A stretch of 57,441 nucleotides of DNA from an uncultured Methanosarcinaceae archaeon (lineage in GTDB: Archaea; Halobacteriota; Methanosarcinia; Methanosarcinales; Methanosarcinaceae): positions 1-57,441 of the forward strand of contig CAWJYV010000009.1 of assembly GCA_963847185.1 (NCBI GenBank), given 5' to 3'. The notes under the pieces were generated by a model that saw only the letters and a program-made list of their open reading frames with translations, ran no database searches and was not told the DNA's origin. The position numbers and the translations under genes were made by a program. Of the stretch, positions 1 to 57,441 are shown one piece after another (the first letter of the stretch is position 1; every line of letters starts with the position of its first letter).

Positions 1-1
1 A

Positions 2-445
2 ACTGAAGATCTTTTCAGTTCATACAACCCTGGGAATATGGATATAAGCTTCAAGCTAAACCTTGAGAAGGTTTATCTTGGAATGGATACTGCAATACCT
101 CTTGGAATCATTATAAACGAGCTGGTTTCAAACTCCTTTAAGCATGCTTTTTCTGCTGAACAGAAAGGAGAAATTCAAATAAATCTTCGCAAAAATGAAA
201 CTTTCGCCGCCAGAAAAAACACTTTAGGTCTGGATGAGAGCTGCATGGAAAAAAATGGTTTCCGTTTTATACTTGAGATCTCGGACAACGGAGAAGGACT
301 TTCGGAAGAAACAGATTTTAAAAACACGGACTCTCTGGGCTTTCAGCTCGTAAATGTTCTTGTTGAACAGATAGAGGGCTATATAGAGCTTAAAAGAGAT
401 CAAGGAACAAAATTTACTATATGGTTTAGCGATATAGAAAGATGA
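2..445 (+). CDS. Sensor histidine kinase, C-terminal HATPase domain (5' partial)
   Basis: Frame open from the window edge; N-box IINELVSNSFKHAF, D-box ISDNGEG, SLGFQLV, and GTKFTI. Confidence 0.9.
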   Translation, partial: TEDLFSSYNPGNMDISFKLNLEKVYLGMDTAIPLGIIINELVSNSFKHAFSAEQKGEIQINLRKNETFAARKNTLGLDESCMEKNGFRFILEISDNGEGLSEETDFKNTDSLGFQLVNVLVEQIEGYIELKRDQGTKFTIWFSDIER

Positions 446-476
446 GATATGATCCAGCCGTTTTATTAAACTCATC

Positions 477-1260
477 ACTTAATTTGTCAACGTTTTTCAT
501 CTATCTGAAGTATGATTTCTTTGGCATCAATACAAGCATTTTCGCTGCTTTACCATCGATATCAGTATCCTCGTTATTGATATTCCGGCGGAATGTGAAA
601 ATTCTCTGTTGTTTCATTAAAGATTCCGGATTTATCAAATGCCAAGTCTCCAATTTGTACTATTTTTGCTATACTGTCAAAGATTGCCAGGTCATCCTCG
701 GCAGAATCACCTTTTTTCAGCTCATAATTCCTGCCAGTCCCAGGATAAAACCTCAATTTTGTTCAAACATAATAAATCACGGATTTTATCATGGCAAATG
801 AACCATAAACCCTTGAGATCACCATATGTTCCAAAATCATTCCGGGTTGCAGGCGTGTTTCAGACACTTCAGCCACGCTTGTCCTCGGGGGCTGAAATGC
901 TCTGTTTTTACATCAAGGAAGCAATATTTTAGATTTTTCACTCCTGCTTTCAGTTCAGGAGGGAGAAATACCTGTTCGTGTTGCATCTGGTTCATACAGG
1001 CATCTACTCTGATCCATCGCTGCTCATTACTTACCCAATACTCACATATCCAGGGATCAAATAGCTTTTTTGGATCAAAAAAGGTAGCAAGACCTTAACG
1101 TACGCAGGCAGGAATTCTATGATTTCTTAAAACAGCGCAAAGCATGAGGGATAAATCTCTGCAATTACCGAGCAAACGATTCTCAAAGCTTCTGGATTCA
1201 ATGAGTAACTTATCATCAATATTGGCTTGATGATTTTAAGGGTTTACGATTTATCTTTTG
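477..1260 (-). pseudogene. Transglutaminase-like domain protein, decayed
   Basis: Hand translation gives LLGNCRDLSLMLCAVLRNHRIPACVR*GLATFF..DPWICEYW..RWIRVD and later IRDLLCLNKIEVLSWDW; in-frame stops and frameshifts; boundaries approximate. Confidence 0.75.
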
Positions 1261-1474
1261 TACATTTGTTTGAATACGAGTCAAGGCGTGTACTCAAATA
1301 AAGTAATTGTGGCCGAAGTCTCTAACAATCAAAGATCAGAAAATAATTTCAGGTTCAAAATAAGTATGAAAATCGCATTGTTCGAGAGTTTGCACAGAGG
1401 ACTTATAAAGGATTAATAAATAGGAGTTTATGGAGTTCAAAAGATTTTCCAGTGTCACCCGAACTCTATATATG

Positions 1475-1540
1475 CCCTAAGAGGCAACGATTGTGTTGGC
1501 TTTACGTATAGTTAAGCTTGCCTGATTTTGCCTCTTAGGG
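1475..1540. repeat. 13-bp perfect inverted repeat with 40-bp spacer
   Basis: CCCTAAGAGGCAA (1475-1487) ... TTGCCTCTTAGGG (1528-1540). Confidence 0.7.
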
Positions 1541-1879
1541 ATAAATAAAAATGAAGTTATGGATCTTGCCCAAAAAACACTAGTCGGCATTTAAAACCTT
1601 TTTTTCACCGAGTGAATGCTAGAGCAAGTCATAAGAAGAAAAAACAAAACGAAAGGCATTTTAAATGTCATATTCAACGAATTTTCCATTTTTTGAAAAA
1701 TAGAACACTTAAATTGCTTTTTTAATTTATTCATTATGGTATAGCCTCACTAAGTTCGGAACAGGCTCCGTTTAAGACGCTAATAACGTTGTTCCGGTTC
1801 AAAAAAGCTCACTTCTCTAGAGGAAGTCGCTGCCACAAAAAAATAAAAATAAAGTTATGACTTCTTCACCAAAAATTCG

Positions 1880-1952
1880 TCCTCTTGAGCGAGCGAAGCG
1901 AGTGAAAAGGACTGCGTACTCCCGAGGCGCAATTCGGGAAGCGCAACTCGGG
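1880..1952. repeat. Palindromic REP-like repeat, copy a
   Basis: TCCTCTTGAGCGAGCGAAGCGAGTGAAAAGGA-CTGCGTACTCCCGAGGCGCAATTCGGG; related copies at 2187, 2310, 2575, 4126, 4251, 4563. Confidence 0.8.
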
Positions 1953-1980
1953 TGGCAAATCGAGAGAAAAATATGGGTTT

Positions 1981-2064
1981 GGCACCTGGGTATTGGGAAA
2001 TGAGAATATGGGAGGGGGGTTATAATACAAAATTTAAAAAGGTCTTTATATAATCCCAAGTGCC
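1981..2064 (-). ncRNA. Candidate C-rich-loop small RNA, copy 1
   Basis: Minus strand GGCACUUGGG...CCCAGGUGCC closing stem, C-rich interior, TATA at ~2087-2096, U-rich tract downstream. Confidence 0.65.
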
Positions 2065-2186
2065 AATCTATTAAACGATTTGAAGATATATATAATTAAA
2101 GAGTCAGCGTTTATTCAGAAAGTAATATCAGGCGACTGTATAACATTCAGAAAAGAATTCTTAAATTAAAAAATGAATATACAACA

Positions 2187-2347
2187 TCTTCTTGAGCGAA
2201 ACGAAAAGGACGCCATACTGTTGAGATTACATCATAACTCTCAACAAATCTTCTAACAACTACCAAAAAATCTGCTATTTTCTGTGAGCCCGAAGTTGAA
2301 TTGGATGTCGAAAAGGACCGCATACTCCAGAGGAGCAATTTGGGGAA
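2187..2347. repeat. Palindromic REP-like repeats, degenerate copies b and c
   Basis: TCTTCTTGAGCGAAACGAAAAGGA... and GAAAAGGACCGCATACTCCAGAGGAGCAATTTGGGG resemble copies a and d. Confidence 0.65.
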
Positions 2348-2361
2348 AACAAATATGAGTA

Positions 2362-2447
2362 GGCACCCGGGTGTTGGGGAGTTGGGGGGTGTTTTGGGGG
2401 GTTATTAAAAAGAGTTTAAAAGGTCTTTAATGACCTGCCCAGATGCC
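2362..2447 (-). ncRNA. Candidate C-rich-loop small RNA, copy 2
   Basis: GGCAUCUGGG...CCCGGGUGCC stem with two G-U pairs; TATA at ~2471-2480; upstream region conserved with copies 1 and 3. Confidence 0.65.
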
Positions 2448-2574
2448 CAGTACCTTAGTGGAATCCATGGTATATATAATTAAAGGGTAATTGTTTATTG
2501 AAAAAGTAATATCAAGAGACTGTATTGTATTGATGACAGAGTTTCCAAAACGAGTATAAGATTAGTTGACTATA

Positions 2575-2672
2575 TCCTCTTGAGAGAAGCGAAAAGGACC
2601 CTGTGCTGTTGCGATTATATCGCAACTCCCAGAAAATCTCCGATTTCCTGTGATCCCGGAGCGGAACTCGAG
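2575..2672. repeat. Palindromic REP-like repeat, copy d
   Basis: Nearly identical to 4126-4231; contains hairpin GTTGCGAT-TAT-ATCGCAAC. Confidence 0.85.
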
Positions 2673-2762
2673 AAAGTAGCAAAGTTATATACGTACCCAA
2701 GTTTTCTATAAAAGATTGCTCTATATCACGCCACCTCTATGAAATTAGCTGGAGTAGAACAA

Positions 2763-3689
2763 ATGAATAAGAATAAAAGATCAAAGTTTATTGTTTTGCT
2801 TTTAATGATCCTATTTTTTGGGATAGTGCTTTTTCCGGTGGCAAGTGCCACTTCGAAAGAACCAGTCACTGGGAAAGAAGAGAACGAACAGAAATCTGTT
2901 GATGGTTCACAATGGAATGAATGGAGACATGCCCATATTGTGGAAGTTGAAGTGACAACAGTTTATGATTACAAAAAAGATGGAACGCTCAAAATCACTG
3001 AAACTTATTCTGGAGAGAAGCTTAAAGGTAAATTTAAGATAGATAAACTAACAAGGTCTCAGACTTTTTCAGTCTCTGACGCAAAAGAGATCGCTCTTAG
3101 TACCGAAAGCGAGAGCTTGAGACTGAAGCCAGGAGATCGGAAAGAATTCGTGACCCAAAAATCTACAGTGCTTACAACTAGCGATGATCCTTATGAATGG
3201 TGGGCCAGTACTTCTTTAACTTCTCTCACCTACCCCCAATGGACTTACTCAAAGCTTACCTCATTATATAAGACTTATTACGAAGTGGCAGACCCCATAA
3301 ACCTTCTATGGGAACATAACAGCCTGAAGACAGTTAAAAGTTTAATCTTTAATAAAAAATGGGTTGATAATCCTGTAGAATACACCCATTATATTCCGTA
3401 TCCTGATGGAAGCTGGGTTGCTGGAGACGGAATGGCAGATAATAAATACAGAATTCTCGGGGGCTATCATCTACGGCTCTGGGAGCTTCCAGATGGAAAC
3501 GTAGTTTCAAACGCCCACCATGATGACAATGTTTTCGTCGTCCCTGGACATCAGGTAGATGGATACGAAAACGCAGAAGCCAAAGTTGCAGGATTTTTCG
3601 GGACCGCAAATGGAGCATGCTGGCTAGATAATGTGTACTACAGTGATTACTATAATGCCCGTAATGATGGCTCAGCAACACTTTTCTGA
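2763..3689 (+). CDS. Secreted/surface hypothetical protein
   Basis: Long ORF; K/R-rich N-terminus, hydrophobic stretch and ASA signal-peptide-like site; GGAG upstream of ATG 2763 (alternative start 2739). Confidence 0.75.
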   Translation: MNKNKRSKFIVLLLMILFFGIVLFPVASATSKEPVTGKEENEQKSVDGSQWNEWRHAHIVEVEVTTVYDYKKDGTLKITETYSGEKLKGKFKIDKLTRSQTFSVSDAKEIALSTESESLRLKPGDRKEFVTQKSTVLTTSDDPYEWWASTSLTSLTYPQWTYSKLTSLYKTYYEVADPINLLWEHNSLKTVKSLIFNKKWVDNPVEYTHYIPYPDGSWVAGDGMADNKYRILGGYHLRLWELPDGNVVSNAHHDDNVFVVPGHQVDGYENAEAKVAGFFGTANGACWLDNVYYSDYYNARNDGSATLF

Positions 3690-4125
3690 GAATTTAAAGT
3701 AGTGTTGTTCCCAAATTTTGCAGGATTATTTGTGGGATTAAGGTCAGTAGCTTCCTGAGGACCCATTGACCTCAATCCCCAATTGACGGGTCAAATTTTC
3801 CCTTACCAGTTTTATTTACTATTTCTACATTGACCCATTGATCTACATCCCGAAGTTACTGGTTCAATGTGGATGTCTACACTGTCATTTATCGGTTCCA
3901 AAGTGAAACTCGAGTAACTCAGTTTGGGAAGTTTTGCCTTCTAATAAACACGTTTGGTGCCATAGTCTTTAATTCCACCGAGCGAACGCTCGGCCCGATC
4001 CTAAAAGTCCGTTTAAGATACTAAGGATATTATTCCTGCTAAAATCAGTTCATTAATTTGGGCCGAAAGTTGCCGAAAAATAAAAATGAAGAAAATAAAA
4101 GTTATGACTCTTCGCCAAAAGTTTG

Positions 4126-4310
4126 TCCTCTTGAGAGAGCAAAGCGAGTGAAAAGGACCCTGTGCTGTTGCGATTATATCGCAACTCCCAGAAAATCTCC
4201 GATTTCCTGTGCTCCCGAAGCGAAACTCGGGATTCTAAACTATAAATTAGTCTGCTTGAGCGAAGCGAAACAGACTTCGTGCTCCCGAAGCGAAACTCGG
4301 GTGGCGAAGC
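4126..4310. repeat. Palindromic REP-like repeats, copies e and f
   Basis: 4126-4231 matches 2575-2672; 4251-4310 repeats GTGCTCCCGAAGCGAAACTCGGG. Confidence 0.85.
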
Positions 4311-4354
4311 GAAATAATGGGAAAAAGAACTGGTGAATATAGTATATGGGGGGT

Positions 4355-4437
4355 GGGCATCCGGGTATTGGGGAGTTGGGGAGTTGGGGGGTATTAAAAA
4401 GAGTTGAAAACAAGTCTTTAAACCTTTCCGGATGCCC
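4355..4437 (-). ncRNA. Candidate C-rich-loop small RNA, copy 3
   Basis: Perfect GGGCAUCCGG...CCGGAUGCCC stem; loop has repeated CCCCAA; TATA at ~4459-4470. Confidence 0.7.
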
Positions 4438-4562
4438 AGTACCTTAGTGGAGTTCATGATATATATAATTAAAGATTAACCGTTTATTGAGAAAGTACTA
4501 TCGAGTGACTGTATAGTATTGCTCGCAGAGTCCCAATCCAAACACAAATGGATCGTGATAAG

Positions 4563-4627
4563 TCCTCTTGAGAGTAGCGTAAAGGACTGCGTACTCCCGA
4601 GGTGCAATCCAGGAAGCGGAAATTGGG
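4563..4627. repeat. Palindromic REP-like repeat, copy g
   Basis: TCCTCTTGAGAGTAGCGTAAAGGACTGCGTACTCCCGAGG, similar to copy a. Confidence 0.75.
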
Positions 4628-4711
4628 TGCAAAAACAGTTATCATGTATTGAGATATATAATAAATAATCACGAATAACGGTTAATCCGACCACAAACAG
4701 TAGCTGATTTA

Positions 4712-5455
4712 TTGGCAAAAGAGGAATGTGTAAAGTTTCCACCTGGCTCATATCAGGCTCTTCATGAAGGCGTCTGCTACAAAATAGACCCTGAAAATGA
4801 CATAGTTGAAATGACGCAAAGATTGAATTTCAAATACAGCCCTGAGAGTAAAGAAGAAGCTTTTAGTCTACTCAATAAACTTGGAGCACAAGAAGTCCAG
4901 AAAAGAGTCAAATTATTCTCAAAACTCCTGATCATCTCAATATTATTATTTATATTCCTGATAACTTTCCCAACTGAGTTACCCGGAAAATTCGAAGCTT
5001 TTCGATCTTTGGGAAAATTTCTAACGGTCACTTCAGAAATTGCTTTTCTCTATATGTTTGGTCACTACAAAGGCATGATGAATTATTATAAAGATTCGCA
5101 TTGCAAAAAATGTGGGAAATATTTTGTTTTCGAAGAATTTCATGCTCCTCTGGTTAAAGAAGAAAGCAGAATCGACTCTTACATAAAAACCTTCAAAAAA
5201 CATTGGCGTTGTAAAAACTGTGGATATGAAGATATAAAAGTCGAGTCCAGTCCCATAAATCACCATTACGAGAAAAAACAGCACGATTTAAAAGAATGTA
5301 CCTGTGAGGAATGCGGGCATGTACTGGAAGAGTACAGGAACGCTGATGTACTGAGTCACACTGTCCTGAAAAAAATAAGGTATTTTAAATGCAAATACTG
5401 CGGTTATCACGAGATAAGACTCCACAGAAAAATTGGATATTATCGAAAAAAATAA
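4712..5455 (+). CDS. Membrane protein with four CxxC zinc-ribbon motifs
   Basis: Two hydrophobic segments, then CKKC, CKNC, CEEC, CKYC; start codon uncertain. Confidence 0.7.
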   Translation: MAKEECVKFPPGSYQALHEGVCYKIDPENDIVEMTQRLNFKYSPESKEEAFSLLNKLGAQEVQKRVKLFSKLLIISILLFIFLITFPTELPGKFEAFRSLGKFLTVTSEIAFLYMFGHYKGMMNYYKDSHCKKCGKYFVFEEFHAPLVKEESRIDSYIKTFKKHWRCKNCGYEDIKVESSPINHHYEKKQHDLKECTCEECGHVLEEYRNADVLSHTVLKKIRYFKCKYCGYHEIRLHRKIGYYRKK

Positions 5456-5609
5456 ACTCTTGGATGTCTGCATTTTCTTCTTTTGAAGTTCAGATTAATC
5501 CACCATTGTCCCTGTCTTTATTTCTTTGCAGAAGTTGCCAATTAAAAGACAACCGTAAAATCCAGGAGGGGAAATTGTATACGCTTATTTTATTTGGGGA
5601 CAAAAGAGT

Positions 5610-6158
5610 TTAAGGCTGAAGAATCATGTTCGTCGAAATGATATAAAGTGCATTCAGTACTGCTTCCCCTACAAAGACTCCCAGAAGGCACTTCAAAACA
5701 TGTACCCTTAGCGTTGATCCAACATAAACAATTAAATCCGTTGGTACCAGGGGAAAAAAACTCCAACCAACTATAATCGGTAACTCTTTGTCTTCAAGTC
5801 CTGATCTTATTCTCTGAACATACTTTCCATATTTGGTCTCAAAATATGCGGCAAAACCAAGGTATCTTGAAAAATAATAAACGATTGTTGATGAAGCTAA
5901 TATTCCTGCCATGTTCACTATAAAAAGTTCCACAGGGTCAAAAATTAAGATTCCTGCAAGCAGAAGAGGGGTTGAAGGAATCATGCTCAAACCTCTAATT
6001 GATAGAAGAAGGAAATAAACACCTAGAGCAAGATAGTACTCTTCGGATAGGTCCTCCAGGAAGAGGATATTTATTTTTTCAGGAAAGAAGAGGTATACTG
6101 TTACTCCGCCTATTATCAAGAGTATCCAGAAGCAGAAAGCAAGTTTTTTTGGGTTCAT
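5610..6158 (-). CDS. VTT/DedA (TVP38/TMEM64) family membrane protein
   Basis: IPSTPLLLAG, YYFSRYLG and FPLVPTDLIVY motifs; hydrophobic. Confidence 0.85.
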   Translation of the reverse strand: MNPKKLAFCFWILLIIGGVTVYLFFPEKINILFLEDLSEEYYLALGVYFLLLSIRGLSMIPSTPLLLAGILIFDPVELFIVNMAGILASSTIVYYFSRYLGFAAYFETKYGKYVQRIRSGLEDKELPIIVGWSFFPLVPTDLIVYVGSTLRVHVLKCLLGVFVGEAVLNALYIISTNMILQP

Positions 6159-6167
6159 TTTTATCCC

Positions 6168-6623
6168 TCATTCCTCTTTTCTGATCCACTCTCTGCCTTT
6201 TTCCTTATGGAATTCTTCCCTTTTTTCATCAACCCAGTGTGCTTTTCTGGTACTTTTGTAGACCCGGTCGGTATACTTGTTTATACAATAAAGTGTTGAA
6301 GTGGAGTTGTCTTCGGGATCTGGGATGTCATAAGTGACCATAAGAAACTCATCTTTTTTATTAGCAGTCCCATAATGGCTCTCAAAAAGCTCAATAAAAT
6401 CATCTTCCTGGCTTAGTGAGATATTGAAATATTCTAAGGCAAATTCTTCTTTCGTATATGACTGAAACTTAAAGTCATGAGGATCAGTTCCACTGCTCTT
6501 AACTAGTAAATTGACGTGCTTGGTCAGGAAAAAAGGATGAGAAACAATTAAAATACCTGACAAAAAAATAAGCAAAGAAAGTGTCAAAATTGTATACAGT
6601 GTAATTTTAAGGTATTTTTTCAT
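6168..6623 (-). CDS. Hypothetical membrane-anchored protein
   Basis: MKKYLK followed by one TM helix; directly upstream of the VTT gene. Confidence 0.6.
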   Translation of the reverse strand: MKKYLKITLYTILTLSLLIFLSGILIVSHPFFLTKHVNLLVKSSGTDPHDFKFQSYTKEEFALEYFNISLSQEDDFIELFESHYGTANKKDEFLMVTYDIPDPEDNSTSTLYCINKYTDRVYKSTRKAHWVDEKREEFHKEKGREWIRKEE

Positions 6624-6812
6624 TTTTCGTTCCCAGTCTAAATTAGTATTGTAACAGTTATAAATATAATGCATTTTTTGAATACTAATTAAATAAATTA
6701 GATCAGAGCCGTTTTTCCCTGCCTTCTTGCTTATTTCCACTATTGAATTAGAAGGTTTACTTCTGAGATACTTTTATTATTTAGTACAGTCTAATGTATA
6801 AAATATCTTAGA

Positions 6813-7217
6813 GTGATGATCATGCAATGGTATGCCGGCTTTTTCAGGAGATTTCTAGCCTCAACAATAGATATTTTCGTAATTATCCTTTTTATTTGGT
6901 TTATCCAGTTAATTTCGGGTATAACAATAGCTGGATCTTTTTTCTACTTCCTGGGTTTCCTGTTTGGATGGATTTATTTTGTTTTTCAGGAGAGTTCGAC
7001 CAGGAAAGGGACAGTGGGTAAGCAAGCTATGAACCTCATTGTAACTGATCTTTACGGAAACAAAATTTCCTTTAATCAGGCAACAAAGCGCTTTGTGATG
7101 AAAATTCTAGCTGTAATTCCTCTTTTTGCAGGATTTTTGCCAATTTTTTATACTGAAAAAAAGCAAACTCTTCCAGATATTGTAGCAAAGACTGTAGTAT
7201 TTCTTCAAGAAGATTAA
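6813..7217 (+). CDS. RDD family protein
   Basis: YAGFFRRFLASTID, TVGKQAMNLIV, KKQTLPDIVAKTVV. Confidence 0.9.
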   Translation: MMIMQWYAGFFRRFLASTIDIFVIILFIWFIQLISGITIAGSFFYFLGFLFGWIYFVFQESSTRKGTVGKQAMNLIVTDLYGNKISFNQATKRFVMKILAVIPLFAGFLPIFYTEKKQTLPDIVAKTVVFLQED

Positions 7218-7443
7218 ACGCAGTTGAAGATTTTTGTTTTAATTTTTTTAATTTTACAATGACTAATTCCCGGTTTCCTCTTTCATTTATTGCTGGTTTC
7301 TTTTCACCATTATTTCTTAATTCTCTTATCCTCTTTTAGGAAATCTTATTTAATTTCTTCAAAACAGATACTTTTTTTTATTATGAAGTCCTAATTTACA
7401 TGCAGGAAGTTATTTGCCGCCAAGCATCTAAAGGACGATTGTT

Positions 7444-8064
7444 ATGTCTATTTCTTTTGACCAGCAAATTTCAATTCAGAGTAAAACGGCAAGTTTTCAG
7501 AGTATCCTATCGGGTTATTCTCCTACTATTTCCACTTGCCCTAGACCTGTGGTAGATACAAAGCTTTTTCTTGACATGGATGGAGTTCTTACGGATTTTG
7601 TGGGCGCCTCTGAGAAACTAGAAAAAAATATGACTCTCTGGTATGACAGTGATAAAGAACTTTTCTGGAAACATATTGCATCCGCAGGCCCTGAATTCTG
7701 GTCAGAGATGCCGTGGATGACAGGCGGTATAGAACTTCATAGATTCCTAAAAGATTCCGGTTTTTGTCCTACAATCCTTTCTGCACTCCCGAATCCAAAC
7801 CGAAAAAAAGCTTTAGCCAACGCAAGGAAAGGAAAAATCCAGTGGCTCAGGAAAGAACTCGGAACTCAATATGCAGAAAATGCAATTCTCTGTTTCCGCC
7901 CTGAAAAAGCTCTCCAGTCCGGGATATCAAGGATCCTGATTGATGACAACTCCGAAAATATCCTTGAATGGGAAGAAGCAGGGGGAACAGGAATCCTCCA
8001 TAAAAACTCAAACAGAACAATCAGGTGTTTAAACCGGATTCTTGAAATGGAACAGCAACTCTGA
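7444..8064 (+). CDS. HAD-superfamily 5'(3')-deoxyribonucleotidase-like protein
   Basis: LFLDMDGVL motif I, ILIDD motif IV, WEEAGGTGILH. Confidence 0.75.
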   Translation: MSISFDQQISIQSKTASFQSILSGYSPTISTCPRPVVDTKLFLDMDGVLTDFVGASEKLEKNMTLWYDSDKELFWKHIASAGPEFWSEMPWMTGGIELHRFLKDSGFCPTILSALPNPNRKKALANARKGKIQWLRKELGTQYAENAILCFRPEKALQSGISRILIDDNSENILEWEEAGGTGILHKNSNRTIRCLNRILEMEQQL

Positions 8065-8251
8065 AATTCGCGTATCTTCAATTGCCTTCTCTCTTTTTAA
8101 GTGTTGGCCCTTACATGTCTGGTCTAAGAACCTGGGATTTTGCTTCCGCCTGAAAATAAGCTACGATAGGAGACAACCATTAACTGAATTATATTAGGCG
8201 GAAGCACCATAGAATAAAATACTATTTTCTTATTTATACTCATTTATCTTA

Positions 8252-8458
8252 ATAACAAACCTTAGCTTTACACTATAACAAACCTTAGCTTTACACTATA
8301 ACAAACCTTAGCTTTACACTATAACAAACCTTAGCTTTACACTATAACAAACCTTAGCTTTACACTATAACAAACCTTAGCTTTACACTATAACAAACCT
8401 TAGCTTTACACTATAACAAACCTTAGCTTTACACTATAACAAACCTTAGCTTTACACT
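8252..8458. repeat. Tandem repeat, 9 exact copies of 23 bp
   Basis: (ATAACAAACCTTAGCTTTACACT)x9 with no spacers, between convergent genes. Confidence 0.95.
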
Positions 8459-8674
8459 AAGGACAGTTTATTTTCATCTCTTCCATGAAAAAAGAATTCA
8501 TCTGAAGGCTCTTTTTAAGGAAACTTCAAAATTTTTTCATATAGTGGGCATTAGGATTTAAAAAGAGTAAGTCTCTCTACTGGAATAAACAATAATTACT
8601 GGTCATAATTCCATTTTTTGCATTCACAGACTCAAATTCACTTAATTTTATTACTTTGAATTACTTTGATATTG

Positions 8675-9178
8675 TCAGTAAATGCTTACACCTTTAACCG
8701 AAGGCAAGTTAAGGATTTTGTCTACAAGGTCTCCGGGCACTTTTTGGTCAGTAATAATTGTAAGCCTTGGATTGTCAGTAAGGAAAGGATCGTCCGATAC
8801 AGCCTGGCGAATGCTTACATTATGTCTGGAAATCAGGCCTGCAACTTCCGCAAGTATGCCCACATGTGCGGCATCTTCCGGAATGATTATAATTACACCT
8901 AAGCCGAGAGAAGGAGCTACATCTTTGAGAAAAGGAATGGAATGAACATTTCTAAAAATCGTGCTCAGAAGTTCGTCTGAGACAATAGACTTTGTGGTTG
9001 CGTCAACCACACGTCTATCAACGCCGGCTTCTTTTGCAAGCTGCGTATGTGCGATTTCAATGTTTCCTGAAGTGACTTTTCCATCTTCGTTTACCTGAAA
9101 CCCACGTTCAAAAAGCAATTTAAGAACTTTTGCCTGCGCAGGATATTTTTCAAATTTTTTGAGTAATGTTTGCCACAT
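8675..9178 (-). CDS. ACT-domain regulator of amino acid metabolism (archaeal)
   Basis: HTH-like segment LAKEAGVDRRVV, then ACT domain (GILAEVAGLISRHNVSIRQ). Confidence 0.8.
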   Translation of the reverse strand: MWQTLLKKFEKYPAQAKVLKLLFERGFQVNEDGKVTSGNIEIAHTQLAKEAGVDRRVVDATTKSIVSDELLSTIFRNVHSIPFLKDVAPSLGLGVIIIIPEDAAHVGILAEVAGLISRHNVSIRQAVSDDPFLTDNPRLTIITDQKVPGDLVDKILNLPSVKGVSIY

Positions 9179-9337
9179 ATAAATTAAAGTTTAAACCTGG
9201 TCCCCTGATATATAGTTTCTTATTATATTCTATTATAGTTTGATGAAATATTCTTGAATAGTTATTTTGAGTTTCATTTGAGTTTCATTATTGAGTACCT
9301 GCGTTAATTTGAAGTACCTTCAAACACGAAGCTTTAC

Positions 9338-10165
9338 ATGGAATTTTCCGCCTCAGGCAGTAAGCAAGAATCCGGAAGAACAAATTACCAGTTCCTTCTT
9401 ATTGCAGGCCTCAAGAAAGAAATAGAAATGGCTCGCAAGCTTGATCCTGAAAAACTTGCAGCTGAAATCCGAAAAGCAGGTTTCTCATGCCAGCAATGCG
9501 GAAAGTGCTGCAAACGGGCTTTTGGAGACAACAGGGTAGTTCTCATTCCCTCAGAAATCGAGAAAATCCGAGAGTATACAGCCCTCTCAAAACTTGAGGT
9601 TGCAGGACCTTTTTTGCCAGAACCCCCCCATAATGAATTGGGGGAAGACAAAGAAAACGGTAATGAAAGTATTTTCAAAGCTTCCAAAGAAAATGAAAAT
9701 GAATTTTCTGAAACTCCTGAGTTTTTTGAACTCCTCTCTGAAGATATCGATAGTGAAGGTAATATCCATGCTTTTGGGTGGATGCTCAGGAGGAAGAAAA
9801 ATGGAGACTGTATCTTTCTTGAGAAAGGTACGAGCAAATGCAGGACCTACCCTGTACGCCCGGCGCTCTGCAGAACCTATCCTTTTTATATCGAAGAACT
9901 GAAATTGTATACCTGCGAATGCGAAGGTCTGGGATACCCAATTTCCATAGAAGAAAGCCTAAAACTGGCAGAAAGCCTAAAACTGGCAGAAAGCCTCCTT
10001 TCCAGGTATATTTCGGAACTTGAGGATACGCTTGTTATGTATGAAAAATTCACAGACTTCAGGAGAGAAGAAAAAGGTATGGAGTTTGCAAAGGAAAATC
10101 TGGAAAAAGGCACATGTACTTACATAGTTCACGACAGCACAGGAACGACCAGAATTATTGAGTAA
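9338..10165 (+). CDS. YkgJ family CxxCxxCC Fe-S/Zn cluster protein
   Basis: FSCQQCGKCC, CIFL, CRTYPVRPALCRTYPF. Confidence 0.85.
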   Translation: MEFSASGSKQESGRTNYQFLLIAGLKKEIEMARKLDPEKLAAEIRKAGFSCQQCGKCCKRAFGDNRVVLIPSEIEKIREYTALSKLEVAGPFLPEPPHNELGEDKENGNESIFKASKENENEFSETPEFFELLSEDIDSEGNIHAFGWMLRRKKNGDCIFLEKGTSKCRTYPVRPALCRTYPFYIEELKLYTCECEGLGYPISIEESLKLAESLKLAESLLSRYISELEDTLVMYEKFTDFRREEKGMEFAKENLEKGTCTYIVHDSTGTTRIIE

Positions 10166-10312
10166 CAGAACATGAAAAGCTGTAAAAAACCCTGATGAAC
10201 CCTTTTTAATTTTAAGCTTCTTTGTCGTTTCATGTCCTAAAAAGAGTTTTTATCTTTTCATACCAATTCCCATCAATTAAATTTATTTATGAGAAGGAGC
10301 CAGTTATTCCCC

Positions 10313-11608
10313 ATGACGGGGATGTCTGGTAACGAAGACCGGCCGATGACCATATCGGAAAAAATCTTTTCGAAAGCCTCCGGAAATTCCGTGAAAGCCG
10401 GAGATTTCGTGCTGGCAAATGTAGACCTGGCAATGACACATGATATTACAGGTCCGCTGGCAATCCAGGGCTTTTATGAAATAATGAAAGGCAAGGAAGA
10501 GAAGAATGTTTGGGATCCGAAAAAGATAGTGATCGTATTCGACCATCAGGTTCCTGCGGATTCCATCAACGCAACGGCAAATCATATTATGTTGAGAAAG
10601 TTTGCTGAGGAACAGGGCATCTTAAATTATGACATATATGAAGGAGTTTGCCATCAGGTTCTTCCAGAGAAAGGACATGTTCTTCCAGGAGACCTCATAG
10701 TTGGTTCTGACTCGCATACCTGTGCGTACGGAGCTTTAGGGGCATTCTCTACAGGCATAGGATCTACTGATATGGCAGCTGTTTTTGCGACAGGCAAACT
10801 GTGGTTCAGGGTACCCGAAACTATTCGCTTTGAAGTTGAAGGCAACCTGCCAAGGCGCGTATACTCAAAGGATCTTATCCTCCACCTGATAGGTGACGTT
10901 GGAGTAGAAGGAGCCAGATATATGGCAGCCGAGTTTGCAGGCTCAACAATCCGCTCTCTTTCGATTCCAGAACGCATGACCATGTCCAACATGGCAATTG
11001 AGATGGGAGGAAAGGCAGGGATCATCGAAGCTGACGAAGTAACTGCAGCCTACCTCAAAGAGAGAGTTCTATACTACGAATTTGACCCCTACTGGAAGTC
11101 CGATGAAGACGCAAAATATCTGGATATCAGGCATTATGATATCTCTGACCTGGAACCTCAGGTAGCCTGTCCGCATAACGTGGATAATGTAAAACCTGTG
11201 AGTGAGGTAGAAGGCACAAAAATTGACCAGATCTTTATGGGATCCTGCACAAATGGCAGATTCGAAGATATTAAGATCATGGCAGATATCATGGGTGACG
11301 AGCCTGTGGCAAAAGGTGTGCGCCTTCTTGTTGTTCCAGCTTCAAGGACAGAGTACATGAAACTGTTAAGAGCAGGGTATATAGAGAAACTTATGAATGC
11401 AGGTGCAATTGTGGAGTCTCCCTGCTGCGGGCCATGTATGGGAGGATCTTTTGGCTTGTTAGGTGCAGGCGAAGTAGGCCTGGCAACCTCAAACCGCAAT
11501 TTCAAGGGCAGAGAAGGAAGCCCAGAATCCTTTGTGTATCTCTCCTCCCCCGCAACTGCAGGAGCATCAGCCCTTACCGGAGAAATAACTGATCCCCGGA
11601 AGGTTTGA
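10313..11608 (+). CDS. Homoaconitase / 3-isopropylmalate dehydratase large subunit
   Basis: [28 protein letters not shown]; start could be 10289, 10313 or 10346; substrate not resolvable. Confidence 0.9.
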
Positions 11609-11664
11609 AAACCTCCTGTTTATTTTTTGGGATATTTTTGCGCATTAAATAAAAAGGTGTTTAG

Positions 11665-11979
11665 ATGCCGGATGCTGATTTATCAATTTTGAACAGAGTA
11701 TACGAGATCATTCTGGACAGGAAATATAACTACGACGAGCAATCATATGTCTGCAAGCTTCTGAATCACCGCAAGGGTATGAACAAGATTCTTGAAAAAG
11801 TAGGAGAAGAATCAATTGAAACTATTCTTGCAGTCAGAAACGAAGACCACGCAGAAATTGTATCTGAAAGCTCGGATTTAATCTTCCATCTTCTTGTACT
11901 CCTTGCTGCAAATAATATTACTCTCGATGAGATTGCAGCCGAGCTCAGGGCCCGGCATGAAAGCATGAAAAGAAATTGA
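11665..11979 (+). CDS. hisE: Phosphoribosyl-ATP diphosphatase
   Basis: [22 protein letters not shown]. Confidence 0.93.
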
Positions 11980-11994
11980 AGATCTAAATGATAT

Positions 11995-12018
11995 CCTGCA
12001 CCTGGCTGAAGGTGCAGG
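11995..12018. terminator. Hairpin between convergent genes
   Basis: CCTGCACCT-ggctga-AGGTGCAGG 9-bp stem just after the hisE stop. Confidence 0.4.
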
Positions 12019-12141
12019 CAATTGAATATTTCTGAGGAAACCCCTTTTTGGATACCTTTCAGAGTTTTTCCTAGTTTTTTAAGAAATCATCTGAAATATA
12101 AAATCTCAGAATAATTTTAGTTTTCGGAAAACATCTGACTC

Positions 12142-13017
12142 TCAGTAAACTGCAAGTTCATTTAACACATCCGTTTTTGATAGGGTTCCTTTGGGTACGC
12201 CATTTATCGTTACAATAAGCCTTCCTACATTGTATTTATGGAAGAGTTTTACGACGTCATAGAGCTGCATATCCCCATCAACCGTGATAAGTTCCTTTGT
12301 CATAATGTCTTTGACTTTCGCATTCGGTTTTCCCTGAGAAATTGCATGGGCAATATCAGTATAGGTGACAATTCCTACGATTTTTCCCTTGTCTTCTACA
12401 GGTGCTCCATGAACATTGTTCCTGATGAAAAGTCTTGTTGCTTCCTGAATACTTGCATTCAGGTTCACAAGCAAAGGAGGATATTTCATGTAGTGTTTAA
12501 CATGTTTTTTAGGGAGAGAAATCATTTCGGTAATATTGAAAAGAATAGAGTTATTGGTATCGTCCCTACCCGTGACCTCTCCGCGGATTATCAGACGGTT
12601 TACAGGCGTTGGTCCTACCTGAAGCTTATCATCTATCACAAAATCTTTTATATTTCCTATTACACGGACGACCCCATTGCATACGTCAGGATTTCTGACG
12701 GTCGTAAAACTAATTTCAGCAGCAGTAGCTCCATCTACAATTACACTATTTTTATAAAGGGGAACTACGGATTCGTTTTTTAGCTGCTGGATACGTAAAG
12801 CGTCATATGCTGCCCCTGTAGGTTTGTACCCTCCTTTTGGCCCAGGAACTCCTTCCACCAGGCCCAGAGCTTTTAATAACTGCATCTGGTTGCGGATTGT
12901 TCCAGGGTTGCGCTGGATAACTTCAGCAATTTCTTCACCTTTAATTGCCCTGTCCTTTTGCCGCTGAAGGTTGATTAATGAAATAATAATATCTTTTTGA
13001 ATCGGAGTGAGCTCCAT
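12142..13017 (-). CDS. HrcA-like HTH plus CBS-pair transcriptional regulator
   Basis: PGTIRNQMQLLKALGLVEGVPGPKGGY; two C-terminal CBS domains. Confidence 0.88.
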   Translation of the reverse strand: MELTPIQKDIIISLINLQRQKDRAIKGEEIAEVIQRNPGTIRNQMQLLKALGLVEGVPGPKGGYKPTGAAYDALRIQQLKNESVVPLYKNSVIVDGATAAEISFTTVRNPDVCNGVVRVIGNIKDFVIDDKLQVGPTPVNRLIIRGEVTGRDDTNNSILFNITEMISLPKKHVKHYMKYPPLLVNLNASIQEATRLFIRNNVHGAPVEDKGKIVGIVTYTDIAHAISQGKPNAKVKDIMTKELITVDGDMQLYDVVKLFHKYNVGRLIVTINGVPKGTLSKTDVLNELAVY

Positions 13018-13377
13018 ACTACCACCATCAATTTCATATACCTTTATCAGGATGATGTACTAAACTTATACATCGATAAAGTATACCACCGTTGATATTT
13101 ACCATAATTAATGATTATAAATTCCTACTACAAATTATTATTACAAATATAAAAAGAGTCCGGTTCTGCTTTGAGTATCTAGCTGGTTTTTACCCCTTCT
13201 ATGATGTTTATTAAGAGAATTTGTAATTACAAATTCAAAACCAGGCAATAAATTTCCTTTCAGAAATCTTCTTCACATCTCTTTGAGAAATTTTTGCTTG
13301 CATGCATATTTTGTCAGAAATCTTAATCCATAGAAATAAATATATACTTAACAGAACCCCCAGAGGGTTAGAATATC

Positions 13378-14376
13378 ATGATATTTGAGAAAATTCACAC
13401 AGTTCCCACTTCAGAGGAATTAATCAACAAAGCTTTCAAGCGGGCATCAAGAGCTATGTCCGGAAAGACTATCGAGAACAGGGAAAGTTTGTTCAGGGCA
13501 AACGAGTCAATGGTACTGACAGCAGCAAACATCTTCACAGATAATCTTGCAAATATAGTCAGACGATTCCCAAGTTTTGATCAATTACCCAGGTTCTACT
13601 ACGAACTTACAGATATTTTAGTAGGTGTTGAGAAACTTAAGATGTCCCTTGCATCCGTAGATTGGGCCAGCGGGAAGATCCATGAGGTTGCAAGAAGCTA
13701 TGTAGGAAAAATCCGAAACTCGGATATTCCTGAGCCTGTTAGAAAAGAAGCTTTCGGAAGGCTTGCATCTATTATCAAATCAATTAATAAGGATCTTCTT
13801 TTCCTCAATGAAGCCAGAAATATTCTAAGAAAACTTCCTGATGTCCAGGACGAACCCACTATTGTTATTGCTGGTTATCCGAATGTAGGGAAGTCAAGCT
13901 TTGTTTCGAAAATAACCGGTGCAAGCCCGGAAATAGCCCCCTATCCTTTCACAACAAAAGGAGTGACAATTGGACACTTTATGCGGGGTGGAGTGCGTTA
14001 CCAGGTTATGGATACACCCGGCCTTCTTGACCGCCCGATGTCCGAGAGAAACGATATTGAACTTCAGGCAGTCACTGCAATCCAGTACCTTGATGCTGTT
14101 GTAATGTTTATAATGGATCCAAGTGAAAGCTGCGGATATGAGGTTGAAGATCAGAAAAGGCTACTTGCAGAAATTCAAGAAAACTTTAAACTACCCCTGT
14201 TTGTTGTCGCAAATAAAGCTGACAGGCCTGAGTTTAGAAAAATAGATGAAGTCGAATTGAACATTTCCACGATTACAGGAGAAGGAATTAACGAGGCGAT
14301 GGACAGGCTTCTGGAGATGATTGAAGAAAAACGCCTTCAATCTTCCAAAGAAGTGGATGAAAATTCCACTGACTGA
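13378..14376 (+). CDS. NOG1 family GTP-binding protein
   Basis: GYPNVGKS, YPFTT, DTPGLLDRP, NKAD. Confidence 0.93.
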   Translation: MIFEKIHTVPTSEELINKAFKRASRAMSGKTIENRESLFRANESMVLTAANIFTDNLANIVRRFPSFDQLPRFYYELTDILVGVEKLKMSLASVDWASGKIHEVARSYVGKIRNSDIPEPVRKEAFGRLASIIKSINKDLLFLNEARNILRKLPDVQDEPTIVIAGYPNVGKSSFVSKITGASPEIAPYPFTTKGVTIGHFMRGGVRYQVMDTPGLLDRPMSERNDIELQAVTAIQYLDAVVMFIMDPSESCGYEVEDQKRLLAEIQENFKLPLFVVANKADRPEFRKIDEVELNISTITGEGINEAMDRLLEMIEEKRLQSSKEVDENSTD

Positions 14377-14620
14377 TTTCTTATAATTTGTCTTAAATAA
14401 GTTAATTCAATAATTGTACTCAGAATCAGATTCAGGAACGATATCCAGCGGTTCAGAGCTTTAATTTAATTTTTGGAGATATCATCACCTTTTTCAAGCT
14501 TTGAACGATATCTATCAAGCTCTGTAACTGTTTATCAACTTATTAGAGCTTGTCATCAGGATATTAAAACCCATCTCCAGTAGTTTATAGTTATCTTCAG
14601 CTTTTTAGCCTGATTTCTGT

Positions 14621-15559
14621 TTAGATTATTCCAAACTGCATTAAAATGGCCAGGAAAACTAGTATAAAACCTGTTGTAAGTCTTATTTCAACTCTCCATT
14701 TTTCCCTGAATTCGGTAACCTTTTTGGGACTCAGTCCAAAAGCAAGTAAAAGCCCAAGGCATATTACAGGAAGAAGAAGGCCGATATTGTAAATTCCCAT
14801 ATACATGGTTCCTCTTATTATATCGGTCTTTGTCGCCAGAATACTCAGGAGAGAAAGGTAAATTGCCCCCACACAGGGAGCTTTAACCAGAGAGAACATC
14901 CCCCCTGAAAGAAAAGACAGAATCAAAAAGTTTTTCTCGCTCATTTTCCCCATAAAGTTCTTCAGGAGTTCGGGAGTCTTGAAGGTCGACTTTGCATGTT
15001 TATTCAGCCAATATGCATCATAGATATGCCAGAAACCAAGCAGAAAAGTCACCAGGATTGCGATTTCGCTAAAAGTTTCCCGGATTTCAGGCAGTAAACT
15101 AACAACGCTGAAGATGCCCATCCCTGCAAGCATATACATGGCAAAAATCCCTGCTGAAAAACCGCAAGTTATTTTGAGCATCTCTTTTCTCCTTCCATGC
15201 TGAACAAGGACAATTGAGGCAAGAAAAGCCATTACTGCTAGCAGGCACGGATTAAAACCCGCAAGAATACCTGCTGCAAAGAGTAAAAAAGGGCTTATTT
15301 TCTCGATATGCTTATTTTTTCCTTCTCTACTTGCTGCAAGTGGAAGCAAAAGTCCTTCAGCAAAAAATAAAGGAGAGGCACCGATAGTTTCCGTCAGAAA
15401 AATATTGTCAGGATCTGCCATCCCTCCGTAGAAAGAGCCTTTCAATCCACTCTTAGCTAACGCAGCTGAACCGGAAACAGGACTGAGCAACAAAGAAATA
15501 CATATCAACGCAAAAATTCCTTTGTTCAGGAACGTTGAAAGCATACTTTTCTTTTTCAT
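14621..15559 (-). CDS. CcdA/DsbD-like cytochrome c biogenesis membrane protein
   Basis: AGFNPC and KAPCVG paired TM cysteines; multiple TM helices. Confidence 0.8.
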   Translation of the reverse strand: MKKKSMLSTFLNKGIFALICISLLLSPVSGSAALAKSGLKGSFYGGMADPDNIFLTETIGASPLFFAEGLLLPLAASREGKNKHIEKISPFLLFAAGILAGFNPCLLAVMAFLASIVLVQHGRRKEMLKITCGFSAGIFAMYMLAGMGIFSVVSLLPEIRETFSEIAILVTFLLGFWHIYDAYWLNKHAKSTFKTPELLKNFMGKMSEKNFLILSFLSGGMFSLVKAPCVGAIYLSLLSILATKTDIIRGTMYMGIYNIGLLLPVICLGLLLAFGLSPKKVTEFREKWRVEIRLTTGFILVFLAILMQFGII

Positions 15560-15982
15560 GTCCTTTTTCCCAAATTATTTTAGTGTGAATATCCACAGTA
15601 TTTTTTGTCTTTTCCTATTTTCCTGTTAGACAAGAAAATTCATCAACTGATAACAATTACTTTTTCGAATTTTTTATAAATAATATTCTTTTGCATATAT
15701 TAATAGATTTTTATAATATACTGATTAAAATAACATTAATTTCTCTAAAGCTGGCAACGGTTATGGATATATATAATCCTTGTGGCAAAGCGCCTGACAA
15801 TTAAACAAAAAGGATAATTGCGAACTTATAATAGTACTAATAGTCACTTTGAAATTAAGATAAGAAATAAGAAAAAGAAGAAAGGGGAAAAGCAGAAAAA
15901 GAAGAAAGTAGGAAAAGCAAAAAAGAAATAAAAAAAATAAAGATTTTTCTTCCCTATAATTTTTACTACAATTTTTCTTTTT

Positions 15983-17095
15983 TCAGAGTACTTTTTCCAT
16001 GATGCTAAGAGCTTTTTCAATATCTTTCATCGAAGCTGCATAAGAAATTCTTATGTATCCATCACCCTCGCTTCCAAAGGCAGTCCCGGGAACAACAACA
16101 ACACCATTTGAGATCAATTTAGAGGCAACTTCTGCTGAATTCGCAACTTTCGGGAAGGCGTAGAAAGCTCCTTTGGGAAGAGCACATTCCATTCCGAGCT
16201 CATTCAGTCTTTTTACTAGTACATCTCTTCGTTTTTTGAATTCTTCCCGCATGGAATTAACCGAGTCTTTAGGCCCTGTAACTGCGGCATAAGCGGCTTT
16301 CTGAGCGACTGAATTGGCACAGGCCTGCATGTACTGATGCACCTTGAGCATCTGGCCTGTATACTCCTTTCTAGCTGCAACATACCCGAGTCTCCAGCCG
16401 GTCATAGCATAGCTTTTGGATGCTGCATTTACAGTAATTACATTGTCCGAATAACTTGCAGGGCTTACATGCTCTCCTTCGTAGATGAAATACTCATAGA
16501 CTTCGTCCGAAATAATGGTTATATTGTGGTCTTCTGCAATCTCTGCAAGGGCTTTAATATCTGCCCTACTTGCAACCGCACCTGTGGGATTTGAAGGAGA
16601 GTTGAGTATAATGGCTCGAGTCTTCGGAGTTATTTTTTCAAGCACAGCCTCAGGCTTCATAGTAAGGTCATCTGCTAAAGGGACACTTACAGTTTTGCCA
16701 TTCAGAATTTCAGTCAGCGCGTTATAGGAAACAAATCCGGGATTTGAGATAAGGACTTCATCTCCCGGATTGAGGAGGGCTGCAAGGGCAATAGCAAGAG
16801 CTTCCGAGGCACCGGATGTAACAATGATTTCCTGAGGGGAAACCGAAAATCCATTTTCCTCTTTGAATTTTACACTCAGGGCCTCTCTGAGTTCCGGAAT
16901 TCCCGGACCTACAGTATAGCCTGTAAAACCTTCATTTATGGCGTTTATAGCCGCTGCTTTTATATGTTCTGGAGTATCAAAATCTGGCTGCCCGAGTCCA
17001 AGGTTAATGGCATCTGAGCCTGCAGCTTCAAAAATCTTTCTAATTCCGGATGTGTCTATTCTGGCCACATTCTCTGAAAATTTTATCTCCTTCAT
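15983..17095 (-). CDS. PLP-dependent aminotransferase class I/II (aspartate aminotransferase-like)
   Basis: NSPSNPTG, SDEVY, SKSYAMTGWRLG; GGAGG upstream of ATG 17095. Confidence 0.92.
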   Translation of the reverse strand: MKEIKFSENVARIDTSGIRKIFEAAGSDAINLGLGQPDFDTPEHIKAAAINAINEGFTGYTVGPGIPELREALSVKFKEENGFSVSPQEIIVTSGASEALAIALAALLNPGDEVLISNPGFVSYNALTEILNGKTVSVPLADDLTMKPEAVLEKITPKTRAIILNSPSNPTGAVASRADIKALAEIAEDHNITIISDEVYEYFIYEGEHVSPASYSDNVITVNAASKSYAMTGWRLGYVAARKEYTGQMLKVHQYMQACANSVAQKAAYAAVTGPKDSVNSMREEFKKRRDVLVKRLNELGMECALPKGAFYAFPKVANSAEVASKLISNGVVVVPGTAFGSEGDGYIRISYAASMKDIEKALSIMEKVL

Positions 17096-17162
17096 ATTTA
17101 GCCCTCCTGTGTTCCTGTTGTCTCTGAAAAATACCCACTCATTTCTGGTGATTTTTCGGGCC

Positions 17163-17777
17163 TTATTCGATATTCGTATGCCTTGATTTAAGTTCGGCTT
17201 CAGAAGCACCTGTAAGTGTTATTAGCTGAGCGATTATTGAGTCCAGAAAAACCATAGAGGTAATTTCAAAAGAAGTACCCAGGGGAGGTAGGTTTCTGTA
17301 TTCCCCACGCATGCTTTTTTCAAGGTAGCCACCTGCGTCATGGTCGTTTTTACTCTTGCTCGGAAGAACCATAGCAATATCTGAGATTCTGCCGAGTGTA
17401 GATCCTTTTTTGGAGGTGACAGTTATAAGGGTAGAACCTATGTCTTTTACTATTTTCCCAAGGTCAGCTATGGAACGGGTTTCCCCCGACCCTGAGATCG
17501 CAATCACAACATCAGGAGGCCGAACAGCAGGAGTTGTGGTTTCACCAACCACATATACACTGAATCCCAGGTGCATAAGCCGCATAGCAAATGCTTTGGC
17601 AACGAGCCCTGATCTCCCGGCTCCCATAACAAAGATCCTATCACTGTCCATGGTTTTCTGGAGCATAGCCTTTATGGCTTCGATGTCAAGCCTGTCAATG
17701 ACCTCATTGAGGTTTTCCACGATCAGTCTCATCGATAATAATACATCTTCACAATCATTTATCTGAGTTTCTTTCAT
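17163..17777 (-). CDS. hxlB: 6-phospho-3-hexuloisomerase
   Basis: GAGRSGLV, FAMRLMHLG, VGETTTP, ISGSGET, RHTNIE. Confidence 0.93.
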   Translation of the reverse strand: MKETQINDCEDVLLSMRLIVENLNEVIDRLDIEAIKAMLQKTMDSDRIFVMGAGRSGLVAKAFAMRLMHLGFSVYVVGETTTPAVRPPDVVIAISGSGETRSIADLGKIVKDIGSTLITVTSKKGSTLGRISDIAMVLPSKSKNDHDAGGYLEKSMRGEYRNLPPLGTSFEITSMVFLDSIIAQLITLTGASEAELKSRHTNIE

Positions 17778-17998
17778 ATGAGTTCTCCAAAAAACATTGG
17801 GTTAAATAAATGGCTGTTTATAATAGTCGATTAGAGCATTATCTACCTCTACATAGATATAAAAATAACTCCTGAAAACTCCTATCTCAAAATCCTCTCT
17901 TGATACCCTTTTTTACTTCAATCAAAGCTTATTGTGAATCTCAGGAATAAGTACTGGAAGTTAATTTTGTCTCACTACAGTGCTGGTAGTCCGCCTTT

Positions 17999-18520
17999 TC
18001 ACCGATTTGATTGTGGTTCAGATTTATCGGTCTTATAGTTTATAGCTTTTAGTTCCCAGTTTTCGATATTGTTTTTGAATTCCTGATAAAGCCTCTGGAT
18101 ATCGCAGTCACTTCCGTTCCAGTAAAAGTCCTTACGCGCTTCTCCTTTTCGAAGCTCTTCAAGTATATGTTTTGACAGGTGGAAAAGGGCTTTTCTATTG
18201 GAAAAAGGAATACTATAATTTACGCGATAACCGCCGGCTGTTTTTCCATAGGACACCAACGTATATCCTCTACTTTCGTACTCCGTAATCTCGTCAAAGT
18301 TACATATCATTTCAAACTCGTGAACCGTAGACTGATCTATTTTCGAGATTCCTAGGAGTACCTGCGCTATAATATAATCAGGAACCTTCCGTCCAAACCA
18401 TACTGCCATTTTTCCGTAGGTACAAATAACATTGACGTCATTTCTACCCATCTCAAAGGAACTGAGGGACTGAGGAGGGAATATTTTTACTTCCAGGTCT
18501 TGGGTCTTCTGGGCACACAT
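17999..18520 (-). CDS. Hypothetical protein, third gene of the GTPase/DUF2073 operon
   Basis: 173-aa ORF 12 bp downstream of the DUF2073 gene. Confidence 0.65.
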   Translation of the reverse strand: MCAQKTQDLEVKIFPPQSLSSFEMGRNDVNVICTYGKMAVWFGRKVPDYIIAQVLLGISKIDQSTVHEFEMICNFDEITEYESRGYTLVSYGKTAGGYRVNYSIPFSNRKALFHLSKHILEELRKGEARKDFYWNGSDCDIQRLYQEFKNNIENWELKAINYKTDKSEPQSNR

Positions 18521-18532
18521 TGCTTCACTTCG

Positions 18533-18901
18533 TTACTTACTTGCAGAGACAAGTGCACTGATCAGGTTTCGATCTTTTTTAAGGGTTTTGAGCTGGTTTG
18601 CAGGCCCTATAACTGTAAGTCTTTTGTTGCTTTGTTTTTTAAATAGCTTTCCTAGCAACGAAGCGTCCGCATTTGCAGGATAACTCTGCATTTCAATACC
18701 TGAAAACACATCAGGTTGAATGGCTGACATTGTCATCTCTATTAGCTTTGCTTCCTCCATAGGGTTAAGACCCTTTTCAAGCACCAGGATTTTGCCTTTC
18801 CGTACCTCATCAATTATGTACCGGACTTTTTCCATTGAAGCCATTTGCGAGATTCTGGCTTCGGATATGAGATCAAGTTGAATTCCCTGCATGTCAATCA
18901 C
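18533..18901 (-). CDS. DUF2073 protein (OapB/ArvB-like)
   Basis: MEKVRYIIDEV, LEKGLNPMEEAKLIEMTM, LTVIGPAN. Confidence 0.85.
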   Translation of the reverse strand: MIDMQGIQLDLISEARISQMASMEKVRYIIDEVRKGKILVLEKGLNPMEEAKLIEMTMSAIQPDVFSGIEMQSYPANADASLLGKLFKKQSNKRLTVIGPANQLKTLKKDRNLISALVSASK

Positions 18902-19539
18902 CCGAACTGTTTTGCCAGAGCTTCATAAAATGCATCCATTCCTACTCCTTCAAGAGCCGAAACGGGCACCATGGGGTGCTGCGGGAAAGCTTCTTTTATG
19001 ACGGCTGGATCTGCATCAGGAAGATCTACCTTATTTGCTACGATCAAAAGCGGCAGATTTCTGGCTTCCATGTTTCCTATTACAGTTACATTGACCTGGG
19101 TATAGGGATTTTCAGTGGAATCCATAACCAGTATAACACCGTCAAGATCATCGAGCCACTTGACAGCTTCAATAACGCCTTCTGTAGCTTCTTTAGATCT
19201 TTTCTTCGACTCAGAGTCACTCATTCCCTGTTCCATAAAATCATGGAAGTCAATTTTCGTGGCAAGCCCTGGAGTGTCTACGATATCAAGGGATATTGTG
19301 TGTCCGTTAGCTGCGATAGTGACCCCATTCTTTCTTTTCGCATGTCTTGTTTCATGGGCTATATGGGAAACCGAACCCATTGCTTCTTCGGCTCCGACCC
19401 AGTCCTTAAGGATCCGATTACTAAGGGTTGTTTTGCCGGCATTTGGGGGACCGTAGATTCCTATACATGCTCCTTTTTTCTTGAACAGTTTACTAAATAT
19501 TTTTGAAAAGCTTACCTTAAATCGTTTTATCATACTCAT
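18898..19539 (-). CDS. Era-like small GTPase (OapA/ArvA-like)
   Basis: GPPNAGKTT, HETR, DTPG, NKVD, SAL; overlaps the DUF2073 gene. Confidence 0.88.
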   Translation of the reverse strand: MSMIKRFKVSFSKIFSKLFKKKGACIGIYGPPNAGKTTLSNRILKDWVGAEEAMGSVSHIAHETRHAKRKNGVTIAANGHTISLDIVDTPGLATKIDFHDFMEQGMSDSESKKRSKEATEGVIEAVKWLDDLDGVILVMDSTENPYTQVNVTVIGNMEARNLPLLIVANKVDLPDADPAVIKEAFPQHPMVPVSALEGVGMDAFYEALAKQFG

Positions 19540-20159
19540 GGCTTCCCTCCATTGGGAAAAGCATAAAACCTAAAATAACTCGGATTGCTTTCCTTTATGG
19601 GTTGGTGTTGTAATGATCTTTTTATCTAATTGATCCATGCATATAAATAATTTCCATTTGTTACACTGCGGGAATTAGAAGTGCTTTTTTTCGTATCGGC
19701 ATAACTGGATATAAATAGAAATTATAAACATTTCTATGGAAAGATAGAAAGTGCCTCCGTGAAAATAACACCTGAATATAAATAAATTACTTCTATCGCC
19801 CGATTTCCTGAACATCTTCAATAAAAAGTTTTTAAGTAGAAAATTTTCAGCTCTTCCCTAACTCATCTCATTTATACTAAAACTTTATGCGTTTATTGAT
19901 GTTCAGTACTTTCCTTTATAATTTTTCCTATTTTTATTCACACAATCTTAAAAATATAAATGACTTTTAGAAGAGAAAATTTATTTAAAAGAAAAATTTT
20001 CGATGTTATTCAGATAGAACTTATTCTCTTTTTCCCGGAAATCATTATATTCATTCTTACTGACCTTATTCCTGCTTTTTCCGGAAACTATTATGTCTAT
20101 TCTCATTAATGCCTATTCTCAACTGACCTGACCTGTTCGTATTTTCCAATCAATTAGAT

Positions 20160-21155
20160 TCATTTGTTTACAATTGCTGAATTTATTGCGATTTCAGCTA
20201 TATTAGAGCCAAGATCTCCTATTCTGGCGAGACTATCCACAACTGTCCCAAGAGAGATCATGACCTCATAAGATTCCAATCTAAGGATAGATGCGCGCAC
20301 TTCCCCTACTCTTGCATGCATTTCTTTAACGTTATTTATTACTTTGTTTGCAAGAGAGGTATCTGCAGCAAAAAGTGCCTCAACTGACTGCTTCACCAAT
20401 TCCATGTAAGCATTATTAAGAGTCTCTACATCTTCAATAACATTGTCTTTAATAGGCTGTTGCAATTTCGAAGCAACATTTGCTATTCTCTGTGAATGGT
20501 CTGCTATCCTCTCAAGAGGACTTGCGGCCATTCTAAAATCATGATATTCCTCAATGCTTGTCTCTGCAGAATCCGGCATTCTTCCTCCGCAAAGGATAGA
20601 GCGGAACTGTTTGGAAATCAGGAGGCATAACCTGTCAACTTCATCATCTCTCTGGCTAACATCAAGGGCAAGGTCATGGTCAGCCGTTCTAAGGGCTCTG
20701 ATCGCATCTTTTTGCATGGACCCTGCAATAAGGAACATTCTATGTACCCCTTTTTTGATAGGAAGCTCATTCGGGTTCAGAAGATCCTGGATAACTACGA
20801 AGTTTGAGCTCTCTTCAATAATTTCAGGGCCTATCAGTTTGTAGCAAACTTTCCTGATTATCTGCTTTTGTTCTGCCAGTATTCTTTTTGACGAAAACTC
20901 GATTCTGTCATATCCATAAAGGTATGCCGCGATAATATCTCTCTCTAATGCATTTACTTCATAACCGGTAACATCCATTCTCTTGGTTTTAATTTCCCGT
21001 TCTTCCAGAATCGGGTCTATCAATAGTTTTCCGTCTGGCTGTGCATAAAGAGCAACCCTAACGCCTGTTTTGATACCGACTTTCTCAGCCCATTGTTTAG
21101 GAAGAGAAATAATATAAGTAGATCCACCTGTCTGCTGTACTTTTCTGGTCTCTAT
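20160..21155 (-). CDS. phoU: Phosphate uptake regulator PhoU with N-terminal AbrB domain
   Basis: Two PhoU repeats (DDEVDRL, ERIADH, RIGDLGSNIAE); frame extends upstream without a stop to (I)ETRKVQQTGGSTYIISLPKQW beginning at ATA 21155. Confidence 0.85.
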   Translation of the reverse strand: METRKVQQTGGSTYIISLPKQWAEKVGIKTGVRVALYAQPDGKLLIDPILEEREIKTKRMDVTGYEVNALERDIIAAYLYGYDRIEFSSKRILAEQKQIIRKVCYKLIGPEIIEESSNFVVIQDLLNPNELPIKKGVHRMFLIAGSMQKDAIRALRTADHDLALDVSQRDDEVDRLCLLISKQFRSILCGGRMPDSAETSIEEYHDFRMAASPLERIADHSQRIANVASKLQQPIKDNVIEDVETLNNAYMELVKQSVEALFAADTSLANKVINNVKEMHARVGEVRASILRLESYEVMISLGTVVDSLARIGDLGSNIAEIAINSAIVNK

Positions 21156-21397
21156 ATCGATTCCCCGTTTTTGGTTAATAAGCGTAAATCTGAAACAATT
21201 AATATATAGAATTACTTATATTGGATATTCATTAATATATAGATACGCCTATTCTATATATTGAACTCAACTTTTTTATTTATATCCACGAGTTTATTCT
21301 TTTTTATAGATAAGTTTCAGAGATCTTTACCGGAGCACGTTGGGGCCTGCTTCGGAAGGAGGTCGCAAAAATTATTAAATAGCAAAACGTTCTGGAC

Positions 21398-22282
21398 GTG
21401 ATGACATTTGAAGGGTACGCCTGCGCGTCGGGGGCAGGAACCATAATAAATGCTATTGCTACCTGGAAAGGTGCAGCATTCGGGATAGATTTGAAGACCT
21501 TTGCAAAAGTTAAACTTTCAGAAAGTGAAACCGGAATTTCAGGTTTTATTGAAGAGATGCCTGAAGGAGATACCCATCTTATAGAGCGCTGTGTTGAACT
21601 GGCCCTTGAGAAATTCGGAATTGAGCTTGGTGGTACAATAAAGACCAGAAGTGAAATCCCTCTTGCAGGCGGGCTCAAGAGTAGCAGTGCCGCAGCAAAT
21701 GCTTCAGTCCTTGCAACCCTCAAAGCAATTGATGAGACTCTCCCTCCTCTTGAGATAGTTAAACTTGGGGTGAAAGCTGCAAAAGAAGTGGGAGTCACTG
21801 TAACAGGTGCCTTTGATGATGCTTGTGCTTCTTTTTTCGGAGGAATTGTTGTCACTGATAACCGGGAAATGCAGCTTATCAGACGCGAAGAATTCGACTC
21901 GAAAGTCCTGATATTTGCCCCTTCCAGAAAAGCTTTCAGTGCAGATACGAATGTGAAAAGATCTCGATTGATTGCTCCGTATATAGAAATAGCCTACGAG
22001 CTTGCCCTGAAAGGTGACTACGAACGGGCCATGACGCTAAATGGTTTCCTTTACTGTGGAGCCCTTGGATTTGAGACTGAGCCCATACTTCGAGCTCTTG
22101 AATGTGAGGTAAAAGGAGTGAGCCTTTCTGGAACAGGTCCCTCCTATGCAGCACTTGTGAAAGCTGATCAGATAAAGGAGCTGAAATCTGCCTGGGAAAG
22201 CTGCGGAGTTGAAGGTAAAGTCATAGAAACCACTATAACCAATAGAGATGCAATATCTTTACAAAGGGAGGGTTCTGCTTGA
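21398..22282 (+). CDS. aroK: Archaeal (GHMP-type) shikimate kinase
   Basis: IPLAGGLKSSSAAANA, TGAFDDA, LSGTGPS. Confidence 0.92.
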   Translation: MMTFEGYACASGAGTIINAIATWKGAAFGIDLKTFAKVKLSESETGISGFIEEMPEGDTHLIERCVELALEKFGIELGGTIKTRSEIPLAGGLKSSSAAANASVLATLKAIDETLPPLEIVKLGVKAAKEVGVTVTGAFDDACASFFGGIVVTDNREMQLIRREEFDSKVLIFAPSRKAFSADTNVKRSRLIAPYIEIAYELALKGDYERAMTLNGFLYCGALGFETEPILRALECEVKGVSLSGTGPSYAALVKADQIKELKSAWESCGVEGKVIETTITNRDAISLQREGSA

Positions 22283-22566
22283 GCGAACTTGAAGCTGTCC
22301 GCAAAGAAATTGAAGAAATTGATAGGGAAATCCTTGCCCTCATTGATAGAAGAGTCAATCTGGCTGAAAAGGTGCTTGAATCAAAAAGAATAAATGGAAC
22401 TTCGATAAATGACCAGAAGCAAAATGAGATTGTAGTCAACAGGGCCCTAAATGCCGCAACCGAACTCAATCTTGATGTGGGGTCCGTGAAGGCCATTTTT
22501 GAAATTCTTATCAGGATGAGTATCGAACGTCAGAATGAGCTGAGTGGCAAAGGAAACCTGCCCTGA
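22279..22566 (+). CDS. Chorismate mutase (AroQ type)
   Basis: [22 protein letters not shown]; overlaps the aroK stop. Confidence 0.88.
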
Positions 22567-22585
22567 CGTCCAAGAGGAACAAAAA

Positions 22586-22978
22586 ATGGTCGACATCTCA
22601 ATAATTATGGGTTCTGAATCCGACAGATCAATTGCCAATCGTGCAATATCCGTACTTGAAAAAAACAAATATACTTTCGAAGTAATGGTTATTTCCGCTC
22701 ACAGGAACCCGGAAGAACTCGACAATTACGTTAAAAACACCGATGCAAAGGTTTTTATCACAATTGCAGGTTTATCGGCAGCCCTCCCGGGCGTTGTGGC
22801 TTCAAGAACAAAAAAGCCTGTAGTAGGAGTCCCTGTAAGCGCAAAGCTTGGAGGACTCGATGCCCTCCTTTCTATAGCCCAGATGCCACCCGGAGTACCC
22901 GTAGGTAGCGTAGGAATCGACAACGGGGCAAATGGTGCATACTTTGCCCTCAGAATTCTGGATTTAATTGATAGCTAA
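22586..22978 (+). CDS. purE: N5-CAIR mutase / AIR carboxylase catalytic subunit
   Basis: [30 protein letters not shown]. Confidence 0.93.
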
Positions 22979-22989
22979 TACGTTTAAAA

Positions 22990-23086
22990 AAACCAAAGTT
23001 TTCTAATAAACTTAAAGAAACCAAAGTTTTCTAATAAACTTAAAGAAACCAAAGTTTTCTAATAAACTTAAAGAAACCAAAGTTTT
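22990..23086. repeat. Tandem repeat, about 3.5 copies of 28 bp
   Basis: AAACCAAAGTTTTCTAATAAACTTAAAG at 22990, 23018, 23046 and partial at 23074. Confidence 0.9.
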
Positions 23087-23287
23087 TTCTTTTCTCGCCG
23101 GATTAGATTCCGGAGATTCTTTTTTGAACCGGCTCCCAAAGTATTCCTTATTCGGGTTAATTCCTTACTCAAGCTTTTTTATTCAGGATATTCTTTTTCT
23201 CTCAGGTTGAGTTCGATATAAAAGGGTGAATAAATTGAGCTTCGTGCTAGAGAAGGGGATTATCTTTTAAAAAAGGAAATGAGATAA

Positions 23288-23375
23288 GGCATCTGAGTAT
23301 TGGGAGTGGGGGGGGGGGGAATAGGGGGTAAAGGATTGTCTGAGGTTTACAATAGAAGAGGGTTTCTCAGATGCC
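23288..23375 (-). ncRNA. Candidate C-rich-loop small RNA, copy 4
   Basis: Perfect GGCAUCUGAG...CUCAGAUGCC stem, long C run, CCCAAUA before the 3' arm, TATA at ~23398-23407, U-tract downstream. Confidence 0.65.
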
Positions 23376-23808
23376 ATATCCATTAATATGGCACAAGATA
23401 TATAAAAATAAAGGTATACTGTTATTTAGTGGGTGTATTAAACAGTACCCTTATTTTTTAAAGAAGAGATTTGAAAAGCAAACTGTAAGATATCTTGAAA
23501 TAGCTTCTTCTTAATGAAAAAGAGCTTTCATAATAGAATTAGACATGTGAAAAGTAAATGAAAACGAGTAATTAGAATGTGAAATAGAAAAAAAATTAAA
23601 ACCCATATCCTGCAGTATTTTTTTGAAAATCACTGTTTTTTCTGATATATTTTTTGAAAAATATTAAAATCATTTAAAATCAAAATGAAACTCGATGAAA
23701 ATTAAATACTATAATTTATATTATTGCAAGTTTTAAAAAAGGAGTGTAAAAACCCTAATTTGAAAATGAGTGGAAAATGGAGGCTAGATCCACTCATAGA
23801 GGTAATAA

Positions 23809-25158
23809 TCACAGAGGCCCTGCATATTTACTCATAATATCTTCCAGCAAAGTAAGCCCTCCGCTGAACCCTGCGTAACTGTGCTCCAGCACAACACGGT
23901 CATATGAAGGGAATGAAACCGTCAGATGTATGGCATTGAATTCAGGACCGGCTATATTACTTTCGAGAGAACTCGCAAGCAGGAATAAGAAATTCCTGTC
24001 TTTTAAATTCTGCCGAATACGATAGGCATCAACTTCATAAATTATCTCGGGCCATGCAGGAGTTTCAAGGCCAGTTGTCAGCTCCTCATTTATTAATTCA
24101 CGGGCTTCTTCAGGTGGATTATCCGTTATCTGGACAATGTCAGGTAGATATCCCACCTCATTTGCAAGGTATTTTGTGATGCTTACAGCCGAATTACTGT
24201 CGGCAACAACTGCGAGATACGGATGTGGTCTGACGATCAAAAGTATGTCGCCAATATATTCTGCAAATCTGTACGCCCGCCTTTCCTCTCTGGCAATCAG
24301 ATCTTCAATAATATCTGCTGAAACATCTAACCTTTCTCCGACTACTCTCAGAAACTCTGAGGTTTGCTTGGGTCCGACCGGAACTCCAGGGAAGGAGATA
24401 TAGGGAGTATCAAATTTTTCCTCAAGTTTTCTTGCAGTCTTGTGACCAATCCAGCTTGAAAGAACAATATTATATTCGGCAGCAGGAATTTTTTTCAGGT
24501 TCTCAAGAGCATCAAACTCTCCTACGATCAGATTTGCCTTCAAGCCTATTTTTTCAAGAAGCGTTTTTATCTCTCTTGCTTCCCCTTTCCAGAATATATG
24601 CTGGGAAGGGACTAGACCGAATACATTTACCAGCCCTTTCTCTTTCGGAGCCTTTTCAAGGAGCTGATCGATTACAGCGTCGAAAAAGTATTCGTAGCCA
24701 TCGTACGAGGTCCCTGCAAACCCTGAGGTATTCACATGTATGATCGGGACTTCAGGGTTCTTTTCTTTATACCCTCTGATAACCGACCCCACGTCATCTC
24801 CGATAAGTGAAGGGACACAGCCGGAGATCACTGCAAATAACTCTCCATTTACAAGTTCTACCGTTGACTCAATAAGCTTTTCAAGTTTTTTCTCGCCGCC
24901 GAAAATCACATGCTCCTCGACTAAAGAGGAACAGGGTGTGCTTGTTCCTCCGTAAGGGCCTCCGGCATTCTGGCCGCCGCCGTAAAATTGGCCAAAAAGC
25001 TGCCCGATCCCACATCCTGCCCCGGAATGGAGGATAGGAACAACTCCAAATATGCCGACGGCAGTTGAATACGCCCCTCCGAGTGCGCAGGAGTAACGCG
25101 GCGCTTCGATCGCGCCTGAAATAAGATTGGCTGTCTGTAAAGATTCATCAATTACCAT
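23809..25158 (-). CDS. Nitrogenase-like component 1, beta (K-like) subunit, group IV (Mar/Nfl-type)
   Basis: P-cluster-type Cys in RYSCALGG, HSGAGC, ISGCVPS; EEHVIFGGEKKL; YAGFSGGLTLLED. Confidence 0.85.
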   Translation of the reverse strand: MVIDESLQTANLISGAIEAPRYSCALGGAYSTAVGIFGVVPILHSGAGCGIGQLFGQFYGGGQNAGGPYGGTSTPCSSLVEEHVIFGGEKKLEKLIESTVELVNGELFAVISGCVPSLIGDDVGSVIRGYKEKNPEVPIIHVNTSGFAGTSYDGYEYFFDAVIDQLLEKAPKEKGLVNVFGLVPSQHIFWKGEAREIKTLLEKIGLKANLIVGEFDALENLKKIPAAEYNIVLSSWIGHKTARKLEEKFDTPYISFPGVPVGPKQTSEFLRVVGERLDVSADIIEDLIAREERRAYRFAEYIGDILLIVRPHPYLAVVADSNSAVSITKYLANEVGYLPDIVQITDNPPEEARELINEELTTGLETPAWPEIIYEVDAYRIRQNLKDRNFLFLLASSLESNIAGPEFNAIHLTVSFPSYDRVVLEHSYAGFSGGLTLLEDIMSKYAGPL

Positions 25159-25171
25159 GATTACACCTGAT

Positions 25172-26717
25172 TCAGTCCTCTGCTTGAAGATAATAAAGCG
25201 AATTAGGCTGTTTGTACCACCAGTCCTTGTATGTACTCTGGGTCTTTTCTTTCATAGTTCTCTGGTACGAATGACTTTTCAATGACTGTAAAAGGAAGTT
25301 TCCAAATGCAATCGCTCCCGTATAACCGCTCTGGGCACTCCAGGGATGTGGATCTGACCTCAGGGCATGTACCCTTGTAACACCCTTGTCGCGCTTGAAT
25401 GCACCTCCCTGGAACGGGCAGGTCATTGCAATATCGGGATCTCTCTGGTTTGTTATGTGGGTCTGTTCTGCAGCCTGGAAGGTATTTACCAGAATGTCAA
25501 AGTCCCCCATCTGGGTGATCAGTTTCTCAAGATCCCTGAGTATTAGGTTGTCAAAGTCCTGGCACATTGCGGCTGAAGATTTAAGGCCGAGTTCGTCAAA
25601 GTACGGGACCTGAGCCAGAAGCCTTCCCTGTCCAAGTGCGCCCAGCACTTCTATCTTCTCTCCATTGCCTTTGAAATTTTCAAATTCACTTCTGATTGCT
25701 TTCAGCTTCGGAAGCCACTTTTCATGTTCCTCTTTGATAAGGGCTTCTACTTCCTTTTCTTTTCCAGTATGTCTTGCAATCTCCCTCAGCCATTCATCCG
25801 TATGTGCAACTCCCATCGGAGAGGGATATAGGAAATAGGGAACTCCATATTCCTGTTCAAGCCCGCGGGCGAGATAGTCAGTATAAGTCGGGCACAGTGG
25901 TGCAGTAACTGCAGCTTCGGAAAGTTGCTCAAACTGCTCCACAGATGCAAATTCGGGAATGAAGTTAACTCTTAGACCTACTTTTTCCAGCAGGCGTTTT
26001 ATTTCCAGCCTATCCTGCCATGTATAGGAAAGCATACTTGCTACATTTACGAGATCTTTCTGTTTCTTTTCCGGTTTTTTGACCAGGTACTTTCAGGACG
26101 GCGTGCCAGAAGGCATCATAGCCGGTCTGGACAAGCCTTGAGCGTGAGCCCTCACAATGGATAGGGACGATTGTTGCTTTTACCTGCGGCTGGTATTTTG
26201 CAACAACTCCTTCAATGTCCTCTCCGATTATTCCTGAGGTACAGGATGTAAGTATGAAGATTGCTTTTGGATTGTACCGTTTCTCAGCCTCGAGGATTGC
26301 TGCGCCGAGTTTTTCTCCGGCACCGTAGACGACATCTTTTTCTCCTATGTTTGTCGTAATCCAGTGAAGATCGTAATTGGCAGGGCGCCCAAGTTCAACA
26401 GGCACGTGCCTGTAGAGTTCACGGTATCCGAGAGCTGAAGACGAGCAGCCTACAGGTGCATGATATATAGCTACAGCATCACGGATTGTTCCGATCCTTA
26501 CTGAAAGGTAGAAGTTCAGAACACAACCACTGGACTGCTGAAAATTCCTTCCTCTCTGCCTCAGGCAGCCTGTACGGGCTTCTTTTACAAGGTCACTTGC
26601 TTTTCCATACCAGACATTTATGCCGTTTGCCCTCTGTTCTCTGTTGGGACATGTGGCCCGTGATAGGTCGATTTTTTCTTCGATAAGTTCATTTTCAGTA
26701 AGTTCTGTTTCTGACAT
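25172..26717 (-). CDS. Nitrogenase-like component 1, alpha (D-like) subunit, split by a single +1 frameshift near 26091
   Basis: QQSSGC, HAPVGC, TSCTSGIIGED, HCEG, LCPTY, TRVH; removing one T at 26091-26093 joins the two ORFs as ..AVLKYLVKKPEKKQKDLVNVASMLSYTW.. Confidence 0.82.
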
Positions 26718-26811
26718 CAATATTACTCCGTAAGATACCCGGTTTCCGTAATGAATTCGTCTCCATTTTATTCTGCTCCTGGCATCACTACGTCTAATTG
26801 AAATCAGTGGA

Positions 26812-26877
26812 TATATAAATCGGGAATTCAGCAAAAATGTGACCTTGTTTCTCATTATCCGAAATTTTGCGGCAAAA
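26812..26877 (-). promoter_or_regulatory. Promoter of D/K-like operon with two-site upstream motif
   Basis: Minus strand TTTTGCCGCAAAA-N28-TTTTGCTGAA-N7-TTTATATA; same layout at 32670-32735. Confidence 0.75.
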
Positions 26878-27116
26878 ACCAATACCCTAACTTCCGTCTT
26901 TTTAGGCGCATATATTCTTTTCCGCATCTCTGAGAGGTCAGATGATTGCTGTTTGGAAATTTTACCTTGCATCTGATGTGCTTAAGTTTAAGCGCATTAG
27001 TTGATATCAGGTGACATTTATGTGCTTAAAAATGCGGAACCAAGGCCAATATAGGAGAAATTCAAGAAAATTTACTAAAATTCATAAATCCCAGAAGAAG
27101 TTAGGGAGGAAATAAA

Positions 27117-27236
27117 ATGACCAAGATAACCGATGAATTAGTGATTCGTGGAAACCACATTAAAAACAGAATTGTAATGGCTCGTATGGTTACTTTTTCC
27201 TTTCATGGAGATTGCCCGACAAGAAATGATGAGTAA
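27117..27236 (+). pseudogene. N-terminal fragment of NADH:flavin oxidoreductase (old yellow enzyme family)
   Basis: GGAGGA RBS then MTKITDELVIRGNHIKNRIVMARM..; resembles the family KNRIVMAPM motif; ends after 39 aa. Confidence 0.65.
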
Positions 27237-27260
27237 AATTAAGAGTCTTAAAGGGAGATT

Positions 27261-27611
27261 TTATTCGAAGTTTTTTTCTTCCAGTATCTTTTGAATATCC
27301 CTTTTCAATTCAGGCAATCTTTCATTTGCAGTATTCCAGACAACACTCAAATTTACACCAAAATAAGCGTGGATTATAACATCCCTGATTCCTGCCATTT
27401 TTCTCCAGGGAACGAATGGATATTTCTTTCTTACCTCTTCAGGAATATGTTTTGTTGCTTCCCCAATAATTTCAAGTGCATGGTTTACAGCAAAAATTGT
27501 TTTTTCATCGGAAACAAATTGATCGAAGTCCATTCCTTCAATAAAATGTTCACAACTTTCAATAGTTTCAAGGATATCTTGCAGATAATTTTCGACATCA
27601 CGCTCAATCAT
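27261..27611 (-). CDS. HepT-like HEPN RNase toxin (DUF86)
   Basis: LEIIGEA, PWRKMAGIRDVIIHAYF (RX4HXY). Confidence 0.9.
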   Translation of the reverse strand: MIERDVENYLQDILETIESCEHFIEGMDFDQFVSDEKTIFAVNHALEIIGEATKHIPEEVRKKYPFVPWRKMAGIRDVIIHAYFGVNLSVVWNTANERLPELKRDIQKILEEKNFE

Positions 27612-27940
27612 ACCTGCACGACCTCTTCAAGAATCCTTTTCCCAATCCTCGGTTTTAACGCGCTTTTCATTACGAGATCCACTTCCAGGCCAAGTATTTC
27701 CGAAAGCTCCTGTTTGAGCCCGATGAATTCTAGGAGGTCAGGTTCTTTAGAGAATTCTACAAGAATATCAAGATCGCTTTCTTCTTTTTGTTCTCCGCGA
27801 ACGTAAGAACCAAAAATTCCCAGATAGCTGACGTTATATTCCTGTGTAAGTTTTGGAAGATGCTGACTAATAATTTTCGAGAAATATGCTGCATCCTTTG
27901 CTTTTTTGTCACTTGACTTGGTGATGGTATTAACTGTCAT
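27608..27940 (-). CDS. MntA-like minimal nucleotidyltransferase antitoxin
   Basis: FGSYVRGEQKEESDLD (GSX10DXD); overlaps the HEPN gene. Confidence 0.9.
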   Translation of the reverse strand: MTVNTITKSSDKKAKDAAYFSKIISQHLPKLTQEYNVSYLGIFGSYVRGEQKEESDLDILVEFSKEPDLLEFIGLKQELSEILGLEVDLVMKSALKPRIGKRILEEVVQV

Positions 27941-28147
27941 GCATCCTCATAGTCTTGAGTTTAGGTTATTACTCGTGAAATTAGTCCTGTAATATATTTT
28001 TGTGTTCAGTATTTAAAAGTAAGGCTTAATTTACCTCTGAATTTTAGTCATATAACTTGCTAATCCTCTTCTGTGATTATACAGGATTTCATAATTTCGA
28101 GCTCTTGATATCTGATATTACCTTATTTTGATCCATTCATGAAACGG

Positions 28148-30255
28148 CTATGTTATATAGTCGAATAATACATTTTCGAGTTTTCTCTCAAATCTTGGAC
28201 TCATTTTGCGTAGAGGAGTTTTAAGCGGCTCATAGAATCTGCCAAATATTTTATAATAATCATTGAAAATAGGTTGAAGTTCCGAACTTATTTTATTATA
28301 AGGAGTTTTAAATGGTTCATAGAATCTGCGAGTTGTTCTACAGTTTTCACTGAAATTAAGTCTATAAACACCTATTTTGCTGATAAATTCGATATTTTCT
28401 TCGCGGAAAAATCCAATCTGCCTGTAGCCTACTTTGCCGTCGTCATCATTTATAGTGAATTCTTCGTCATATAGTGAATTTTCAATTTCAGATTTATTTT
28501 CAAAAAAATTAGGATCAAATGAAGGGCTATCATTATTAAACAATATTATTAATGGATATTCTAAAGGAATTTTTCCATTCCCGACATCATTTTGAAGATT
28601 CTTTAACTGCCCTCTTAATTTTTTTTCTACTGCGTTCTTTATTTTATATCCTCTGCTCCCTTTACCTCCTGGAAAACGTATCTGAGCTTCTCAGTTTGGA
28701 TCCATATGGCTTTCGTAATCATAAAGCAATGTAGCTATTTCAATTAAGACTTTTTCTACACTACACTTATCTTCGATTAATAAATCCAAATTTGATTTAT
28801 AATCTTCAACGTAACTTATTACACGTATTAACACCTATCTACTTATATGATGGGGAAAGAACGCATTCCAATTGATCAAAAATTAGTTCTTGATGAAATC
28901 AACGTTTTAATCAAACATGAAACCAATTCAAGAGTGCTTAAAAGGCTCTATTTTGTAAAATTTAGATTTTTAGGGGATTCAGTAGAAGAAGCCGCTACTA
29001 AAGTTGGAGTTACTAAGAAAACAGGATATTACTGGCAAGATGCCTGGAATAAAGGCGGCTATGCCGCCTTAATACCAAATTTTGGTGGGGGTAGAAAATC
29101 CAAGCTTACCGATGATCAAATAAAAGAGTTAAGAATCTTGCTGGAAAAAAAAGATCATTGGACTACAAGAGAAGCTTTGGAGTTAATAAAGGAAAAATAT
29201 GGGGTAGAGTATTCACAGAAACAAGTAGGAGTTATACTGCATAGTTTTAACATGTATCATTCAAAACCATATACTCTTGACTACAGAAGACCTAAAAATG
29301 CTGAGGAAATTTTAAAAAAAGTTAATAGAAGCAATTCCAGCATATATTGGTCCAGATGATCAATATCTTATAGGTTTTTTGGATGAATCCTCACCACAAA
29401 CAAAAGCAAATACGCAACGATTATGGTCATTTAAAAAGCCTTTGATAACAAAAAATACAGATTATATAAAAGCAAATGCGTTTGCATTCTATTCGATTAA
29501 TGGTAGAAATCTCATCGATTTTATGGAAAGTTCAAAAGCAGAAAATGTATGTGAATTCCTTGAGAAAATTGTGGAACAGAATTTAGGGAAAAGAATAATT
29601 CTTGTTCTGGATAATTCGAGGTCACATCATGCTGATAAAACGGTAAGGAAAGCAAGAGAATTAAATATAACACTTGTGTTTCTTCCTCCTTATTCACCAG
29701 ATCTAAATCCTGTAGAATTTGTATGGAAAACGATTAAGAGAGAAGTATCTGTTAGATTTATTCAATCAAAAGAACATTTAAAAAAGATTATCAAAAATGA
29801 ATTTATGAAAGTGGAAAACTCATTATCATTTGCAAAGAAATGGATGGAAACATTCAATCCACAAATAAAAAGTGTAATTTGTTGAGTCAGGAACTATAGA
29901 TTGAGATATGGGGTATTCCGGTGTTATTTCAAAATAAGGTGCTAGTTTAGCGGCTACTTCAATTTCTGCCAGTGTAGGTAAATCTTTATCGGGATTTAAT
30001 AGATTCGTTTAACTTCCTAGTAGGTTTAGGATACTCTATCTGATAACACATTATAGTTCTGAATAGACTTTCTAGGTAACATTGATACTGATACTCTGGG
30101 ATGCAAAATGTATTTGCTATAATGCCTGGATTTTCTTGATTTAACCGAGCTTTCTTGATTATATTGTCGTAACCAATAGTATTACACAAGCAAGGAGCTC
30201 TTTTTAGATTTGACTCTAAATTTTTAATGTTGAATTCAATTTCAGTAGATGACAT
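28148..30255 (-). pseudogene. Decayed gene interrupted by IS630
   Basis: Coding-like fragments on both sides of the IS (..LAEIEVAAKLAPYFEITPEYPISQS | VEDYKSNLDLLIED..LIEIAT..) with stops and frameshifts. Confidence 0.55.
28811..29897 (+). mobile_element. IS630-family insertion sequence
   Basis: HTH ORF 28847-29359 and DDE ORF (FLDES, LDNSRSH, LPPYSPDLNPVE) ending 29885, joined at an A7 run; right end ..GGAACTATA; left boundary approximate. Confidence 0.88.
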
Positions 30256-30353
30256 TTATACAGACGTACCGAACGTCTACGTTTTCATGCTTTAAGGCAA
30301 ATCTGCTCCAGTGGACTCGACGAGTCGAGAAACAAAAATACTTTTGCTCAAGT

Positions 30354-30635
30354 TCATCTTGATCCTTTCAAGGCAGAAATCCGTTCTTGAATTGATTTTT
30401 GATGTTCTTCTTCACTTAAGGAAGGATCCTTTAAAGAAACCCAGATTTCGCAGGGGATTTGCGGGCAATCGCCGCAATTTAGATAACTTTTTTCCTTAAC
30501 GCATTTATAAACAGGGCAAATATCAGCACCAATATACTGAGTCCAGTAAACTTTGCCTTCAAGTGCGTCACAACCGGCACAGTCATTATTCAGATGAGGA
30601 CATCCGTCACAGTTTACTCCACATACACAGATCAT
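30354..30635 (-). CDS. DUF3795-like Cys-rich protein
   Basis: CGVNCDGC..CAGC..CPVYKC..CGDCPQIPC. Confidence 0.75.
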   Translation of the reverse strand: MICVCGVNCDGCPHLNNDCAGCDALEGKVYWTQYIGADICPVYKCVKEKSYLNCGDCPQIPCEIWVSLKDPSLSEEEHQKSIQERISALKGSR

Positions 30636-30816
30636 CTTATACCTTCCTTAAACAACTTCAGCAAATATAATCAAATTTTGACGTTTAAGGTGAATAACTG
30701 TTTTAGTTATTTAAAGTACTATTTTTGAAACTGATATCAGCCGAAAAGTGGAGAATGACCAAATTTGGTCTTTAACTGTAGTCATTCTTTAGCTTTCTAA
30801 TGCAGATATTTTTTCA

Positions 30817-31152
30817 TTACTTTTCACTACAGGACTGTTTCTCTGTATTTCCACCGCAGCAAGATCCAGCTTCTCCTCCGCAGCCGCACTCACCACTATC
30901 CATATCCTTTCCTCTAAGTGCTGCACCGATCATTGCCCATGCACAGCCAACCCCACTCTGCACTTCAATTGCCTGAACCGGGCAATTCAAAGCACACGCT
31001 CCGCATTCCATACATGCAGACGGCTGTAAAAGTTCAACACGTTCTTTTCCTTCGGAAAAAACTCCATGTGGACAGACCTGTGTACAGCGCCTGCAGTTGA
31101 TACATCTGTCAGGATAATACTTGAGTGTGTTCTCAAGATAAGAATTAAACAT
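30817..31152 (-). CDS. hgcB: Mercury methylation ferredoxin HgcB
   Basis: Two CxxCxxCxxxC motifs including CMECGACALNCP; GVGCA and Cys-rich tail; abuts hgcA. Confidence 0.93.
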   Translation of the reverse strand: MFNSYLENTLKYYPDRCINCRRCTQVCPHGVFSEGKERVELLQPSACMECGACALNCPVQAIEVQSGVGCAWAMIGAALRGKDMDSGECGCGGEAGSCCGGNTEKQSCSEK

Positions 31153-32226
31153 TTAGATCCACCTCATTAATACGATTATTCCAAGCAGAATTGAGAGTAT
31201 AATTCCAGAACCTGCCATAAGTGCCATAACAGGTGTGTATCTGAAAATTTCTTTTTTAACGCCAGTCCTTGAAGTAAAAGTCGTACATCCAGTGAAGTTA
31301 AGGGCCAGGTATGCTGTCAAAGCTGGCATAATAAGAAGAAATGCAAGTGACATTGAGGCATTTTCCCAGAAGGACAATACTAAATTTGTCGTAAAAGAAA
31401 AAACTGCGAAAGGAATGGCAACGATCTCTCCAAGAATGAGCCCTTTTGTACTGAAGTCATGTGTAGGGATAAACGGAAGCAGAGCTGGGAAGAGTACAGT
31501 TCCCGCAAGAACTGCTGTGACTGCAGCCAGGGCTGCAAGAGAGCCTGCAAGGAAATAAAGAATAATGCTGGCAACGATTGTCGGCAATGCTACGTGAACA
31601 AATTCCACAGGGGTCAGTACCAGCCGATCTTTTAATGGGAATTGAACTCTGCGCATCTCAGGTGTTGCTTTTCGCATTTTGAGGTATTCTGGAAGGTCGC
31701 TGGCACGAACAGGGCCATATTCCACCGTAAATCCAGACATTCGTTTAACTTCGTATGCAGATATTCCCGGAGCTGACAACTGGGGAAGGATGAGAGTGCG
31801 ATGCTTGACAACACTGGCAAGGCCTGTAGATGCTATACGCCGCACAAGTTCGTCTGTTCCAAATGTACCCTTACCCGCAGCACACCAGACATTAATTCCC
31901 TTTGTGTCCAGAACAAGAATATAACAGTCATTACCCGCAAGTGCGGAGCGAACAGCGTCAAAGCTTAGCGTATAGTTTGCTGAAACGAAGACCATTGAAT
32001 CAGGCGTCGGAATCCCAAGCCTGTAAAGACCGGGCTTTACAATATGCCCCATCCTGTTTACTCCCCAACTGGCAAGGAAATGATCAAGCCGATTGGCAAA
32101 TGTGATTGTGCTTGTGGTCGTACTGATCTCAGATACCGGTATATTTTCAGTCAACCGATTTAATGGTTTTATCTCCAATCTCTGTGTGCATGAGCACGAT
32201 GAATCAGCAGTTTTTTTATTTTCCAT
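31153..32226 (-). CDS. hgcA: Mercury methylation corrinoid protein HgcA
   Basis: Cap-helix motif GINVWCAAGKGTF, CdhD-like corrinoid domain, C-terminal TM helices with LNFTGCTTFTSRTGV. Confidence 0.96.
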   Translation of the reverse strand: MENKKTADSSCSCTQRLEIKPLNRLTENIPVSEISTTTSTITFANRLDHFLASWGVNRMGHIVKPGLYRLGIPTPDSMVFVSANYTLSFDAVRSALAGNDCYILVLDTKGINVWCAAGKGTFGTDELVRRIASTGLASVVKHRTLILPQLSAPGISAYEVKRMSGFTVEYGPVRASDLPEYLKMRKATPEMRRVQFPLKDRLVLTPVEFVHVALPTIVASIILYFLAGSLAALAAVTAVLAGTVLFPALLPFIPTHDFSTKGLILGEIVAIPFAVFSFTTNLVLSFWENASMSLAFLLIMPALTAYLALNFTGCTTFTSRTGVKKEIFRYTPVMALMAGSGIILSILLGIIVLMRWI

Positions 32227-32244
32227 GTGGTCCCAACTCTCTTT

Positions 32245-32535
32245 TTAATCCTGATTTTGCATCAAGGGGTCTAACACTCCTTTTACCATTCCGCTAAGAG
32301 CCTCGACCTTTATGAGAGCGAGGCAGCAAATACTACCGTCCTTTTCCCAGCTGATCAAAGCAAGTTTATTCCCGGTATTAATGCCAGCTTTCTCCCTTAC
32401 GTCTTTTGGAAGTACCATCTGCCCTCTCTCATCCACACTGAGAACTGCCTCAACCTTACATCCTGAACCCTGATTACATCCACATGACAATCCATTAGAA
32501 TTACAACATTCATCAATTATTTTCTTATTAGCCAT
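32245..32535 (-). CDS. AbrB/SpoVT-fold protein associated with hgcAB (HgcC-like)
   Basis: VDERGQMVLPKDVREKAGI AbrB motif; Cys-rich N-terminus; 18 bp upstream of hgcA. Confidence 0.78.
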   Translation of the reverse strand: MANKKIIDECCNSNGLSCGCNQGSGCKVEAVLSVDERGQMVLPKDVREKAGINTGNKLALISWEKDGSICCLALIKVEALSGMVKGVLDPLMQNQD

Positions 32536-32576
32536 TAGAATCCTCATAACAATAAGGTTTTTCCGCTAATTTATAC

Positions 32577-32605
32577 TTTTCTGATTAATAAGAAAAATCA
32601 GAAAA
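32577..32605. promoter_or_regulatory. Inverted repeat at the hgc operon promoter
   Basis: TTTTCTGATT-N9-AATCAGAAAA next to a minus-strand GTATAAAA (32569-32576). Confidence 0.55.
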
Positions 32606-32669
32606 ATTATCAGAGTAATCTTTTAATTAGCCAGATAAGAAATGGAAATTCAATAAAATAGCAGGGAAT

Positions 32670-32735
32670 TTTTGCCGCAAAATTAAGAAAAACAGAATTT
32701 CAATGTCAATTTTTGCTGAAGTCTAAGCTTATAAA
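32670..32735 (+). promoter_or_regulatory. Promoter of NifH-like gene with two-site upstream motif
   Basis: TTTTGCCGCAAAA-N28-TTTTGCTGAA-N7-CTTATAAA. Confidence 0.75.
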
Positions 32736-32768
32736 TTGTATCTGTTTGTTTCTCCGTATGGTGATGAA

Positions 32769-33677
32769 ATGGCAAAAGCACGAAACATCGCAATCTACGG
32801 AAAAGGAGGTATCGGAAAATCGACTACCTCATCAAATCTTTCAGCAGCTCTTTCGGATCTTGGACTTACAGTAATGCAGATTGGCTGTGATCCTAAGAGC
32901 GACTCTACAAATAACCTGAGGGGAGGAAAATCGATTCCTTCAGTTCTTGATGCTTTAAGGAGTGGGAAAAGAATTGAAACCAGCGACATTGTCTATGAGG
33001 GCTTCAATGGGATCCTCTGTGTGGAAGCGGGAGGACCGGAGCCAGGAGTGGGATGCGCTGGCAGAGGTATTATTACTGCAATTGAACTCCTTAGGCAAAA
33101 AAATGTCTTTGAGGAGTTCAAACCTGATGTTGTAATCTATGATGTCCTCGGAGATGTCGTCTGTGGAGGGTTTTCAATCCCTATCCGTGAAGGTGTTGCA
33201 GAACAGGTCTACACTGTCGCATCCTCGGATTTCATGGCAATATATGCAGCTAACAATCTCTTTAAGGGAATAAGGAAATATGCAAACAACGGCGGTGCGC
33301 TGTTCAGTGGCATAATTGCAAATTCAATGAACCAGCAGATTCAAAAAGAGATAATAAATGATTTTGCAAATCAGACAAAGACAACGATTGCAGGATATGT
33401 ACCCCGTTCGCTTGACGTTACGAGAAGTGAACTCAGAGGGCAAACTGTGGTCGAACATGCACCTGACTCTGAGCAGGCTGAACTGTACAGAGAACTTGCA
33501 AGGGGCATTTTGCACAATGATAAGAAATACGTTCCTGCTCCGCTGGAGTCCGAAGAACTCAAAGTATGGGCTGAAAGCTGGTCAGATATACTCCTCAGGG
33601 AGCGTGAACAGGTACATACAGGAGAAGTGAAAAGAAGCAATGTGGAAGGAAGAACGCTGGTAAGCTCGGAAGCATGA
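32769..33677 (+). CDS. Nitrogenase iron protein-like (NifH/MarH/NflH family) ATPase
   Basis: [42 protein letters not shown]; GGTGA upstream of ATG. Confidence 0.92.
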
Positions 33678-33860
33678 AACACTTAAGTTTCGTCCTTTAA
33701 ACTTCTGTTGTAAACTATTCCTGCAACAGAAGTTTTCGAACTTAAAGGTAATTCTATGAACTATACTTTTTATCTGTGCATAGAGGCATTTCATCCACTT
33801 CTTTGAAGCTAATAATTTTTTATTCCAAATAATTTTTATTGGAATTTCTTTTTAGAATAT

Positions 33861-33991
33861 GAGCTCATCCCAAAACTTAGAATTGCTCCTCCTAAGTTCG
33901 AATTATGTATAATCAACAGAGTTCCAGATCCTGATAAGAAGTCCTGAAACCTTTATTGACACGAGGACAAAATTGATTTTGGAATGAGCTC
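33861..33991. mobile_element. MITE-like element, 131 bp
   Basis: Terminal IR GAGCTCATCCCAAAA / TTTTGGAATGAGCTC (14/15), flanked by TAT on both sides. Confidence 0.7.
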
Positions 33992-34150
33992 TATATGTAT
34001 TCCATAAACTTTGATCTGTTTTGAGGTCAGGTAGTCTACAGATTTAAATTTTGTATTTTGCTTTCTCCGGATATTCTGAGAAATTAAACTCTAATAATGC
34101 CTAAGCTTGAAAAAGGGCATCATTTTTATCCTTATAGCTGGACACAATAT

Positions 34151-34218
34151 TTTTATAACTTGAGAATATTGTATCTTCACAATTGTGATTGAAGATATTG
34201 ATTGTTCACAATTGTGAA
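34151..34218 (+). promoter_or_regulatory. TATA box followed by two palindromic operators
   Basis: TTTTATAA at 34151; TCACAATTGTGA at 34177-34188 and 34206-34217. Confidence 0.65.
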
Positions 34219-34254
34219 TAATGATGTTATTAAATCATACTCTGCGGTAAAATA

Positions 34255-34542
34255 ATGGAATTAAGTGACCGAAATCTGAAGCAAAACAAGAGTTACCGAA
34301 TTATGATTGATTCGGAGGGAGCGGGACATATTAGAATAATCAGACGTATCAACCTGAAGACTCTAATAGAAATTTTTAGGGAACTTTATCTTGAGCTTAA
34401 AAAAAATCCTGACAAAAGGCCCCATATAACAATATACGTTTCCCATTCGATCTATGAGGAGATGTCGGATAATATGAAACACTTCCATGAATTTGCAGTC
34501 TCATGTATGGATGGGACATTTGATCTTACAATTATTAGCTAA
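34255..34542 (+). CDS. Small hypothetical protein
   Basis: 95-aa ORF downstream of a clear promoter. Confidence 0.6.
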   Translation: MELSDRNLKQNKSYRIMIDSEGAGHIRIIRRINLKTLIEIFRELYLELKKNPDKRPHITIYVSHSIYEEMSDNMKHFHEFAVSCMDGTFDLTIIS

Positions 34543-34825
34543 CTGATCATCCTCAATTAACTAATTCATCAGGGATTTTTACTGCTAAATTTGAAGGGGA
34601 AAGCAAAATTATAGTTTTTCCAGGAATTTTCCCATGCTGGATACTGAAAGGTACAATTGTACCAGGCATTTATTAAAGCAAATGTTTATTTTAGCCATAT
34701 CCGGCCTTTCAGATATCCTTTTTGTACCCATTTGCATAATTTGAACCAACAGGTTTAAAAATAAAGACAGCTTCTATGAAAATGGTGACTCACAATGAGG
34801 GATCGTTTTTGTTGTTAATGAACCA

Positions 34826-35092
34826 ATGAATAGCAGTCTGAATGAAATTGATTATGAAAAGCTTGAAAAGCTGCCTCCATCTGCAAAGCTTGTGTTTAAA
34901 ACTCTTGAAGCAAACGGACAAATGACACAGAAAGATTTAATTCGTGAAACAATTCTTCCTTCACGCACAGTAAGATATGCACTAAACAGGCTAAAGGAAG
35001 AAAAGATTCTGATGGAACGTTTTTATTTCCTTGACTCACGCCAGAGCCTTTACGAAATAAAGAGGCAGGTGAGTAATGCTCTTGCAGTCTGA
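34826..35092 (+). CDS. Small winged-HTH (MarR-like) DNA-binding protein
   Basis: LPPSAKLVFKTL..MTQKDLIRETILPSRTVRYALNRL..DSRQSLY. Confidence 0.82.
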   Translation: MNSSLNEIDYEKLEKLPPSAKLVFKTLEANGQMTQKDLIRETILPSRTVRYALNRLKEEKILMERFYFLDSRQSLYEIKRQVSNALAV

Positions 35093-35103
35093 GTAAAAAA
35101 TGT

Positions 35104-35687
35104 GGCATTGTTAATTAAATATATCTAACTCTTTATTTCTGTATTTCATTAAGAGAAGAACCGAGTACTTTAGCGTTTCAGGACTCTTCGTATTCTTCTC
35201 TAATTTTTCCCAGAGTTGTTGTCCTGTTTCCGTTCCTCTGCTGCCAAAAGATCAGTCGATGAACTTTTTTCCAACTCTATCAACAGCAATCCAGATCCAG
35301 CAATACTTTTTTGTTACCGATGTAAGTATGCATCTCATCGAGTTCAACAATAGAGATCTCATTTTCGCTTTTTAGGTCCTCTAACTCCTGACCAAATTTC
35401 TTTATCCATTTTTGGACAGAAACATGACTTTCTCCCAAAAAACGCCCTATTTAGCGAAATCCTAATCCTTCAAGATAGAGTTGTAAAGCTGTCTTTTAAC
35501 AGAAGGGGAGCTAGCAGTTGATTTTATCTCTACTGAATAGTTATATCCACAAGAATGACATTTGTAGCGTTGACGTCCATCAACTATACCGTTCTTTTTA
35601 TGATTGGAATTCTTACATCTTGGACAGTTCATACAGAAATATAATTTCTCATAAAAAAATAAATAACTATATTTAATTACCAATGCA
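35104..35687 (-). mobile_element. IS1-family element, internally deleted and inactivated
   Basis: Zn-ribbon MNCPRC..GRQRYKCHSC, then ELDEMHTYIGNKK and CWIWIAVDR with stops; terminal IRs GGCATTGTTAATTAAATATA / TATATTTAATTACCAATGCA. Confidence 0.85.
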
Positions 35688-35728
35688 GTTGTTTTTACTT
35701 CTATGTTGTTTTTATTTCTATGTTGTTT

Positions 35729-36397
35729 TTACTTCTGTGCCTCTAGGGCCTTCTGTCGCTTTACTAACCTGGCCCCTATCTCAAAAGCTTTCTGACAGTC
35801 TTGTGGAAAAACTTCTTCGCGCCTTTTTGCTTTTTCTTTGGGATCAACTATATCTGCGACATACTTTGAATAGTCATCGAACTGATATGTATCGGTACTG
35901 CACAGTGATTCGGAATATCCAAAAATTCTCGTTGCAATTCCTTCATTTAATTCAATAGTTTTATTAAGTCCAAAAAAATCAAAGTGTTCTTCTTTTGCAC
36001 CCATGGTGTAAATGTACCCCACAGAGATGTTTTTCGGGTACAGTGATACTGGATTAGCAGAGTAAACTAGATATGGAAATATATACCGCTCCATGAATGA
36101 TCTCATCTCGCCTGTGGAATTTCCAAGGTAGATGGGTGATCCAAGTATAACTGCATCAGCATCTTTCAGCCTTTCCAGCACAGGTGTCAGTTCATCCTTC
36201 ATTGCGCATTTTCCATAGCTTTTTCCATCTTTTACTTTGCAGGCAAAACAACTTGTGCATCCTTTAAAATTGAGGTCATAGAGATGGATTATTTCTGTTT
36301 CTGCACCTTCCGAAGCTGCACCTTCAAGAGCTTTCTCAAGCAGAGTTGCCGTATTCCATTTCTTCCTGGGGCTTCCATTTATTGCTATTACTTTCAA
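35729..36397 (-). CDS. Iron-sulfur flavoprotein (Isf)/flavodoxin family
   Basis: INGSPRK, CTSCFAC..C, GSPIY; GGAGG upstream of TTG 36397. Confidence 0.88.
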   Translation of the reverse strand: MKVIAINGSPRKKWNTATLLEKALEGAASEGAETEIIHLYDLNFKGCTSCFACKVKDGKSYGKCAMKDELTPVLERLKDADAVILGSPIYLGNSTGEMRSFMERYIFPYLVYSANPVSLYPKNISVGYIYTMGAKEEHFDFFGLNKTIELNEGIATRIFGYSESLCSTDTYQFDDYSKYVADIVDPKEKAKRREEVFPQDCQKAFEIGARLVKRQKALEAQK

Positions 36398-36761
36398 ATT
36401 TTTGCCTCCATTTTTTCTCCTGATCATTTCTCCTTATTTTGGATGTGTTTGATAAATCTATCTGAATAATTTCGGCAAAATAATCATCATTTTTTCATTC
36501 TTTCAGGCGTTTAAGAGGCAGGACCATTTAGTCAACCTGGACCTGATGATCATTCTGATTGATGTTTAATTTTTATACAAACCATCAAAGGGATGCAGAT
36601 TTTCGTCAGCGAAAGGCGATTACAGAATTATTTGGCTTAAGTCCGGGAAATTCAAGACAGGAACTCTGAAATAGGAGTAACTAAAAATATATAATATGTT
36701 GAACAACTTGTTATAAAATTGAATTCAGTGATCCTCACAAAAACTGCAGGCTAATGACAAT

Positions 36762-38441
36762 ATGATACGTAAAAGACTTCATCGCTATGCCATGCTGAAA
36801 AGATATGGCCAGATAATTGAGGTTCTCCAGAAATATGGTTTTGGATACATTGTTGACCAGATAGGGTTGAGCAGTATCAGAGATCTGACTTACAAGTTTA
36901 AGAATAAAGATAAGGCGAACAAGCTCAATACTTCAGGTCCGGTCAGAGTACGTAAGATACTTGAAGAACTCGGTCCGACTTACATAAAGTTAGGTCAGCT
37001 ACTGAGCATGAGACATGACCTTGTGCCTCTGGAATATGCTAAAGAGTTCGAAAAACTTCAGGACGAAACACCCTCTTTTGAATTTGAAGAAGTTGAGATG
37101 ATTGTAAGTGAAGAACTAGGACATTCCATCGAGGAATTGTTCGATTATTTTGAGATAAAACCACTTGCCTGTGCTTCTATCGGGCAGGTGCATAGGGCAA
37201 AAATAAAAAATGGTGATGAAGTCGTCGTGAAAGTTCAGCGCCCTGGCATAAAGGAAGTAATCGAATCCGATCTGGACATTATGTACAGTATAGCCAGGCT
37301 TGTTGATGAGCACATGCCAGAGGCGAGACTGTACAGACCAATAGAGATCGTTGACGAGTTATCGCGCAGTATTCTTGCAGAAATAGATTATACTCAGGAA
37401 GGCTGGAACACCGATCGTTTTGCAGGAAATTTCAGGGACAACAGTCAGGTTCATATCCCAAAAGTTTACTGGGACTATACAAATACACGGGTGCTGACGC
37501 TGGAATATATCAAAGGCGTAAAAGGCAGCCGTATGGATGTATTGGAAACGCGCGGGTTTGACAGGGGTAATATAGCTCTTGTCGTGGGGAGAGCTTTCAT
37601 GCAGCAGGTATTTGAAGATGGTTTTTTCCATGCAGACCTGCATCCAGGAAACATCCTAATTATGGAAGGCGGAACCGTAGCATTTCTTGATTTTGGGATG
37701 ACGGGTCACCTCTCCCCGGAAATAAGCGATACTTTCCTTGACGGGATAGTGGCTTTAGTTAAGGGAGATAGTTCGACATTTATAGAGCTGCTCCGAGATA
37801 TGGGTTGTGTAGAGTCTCATGCAGACACAAGATCATTGAAAGTGGACATTGAATCTTTTCGCTCAAAATACTATGGCAAGTCTTTGAAAAAGCTTGATGC
37901 TTCCATAATAATTGAAGAGTTAATAGGTACTTTAAGGGAACATAAGGTTACAATACCTCATAACATAGCCTTATTAGTAAGAGGTATAGTCGCTGTTGAA
38001 AGCTTTGGACTTATAATTGATCCGGGTTTTAATTTTAACAAGATTCTCGAGCCTTATGCAAAAAATGAAATGAAAGAACGCTTTTATCCGCAAAACCTGG
38101 CTCGCAGAACCTATTGCAGTATTTCAAGCTGGTCGCGTCTGTTACAGAAAGCACCAATTAAAATCTCACATATACTTGACCACGCTGAAAACGGCTATTT
38201 AAGAATAAGATTCGAATCCGAAGATGCCAATCGAGTGATATCCGAGATTGACGCTGCAAGTAACCGTCTATCTTTCAGTCTGGTTATCTCTGCTATGATT
38301 ATCGCTTCCTCTCTGGTTATTCAGACAGATATGAAACCTTCCGTTTGGGGTGTGCCTCTTCTTGGTACATTCAGTTTCTTTATTGCCAGCGTCTTTGGAA
38401 TGTGGCTTGTATATAATATATTCAGGACAGGTAGAATATAA
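36762..38441 (+). CDS. ABC1/UbiB/AarF family atypical kinase
   Basis: LGPTYIKLGQ, ASIGQVH, VKVQRP, HADLHPGN, DFG. Confidence 0.92.
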   Translation: MIRKRLHRYAMLKRYGQIIEVLQKYGFGYIVDQIGLSSIRDLTYKFKNKDKANKLNTSGPVRVRKILEELGPTYIKLGQLLSMRHDLVPLEYAKEFEKLQDETPSFEFEEVEMIVSEELGHSIEELFDYFEIKPLACASIGQVHRAKIKNGDEVVVKVQRPGIKEVIESDLDIMYSIARLVDEHMPEARLYRPIEIVDELSRSILAEIDYTQEGWNTDRFAGNFRDNSQVHIPKVYWDYTNTRVLTLEYIKGVKGSRMDVLETRGFDRGNIALVVGRAFMQQVFEDGFFHADLHPGNILIMEGGTVAFLDFGMTGHLSPEISDTFLDGIVALVKGDSSTFIELLRDMGCVESHADTRSLKVDIESFRSKYYGKSLKKLDASIIIEELIGTLREHKVTIPHNIALLVRGIVAVESFGLIIDPGFNFNKILEPYAKNEMKERFYPQNLARRTYCSISSWSRLLQKAPIKISHILDHAENGYLRIRFESEDANRVISEIDAASNRLSFSLVISAMIIASSLVIQTDMKPSVWGVPLLGTFSFFIASVFGMWLVYNIFRTGRI

Positions 38442-38806
38442 CTCTCAAAAATGAAAGTTACAGAAAAATTACGCCTAATTAAATATAGAAATAAAGTCTA
38501 AAAATATCTCATAAATCTCTCAGGAGTAAGCAAAATAAATTAAGCCAAGAATTTGACTTGATGACGCAAAAAACTGAAAAAGGAGCCCTGAGCTTTACTT
38601 TAAAGCTTTTTTCTATTTTGGGGATAAAGGAACCCTGAGTTCTATTTTAGATCTTTGTCTATTTGGAGTTTGACCTCAGTTTTGAGTATAAAAATGGAGT
38701 ATAAGGATGGGCTATGGATTTGTAAGGCCATAAATCAATCCATCTTATACCGCTTGAATCTTTCCTGGTACCTGTGGGCGTCCAAATTTTTTGCACCTAT
38801 GGACGT

Positions 38807-41191
38807 TTAAAGACTGTGCATGGGCGCAAAACTATTTCCTGAGTATGTTACTGCCGATCCTGGCAGGTCAATACCCAGGGCTTCTTTCAAGACCTCTTCA
38901 ATGGTCTCTACAGGTACGAATTTAAGTTCGTTTCTGACATCTTCAGGCACATCCTCAAGATCTCTCTCGTTTTCTTTTGGCAGGATTACCTTCTTTATGC
39001 CTGCTCTGTGGGCTGCAAGAACTTTTTCTTTTATGCCGCCAACAGGCAATACGGCACCGCTTAATGTAATCTCTCCTGTCATGGCAAGTTTGGGATCAAC
39101 CGTTTTGCCGGTAATGAGAGATGTCAGGGCAGTGAAGAGTGTTACACCTGCTGAAGGGCCGTCCTTTGGAGTTGCACCTGAGGGTACATGGATATGAATG
39201 TCTCTTGAAGTGAAGTCAAAGCTGTTTGCATTTGCAAGCCTGGACCTTACAAGGCTCTGGGATATCTTTGCAGACTCTTTCATCACGTCCCCGAGCTGGC
39301 CTGTAAGCGTAAGCTTTCCGCTGCCCGGCATAAATGTGCCTTCTATGAAGAGAATGTCTCCACCTACAGGGGTCCATGCAAGGCCTGTGACTACGCCAGG
39401 GACATTCTCTTTTCTGGCCTCTTCCTGCCGGATCAGTTCTTTTCCGATGACCTCTTTGAGCATATCCGGCTTCACCACATAAGGAAGGTCAGCCTTTCCT
39501 GACACGATTTTCTCGGATACAAATCTTGCAGTCTTTGCAAGCTGTTTCTTAAGCCCTCGGACTCCTGCTTCACGGGTATATTTGTCGATGATTACCTTCA
39601 AGGCTTCGTCTTCAATTTTGAGTTTATCTGCATCAAGTCCATGCTCTTCCAGTACGTAGGGAAGCAGATGGTCTTTTGCAATTGAAAGCTTCTCGTTTTT
39701 AGTGTAGCCTGAGATCTCGATCATTTCCATTCTGTCAAGGAGAGGCCAGGGGATGCTTGCAAGGGAATTGGCAGTGGCTATGAACAATACGTCAGACAGA
39801 TCATAAGGGACTTCCAGATAGTGATCTGAGAACGAGCCATTCTGTTCGGGATCAAGGACTTCGAGAAGAGCACTTGCCGGATCTCCTGCATAGGAAGCTG
39901 AAAGCTTATCGACTTCGTCGAGGATAAACACCGGGTTCTTAGTGCCTGCTTTTCTCATACCCTGTATGATTCTTCCCGGGAGAGCTCCTACGTATGTCCG
40001 CCTGTGTCCTCTGATCTCGGCTTCGTCTTTGACACCACCAAAGCTGACTCTTACGTATTTCCTGCCAAGGGCATCTGCAATACTTTTTCCCAGACTTGTT
40101 TTACCTGTGCCCGGAGGTCCTATGAAGAGCAGGATTGAGCCCTGTTTCTCGCGTTTCAATTTCATTACCGCCAGATGCTGGATTATTCTCTCCTTAACCT
40201 TTTCAAGTCCGTTGTGATTACTCTCAAGCACACGGCGGGCTTCTGCGATATCAATACTCTTTTTCTCTTCTGTTACCCAGGGGAGATCAAGCAAGAGGTC
40301 CAGATAATTTCTGATAACATGGCTTTCAGGGTTATGGTTTCCTCCCATCTCGAGTTTCTTTAACTCTGCCAGTGCCTTTTTCTTTACCTCATCAGACATC
40401 TTCGAGTTTTCAATTCTCTCCCTGTATCCAATCTCCTCGGAATCGGAACCCTCACTTTCATTGAGTTCATCCTGGATTACTTTGAGCTGCTCCCGCAGCA
40501 GAGCTTCTCTATGAGACTTACTTATTTTATCGGACACTTTTTTTGCCACTTCTACCTGGATGTTGATATTTTCTTTTTGCTTTGTCAGGATGTAAAGAAA
40601 CGTCAAATAACGCTCACGAACAGAAATGATCTCCAGAAGGTTCTGTTTTTCTGCAAGATTTATCGGCATAAAGGGCATAACATATCCCATCACCTGGTCA
40701 ATGGAATCCATCTTCTCTAGTGGCCGGGTAAACTGTTCAGAGCCCTGGAAACGGTTGCTGATATCACGAACTGTCTTTTTTACATCCGCCATGATTTCTT
40801 CCTGGAAATCTTCATCTAGATCAGGAATATCAGACACAGGTTCATATTCAGCATAGAATATTCCATCTCTTTTGTTCAGGGAAACAGCCTCAACTCTCTG
40901 AGTAGCCTTTGCAGAAATCAGATATCCATCATCAGCAGGCTGCACAAATGTTACTTTAAGCAAATTTCCGATCTTATACAGATCGTCTTCTGATAGATCT
41001 GAGAGTTTTATCCCGCTTTTTACTGTCAGTCCTATTGCATATGTGGATTCACCGTTCTCCATTTCAGTTAAGAGTAATTCTCCTGTGGTTTTGTCAGCCA
41101 GGAATTTTGTCCGGCTTTTGGGGTAAATCACTATGTCAAAGAGCGGTATTATGAGACTATCCCGGTTATCATGAGTTTGTTTTGAATACAT
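38807..41191 (-). CDS. lon: ATP-dependent protease La (bacterial LonA type)
   Basis: N-domain, [36 protein letters not shown]. Confidence 0.95.
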
Positions 41192-41274
41192 TGTTAGCCT
41201 TCTCGATTATTCTTTCAATCTTTGTGTCGATTATTTAGTTTTAATTGACCTAACTATTTGGCCGGACAAAAAAA

Positions 41275-41694
41275 TTACCTTATTTTCCCTAGAATATCAA
41301 TAAGGGCGTCCATATCGTCGTCGTCCAGAGAGTCTGCAACCTTCTCGATAAGTTTCATCAGAGCTCTATTTTCGGCACGTGCTATCATCTGCCCTTTTTC
41401 GGTTAGACGAATGTAATAGATTCTTCCGTCATCTGGAGATTTTTCTCTACACACACAATCCATTTTGACGAATTTATTAATCATCTCTGTAATTGTGGGT
41501 TTTGAGTTTCTGGTGATCCTGGCAAGCCTGCTGAATGTTACTTCTTCGTATTCATCAATGGCTTTTAGATATCCGATTTGCTTTACGGTAATATCCGACA
41601 ACCCGCACTCAGAAAAGATCTCACAAGAGCATTCGCTTTTGATTTTAACCAGCTTTTCAAAAACTATGAATAAATGCTCTTTTTTCTCCATCAT
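41275..41694 (-). CDS. MarR family transcriptional regulator
   Basis: SKPTITEMINK..DGRIYYIRLTEKG; upstream of lon. Confidence 0.88.
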   Translation of the reverse strand: MMEKKEHLFIVFEKLVKIKSECSCEIFSECGLSDITVKQIGYLKAIDEYEEVTFSRLARITRNSKPTITEMINKFVKMDCVCREKSPDDGRIYYIRLTEKGQMIARAENRALMKLIEKVADSLDDDDMDALIDILGKIR

Positions 41695-41724
41695 TTTTAG
41701 TCCCTATTCAGTTACACCCGTTAG

Positions 41725-41739
41725 TTAGGGTTTACCTAA
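41725..41739. promoter_or_regulatory. Candidate MarR operator
   Basis: TTAGG-N5-CCTAA between a minus-strand TATA-like sequence and the marR start. Confidence 0.4.
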
Positions 41740-41966
41740 GTATATAGTTTTCGGTGGTATCGAGTCTTAATACTTATCAAATTTTTCAGATTCCCTTATT
41801 CCCCTAATTCTTCTGTTTCCCCTATTCGTTTCCTGATTTTTTCCATTCTTTTGCTTCTCCTGCGTTTTTTGCTGAATTCTGGGTTTTAAGAAAAAGAATT
41901 TTTCGACAGGTTTGAGTTTCAGAAGTTGGCGATTATTTTAATAATATCAGTGTATAATACAAGCGC

Positions 41967-42593
41967 ATGCCCTCCGAGTCTCAAAGGGACGAGGATGATT
42001 ACGAGTCTCGATATATAGACAAGTACCTGAGCGAATATGCAAGTATTTCGTCAATTGTACGCGAGGCGTTGCCTTTTGAACTTATTGCTACTGTGGGAGG
42101 AGTCTTTGCAGGAGTTATTTTTGCAGGGATGACAAAAGAACTTGAGATGATTCCCGGACTGATTGTGATTTATCCCGGAGTGCTTGGGCTCAGGGGTAAC
42201 ATTTCCTCAACTCTTGGCTCAAGGCTTGGCAGTGCAATCCATATGGGCCTTATTACCGGATTCGACAGGCACAACCCGGAACTTACCAATAATATCTCAG
42301 GTTCTCTTATTCTTAGTTTCATAACGGCTATCCTGCTCGGATTTCTAGGGCATTTCATGACCCTTGCTTTCGGCTTTGAAAGTGCAGGAGCGTTTAAACT
42401 TATCCTTATCTGCGTAATTTCAGCGATGTCGTCTGCAGTAATCCTCTCTTTTGTTGCAGTCCTGCTCGCTATAGGGATGTTCAGATTTGGTTTTGATCCC
42501 GATAACGTTGTTACTCCCTCTATTGCCACAATTGGAGACATTGTTTCCATGCTTATGCTTTTTCTCTCGGCAAAACTGGTGGTGATGTTTTGA
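41967..42593 (+). CDS. MgtE/SLC41-type divalent cation transporter, half 1
   Basis: LRGNISSTLGSRL, DPDNVVTPSIATIGD. Confidence 0.85.
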   Translation: MPSESQRDEDDYESRYIDKYLSEYASISSIVREALPFELIATVGGVFAGVIFAGMTKELEMIPGLIVIYPGVLGLRGNISSTLGSRLGSAIHMGLITGFDRHNPELTNNISGSLILSFITAILLGFLGHFMTLAFGFESAGAFKLILICVISAMSSAVILSFVAVLLAIGMFRFGFDPDNVVTPSIATIGDIVSMLMLFLSAKLVVMF

Positions 42594-43168
42594 AAAAGAC
42601 TGGAAGTCAGACTTCATACTATACAGTTAATGGGATTGTACGGCGTGGACTTCCTGTACTTTTGATCACCTGTGTAATGGGGATTTTTGTTGGACAGATT
42701 CTGAACACAAGAGAAAGTAGCCTTATTTCCATGCCTGCAATACTGATCCTTATTCCTTCACTTATCAAGATTGGAGGAGATACCGGAAGTATGCTTGGCG
42801 CAAGACTTTCTTCGGCTTTCCATATGGGGCTTGTAGACAACTTTCGAAGGAACCCGGTTGTAAACAACAGTGTTATTGCGGCTTCAATCGTGGGTTTCGT
42901 TTCATCGATTTCTGTCAGCATCCTGGTCTTTCTGGCAAGCAAAATTCTGGGATTCGGGATGCCTTTCCTGATCCTTTTGAAAATCAGTCTTATAGCTGTT
43001 ATTATAGAACTTTCCTTTGTATACTCTGCAACAATTGCGATTTCCTTTGCTTCTCACCGCTTCGGGATAGACCCCGATGATACTGTTATCCCTTTAATAG
43101 CGAGCCTTGGAGACCTTGTAGGAGTTAGTGGAATTCTCGTAGCTCTACATCTACTGCATATCTTATAA
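42590..43168 (+). CDS. MgtE/SLC41-type divalent cation transporter, half 2
   Basis: GGDTGSMLGARLS, DPDDTVIPLIASLGD. Confidence 0.85.
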   Translation: MKKTGSQTSYYTVNGIVRRGLPVLLITCVMGIFVGQILNTRESSLISMPAILILIPSLIKIGGDTGSMLGARLSSAFHMGLVDNFRRNPVVNNSVIAASIVGFVSSISVSILVFLASKILGFGMPFLILLKISLIAVIIELSFVYSATIAISFASHRFGIDPDDTVIPLIASLGDLVGVSGILVALHLLHIL

Positions 43169-43301
43169 GTAATATCAGCATTGGAAATCAAACTTAGTAA
43201 TTCCTGAAAGCTCTTAAATTTCGGAATAATTCAAAAATCAATAATTACTATGAAGTATATACTCATACGCACCGACATAAGGTAGAGTTGATCTAGAGAC
43301 C

Positions 43302-44501
43302 ATGTTCCCTAAAGAATTCAGATACAGTCCAAGAAACCTCAAGGATCTTTTGACTGAGATGAAGGATACTTCCGAACTCATGGTAGACCTTGCATACTCT
43401 GCAGTGATCTATGATGACGAGGACATTGCAGAAGAAGTACTTAATCTTGAAGACAAGATGGATACCCTTGATTATCATATGAAGATGGCCGCGATGTTAA
43501 CAACGCGCAGGGTTGACGAAGCTGAAGGACTTCTTGGAGTTTTGGGAGTTGCGGCGTCTTCGGAAAACATCGCAAATGCCGCAGGGGATATCGCCAAAAT
43601 AGTTCTTATGAATATGGGCATCCCGATGGAATTGAAGGTAGCTCTCAGGGAAGCGGAAGAAACCGTAGTCAGGGCAACAGTTGCTTCAGAATCCTTAATG
43701 GTAGGGCGCACCCTTGGAGACCTCGAACTCGATATCGAAACTGGTATGTGGGTTATTGCTATCCGGAGAAATGAAGATTGGATTTATGACCCTGACCAGG
43801 AAACCCGTCTCCGCCAGGGAGATGTTTTGATTGCCAGAGGACACGATGAGGGAGTTCCGCTGTTTTTCGAAATGGCCACGACAAGAAAATTCATTCCAAA
43901 AGAAATAGAGCACAATAAAGTCCTGAAAGACCTTCAACATGCTGTGGATATCATCGTGGACATGAAGAATATGTCCGAACTATCCGTAGGGCTTGCATAC
44001 TCTGCTATCCTTTTTGATAACGAGGATATTGCCTATGAGGTCAGTGCTCTTGAGTCGGAAATGGACTCAATGAAGTATGAACTTCAGCATTGGGTGCTTG
44101 AGACTGCAAAACATGTAGAAGATGTAAACATGCTAAGGGGAATCCTGCACCTTGCAAGTGCCTCTGAAGCTATTTCCGATGCAGCCTACGGAATTGCAGA
44201 TACCGTGCTCAGAGATATCGAACTCCACCCGATTATCACTCTTGCAGTCCGAAATTCCGAAGAGGTTATCACAAGGCTCCAGGTTGAAAAGTGTTCTCCG
44301 ATAGTCGGGAAAAACTTTTCCGAGCTTAAGCTTGAGACTGAAACAGGGTTGCATGTGATGGCAATCAAGAGGGCTGAGCGGTGGGTATATGCTCCCAAGG
44401 GCAATACAATTGTCCAGGCAGGAGATACGCTTATTGCACGCGGTTCGCGGATCGGAGAAGGGGCACTTATAGAGCTATGCGAATGCAAACTACGTGAGTA
44501 A
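43302..44501 (+). CDS. PhoU + TrkA-C (RCK-C) domain protein
   Basis: Two repeats of MKxxSELxVxLAYSA, each followed by a TrkA-C segment (ETGxxVxAIxR). Confidence 0.82.
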   Translation: MFPKEFRYSPRNLKDLLTEMKDTSELMVDLAYSAVIYDDEDIAEEVLNLEDKMDTLDYHMKMAAMLTTRRVDEAEGLLGVLGVAASSENIANAAGDIAKIVLMNMGIPMELKVALREAEETVVRATVASESLMVGRTLGDLELDIETGMWVIAIRRNEDWIYDPDQETRLRQGDVLIARGHDEGVPLFFEMATTRKFIPKEIEHNKVLKDLQHAVDIIVDMKNMSELSVGLAYSAILFDNEDIAYEVSALESEMDSMKYELQHWVLETAKHVEDVNMLRGILHLASASEAISDAAYGIADTVLRDIELHPIITLAVRNSEEVITRLQVEKCSPIVGKNFSELKLETETGLHVMAIKRAERWVYAPKGNTIVQAGDTLIARGSRIGEGALIELCECKLRE

Positions 44502-44664
44502 ATCACGTAAATAAAACCATAGAACTCGTATTTTGCTTCCGTAACTGATCGTTCTTCCTTTTTACTTTAGCTAAAACATAGGTTAATTTTCTGTAAATAG
44601 GCTACCTCTTCATGAAAAATACGATCCTGCATAAGGCGGTATGTAAACCCTATTTTCCAGCTTT

Positions 44665-44880
44665 TTGGTCATAATCATTATGAGGTTGATGTTTTCAGGA
44701 TTTTTTTTCCAGTACTAGAATAGGATTTCCAGTACTGGAAATCCTATCTTTTGTGAATCAAAGCATATTTACCATAGCTTCATGAATTGCCTTACAGAAT
44801 TACAAAAAGGATATGATACGACATTAAGAGTGGTTTTGGAAATAACATCTAACAACTTAACAGTGCAATACCAGAACTTT
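44665..44880. repeat. Diverged direct repeat, left of the R-M locus
   Basis: Shares ATGTTTTCAGGATT, TTTTGTGAATCAAA and TTAAGAGTGGTTTTGGAAATAACATC with 53445-53770. Confidence 0.75.
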
Positions 44881-45798
44881 AGGTGCTTCTGTAGGTGTTT
44901 CGGTATTATTCGGTTGATATTATTCTGAATCCGACCCTGGAAGCTTTTGTTTTCGACTCTGCTCTTTGGAGTGTTGAACTTGTCTCTTCTGCAACACAAA
45001 AAGTAGCAGATGAATTCATACTGTTACCAGAATATGTAACCAGAATATGTAACCAGAATAAATTGAGTTCAGAACAATCTTCCCTATCTGAAGAATAATT
45101 TTCTTGACATATGGGACTTCATAAAAATTCACATTTAAATATGAGCGCCTCCGCCAGCTTGTCTGGCGGCCCTGCAAAAGAAGCGGAAAAAGGAAAAAGA
45201 AGCAGAAAGTTATCATTTTCTCATCTCACTTTTATATGTTAGTTCCTTGAAGGTGGAGTCCCGGTTTTTTTATTTGCGGGGTAATTTATATTCTTGGCAT
45301 GAAATTACTTTCGATTACTTTCATTATTTGTGCCTGATATTCAAAGAATTTCATGTGAGTTTTTTCTCTTTTTGGGAATGACCGCTCTCCTGCGTCGAGC
45401 GTGACAAGAACGACACAGTATGGCGAATATGGGTGTATGGGCCAAAATTCAGGAGTGGAAGTCATACTTGCTTTTTTTCAAAAATATCAAACATGTAAAG
45501 GTGGAAGACCAAACTTTAGAATAAGCAAAAAAACCCGTAAATTATAGCTGTTCTGATGAAATGAACAAATTTATTACTTTTTGCTGTTATCTTTGGGTAG
45601 TTACTTTAACAAGAAGATAAGTATGCATGAACCAAAACAGGAAAGTACATTCCAACCTACGTAGGGAACTCAGAAGATAAGAAATATAACATAACCGTTG
45701 TTCCTAACTTCTTAATTAGTTAATATTTTCAACCTGCTGACGCTCGATTTCATATTCAGCCGATAACCTCAAAGTAAACATTCACTGATGGTATAAAA

Positions 45799-48208
45799 AT
45801 GGCTCTTAAAAAATCCGAACTTTACTCTTCCCTCTGGTCCAGTTGTGACGAACTGCGCGGTGGAATGGATGCCAGCCAGTACAAGGACTATGTGCTCGTT
45901 TTTCTCTTTATCAAATATGTTAGCGATAAATATGCCGGTGTGCCCTTTGCCTCTATCAGCAGTCCCGGAAGGTGCAAGCTTCAAGGATATGGTTGCACTC
46001 AAAGGCAAACCAGATATTGGCGATCAAATCAACAAGAAAATAATTGGTCCGCTTGTCAACGCCAACAAGCAGCTGTCCAATTCCGACATGCCGGACTTCA
46101 ATGATCGCTAACAAGCTTGGCAGCGGTAAGGAACAGGTGGAAAGGCTTACCAATCTCATTGCGATTTTCGAAAATCCTGCCCTTGATTTCTCGAAGAATC
46201 GTGCCGAAGGTGACGATATCCTAGGTGATGCTTACGAATACCTGATGCGTCACTTCGCAACTGAAAGTGGAAAAAGTAAAGGGCAGTTTTATACTCCTGC
46301 CGAAGTCAGCCGGAGTTATAGCAAAATACTTGGAATCCGCAAGGCCAGATACTACAAATTCCACCACAGCTTATGATCCTACATGCGGCTCCGGTTCTCT
46401 GCTTTTAAAGGTTGCAGACTGAAGCGAGAACGAGGATAACCCTATACGGCCAGGAAAAAGACGCAGCTACATCCGGTCTTGCCCGTATGAACATGATTCT
46501 GCATAATAACCCTGAGGCACTTATCATACAGGGCAATACTCTTGCAGATCCCAAATTCAAGGATGGTGAAACGCTCAAGACCTTTGACTACGTTGTCGCC
46601 AATCCTCCTTTCAGTGATAAGCGCTGGAGCACTGGCCTGGACCCGCTTAAAGATCCTTACGACCGTTTCAAGCCCTTTGGGGTTCCGCCTGCCAAGCAGG
46701 GAGATTATGCTTATCTTTTGCACATAGTACGCTCACTCAAAAGTACGGGTAAAGGAGCCTGCATTCTGCCTCACGGCGTGCTGTTCCGTGGCAATTCCGA
46801 AGCTGAGATCCGCCGTTCCCTCGTGCGTAAGGGCTACATCAAGGGAATTATAGGCCTGCCAGCCAACCTTTTCTACGGCACGGGCATTCCGGCCTGTATT
46901 GTTGTTATCGACAAGGAGGAAGCTCAAAATCGCAAGGGCATTTTTATGATCGATGCCAGTGCGGGTTTTATGAAGGACGGTCCCAAGAACCGCCTCCGTG
47001 CTCAGGACATCCACAAGATAGTGGATGTTTTCTCCAGGCAGGCTGAGGTCCCGAAATATTCGCGGATGGTCAGCTTTGAGGAGATAGAGAAGAATGAGTT
47101 CAACCTCAACCTTCCGCGCTATATCGACAGCCAGCAGGCTGAGGATCTTCAGGATATCGAAGGCCACCTGCATGGGGGCATTCCCTGTGCTGATGTCGAT
47201 GCCCTCGAGCGTTACTGGGATGTCTGTCCGCAGCTTCAGCAGGCTCTGTTTAAAGAGAAACGCCCTGGCTATCTGGACCTTGCTGTGGACAAGACAGCCA
47301 TCAAATCCACCATCTACGAGCATCCAGAGTTTGCCGCTTTCATTGCTGGCATGAATACACATTTCGCTGCCTGGAGTTCGAAAACTTCTGCTATGCTTCG
47401 GCAGCTACAGGTCGACTGCCACCCAAAGGAAATCATAGCCGAGCTATCTGAAGACCTGCTTGTTCACTATGCAGGCAAGCCACTCATCAACCAGTATGAT
47501 GTTTATCAGCATCTGATGGACTTCTGGGAGGAAACGATGCAGGACGACTGTTACCTCATTGCAGATGAGGGATGGAAAGCTAAGACCTCCAGCATTGTCG
47601 AGAAGGACAAAAAAGGAAAAGAGAAGGTCAAGGGCTGGACCTGCGATCTCGTGCCAAAGCCTCTCATCGTTAACCGCTTCTTCTCAAAAGAGCAGGAGGC
47701 TATAGATAAACTCGCCTCTGAGCTGGAAAGCATTACCGCCAGCATAACCGAGCTAGAAGAGGAAAATGGCGGAGAAGAAGGTGCTTTTTCCGAACTTGAC
47801 AAAGTAAATAAGGCTAACGTTAGTTCCCGCCTGAAGGAGATAAAAGGCGATAGAGAAGCAAAGGATGAAGCTGCTGTCCTTAACGACTGGCTGAAACTCG
47901 CAAACGAGGAAGCAGACCTTAAGAGACGCCTTAAGGAAGCCGAAACTGTCCTCGATTCAAAAGCCTGCAACTATTATCCCAGGCTCACCGAGGATGATAT
48001 TAAAACACTGGTCGTGGAAGATAAATGGCTCTCTGCACTGGATTCTGCCATTCACGGCGAGATGGACCGTATCAGCCAATCTCTTACCCAGCGCGTGAAA
48101 GAACTTGCCGAACGCTACGAAACCCCTATGCCTCAGATGACCGACCGCGTGGACGAGCTGGAGGCAAAAGTGAACCGGCATCTGGAAAGGATGGGATTCA
48201 AATTATGA
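45799..48208 (+). CDS. hsdM: Type I R-M methyltransferase subunit, frameshifted in this sequence
   Basis: LWSSCDELRGGMD, GQFYTP, YDPTCGSGSLL (in an untracked frame ~46349-46420), NPPF; four net +1 shifts between ~45958 and ~46420. Confidence 0.88.
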
Positions 48209-49530
48209 ACGCAGAATGCAGCACCGGTAATATCCCCCCCGGCTACAAACAGACTGAGGTGGGGGTGATTCCGGAGGATTGGGGCCCTGTGACGATTGGT
48301 GATATCGCCATCAAAGTTGGCAGTGGCATCACACCTAGAGGAGGGAATAGTAACTACAAGGAATATGGCAGGCCATTCGTCCGAAGTCAGAACGTTGGTT
48401 GGGGAATACTTCTACTTACTGATTTAGTCTACATAGACAATGATACGCACAAAAGTTTCTCCTCGACTGAACTGCGGCAGGGAGATGTTCTCTTGAACAT
48501 CACTGGTGCCTCAATTGGTCGTAGCGCAATCGCTGATGCATGTTTGGCTGGAGGAAATGTAAATCAGCATGTCTGTATAATTAGAACAGACGCCACAGAA
48601 ATTGACACCCGTTTCCTCAACTTCATCTTACTTTCGGCTCAAGGACAACGGCAGATAGACAGTTTTCAAGCTGGAGGTAATCGCGAAGGACTTAACTTTG
48701 GCCAGATTCGTTCCATCAGACTTTCCCTCCCACCCACCAAAGCCGAACAAGAATCCATCGTTGAGGCACTCTCGGATACTGATGCCCTCATCGAATCCCT
48801 TGAGCAGCTCATTGCCAAGAAACACCAGATCAAACAGGGCGTCATGCAGGAGTTGCTGACTGGTAAGAGAAGGCTGCCGGGATTTGAAGTAAAACAAGGT
48901 TACAAACAAACCGAAGTTGGGGTAATCCCAGAGGATTGGGAAGTAAAGCCACTTCACGCGCTAGCTGACAAGATTATGGTGGGGATAGCAAGCGCAGCCA
49001 CACATGCCTATAGAGATCGGGGCATTGTCATGTTCCGAAATCAAAACATTAAGCCAAACTACCTTGATGACTCGGATGTTCTTTATCTTGCTGAAGATTA
49101 TGAAGCAAATTTCAGAAATAAACGTCTCCGGTCGGGAGATCTGCTGACTGCAAGAACAGGATATCCTGGTACAACAAGCATTGTACCTAATAATTATGAA
49201 GGCTCACAGAGCTTCACGACACTGATTACTCGCCCGCGTCTTGATATTGTTGATTCAACATATTTATGTTATTTCATTAATTCGGAAGCAGGCCAAGCTT
49301 ACTTCGAGCAGAACCAAATTGGTGGTGGGCAGAAGAACGTTAACGCTGGTTCTCTTAAATATCTCCCAGTTACTCTCCCACCTATCAAAGTCGAACAAAC
49401 CGCCATTGCATCTATCCTTTCCGACATGGACTCTGAAATCACCGTGCTGGAAGAAAAGCTTGCCAAAGCCCGTCAGATCAAGCAGGGTATGATGCAGGAA
49501 CTGCTTACAGGGAGGATTAGATTGATATGA
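48205..49530 (+). CDS. hsdS: Type I R-M specificity subunit
   Basis: Duplicated GYKQTEVGVIPEDW and KQGxMQELLTG flanking two TRDs; ATGA overlap with hsdM. Confidence 0.93.
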   Translation: MNAECSTGNIPPGYKQTEVGVIPEDWGPVTIGDIAIKVGSGITPRGGNSNYKEYGRPFVRSQNVGWGILLLTDLVYIDNDTHKSFSSTELRQGDVLLNITGASIGRSAIADACLAGGNVNQHVCIIRTDATEIDTRFLNFILLSAQGQRQIDSFQAGGNREGLNFGQIRSIRLSLPPTKAEQESIVEALSDTDALIESLEQLIAKKHQIKQGVMQELLTGKRRLPGFEVKQGYKQTEVGVIPEDWEVKPLHALADKIMVGIASAATHAYRDRGIVMFRNQNIKPNYLDDSDVLYLAEDYEANFRNKRLRSGDLLTARTGYPGTTSIVPNNYEGSQSFTTLITRPRLDIVDSTYLCYFINSEAGQAYFEQNQIGGGQKNVNAGSLKYLPVTLPPIKVEQTAIASILSDMDSEITVLEEKLAKARQIKQGMMQELLTGRIRLI

Positions 49531-52500
49531 GCACCATTGGCAAGCCAGAACGCGCCACGCAGGACAGGATCATCTCCCTTTTCCACGATGAGCTTGACTA
49601 TCGCTTCCTCGGAAACTGGATTGACCGGGACGACAACAGCAACATAGAGGAAGAATTACTGACCTCCTACCTCAAAAAGAACGGTTACACTTCCACCCAG
49701 ATCGGCGTAGCGTTCTATAAATTGCGTATCGAGGCAAACAGCCACAGCCGAAGCCTTTACGGCAACAATCAGGCCTTCTACAGCTTGCTGCGCTATGGCG
49801 TCCCTGTAAAAACTGAGGCAGGCAAGGTTACGGAAAGTGTCTATCTTATAAACTGGCAGGAGCCGGAGAAGAACGATTTTGCCATAGCCGAGGAAGTAAC
49901 TCTCAGGGGTAACCGCGAGCGTCGGCCTGATATTGTGCTCTATGTAAACGGAATCGCCGTTGGTGTGCTGGAGCTGAAAAACAGTCGCGTGACTATTGGT
50001 GACGGAATCCGCCAGAGCCTGTCCAACCAGAAGCCGGAATTCAATGAATGGTTCTTCAGCACAGTGCAGTTTATTTTTGCAGGCAATGATTCCGAGGGCT
50101 TGAAATATGGAGCTATTGGCACGCCTGAGAAGTATTTCCTTGAGTGGAAGGAAGATGAAAACGATAATAGCCGCTTCAAGCTTGACAAATACCTGCTCAA
50201 GATGTGCAATAAAAAGCGGCTCATAGAACTTATGCACGATTTTGTGCTCTTTGACGGCGGCGTGAAAAAGCTGCCACGGGTTCACCAGTATTTCGCTATC
50301 AAGGCAGCGCAGAAACATGTAAGGCAGCACAGGGGAGGTATTATCTGGCACACGCAGGGAAGTGGGAAAAGCATTGTCATGGTACTGCTGGCCAGGTGGA
50401 TACTGGAGAACAACTCCAACGCCAGGGTGGTCATAGTTACGGACCGCGACGAGCTGGATAAGCAGATAGAAGGCATCTTCATTGACGCAGGAGAGGCTAT
50501 CAAACGCACTACCAGCGGCCGTGAACTTATGAGCAAGCTCGGCCAGGCTAAACCGCGTCTGATATGTTCCCTGGTCCACAAATTCGGACGTAAGGGTGCA
50601 AACGACTTCGATGCGTTCATCAGGGAGCTTGAATCCCAGCCCAGCAAAACCGTAGGTGAGGTTTTTGTCTTTGTGGACGAGTGCCACCGCACGCAGAGCG
50701 GGAAACTGCACCGGGCTATGAAGGCGATTATGCCAAATGCTGTCTTCATCGGTTTTACAGGTACGCCGCTACTCAAAAAGGATAAGCAGACCAGTCTGGA
50801 GGTTTTCGGCGGCTACATTCACACTTACAAGTTCAGCGAAGCGGTGGAGGATAAAGTGATCCTCGACCTGATCTATGAAGCACGCGACATCGACCAGCGC
50901 CTTGGCTCCGAACAAAAAATCGATGCCTGGTTTGACGCAAAAACCAGAGGACTTAACGACTGGCAGAAAGATGAACTTAAAAAAAATTGGGGCACCAAGC
51001 AGAAGGTTCTCAGTTCACGCTCGCGCATGGAAAAGGTGGTAAGCGACATCATCTTCGATTTCAGTGTAAAGCCTCGCCTGTCCAATGAACGCGGCAATGC
51101 CATTCTTGTAGCTTCAAGTATCTTCGAAGCCTGCAAATACTTCACTCTGTTCCAGAAGACACCTTTCAAGGGCAGATGCGCCGTGGTAACCTCCTACAAC
51201 CCGCAGGCTCAGGATGTAACAAAGGAAGATACAGGCGCTAACACCGAGACGGAAAAAGAGTTCATCTACAACACCTACACTGAATTGCTCAAAGATATCG
51301 AAACCAATCCAGGGAATGACAAAAACAGAGACCTATGAGGAAAAAGCCAAGTCCCTTTTCACCAAAGAACCTGCGAACATGAAGCTGCTTATCGTTGTGG
51401 ACAAGTTGCTGACAGGTTTTGATGCCCCTCCCTGTACCTATCTCTACATAGACAAATCAATGCAGGACCACGGTCTGTTCCAGGCGATCTGCCGTACTAA
51501 CCGGCTGGATGGAGAAGACAAGGATTTTGGTTATATTGTGGACTATAAAGACCTTTTTAAGAATCTGGTTAACGATAAAGGAACCGGAGCACTTCAGGTT
51601 TATTCCTCAGAGCTTGACCACAGCGCCGACGGTGCCAATCCGGAAGTGCTGATGCAGGACCGCCTGAAAAAAGGTCGGGAACGTCTTGATAACGCCCTGG
51701 AAACCCTTGCGCTGTTATGCGAACCAGTTGAGCCTCCAAAAGGTGAGCTGGAACACATTCACTACTTCTGCGGGAATACGGAAATCCCAACTGACCTCCA
51801 GGAACATGAAACGCAGCGCGCTGCTCTCTACAAGGCTACTGCTTCGCTGGTTCGTGCCTACGCCAACATTGCCGACGAACTGGAAGCTGCAGAATACAGC
51901 AGTTCGGACATCTCTCGCATTAAGCAACAGCTGGACTATTATCTGAATATCCGCGAAATCATCCGCAGGGCCAGTGGTGAAAGCCTTGACCTGAAAGCTT
52001 ACGAAGCTGATATGCGCCATCTTATCGATACTTATATCGAAGCAGCCGAGCCCAGAAAGGTCTCATCCTTTGAAGATATTCCCCTGCTGGACCTGATTGT
52101 AAAAACAGGTATTGACAAAGCCATTGAAACCCAGCTCAGTGGACTTCAGGGTAACAAAAACGCTGTGGCAGAGACTATCGAGAACAACGTCCGCAGCAAA
52201 ATAATTAAAGAACACCTGAACGATCCGGCTTATTATGAGAAGATGTCAGCCCTACTGGATGAAATAATAGCAGCCAGGAAGGCTAAAGCCATCGAGTATG
52301 AAGAGTATTTAAAAAAGATTGCGGATCTGGTAAATAAGGTGGAAGCCGGACACGCTGACGATATCTCTGAGGTGCTGAAGAAAAGCCCTGCACTAAGAGC
52401 ACTTTACAACAACCTGCAAAATCCCGGGATAAATTCTCCGAATCTGGCAAAGGAAAGTGGGGAATACATAGTCACCAGCGATCAGGTTCTTGACCTGGCA

Positions 52501-52659
52501 CTGAAGATCGATGAAACAGTAAAGAAGGTTAAATCCGATGATTGGCGCGGTGTTGAACCTAGAGAGCGTGGGATCAAGCACGCCTTATACGACATTCTGC
52601 ATGATGTAGCGGAGGTAGAGCGTATCTTCATCATCATTAAGGCACAAAAGGAATATTGA
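49527..52659 (+). CDS. hsdR: Type I R-M restriction subunit, one +1 frameshift near 51311
   Basis: RPDIVLYVNGI..ELK, HTQGSGKS, DECHR, FTGTP, LLTGFD, QAICRTNR; extra G in CCAGGGAATG joins the two ORFs when removed. Confidence 0.9.
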
Positions 52660-53375
52660 TGACTACGCAGATCAAGCTAGGAGATATCACAGTAGACGTG
52701 GTCTTCAAGGATATCAAGAACATTCACCTGAGCGTGTACCCTCCGGCAGGCAGGGTCAAGATATCTGCTCCCTTGCGCATGAATATTGATACTATTCGTG
52801 TTTTTGCAATTTCCAAGCTGGGATGGATCAAACAGCAACAGAAAAAGTTCCAGGACCAGGAACGTGAAACTCCGCGTGAGTATCTGGATCTTGAAAGCCA
52901 TTATGTGTGGGGAAAACGCTATTTGCTTAAAATTATCGAAGTAAACGAAGCGCCATCTATTGAATTAAAACATAATAATATGATCCTGCGAGTGCGACCC
53001 GGAGCGGATGATAAAAAGAAGCAAGATATTATTGATGCATGGTATCGCGAGCAGCTCAAGAAAGCTGTGCCATCGTTAATTGCCAAGTGGGAACCACTAC
53101 TGGGAGTGAAGGTAGAGAGATTCTTTGTACAACGGATGAAAACTAAATGGGGAAGCTGTAACCACAAAGCACATAACATTAGACTCAATACTGAGCTTGC
53201 CAAGAAACCAAAAGATTGTCTCGAATACACCATTGTACATGAAATGACACATCTGCTGGAGCCGACACATAATTCTCGTTTTATTTCATTAATGGACCAG
53301 TTTATGCCAAAATGGCAATTCTGCAGGGCTAAATTAAATCAGTTACCTGTCAGCCATGAGAATTGGATTTATTGA
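52659..53375 (+). CDS. M48/YgjP (DUF45) family zinc metalloprotein
   Basis: MKTKWGSC, IVHEMTHL, HNSRF; common companion of type I R-M loci. Confidence 0.88.
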   Translation: MTTQIKLGDITVDVVFKDIKNIHLSVYPPAGRVKISAPLRMNIDTIRVFAISKLGWIKQQQKKFQDQERETPREYLDLESHYVWGKRYLLKIIEVNEAPSIELKHNNMILRVRPGADDKKKQDIIDAWYREQLKKAVPSLIAKWEPLLGVKVERFFVQRMKTKWGSCNHKAHNIRLNTELAKKPKDCLEYTIVHEMTHLLEPTHNSRFISLMDQFMPKWQFCRAKLNQLPVSHENWIY

Positions 53376-53444
53376 TATAATTTCCGGGTTAAAGAAACAA
53401 GTTTTGAGATAAAATCAATAAGCGATTTTTTGCTATTTCTTGTT

Positions 53445-53770
53445 TTGGGGGTCATCTATAGTTATGTGGTTAATGTTTTCAGGATTCTTTTTTCCTGTGC
53501 TAGAAATCCTATGTTTTGTGAATCAAACCTACATTCTGCAGATGTACACAGATGCATAATCAATTTGCCGATTTGCCCAATGTTACTGGTTAAAAATAAG
53601 ACGAGCTTTTAACTCATAGCTCAATTGAGAAAATCGATGGCTTTTTTGTGTACATCTGTGGAAAGCAAAGCATGTTTACCATAACCTACTGAATTGCAAA
53701 AAAGACATAGTGCGATATTAAGAGTGGTTTTGGAAATAACATCAACCAACTAATAGTGCACGACCAGCTT
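53445..53770. repeat. Diverged direct repeat, right of the R-M locus, with internal insertion
   Basis: Matches 44665-44880, interrupted by an IR-bounded segment at 53534-53663. Confidence 0.72.
53534..53663. mobile_element. MITE-like insertion, about 130 bp
   Basis: TTCTGCAGATGTACACA ... TGTGTACATCTGTGGAA (15/17 IR); absent from the left repeat copy. Confidence 0.6.
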
Positions 53771-53860
53771 TTTTGACAGTTCATATGTTTTCCATTTTTT
53801 GACAGCTCATATTCCTGATTTTTATATGCCGGGAACAATTATAAAACAGGAGTTTTGAGT

Positions 53861-54739
53861 ATGGCAGTTGTTGGACTTTCAAGAAATAGGGATACCCTTG
53901 AATCCGTGAAAACAGCAGTGGAACTTGCAGGAGGGCTTGGAATAAAAGCAGGGGATACTGTAATGATACGGCCGAATGCAAATACTGCAGACCTGCCTCC
54001 TGGATCTACAAACCCGGAGGTATTGAGGGGAGCTATCATCGAAGTGAAGAAATGTAAACCGGGAAAAATCATTGTGGCTGAAAAGTCGATGAGTTCCCTG
54101 GACACAGAGAAAGTGCTCAGGAAGCTAGGGCTCTGGCAGGTTGCAGAGGAAGAAGAAGTAGATGAAATCCTGACTTTTGACCGCATGAAGAGACGACATG
54201 TGGAGCCTGAAGGGGCATATTCCTGGCCGTATGGCTTTGATGTGCCTGAGTTTTTAGAATTAGTTGACTACACAATAGCCCTGCCTGTGATCAAAACTCA
54301 CTGGACTGCAACATTTACTATGGGGCTCAAGTCTCAGATAAGTATCACCTCAGACAGAGACAGACGGCAGCTTCCGCATGGACAGAACTGGGATGTGATT
54401 TTCGGAAATATGATTGCTGAGTCAAACCTTGTTCACATGCCTGACTTTTATATCTCGGACGCTACGAAATGCTTTGTTACTGAAGGGCCCAATGTAGGAA
54501 CTTTGAGTGAGCCTGAAATTGTACTGGCAAGTTCGGATGTTATTGCAAACGATGCCGTGGGTCTTGCCCTTCTAAAAACTCTGGGCACGGTTCCAAAAAT
54601 CCAGAACCGCTCTATCTGGACACAGCCCCAGATCAAAAGGGCTGTAGAACTTGGATTAGGGGTGAAGAACAGGGAAGAGATTGAAGTAAAGAGTTCCGGT
54701 GTCGAGGAAATCGAAGAAATTATTGCCAATCTTGCTTAA
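53861..54739 (+). CDS. DUF362 domain protein
   Basis: VMIRPN..STNPEV, LPVIKTH..TMGLK, SSDVIAND. Confidence 0.82.
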   Translation: MAVVGLSRNRDTLESVKTAVELAGGLGIKAGDTVMIRPNANTADLPPGSTNPEVLRGAIIEVKKCKPGKIIVAEKSMSSLDTEKVLRKLGLWQVAEEEEVDEILTFDRMKRRHVEPEGAYSWPYGFDVPEFLELVDYTIALPVIKTHWTATFTMGLKSQISITSDRDRRQLPHGQNWDVIFGNMIAESNLVHMPDFYISDATKCFVTEGPNVGTLSEPEIVLASSDVIANDAVGLALLKTLGTVPKIQNRSIWTQPQIKRAVELGLGVKNREEIEVKSSGVEEIEEIIANLA

Positions 54740-54974
54740 AACTGAAAAATGAAGCTGCCAGATAAAATATCGGGATTTTAGAGGCTTTATTTATCTTTTT
54801 TCTCTTTTCAAGTCCCCGTTCTTACCATTTTATTAAGGTTTGCTGAGTTTAAGGCTATCCTTCCTTTCTGTTCTCATCTTCCTATCCCGAGCTTTCAACG
54901 ACTATGCAAATATGCTCGAATATTACCATAATTTATTTATTTTCGACAGCCCCATACTTAAAGGGGTATTTACC

Positions 54975-55181
54975 ATGAAATGTGAAGCTTGTGGAGCAGA
55001 AAGCGAAGGAAGATATTGCACAACATGTGGTCCTATAATGGATCAAGTTATCAGAGAAGTCGGGGAAAAACGCTGGGCAGCAATCGATGATTGCTCGTTT
55101 ATCTACCCGCTTGTTCAGCGTGTAAGTAAAGGAGAACTTACAGTCCATGATATAATCCAGTCCCTTGAAGTGGAAGACTGA
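54975..55181 (+). CDS. Small zinc-ribbon protein
   Basis: MKCEACG..YCTTC; AGGGG upstream. Confidence 0.7.
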   Translation: MKCEACGAESEGRYCTTCGPIMDQVIREVGEKRWAAIDDCSFIYPLVQRVSKGELTVHDIIQSLEVED

Positions 55182-55521
55182 TTTTCTGAAGGCTCAGAAT
55201 TTCAAGTCTTAGTGCCCATAAGAAGGATTTGAGCCTGTTTTTTGCCTGATACGTTTAATCAAGCTGGTTTTTGTTCAGGTTAGTTGAGGAACCGACTTTG
55301 TTTCTGTTGGCTCCTTGCTTGAGATTTTTAAAAAGAATAAGGGTAAAGTTTTAAGCCAGGTTTCAGGGCTAAATTCTAAGAATTAATTTTTAAAATCAAG
55401 TCAGAAGTATTTTAGCCTGAGGCTTCTTGCAGTAGGGGCGCAAGCCTTAAAGTTATATCTCTTTAGCTTTAATATTATCTTGTTGAGCAGTTTTTCCTGC
55501 TATCAGGAACAGGTGCCGTAC

Positions 55522-56106
55522 ATGAATAGAAAGGCCAGTACAGTTGTTTTGATATTCTTGCTTGCAGGGATGCTTTTGATTTCGGGATGTATTCAAAATG
55601 AAAAAGCCGATAAATCTACAAATGAAGAAGCTCCCGATACTGGCAAAGGGGATGAAAAGATGGACATTCAGGACATAAAGGTATTTAGCGGTGCATTTGA
55701 ATCTAACGGTACTATACCTAGAAAGTACACCTGTAAGGGGGAGAACATAAACCCGCCTCTGGAATTTGAAGGCATTCCTGAAGAGGCTGAGAGTTTAGTG
55801 CTTATATTGGATGATCCTGACGCTCCTATGAAGATATTCACTCACTGGATTGTCTGGAATATAGAACCTATTGCGAAAATAGAAGAAGACAGCATACCTG
55901 GGGTTGAGGGAATAAATGATTTCAGAAAAATAGGATATGGTGGCCCGTGCCCTCCTTCAGGTACACACAGGTATTTCTTCAGAGTTTATGCTCTGGATAA
56001 GCAGCTTGATCTAAAAGCAGGGGCAGGAAGAAAAGAACTTGAAAGCGAGATGACAGGGCATATCATTGCTGAAGGAGAATTAATGGGAAAATGCAGTAAG
56101 GCCTGA
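55522..56106 (+). CDS. YbhB/YbcL (PEBP/RKIP-like) lipoprotein
   Basis: Lipobox LLISGC; DDPDAP, FTHWIVWN, YGGPCPPSGTHRY. Confidence 0.9.
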   Translation: MNRKASTVVLIFLLAGMLLISGCIQNEKADKSTNEEAPDTGKGDEKMDIQDIKVFSGAFESNGTIPRKYTCKGENINPPLEFEGIPEEAESLVLILDDPDAPMKIFTHWIVWNIEPIAKIEEDSIPGVEGINDFRKIGYGGPCPPSGTHRYFFRVYALDKQLDLKAGAGRKELESEMTGHIIAEGELMGKCSKA

Positions 56107-56184
56107 ACTTCTAATACGTAACACACAAAATACGTAACACACAATCAATTTTACAATTATTATGATTACCAGAGGGGGAAGATA

Positions 56185-56751
56185 GTGGAAGAAAGAATAA
56201 AAACCGAACAGAGAAGCAAAACATCCAGGCAGGACGAAGACCCATTCGAAAATCCTGAGGAAGGCCTGGAAAAAGCCACTTTTGCAGCAGGCTGCTTCTG
56301 GGGAATTGAAGCCGCTTTTCGCCAGGTTAAGGGCGTGGTTGCAACTGCTGTTGGCTACAGTGGAGGGCATTTTGAGCGTCCTACTTACGAACAGGTCTGC
56401 ACCCTTAATACAGGGCATGCAGAGGCTATAAGGGTAATTTTCGACCCTGAGGTGGTCTCGTATGAGACTTTGCTTGACGTCTTCTGGAAGATCCACGACC
56501 CGACAACAAAAGATCGACAGGGGCCTGATGTAGGGGAACAATATCGTTCCGTAATCTTTTACCATAATGACGAGCAAAAAGAAGCTGCTCTTGCCTCAAA
56601 AGAAAGACTTGAGAAGTCAGGAGCTTTTAAAAATCCGATAGTGACTGAGATTGCGCCGATTTCCGCTTTCTATATGGCTGAAGATTATCACCAGCAGTAT
56701 TTTGAAAAGAAGGGCTTCCTGCACAGCATTCTCAGAGGCTTGAAAAAATAA
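56185..56751 (+). CDS. msrA: Peptide-methionine (S)-S-oxide reductase
   Basis: [32 protein letters not shown]. Confidence 0.95.
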
Positions 56752-57441
56752 GTTCTGATTTGAAAAAAGAGTCCTGATAAGTAAGAAGATCCTTAATAAT
56801 AGGGCATTCCAGAGATCTTTAAAAATCTATTAAATGAAATAATAACACGATATTTTTTATTCTTTTTTATTTTGCATGTTTATTAGATTTAGAGCGTAAA
56901 CATTACTATTCTGGAGCCCGCATACCCAGGCATTATTCCCATTAGTGACTCATTTTTATTATGATGTCTTGAACCCCAAAACTCAAAATTTGTTTCATTT
57001 AATTTCATCTTCTAGATAATTAATTATGCTTCATATTATGAAAATACCTGAAAATCCAGATCATTTGTCAATAAAATGATCTTAGAATAGGTTTTTCCAT
57101 TAATTTCCCATCAACATAGAAAGTTCAAAAAAGAACAGTAAGAATGAAAATTTCATTGAGATATTCTTATATATTATTGAATAATTTTAAGGGACAGGAG
57201 TTCTATCACTCTAAAAAACAGTAAAACGGAAAAATGGAAAAACGGAAAAACGGTTTTCCAGTACTCTGACACCCAAAAATTAACGAATCTACCTTTAAGC
57301 TATTTTTTTACAAATTTTTGGTATTTTTGCTTTTCATATCTTCTGGTATTTTCTTTATAGATCAAGCCAGTTGATTTTATTTGTTACCTACAACCAGATT
57401 GATCAACAATAATCGATTGCAGCCTAGTGATGTCTATTTTA

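Follow-up and report, generated by a model that had tools for sequence, protein, structure and literature searches.

The window analysed here is a whole stretch of 57,441 nucleotides from an uncultured Methanosarcinaceae archaeon, and its minus strand carries four similar loci (2064..1981, 2447..2362, 4437..4355 and 23375..23288) that look like genes for small RNAs. On reading the sequence, all four were found where the original prediction had placed them, and the 10-bp arms it had given for each agreed letter for letter. The C-rich, G-poor interior with a terminal CCCAA(U/C)A was likewise present in the four copies, as was the TATA-rich box, whose end lies about 21 nt upstream of the stem in each. 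The T-rich tract said to follow the stem was clear in copies 1, 2 and 4, but weaker and farther away (around +33) in copy 3.

Copy 1 (class I, 1981..2064 from stem to stem, minus strand) has the arms GGCACUUGGG / CCCAGGUGCC and a TATA-rich promoter box at 2086..2100 on the same strand, ending 21 nt upstream of the stem. Among the class I copies it has diverged most, with CCCCCCUCCC and UUUCCCAAUA in its loop; the family's covariance model matched it at 1975-2070 with 90.7 bits, and the terminal stem is closed in the minimum free energy (MFE) fold, with a z-score of -2.38. Copy 2 (class I, 2362..2447, minus strand) is closed by GGCAUCUGGG / CCCGGGUGCC including two U·G pairs, and has an inner hairpin GGUC/GACC and three C-blocks. 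Its TATA-rich promoter box lies at 2471..2484 (minus strand) and its model match at 2356-2453 (106.2 bits). For copy 3 (class I, 4355..4437, minus strand), with the arms GGGCAUCCGG / CCGGAUGCCC, the loop CCCCCCAACUCCCCAACUCCCCAAUA and a promoter box of the same kind at 4459..4473 (minus strand), the match at 4350-4442 scored 95.5 bits and the fold z-score was -3.73. Copy 4 (23288..23375, minus strand) belongs to class II, with the arms GGCAUCUGAG / CUCAGAUGCC and a loop in which a C12 run leads into ACUCCCAAUA; it was matched at 23282-23381 with 74.8 bits and its fold z-score was -4.45. Ahead of the TATA-rich promoter box of this copy (23398..23412, minus strand) stands an imperfect inverted repeat, GTACTG ... 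CAGTAT, which is common to class II promoters. With 200 shuffles for each, the MFE z-scores of the four copies ranged from -2.4 to -4.5.

The description of these loci as a four-copy family was right in that the four loci are real, but it was an undercount, since the genome itself has three stem classes and no fewer than 10 members. A covariance model, the check suggested with the original prediction, was built from five copies and gave matches in 22 of 24 congeneric genomes. With the refined model, 73 of the 151 genomes searched from the same order (Methanosarcinales) had the family, with 1-8 matches per genome and several families of the order represented; 25 other families of the phylum, sampled by 136 genomes, gave no match. 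We are highly confident that all four are genuine conserved RNA genes, members of a multi-copy sRNA gene family of about 70-105 nt that is conserved across the order.

The loci had been taken as unannotated, and no Rfam match reached the gathering score over the whole window. At E ≤ 10 over positions 1900-4560, only two chance-level matches were obtained, both elsewhere, and the RsaE/RoxS and Y RNA families were not matched. ARAGORN found no tRNA or tmRNA gene in the window, and a literature search with the family's loop words returned no relevant report. The family is apparently undescribed and is absent from Rfam, with the Methanosarcina sRNA41 and sRNA154 compared by description only.

The common architecture is a terminal helix of 10-11 bp that joins both RNA ends and encloses a loop of 45-85 nt, G-poor over its C-rich part, with a short C-rich tail after the 3' arm. 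The closing stem had been claimed to covary. Among 85 homologues, 71 of them distinct, the 11-bp helix was paired in 97.0% of 766 cells. For the 71 distinct sequences, two-sided changes affected 10 of the 11 helix pairs and 169 cells (shuffles, 42.3 ± 6.4); these pair-count statistics are inflated both by the fitting of the alignments to the model and by the relatedness of the sequences. None of 500 shuffles reached the real alignment's percentage of paired cells, its number of cells with two-sided changes or its covariation score, and 5 of 500 did reach its count of pairs with a two-sided change. Partner-slid controls for the closing helix were 24-47% paired; for the five close copies, the stem was paired in 96.4% of its cells, versus 24-47% after sliding the partners. 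The set of 38 aligned rows agreed on the covariation, and whole-arm swaps between classes preserve pairing (GGGCAUCUGGG, GGCAUCUGAG, GAGCGGG, GAGCGAG). The helix had 54 G·U cells and only 7 A·C cells, an asymmetry that identifies the C-rich strand as the RNA.

The terminal helix is predicted with a mean probability of 0.97, exceeding 0.8 in 69 of 71 sequences. The 3' half of the loop holds two to four C-blocks predicted to be unpaired, typically CCCCC(C)A ... (A/C)CUCCC(C)AA. In line with the single-stranded C-rich loop originally proposed, the predicted paired probability of the last 30 loop nucleotides averages 0.09, with 62 of 71 sequences under 0.2, and the MFE folds agree.

A TATA-like box was present upstream at a constant distance in all 38 matches read, and by motif distance 43 of the 61 distinct matches have their last TATA-like hexamer starting 26-29 nt ahead of the stem. 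The RNA would start at or beside the 5' arm of the terminal helix. Within 30 nt downstream, a T5+ run was found in only 23 of the 61 distinct members and a T4+ run in 46. A U5 run inside the class I loops lies upstream of the C-blocks and might act as an archaeal termination signal. The loci lie outside the coverage of three metatranscriptome contig sets; we infer the transcription and RNA ends of the family from its gene-like anatomy. Promoter, covariation and strand evidence together support the view of the original prediction that the copies are paralogous non-coding RNA genes, each separately promoted.

Such units could also be a dispersed repeat without function (a MITE with terminal inverted repeats) or small-protein genes, but this pair of explanations is very improbable. 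The elements are multi-copy and bounded by inverted termini of 10-11 bp, and a truly dispersed short repeat surrounds copies 1-3. Nevertheless, conservation among class I copies covers the TATA box and some 70 nt upstream, and the conserved unit reaches about 70 nt upstream of the "terminal repeat", promoter included. The compensatory arm changes, the 54:7 ratio of G·U to A·C and the syntenic orthologues across genera and families also argue against a mobile repeat. As for a small protein, most class I copies have an ATG downstream of the TATA box, and an ORF (4053-4457) overlaps copy 3. However, the ATG frame of copy 2 stops after 13 codons, copy 1 lacks an ATG after its TATA box, and the sequences upstream of class II and III copies have no such conserved ATG.

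Two subfamilies retain their gene neighbours across genera. A class II copy was found near an archaeal shikimate kinase homologue in eight loci from two families, and copy 4 is the member keeping that position; the class II copy and this conserved neighbour are arranged convergently. For the class III short form, the neighbour was in 11 of 11 loci one and the same oxidoreductase gene (a pyridine-nucleotide-disulfide oxidoreductase homologue), lying downstream on the same strand after a gap of about 190-500 nt. These conserved neighbours point to orthology rather than mobility.

The class III arrangement is what would be expected of a cis-acting 5' leader, in which promoter and hairpin open a long 5' UTR controlling the downstream gene, and the class III short form of this genome has no directly following T-run. 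Even for this form, we consider a leader improbable. No same-strand gene was found downstream of copies 1-4, nor for several others, the class II copy faces its neighbour convergently, and each copy in the tandem arrays has its own TATA box. Separately transcribed RNAs remain the preferred reading.

The possible function of the loop was examined around 2851 gene starts, crudely called by a custom script. The proposed anti-Shine-Dalgarno (SD) loop is consistent with part of the results: loop-complementary 6-mers concentrate at the SD position, but duplex energies were no better at starts than within genes. At -18..-7, such 6-mers numbered 365 and 413 per 6-nt bin versus 56-74 in upstream bins, with canonical SD words peaking at the same position, and 28 of 30 loop-complementary hexamers were more than 2-fold enriched there. 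CUCC or CCUC occurred in 69 of 71 loops versus 53.2 expected, a modest excess. Any pyrimidine-rich loop complements purine-rich SDs. The duplex energies of five loops against -35..+15 of the starts were equal to those of intragenic windows; for copy 3, duplexes of -14 kcal/mol or lower were predicted for 323 start windows versus 312 intragenic ones. The 16S 3' end reads ...CACCUCCU....

The best-ranked predicted targets were functionally unrelated and shared no theme. The genome has a single cdh operon, and the ribosome-binding site (RBS) of its ACDS corrinoid-subunit gene (CdhD plus FeS domain; GGGGGUG) was in the top 2% of predicted sites for 10 of 10 copies and was among the 10 best-ranked of 2852. 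The remaining cdh genes have ordinary SDs as their RBSs.

The C-rich stretch probably pairs with G-rich ribosome-binding sites. The RNAs would act in trans, their exposed C-blocks pairing with G-rich SD regions of mRNAs and thereby blocking 30S binding, while the terminal helix would hold the seed open and protect both RNA ends. Sibling copies, some in tandem and with class-specific sequences upstream of the promoter, would provide redundancy and separate regulatory inputs. We infer both the binding of C-blocks to mRNA and its regulatory effect from sequence. Taken whole, mechanism included, the proposal of a separately transcribed, conserved sRNA family that masks G-rich SDs in trans has in our judgement an even chance of being correct. 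A tentative, somewhat doubtful extension is that the siblings form an order-wide set of "super anti-Shine-Dalgarno" RNAs, whose all-G·C pairing would out-compete the 16S 3' end, which would need G·U pairs at G-rich sites. Each sibling class would then be wired to a different promoter input, and the cell could tune the translation of a whole class of messages with G-rich SDs.

That no specific mRNA stands out among the predicted targets would also fit a protein-binding or sponge RNA, in which the C-blocks, possibly with an Sm/Lsm-like U-run, form a multivalent platform that titrates or recruits an RNA-binding protein. CsrB and RsmZ titrate CsrA in this way, and pyrimidine-rich Y RNA loops bind proteins. 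Each RNA has two to four near-periodic C-blocks, and a CUCUUUUUAAU-type U-run is conserved in many members. Against this, there is no consistently adjacent partner gene, the neighbours varying between subfamilies, and the shortest conserved form carries a single C-block, which would make a poor sponge. To our knowledge, no C-rich-RNA-binding protein of these archaea has been described. The sponge is unlikely, though less so than the leader. Y RNAs are Ro60-associated RNAs of about 100 nt whose 5' and 3' ends form a terminal stem enclosing a pyrimidine-rich internal loop, and the present RNAs resemble them in size, in the stem joining their ends and in the loop. A Ro RNP was rejected, as no gene for Ro60/TROVE was found (PF05731, no match in the 99.8%-complete genome, with controls matched in 2 of 14 genomes), and this absence also weighs against the sponge.

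For the preferred trans-acting reading, the closest bacterial parallels are LhrC1-5 of Listeria and RsaE/RoxS of Firmicutes, whose unpaired C-rich motifs (UCCC/CCCC) base-pair with SD regions rich in G. Like the arrays of the present family, LhrC exists in several copies, partly in tandem. In contrast, these bacterial RNAs have Rho-independent terminators and no end-to-end closing helix, and the Rfam searches gave no sequence or structure match between them and the family.

Within Methanosarcina, sRNA41 (attributed to Buddeweg et al. 2018, Mol Microbiol) is reportedly about 120 nt long and acts through a conserved single-stranded region. In M. mazei, it is reported to repress translation by occluding ribosome-binding sites within the polycistronic ACDS mRNAs (PMC5867862, PMC6560208). 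Compared by description only, it is like the family in being an intergenic sRNA of the same genus, and the family's best predicted sites include an ACDS-subunit RBS; it differs in being described as one gene, whereas the present family has at least 10 copies in this genome, three stem classes and an order-wide distribution. On that comparison, sRNA41 may be a member of the family or unrelated to it. The intergenic M. mazei sRNA154 is reported to have two stem-loops, with an anti-RBS sequence in loop 2 that masks an RBS, nitrogen-starvation-specific expression and an additional mRNA-stabilising role (PMC5867862). The anti-RBS loop is what it shares with the present family; its two stem-loops, nitrogen-starvation specificity and mRNA stabilisation set it apart by description, and no match to it was found.

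Few archaeal small RNAs have known functions. Most are reported to be poorly conserved (PMC4152357). The family stands out by its strong covariation, its 1-8 model matches per genome in several families of the order and its lack of an Rfam entry, in an order responsible for much of biological methane formation. It offers a well-defined candidate, readily deleted and tagged, for studies of post-transcriptional control in Methanosarcina, which is genetically tractable. Masking of G-rich ribosome-binding sites by the C-blocks, if it occurs, would carry the "sibling C-rich sRNA" principle of Firmicutes over to archaea, and sRNA41, the single studied case, might gain a family context. If the super anti-Shine-Dalgarno reading were true, the RNAs would represent a global layer of translational control, so far undescribed as a family, in methanogens and their methane-oxidising relatives.

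The four minus-strand loci of the original prediction (1981-2064, 2362-2447, 4355-4437 and 23288-23375; copies 1 to 4) are all present in the sequence, with closing arms exactly as claimed. As had also been described, their interiors have hardly any G and many C runs, and CCCAA(U/C)A precedes the 3' arm in each. Every 5' arm is preceded, at a distance of about 21 nt, by the end of a TATA-rich box (TTTAATTATATATA or TTTATTTTTATATAT). Single-locus folding closed the terminal helix and left the C-rich half open, with z from -2.4 to -4.5 (200 shuffles each). Copies 1 to 3 are alike over about 70 nt on the 5' side of the stem, promoter included, and none of the four copies has a same-strand gene downstream. 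The comparison with Rfam that had been proposed gave no match in the whole window at gathering score, and at E <= 10 over 1900-4560 the family was without a match. A tRNA-like nature was rejected, since ARAGORN found no tRNA in the window. The reading as a Y RNA/Ro system was also rejected.

The four loci are real, but "four-copy" proved to be an undercount. With BLAST and a covariance model trained on the close copies, a fifth copy was located on contig C1 of the same genome and weaker members on contigs C6 and C7. Contig C8 adds three more copies, two of them in tandem, which emerged from BLAST with loop words, a descriptor scan and regular-expression matching; the filtered model search had passed over them, since the number of candidates it scores is limited. 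With these additions, the genome therefore has at least ten members, which fall into three classes by their stem. Class I (GGGCAUCUGGG type) comprises copies 1 to 3 and the C1 copy, and class II (GGCAUCUGA type) comprises copy 4 and one on C6 (68810-68883, plus strand). Class III (GAGCGGG type), which a sequence-only nhmmer profile was not sensitive enough to pick up, comprises the C7 copy (22631-22691, plus strand) and those on C8, namely the tandem pair (997726-998077, minus strand) and a single copy (754725-754798, plus strand). At C6:68436-68515 (plus strand) there is also a degenerate copy, poor in C runs. The C-rich scan also caught a (CCCAAA)n microsatellite at C4:165778-165911 (minus strand), which is unrelated to the family.

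A covariance-model search of Methanosarcinales, suggested together with the prediction, found the family beyond its own genome. Of 41 genomes, the first model matched 28; the same genus accounted for 24 of those searched and 22 of those matched. The second was built from 38 hits and, at a threshold of E <= 0.001, matched 73 of 151 genomes from the order, distributed over its families f1 to f6 as 21/48, 1/20, 26/27, 20/48, 0/1 and 4/6. At class level, 30/151 genomes were matched, with none among the 74 of the largest other family, and at phylum level 5/151, with no match in the 136 genomes that represented 25 other families; the genomes searched are samples, and outside the order absence holds only for them. 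Since the large searches used strict filters and scored 27 candidates per genome, these counts of matched genomes are lower bounds, as are the one to eight model hits per genome. Tandem arrays recur: one other genome (G086) has three hits within 3.3 kb, and another (G119) has four within 7 kb.

The claim that the stem varies in sequence while pairing is kept was borne out by the homologues. In 38 hits (36 distinct), an 11-bp helix was 96.9% paired, with two-sided changes in 10 of 11 pairs. In 85 hits (71 distinct), it was 97.0% paired over 766 cells, and 169 cells showed two-sided changes vs 42.3 +/- 6.4 in shuffles; the structure is favoured both by the fitting of these alignments to the model and by the relatedness of the sequences. 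In 500 shuffles, the observed paired percentage, covariation score and count of two-sided changes were never reached, and five shuffles reached 10 pairs with two-sided change, while slid-partner controls were 24-47% paired. Between classes, whole arms are exchanged with pairing kept. G·U cells in the helix number 54, against 7 A·C cells, and the pairing constraint therefore acts on the C-rich strand; on this asymmetry, a G-quadruplex RNA transcribed from the opposite strand was rejected. Partition-function folding of the 71 sequences gave a mean probability of 0.97 for the terminal helix and a mean paired probability of 0.09 over the last 30 loop nucleotides, in agreement with the single-stranded C-rich loop that had been proposed.

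A TATA-like box stands at the same distance in all 38 hits read. In 43 of 61 distinct hits, 26-29 nt separate the stem from the start of the last TATA-like hexamer, and an extra A/T-rich match nearer the stem (14/61) accounts for most of the remainder. The 3' side is less regular than the U-rich tract originally described: a run of at least four T is found within 30 nt in 46/61, but one of at least five in only 23/61. Class I transcripts would also contain an internal U5 run, at which they may stop. In class I, an ATG follows the TATA box; the frames it opens end early or are missing from other copies. Coding is therefore unlikely, and for want of a conserved frame a small protein was rejected as the product. 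The classes differ in what precedes the TATA box. Class II promoters carry directly before it an imperfect inverted repeat, GTACTG and CAGTAT separated by about 20 nt (window 23413-23450 and upstream regions of homologous loci L050, L051, L054, L055 and L056), which from its sequence looks like a candidate site for a dimeric regulator. The upstream block conserved in class I promoters is a different one.

Gene neighbours were compared as well. At eight loci in two families of the order, the class II copy lies near an archaeal-type shikimate kinase gene (TIGR01920, E 7e-91), with a purE-like gene between the two in this genus. In the window, copy 4 has this gene pair (21398-22978, plus strand) on one side, and on the other a nitrogenase-like (Oxidored_nitro) operon (23809-25158, minus strand) comes to its end. 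A short class III form precedes a homologue of pyridine-nucleotide-disulfide oxidoreductase in the own genome and in 10 of 10 fetched loci, among which one stem pair differs by compensation; for this short form, a leader role is possible. Homologues of a 247-aa cysteine-rich, zinc-ribbon-like ORF divergent from copy 3 (4712-5455, plus strand) stand beside class I copies in six loci of two genera; the ORF has only sub-threshold zinc-ribbon hits in Pfam, belongs to an unnamed archaeal Atlas cluster and matches no known family. The remaining neighbours are variable and include, besides this protein, a pdxS-like gene, a HepT-like gene, an aldo-keto reductase and a chaperonin. The HepT-like ribonuclease gene, of toxin-antitoxin type, adjoins one class I subfamily at six loci of the genus (L039, L042-L045 and L064), with about 300-650 nt between it and the sRNA. 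This pattern of neighbours fits functional RNA genes and not a mobile repeat, and the family was accordingly rejected as a MITE.

A dispersed repeat of about 40-200 nt flanks copies 1 to 3 (1860-1960, 2575-2675, 4100-4310 and 4557-4630); it has dozens of copies on nearly all contigs, some in tandem, and is an element separate from the sRNA unit. Between copies 2 and 3 lies a 316-aa ORF (2739-3689, plus strand) with no Pfam or NCBIfam family. In three metatranscriptome contig runs of one study, the contigs over the window cover only the dispersed repeats and 2730-3496 of this ORF region, and not the sRNA loci, which is evidence neither for nor against their transcription. Since the contigs over 2730-3496, which are 90-99% alike, come from an RNA library, the ORF may be a real, expressed gene.

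Taken together, at least ten members in one genome, the covarying helix, the TATA box and the syntenic subfamilies strongly support the reading as paralogous small RNA genes. As for their mode of action, the original prediction inferred regulatory RNAs with a loop able to pair with G-rich ribosome-binding (Shine-Dalgarno, SD) sites, or else a protein sponge. The conserved loop core is UAACCCCC ... CCCC.ACUCCCCA.A, 69 of 71 loops contain CUCC or CCUC (53.2 expected from shuffles), and the 16S 3' end of this genome reads ...GGAUCACCUCCUAAGCA. Relative to the starts of 2854 crudely called genes, loop-complementary G-rich 6-mers concentrate at -18 to -7 (365 and 413 per 6-nt bin, vs 56-74 in upstream bins), where canonical SD 5-mers also peak, and 28 of 30 such hexamers are enriched there more than 2-fold. 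Many ribosome-binding sites of this genome are therefore G-rich and fully complementary to the loops. Such complementarity would, nevertheless, be expected of any C-rich loop. The positional peak is consistent with the proposed pairing, but the duplex energies speak against it: in RNAduplex predictions, five loops paired with 2851 start windows no better than with intragenic windows, and the ranked predicted targets had no functional theme, the best sites lying in unrelated genes. A protein-binding role of the RNA is the main rival.

Neither Rfam nor the literature searched contains the family, although some members may be listed among the published M. mazei sRNA candidates. The ribosome-binding site of the gene for the corrinoid subunit of ACDS, the cdh operon product, is in the top 2% of predicted sites for all 10 copies. 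This predicted site is noteworthy because, in two reviews, M. mazei sRNA41 is reported to occlude the ribosome-binding sites of ACDS mRNAs (PMC5867862; PMC6560208), and the coincidence may be taken only as a hint. Masking of SD sites by the C-rich loop is the best available explanation of what these RNAs would do in the cell, with about an even chance of being correct.
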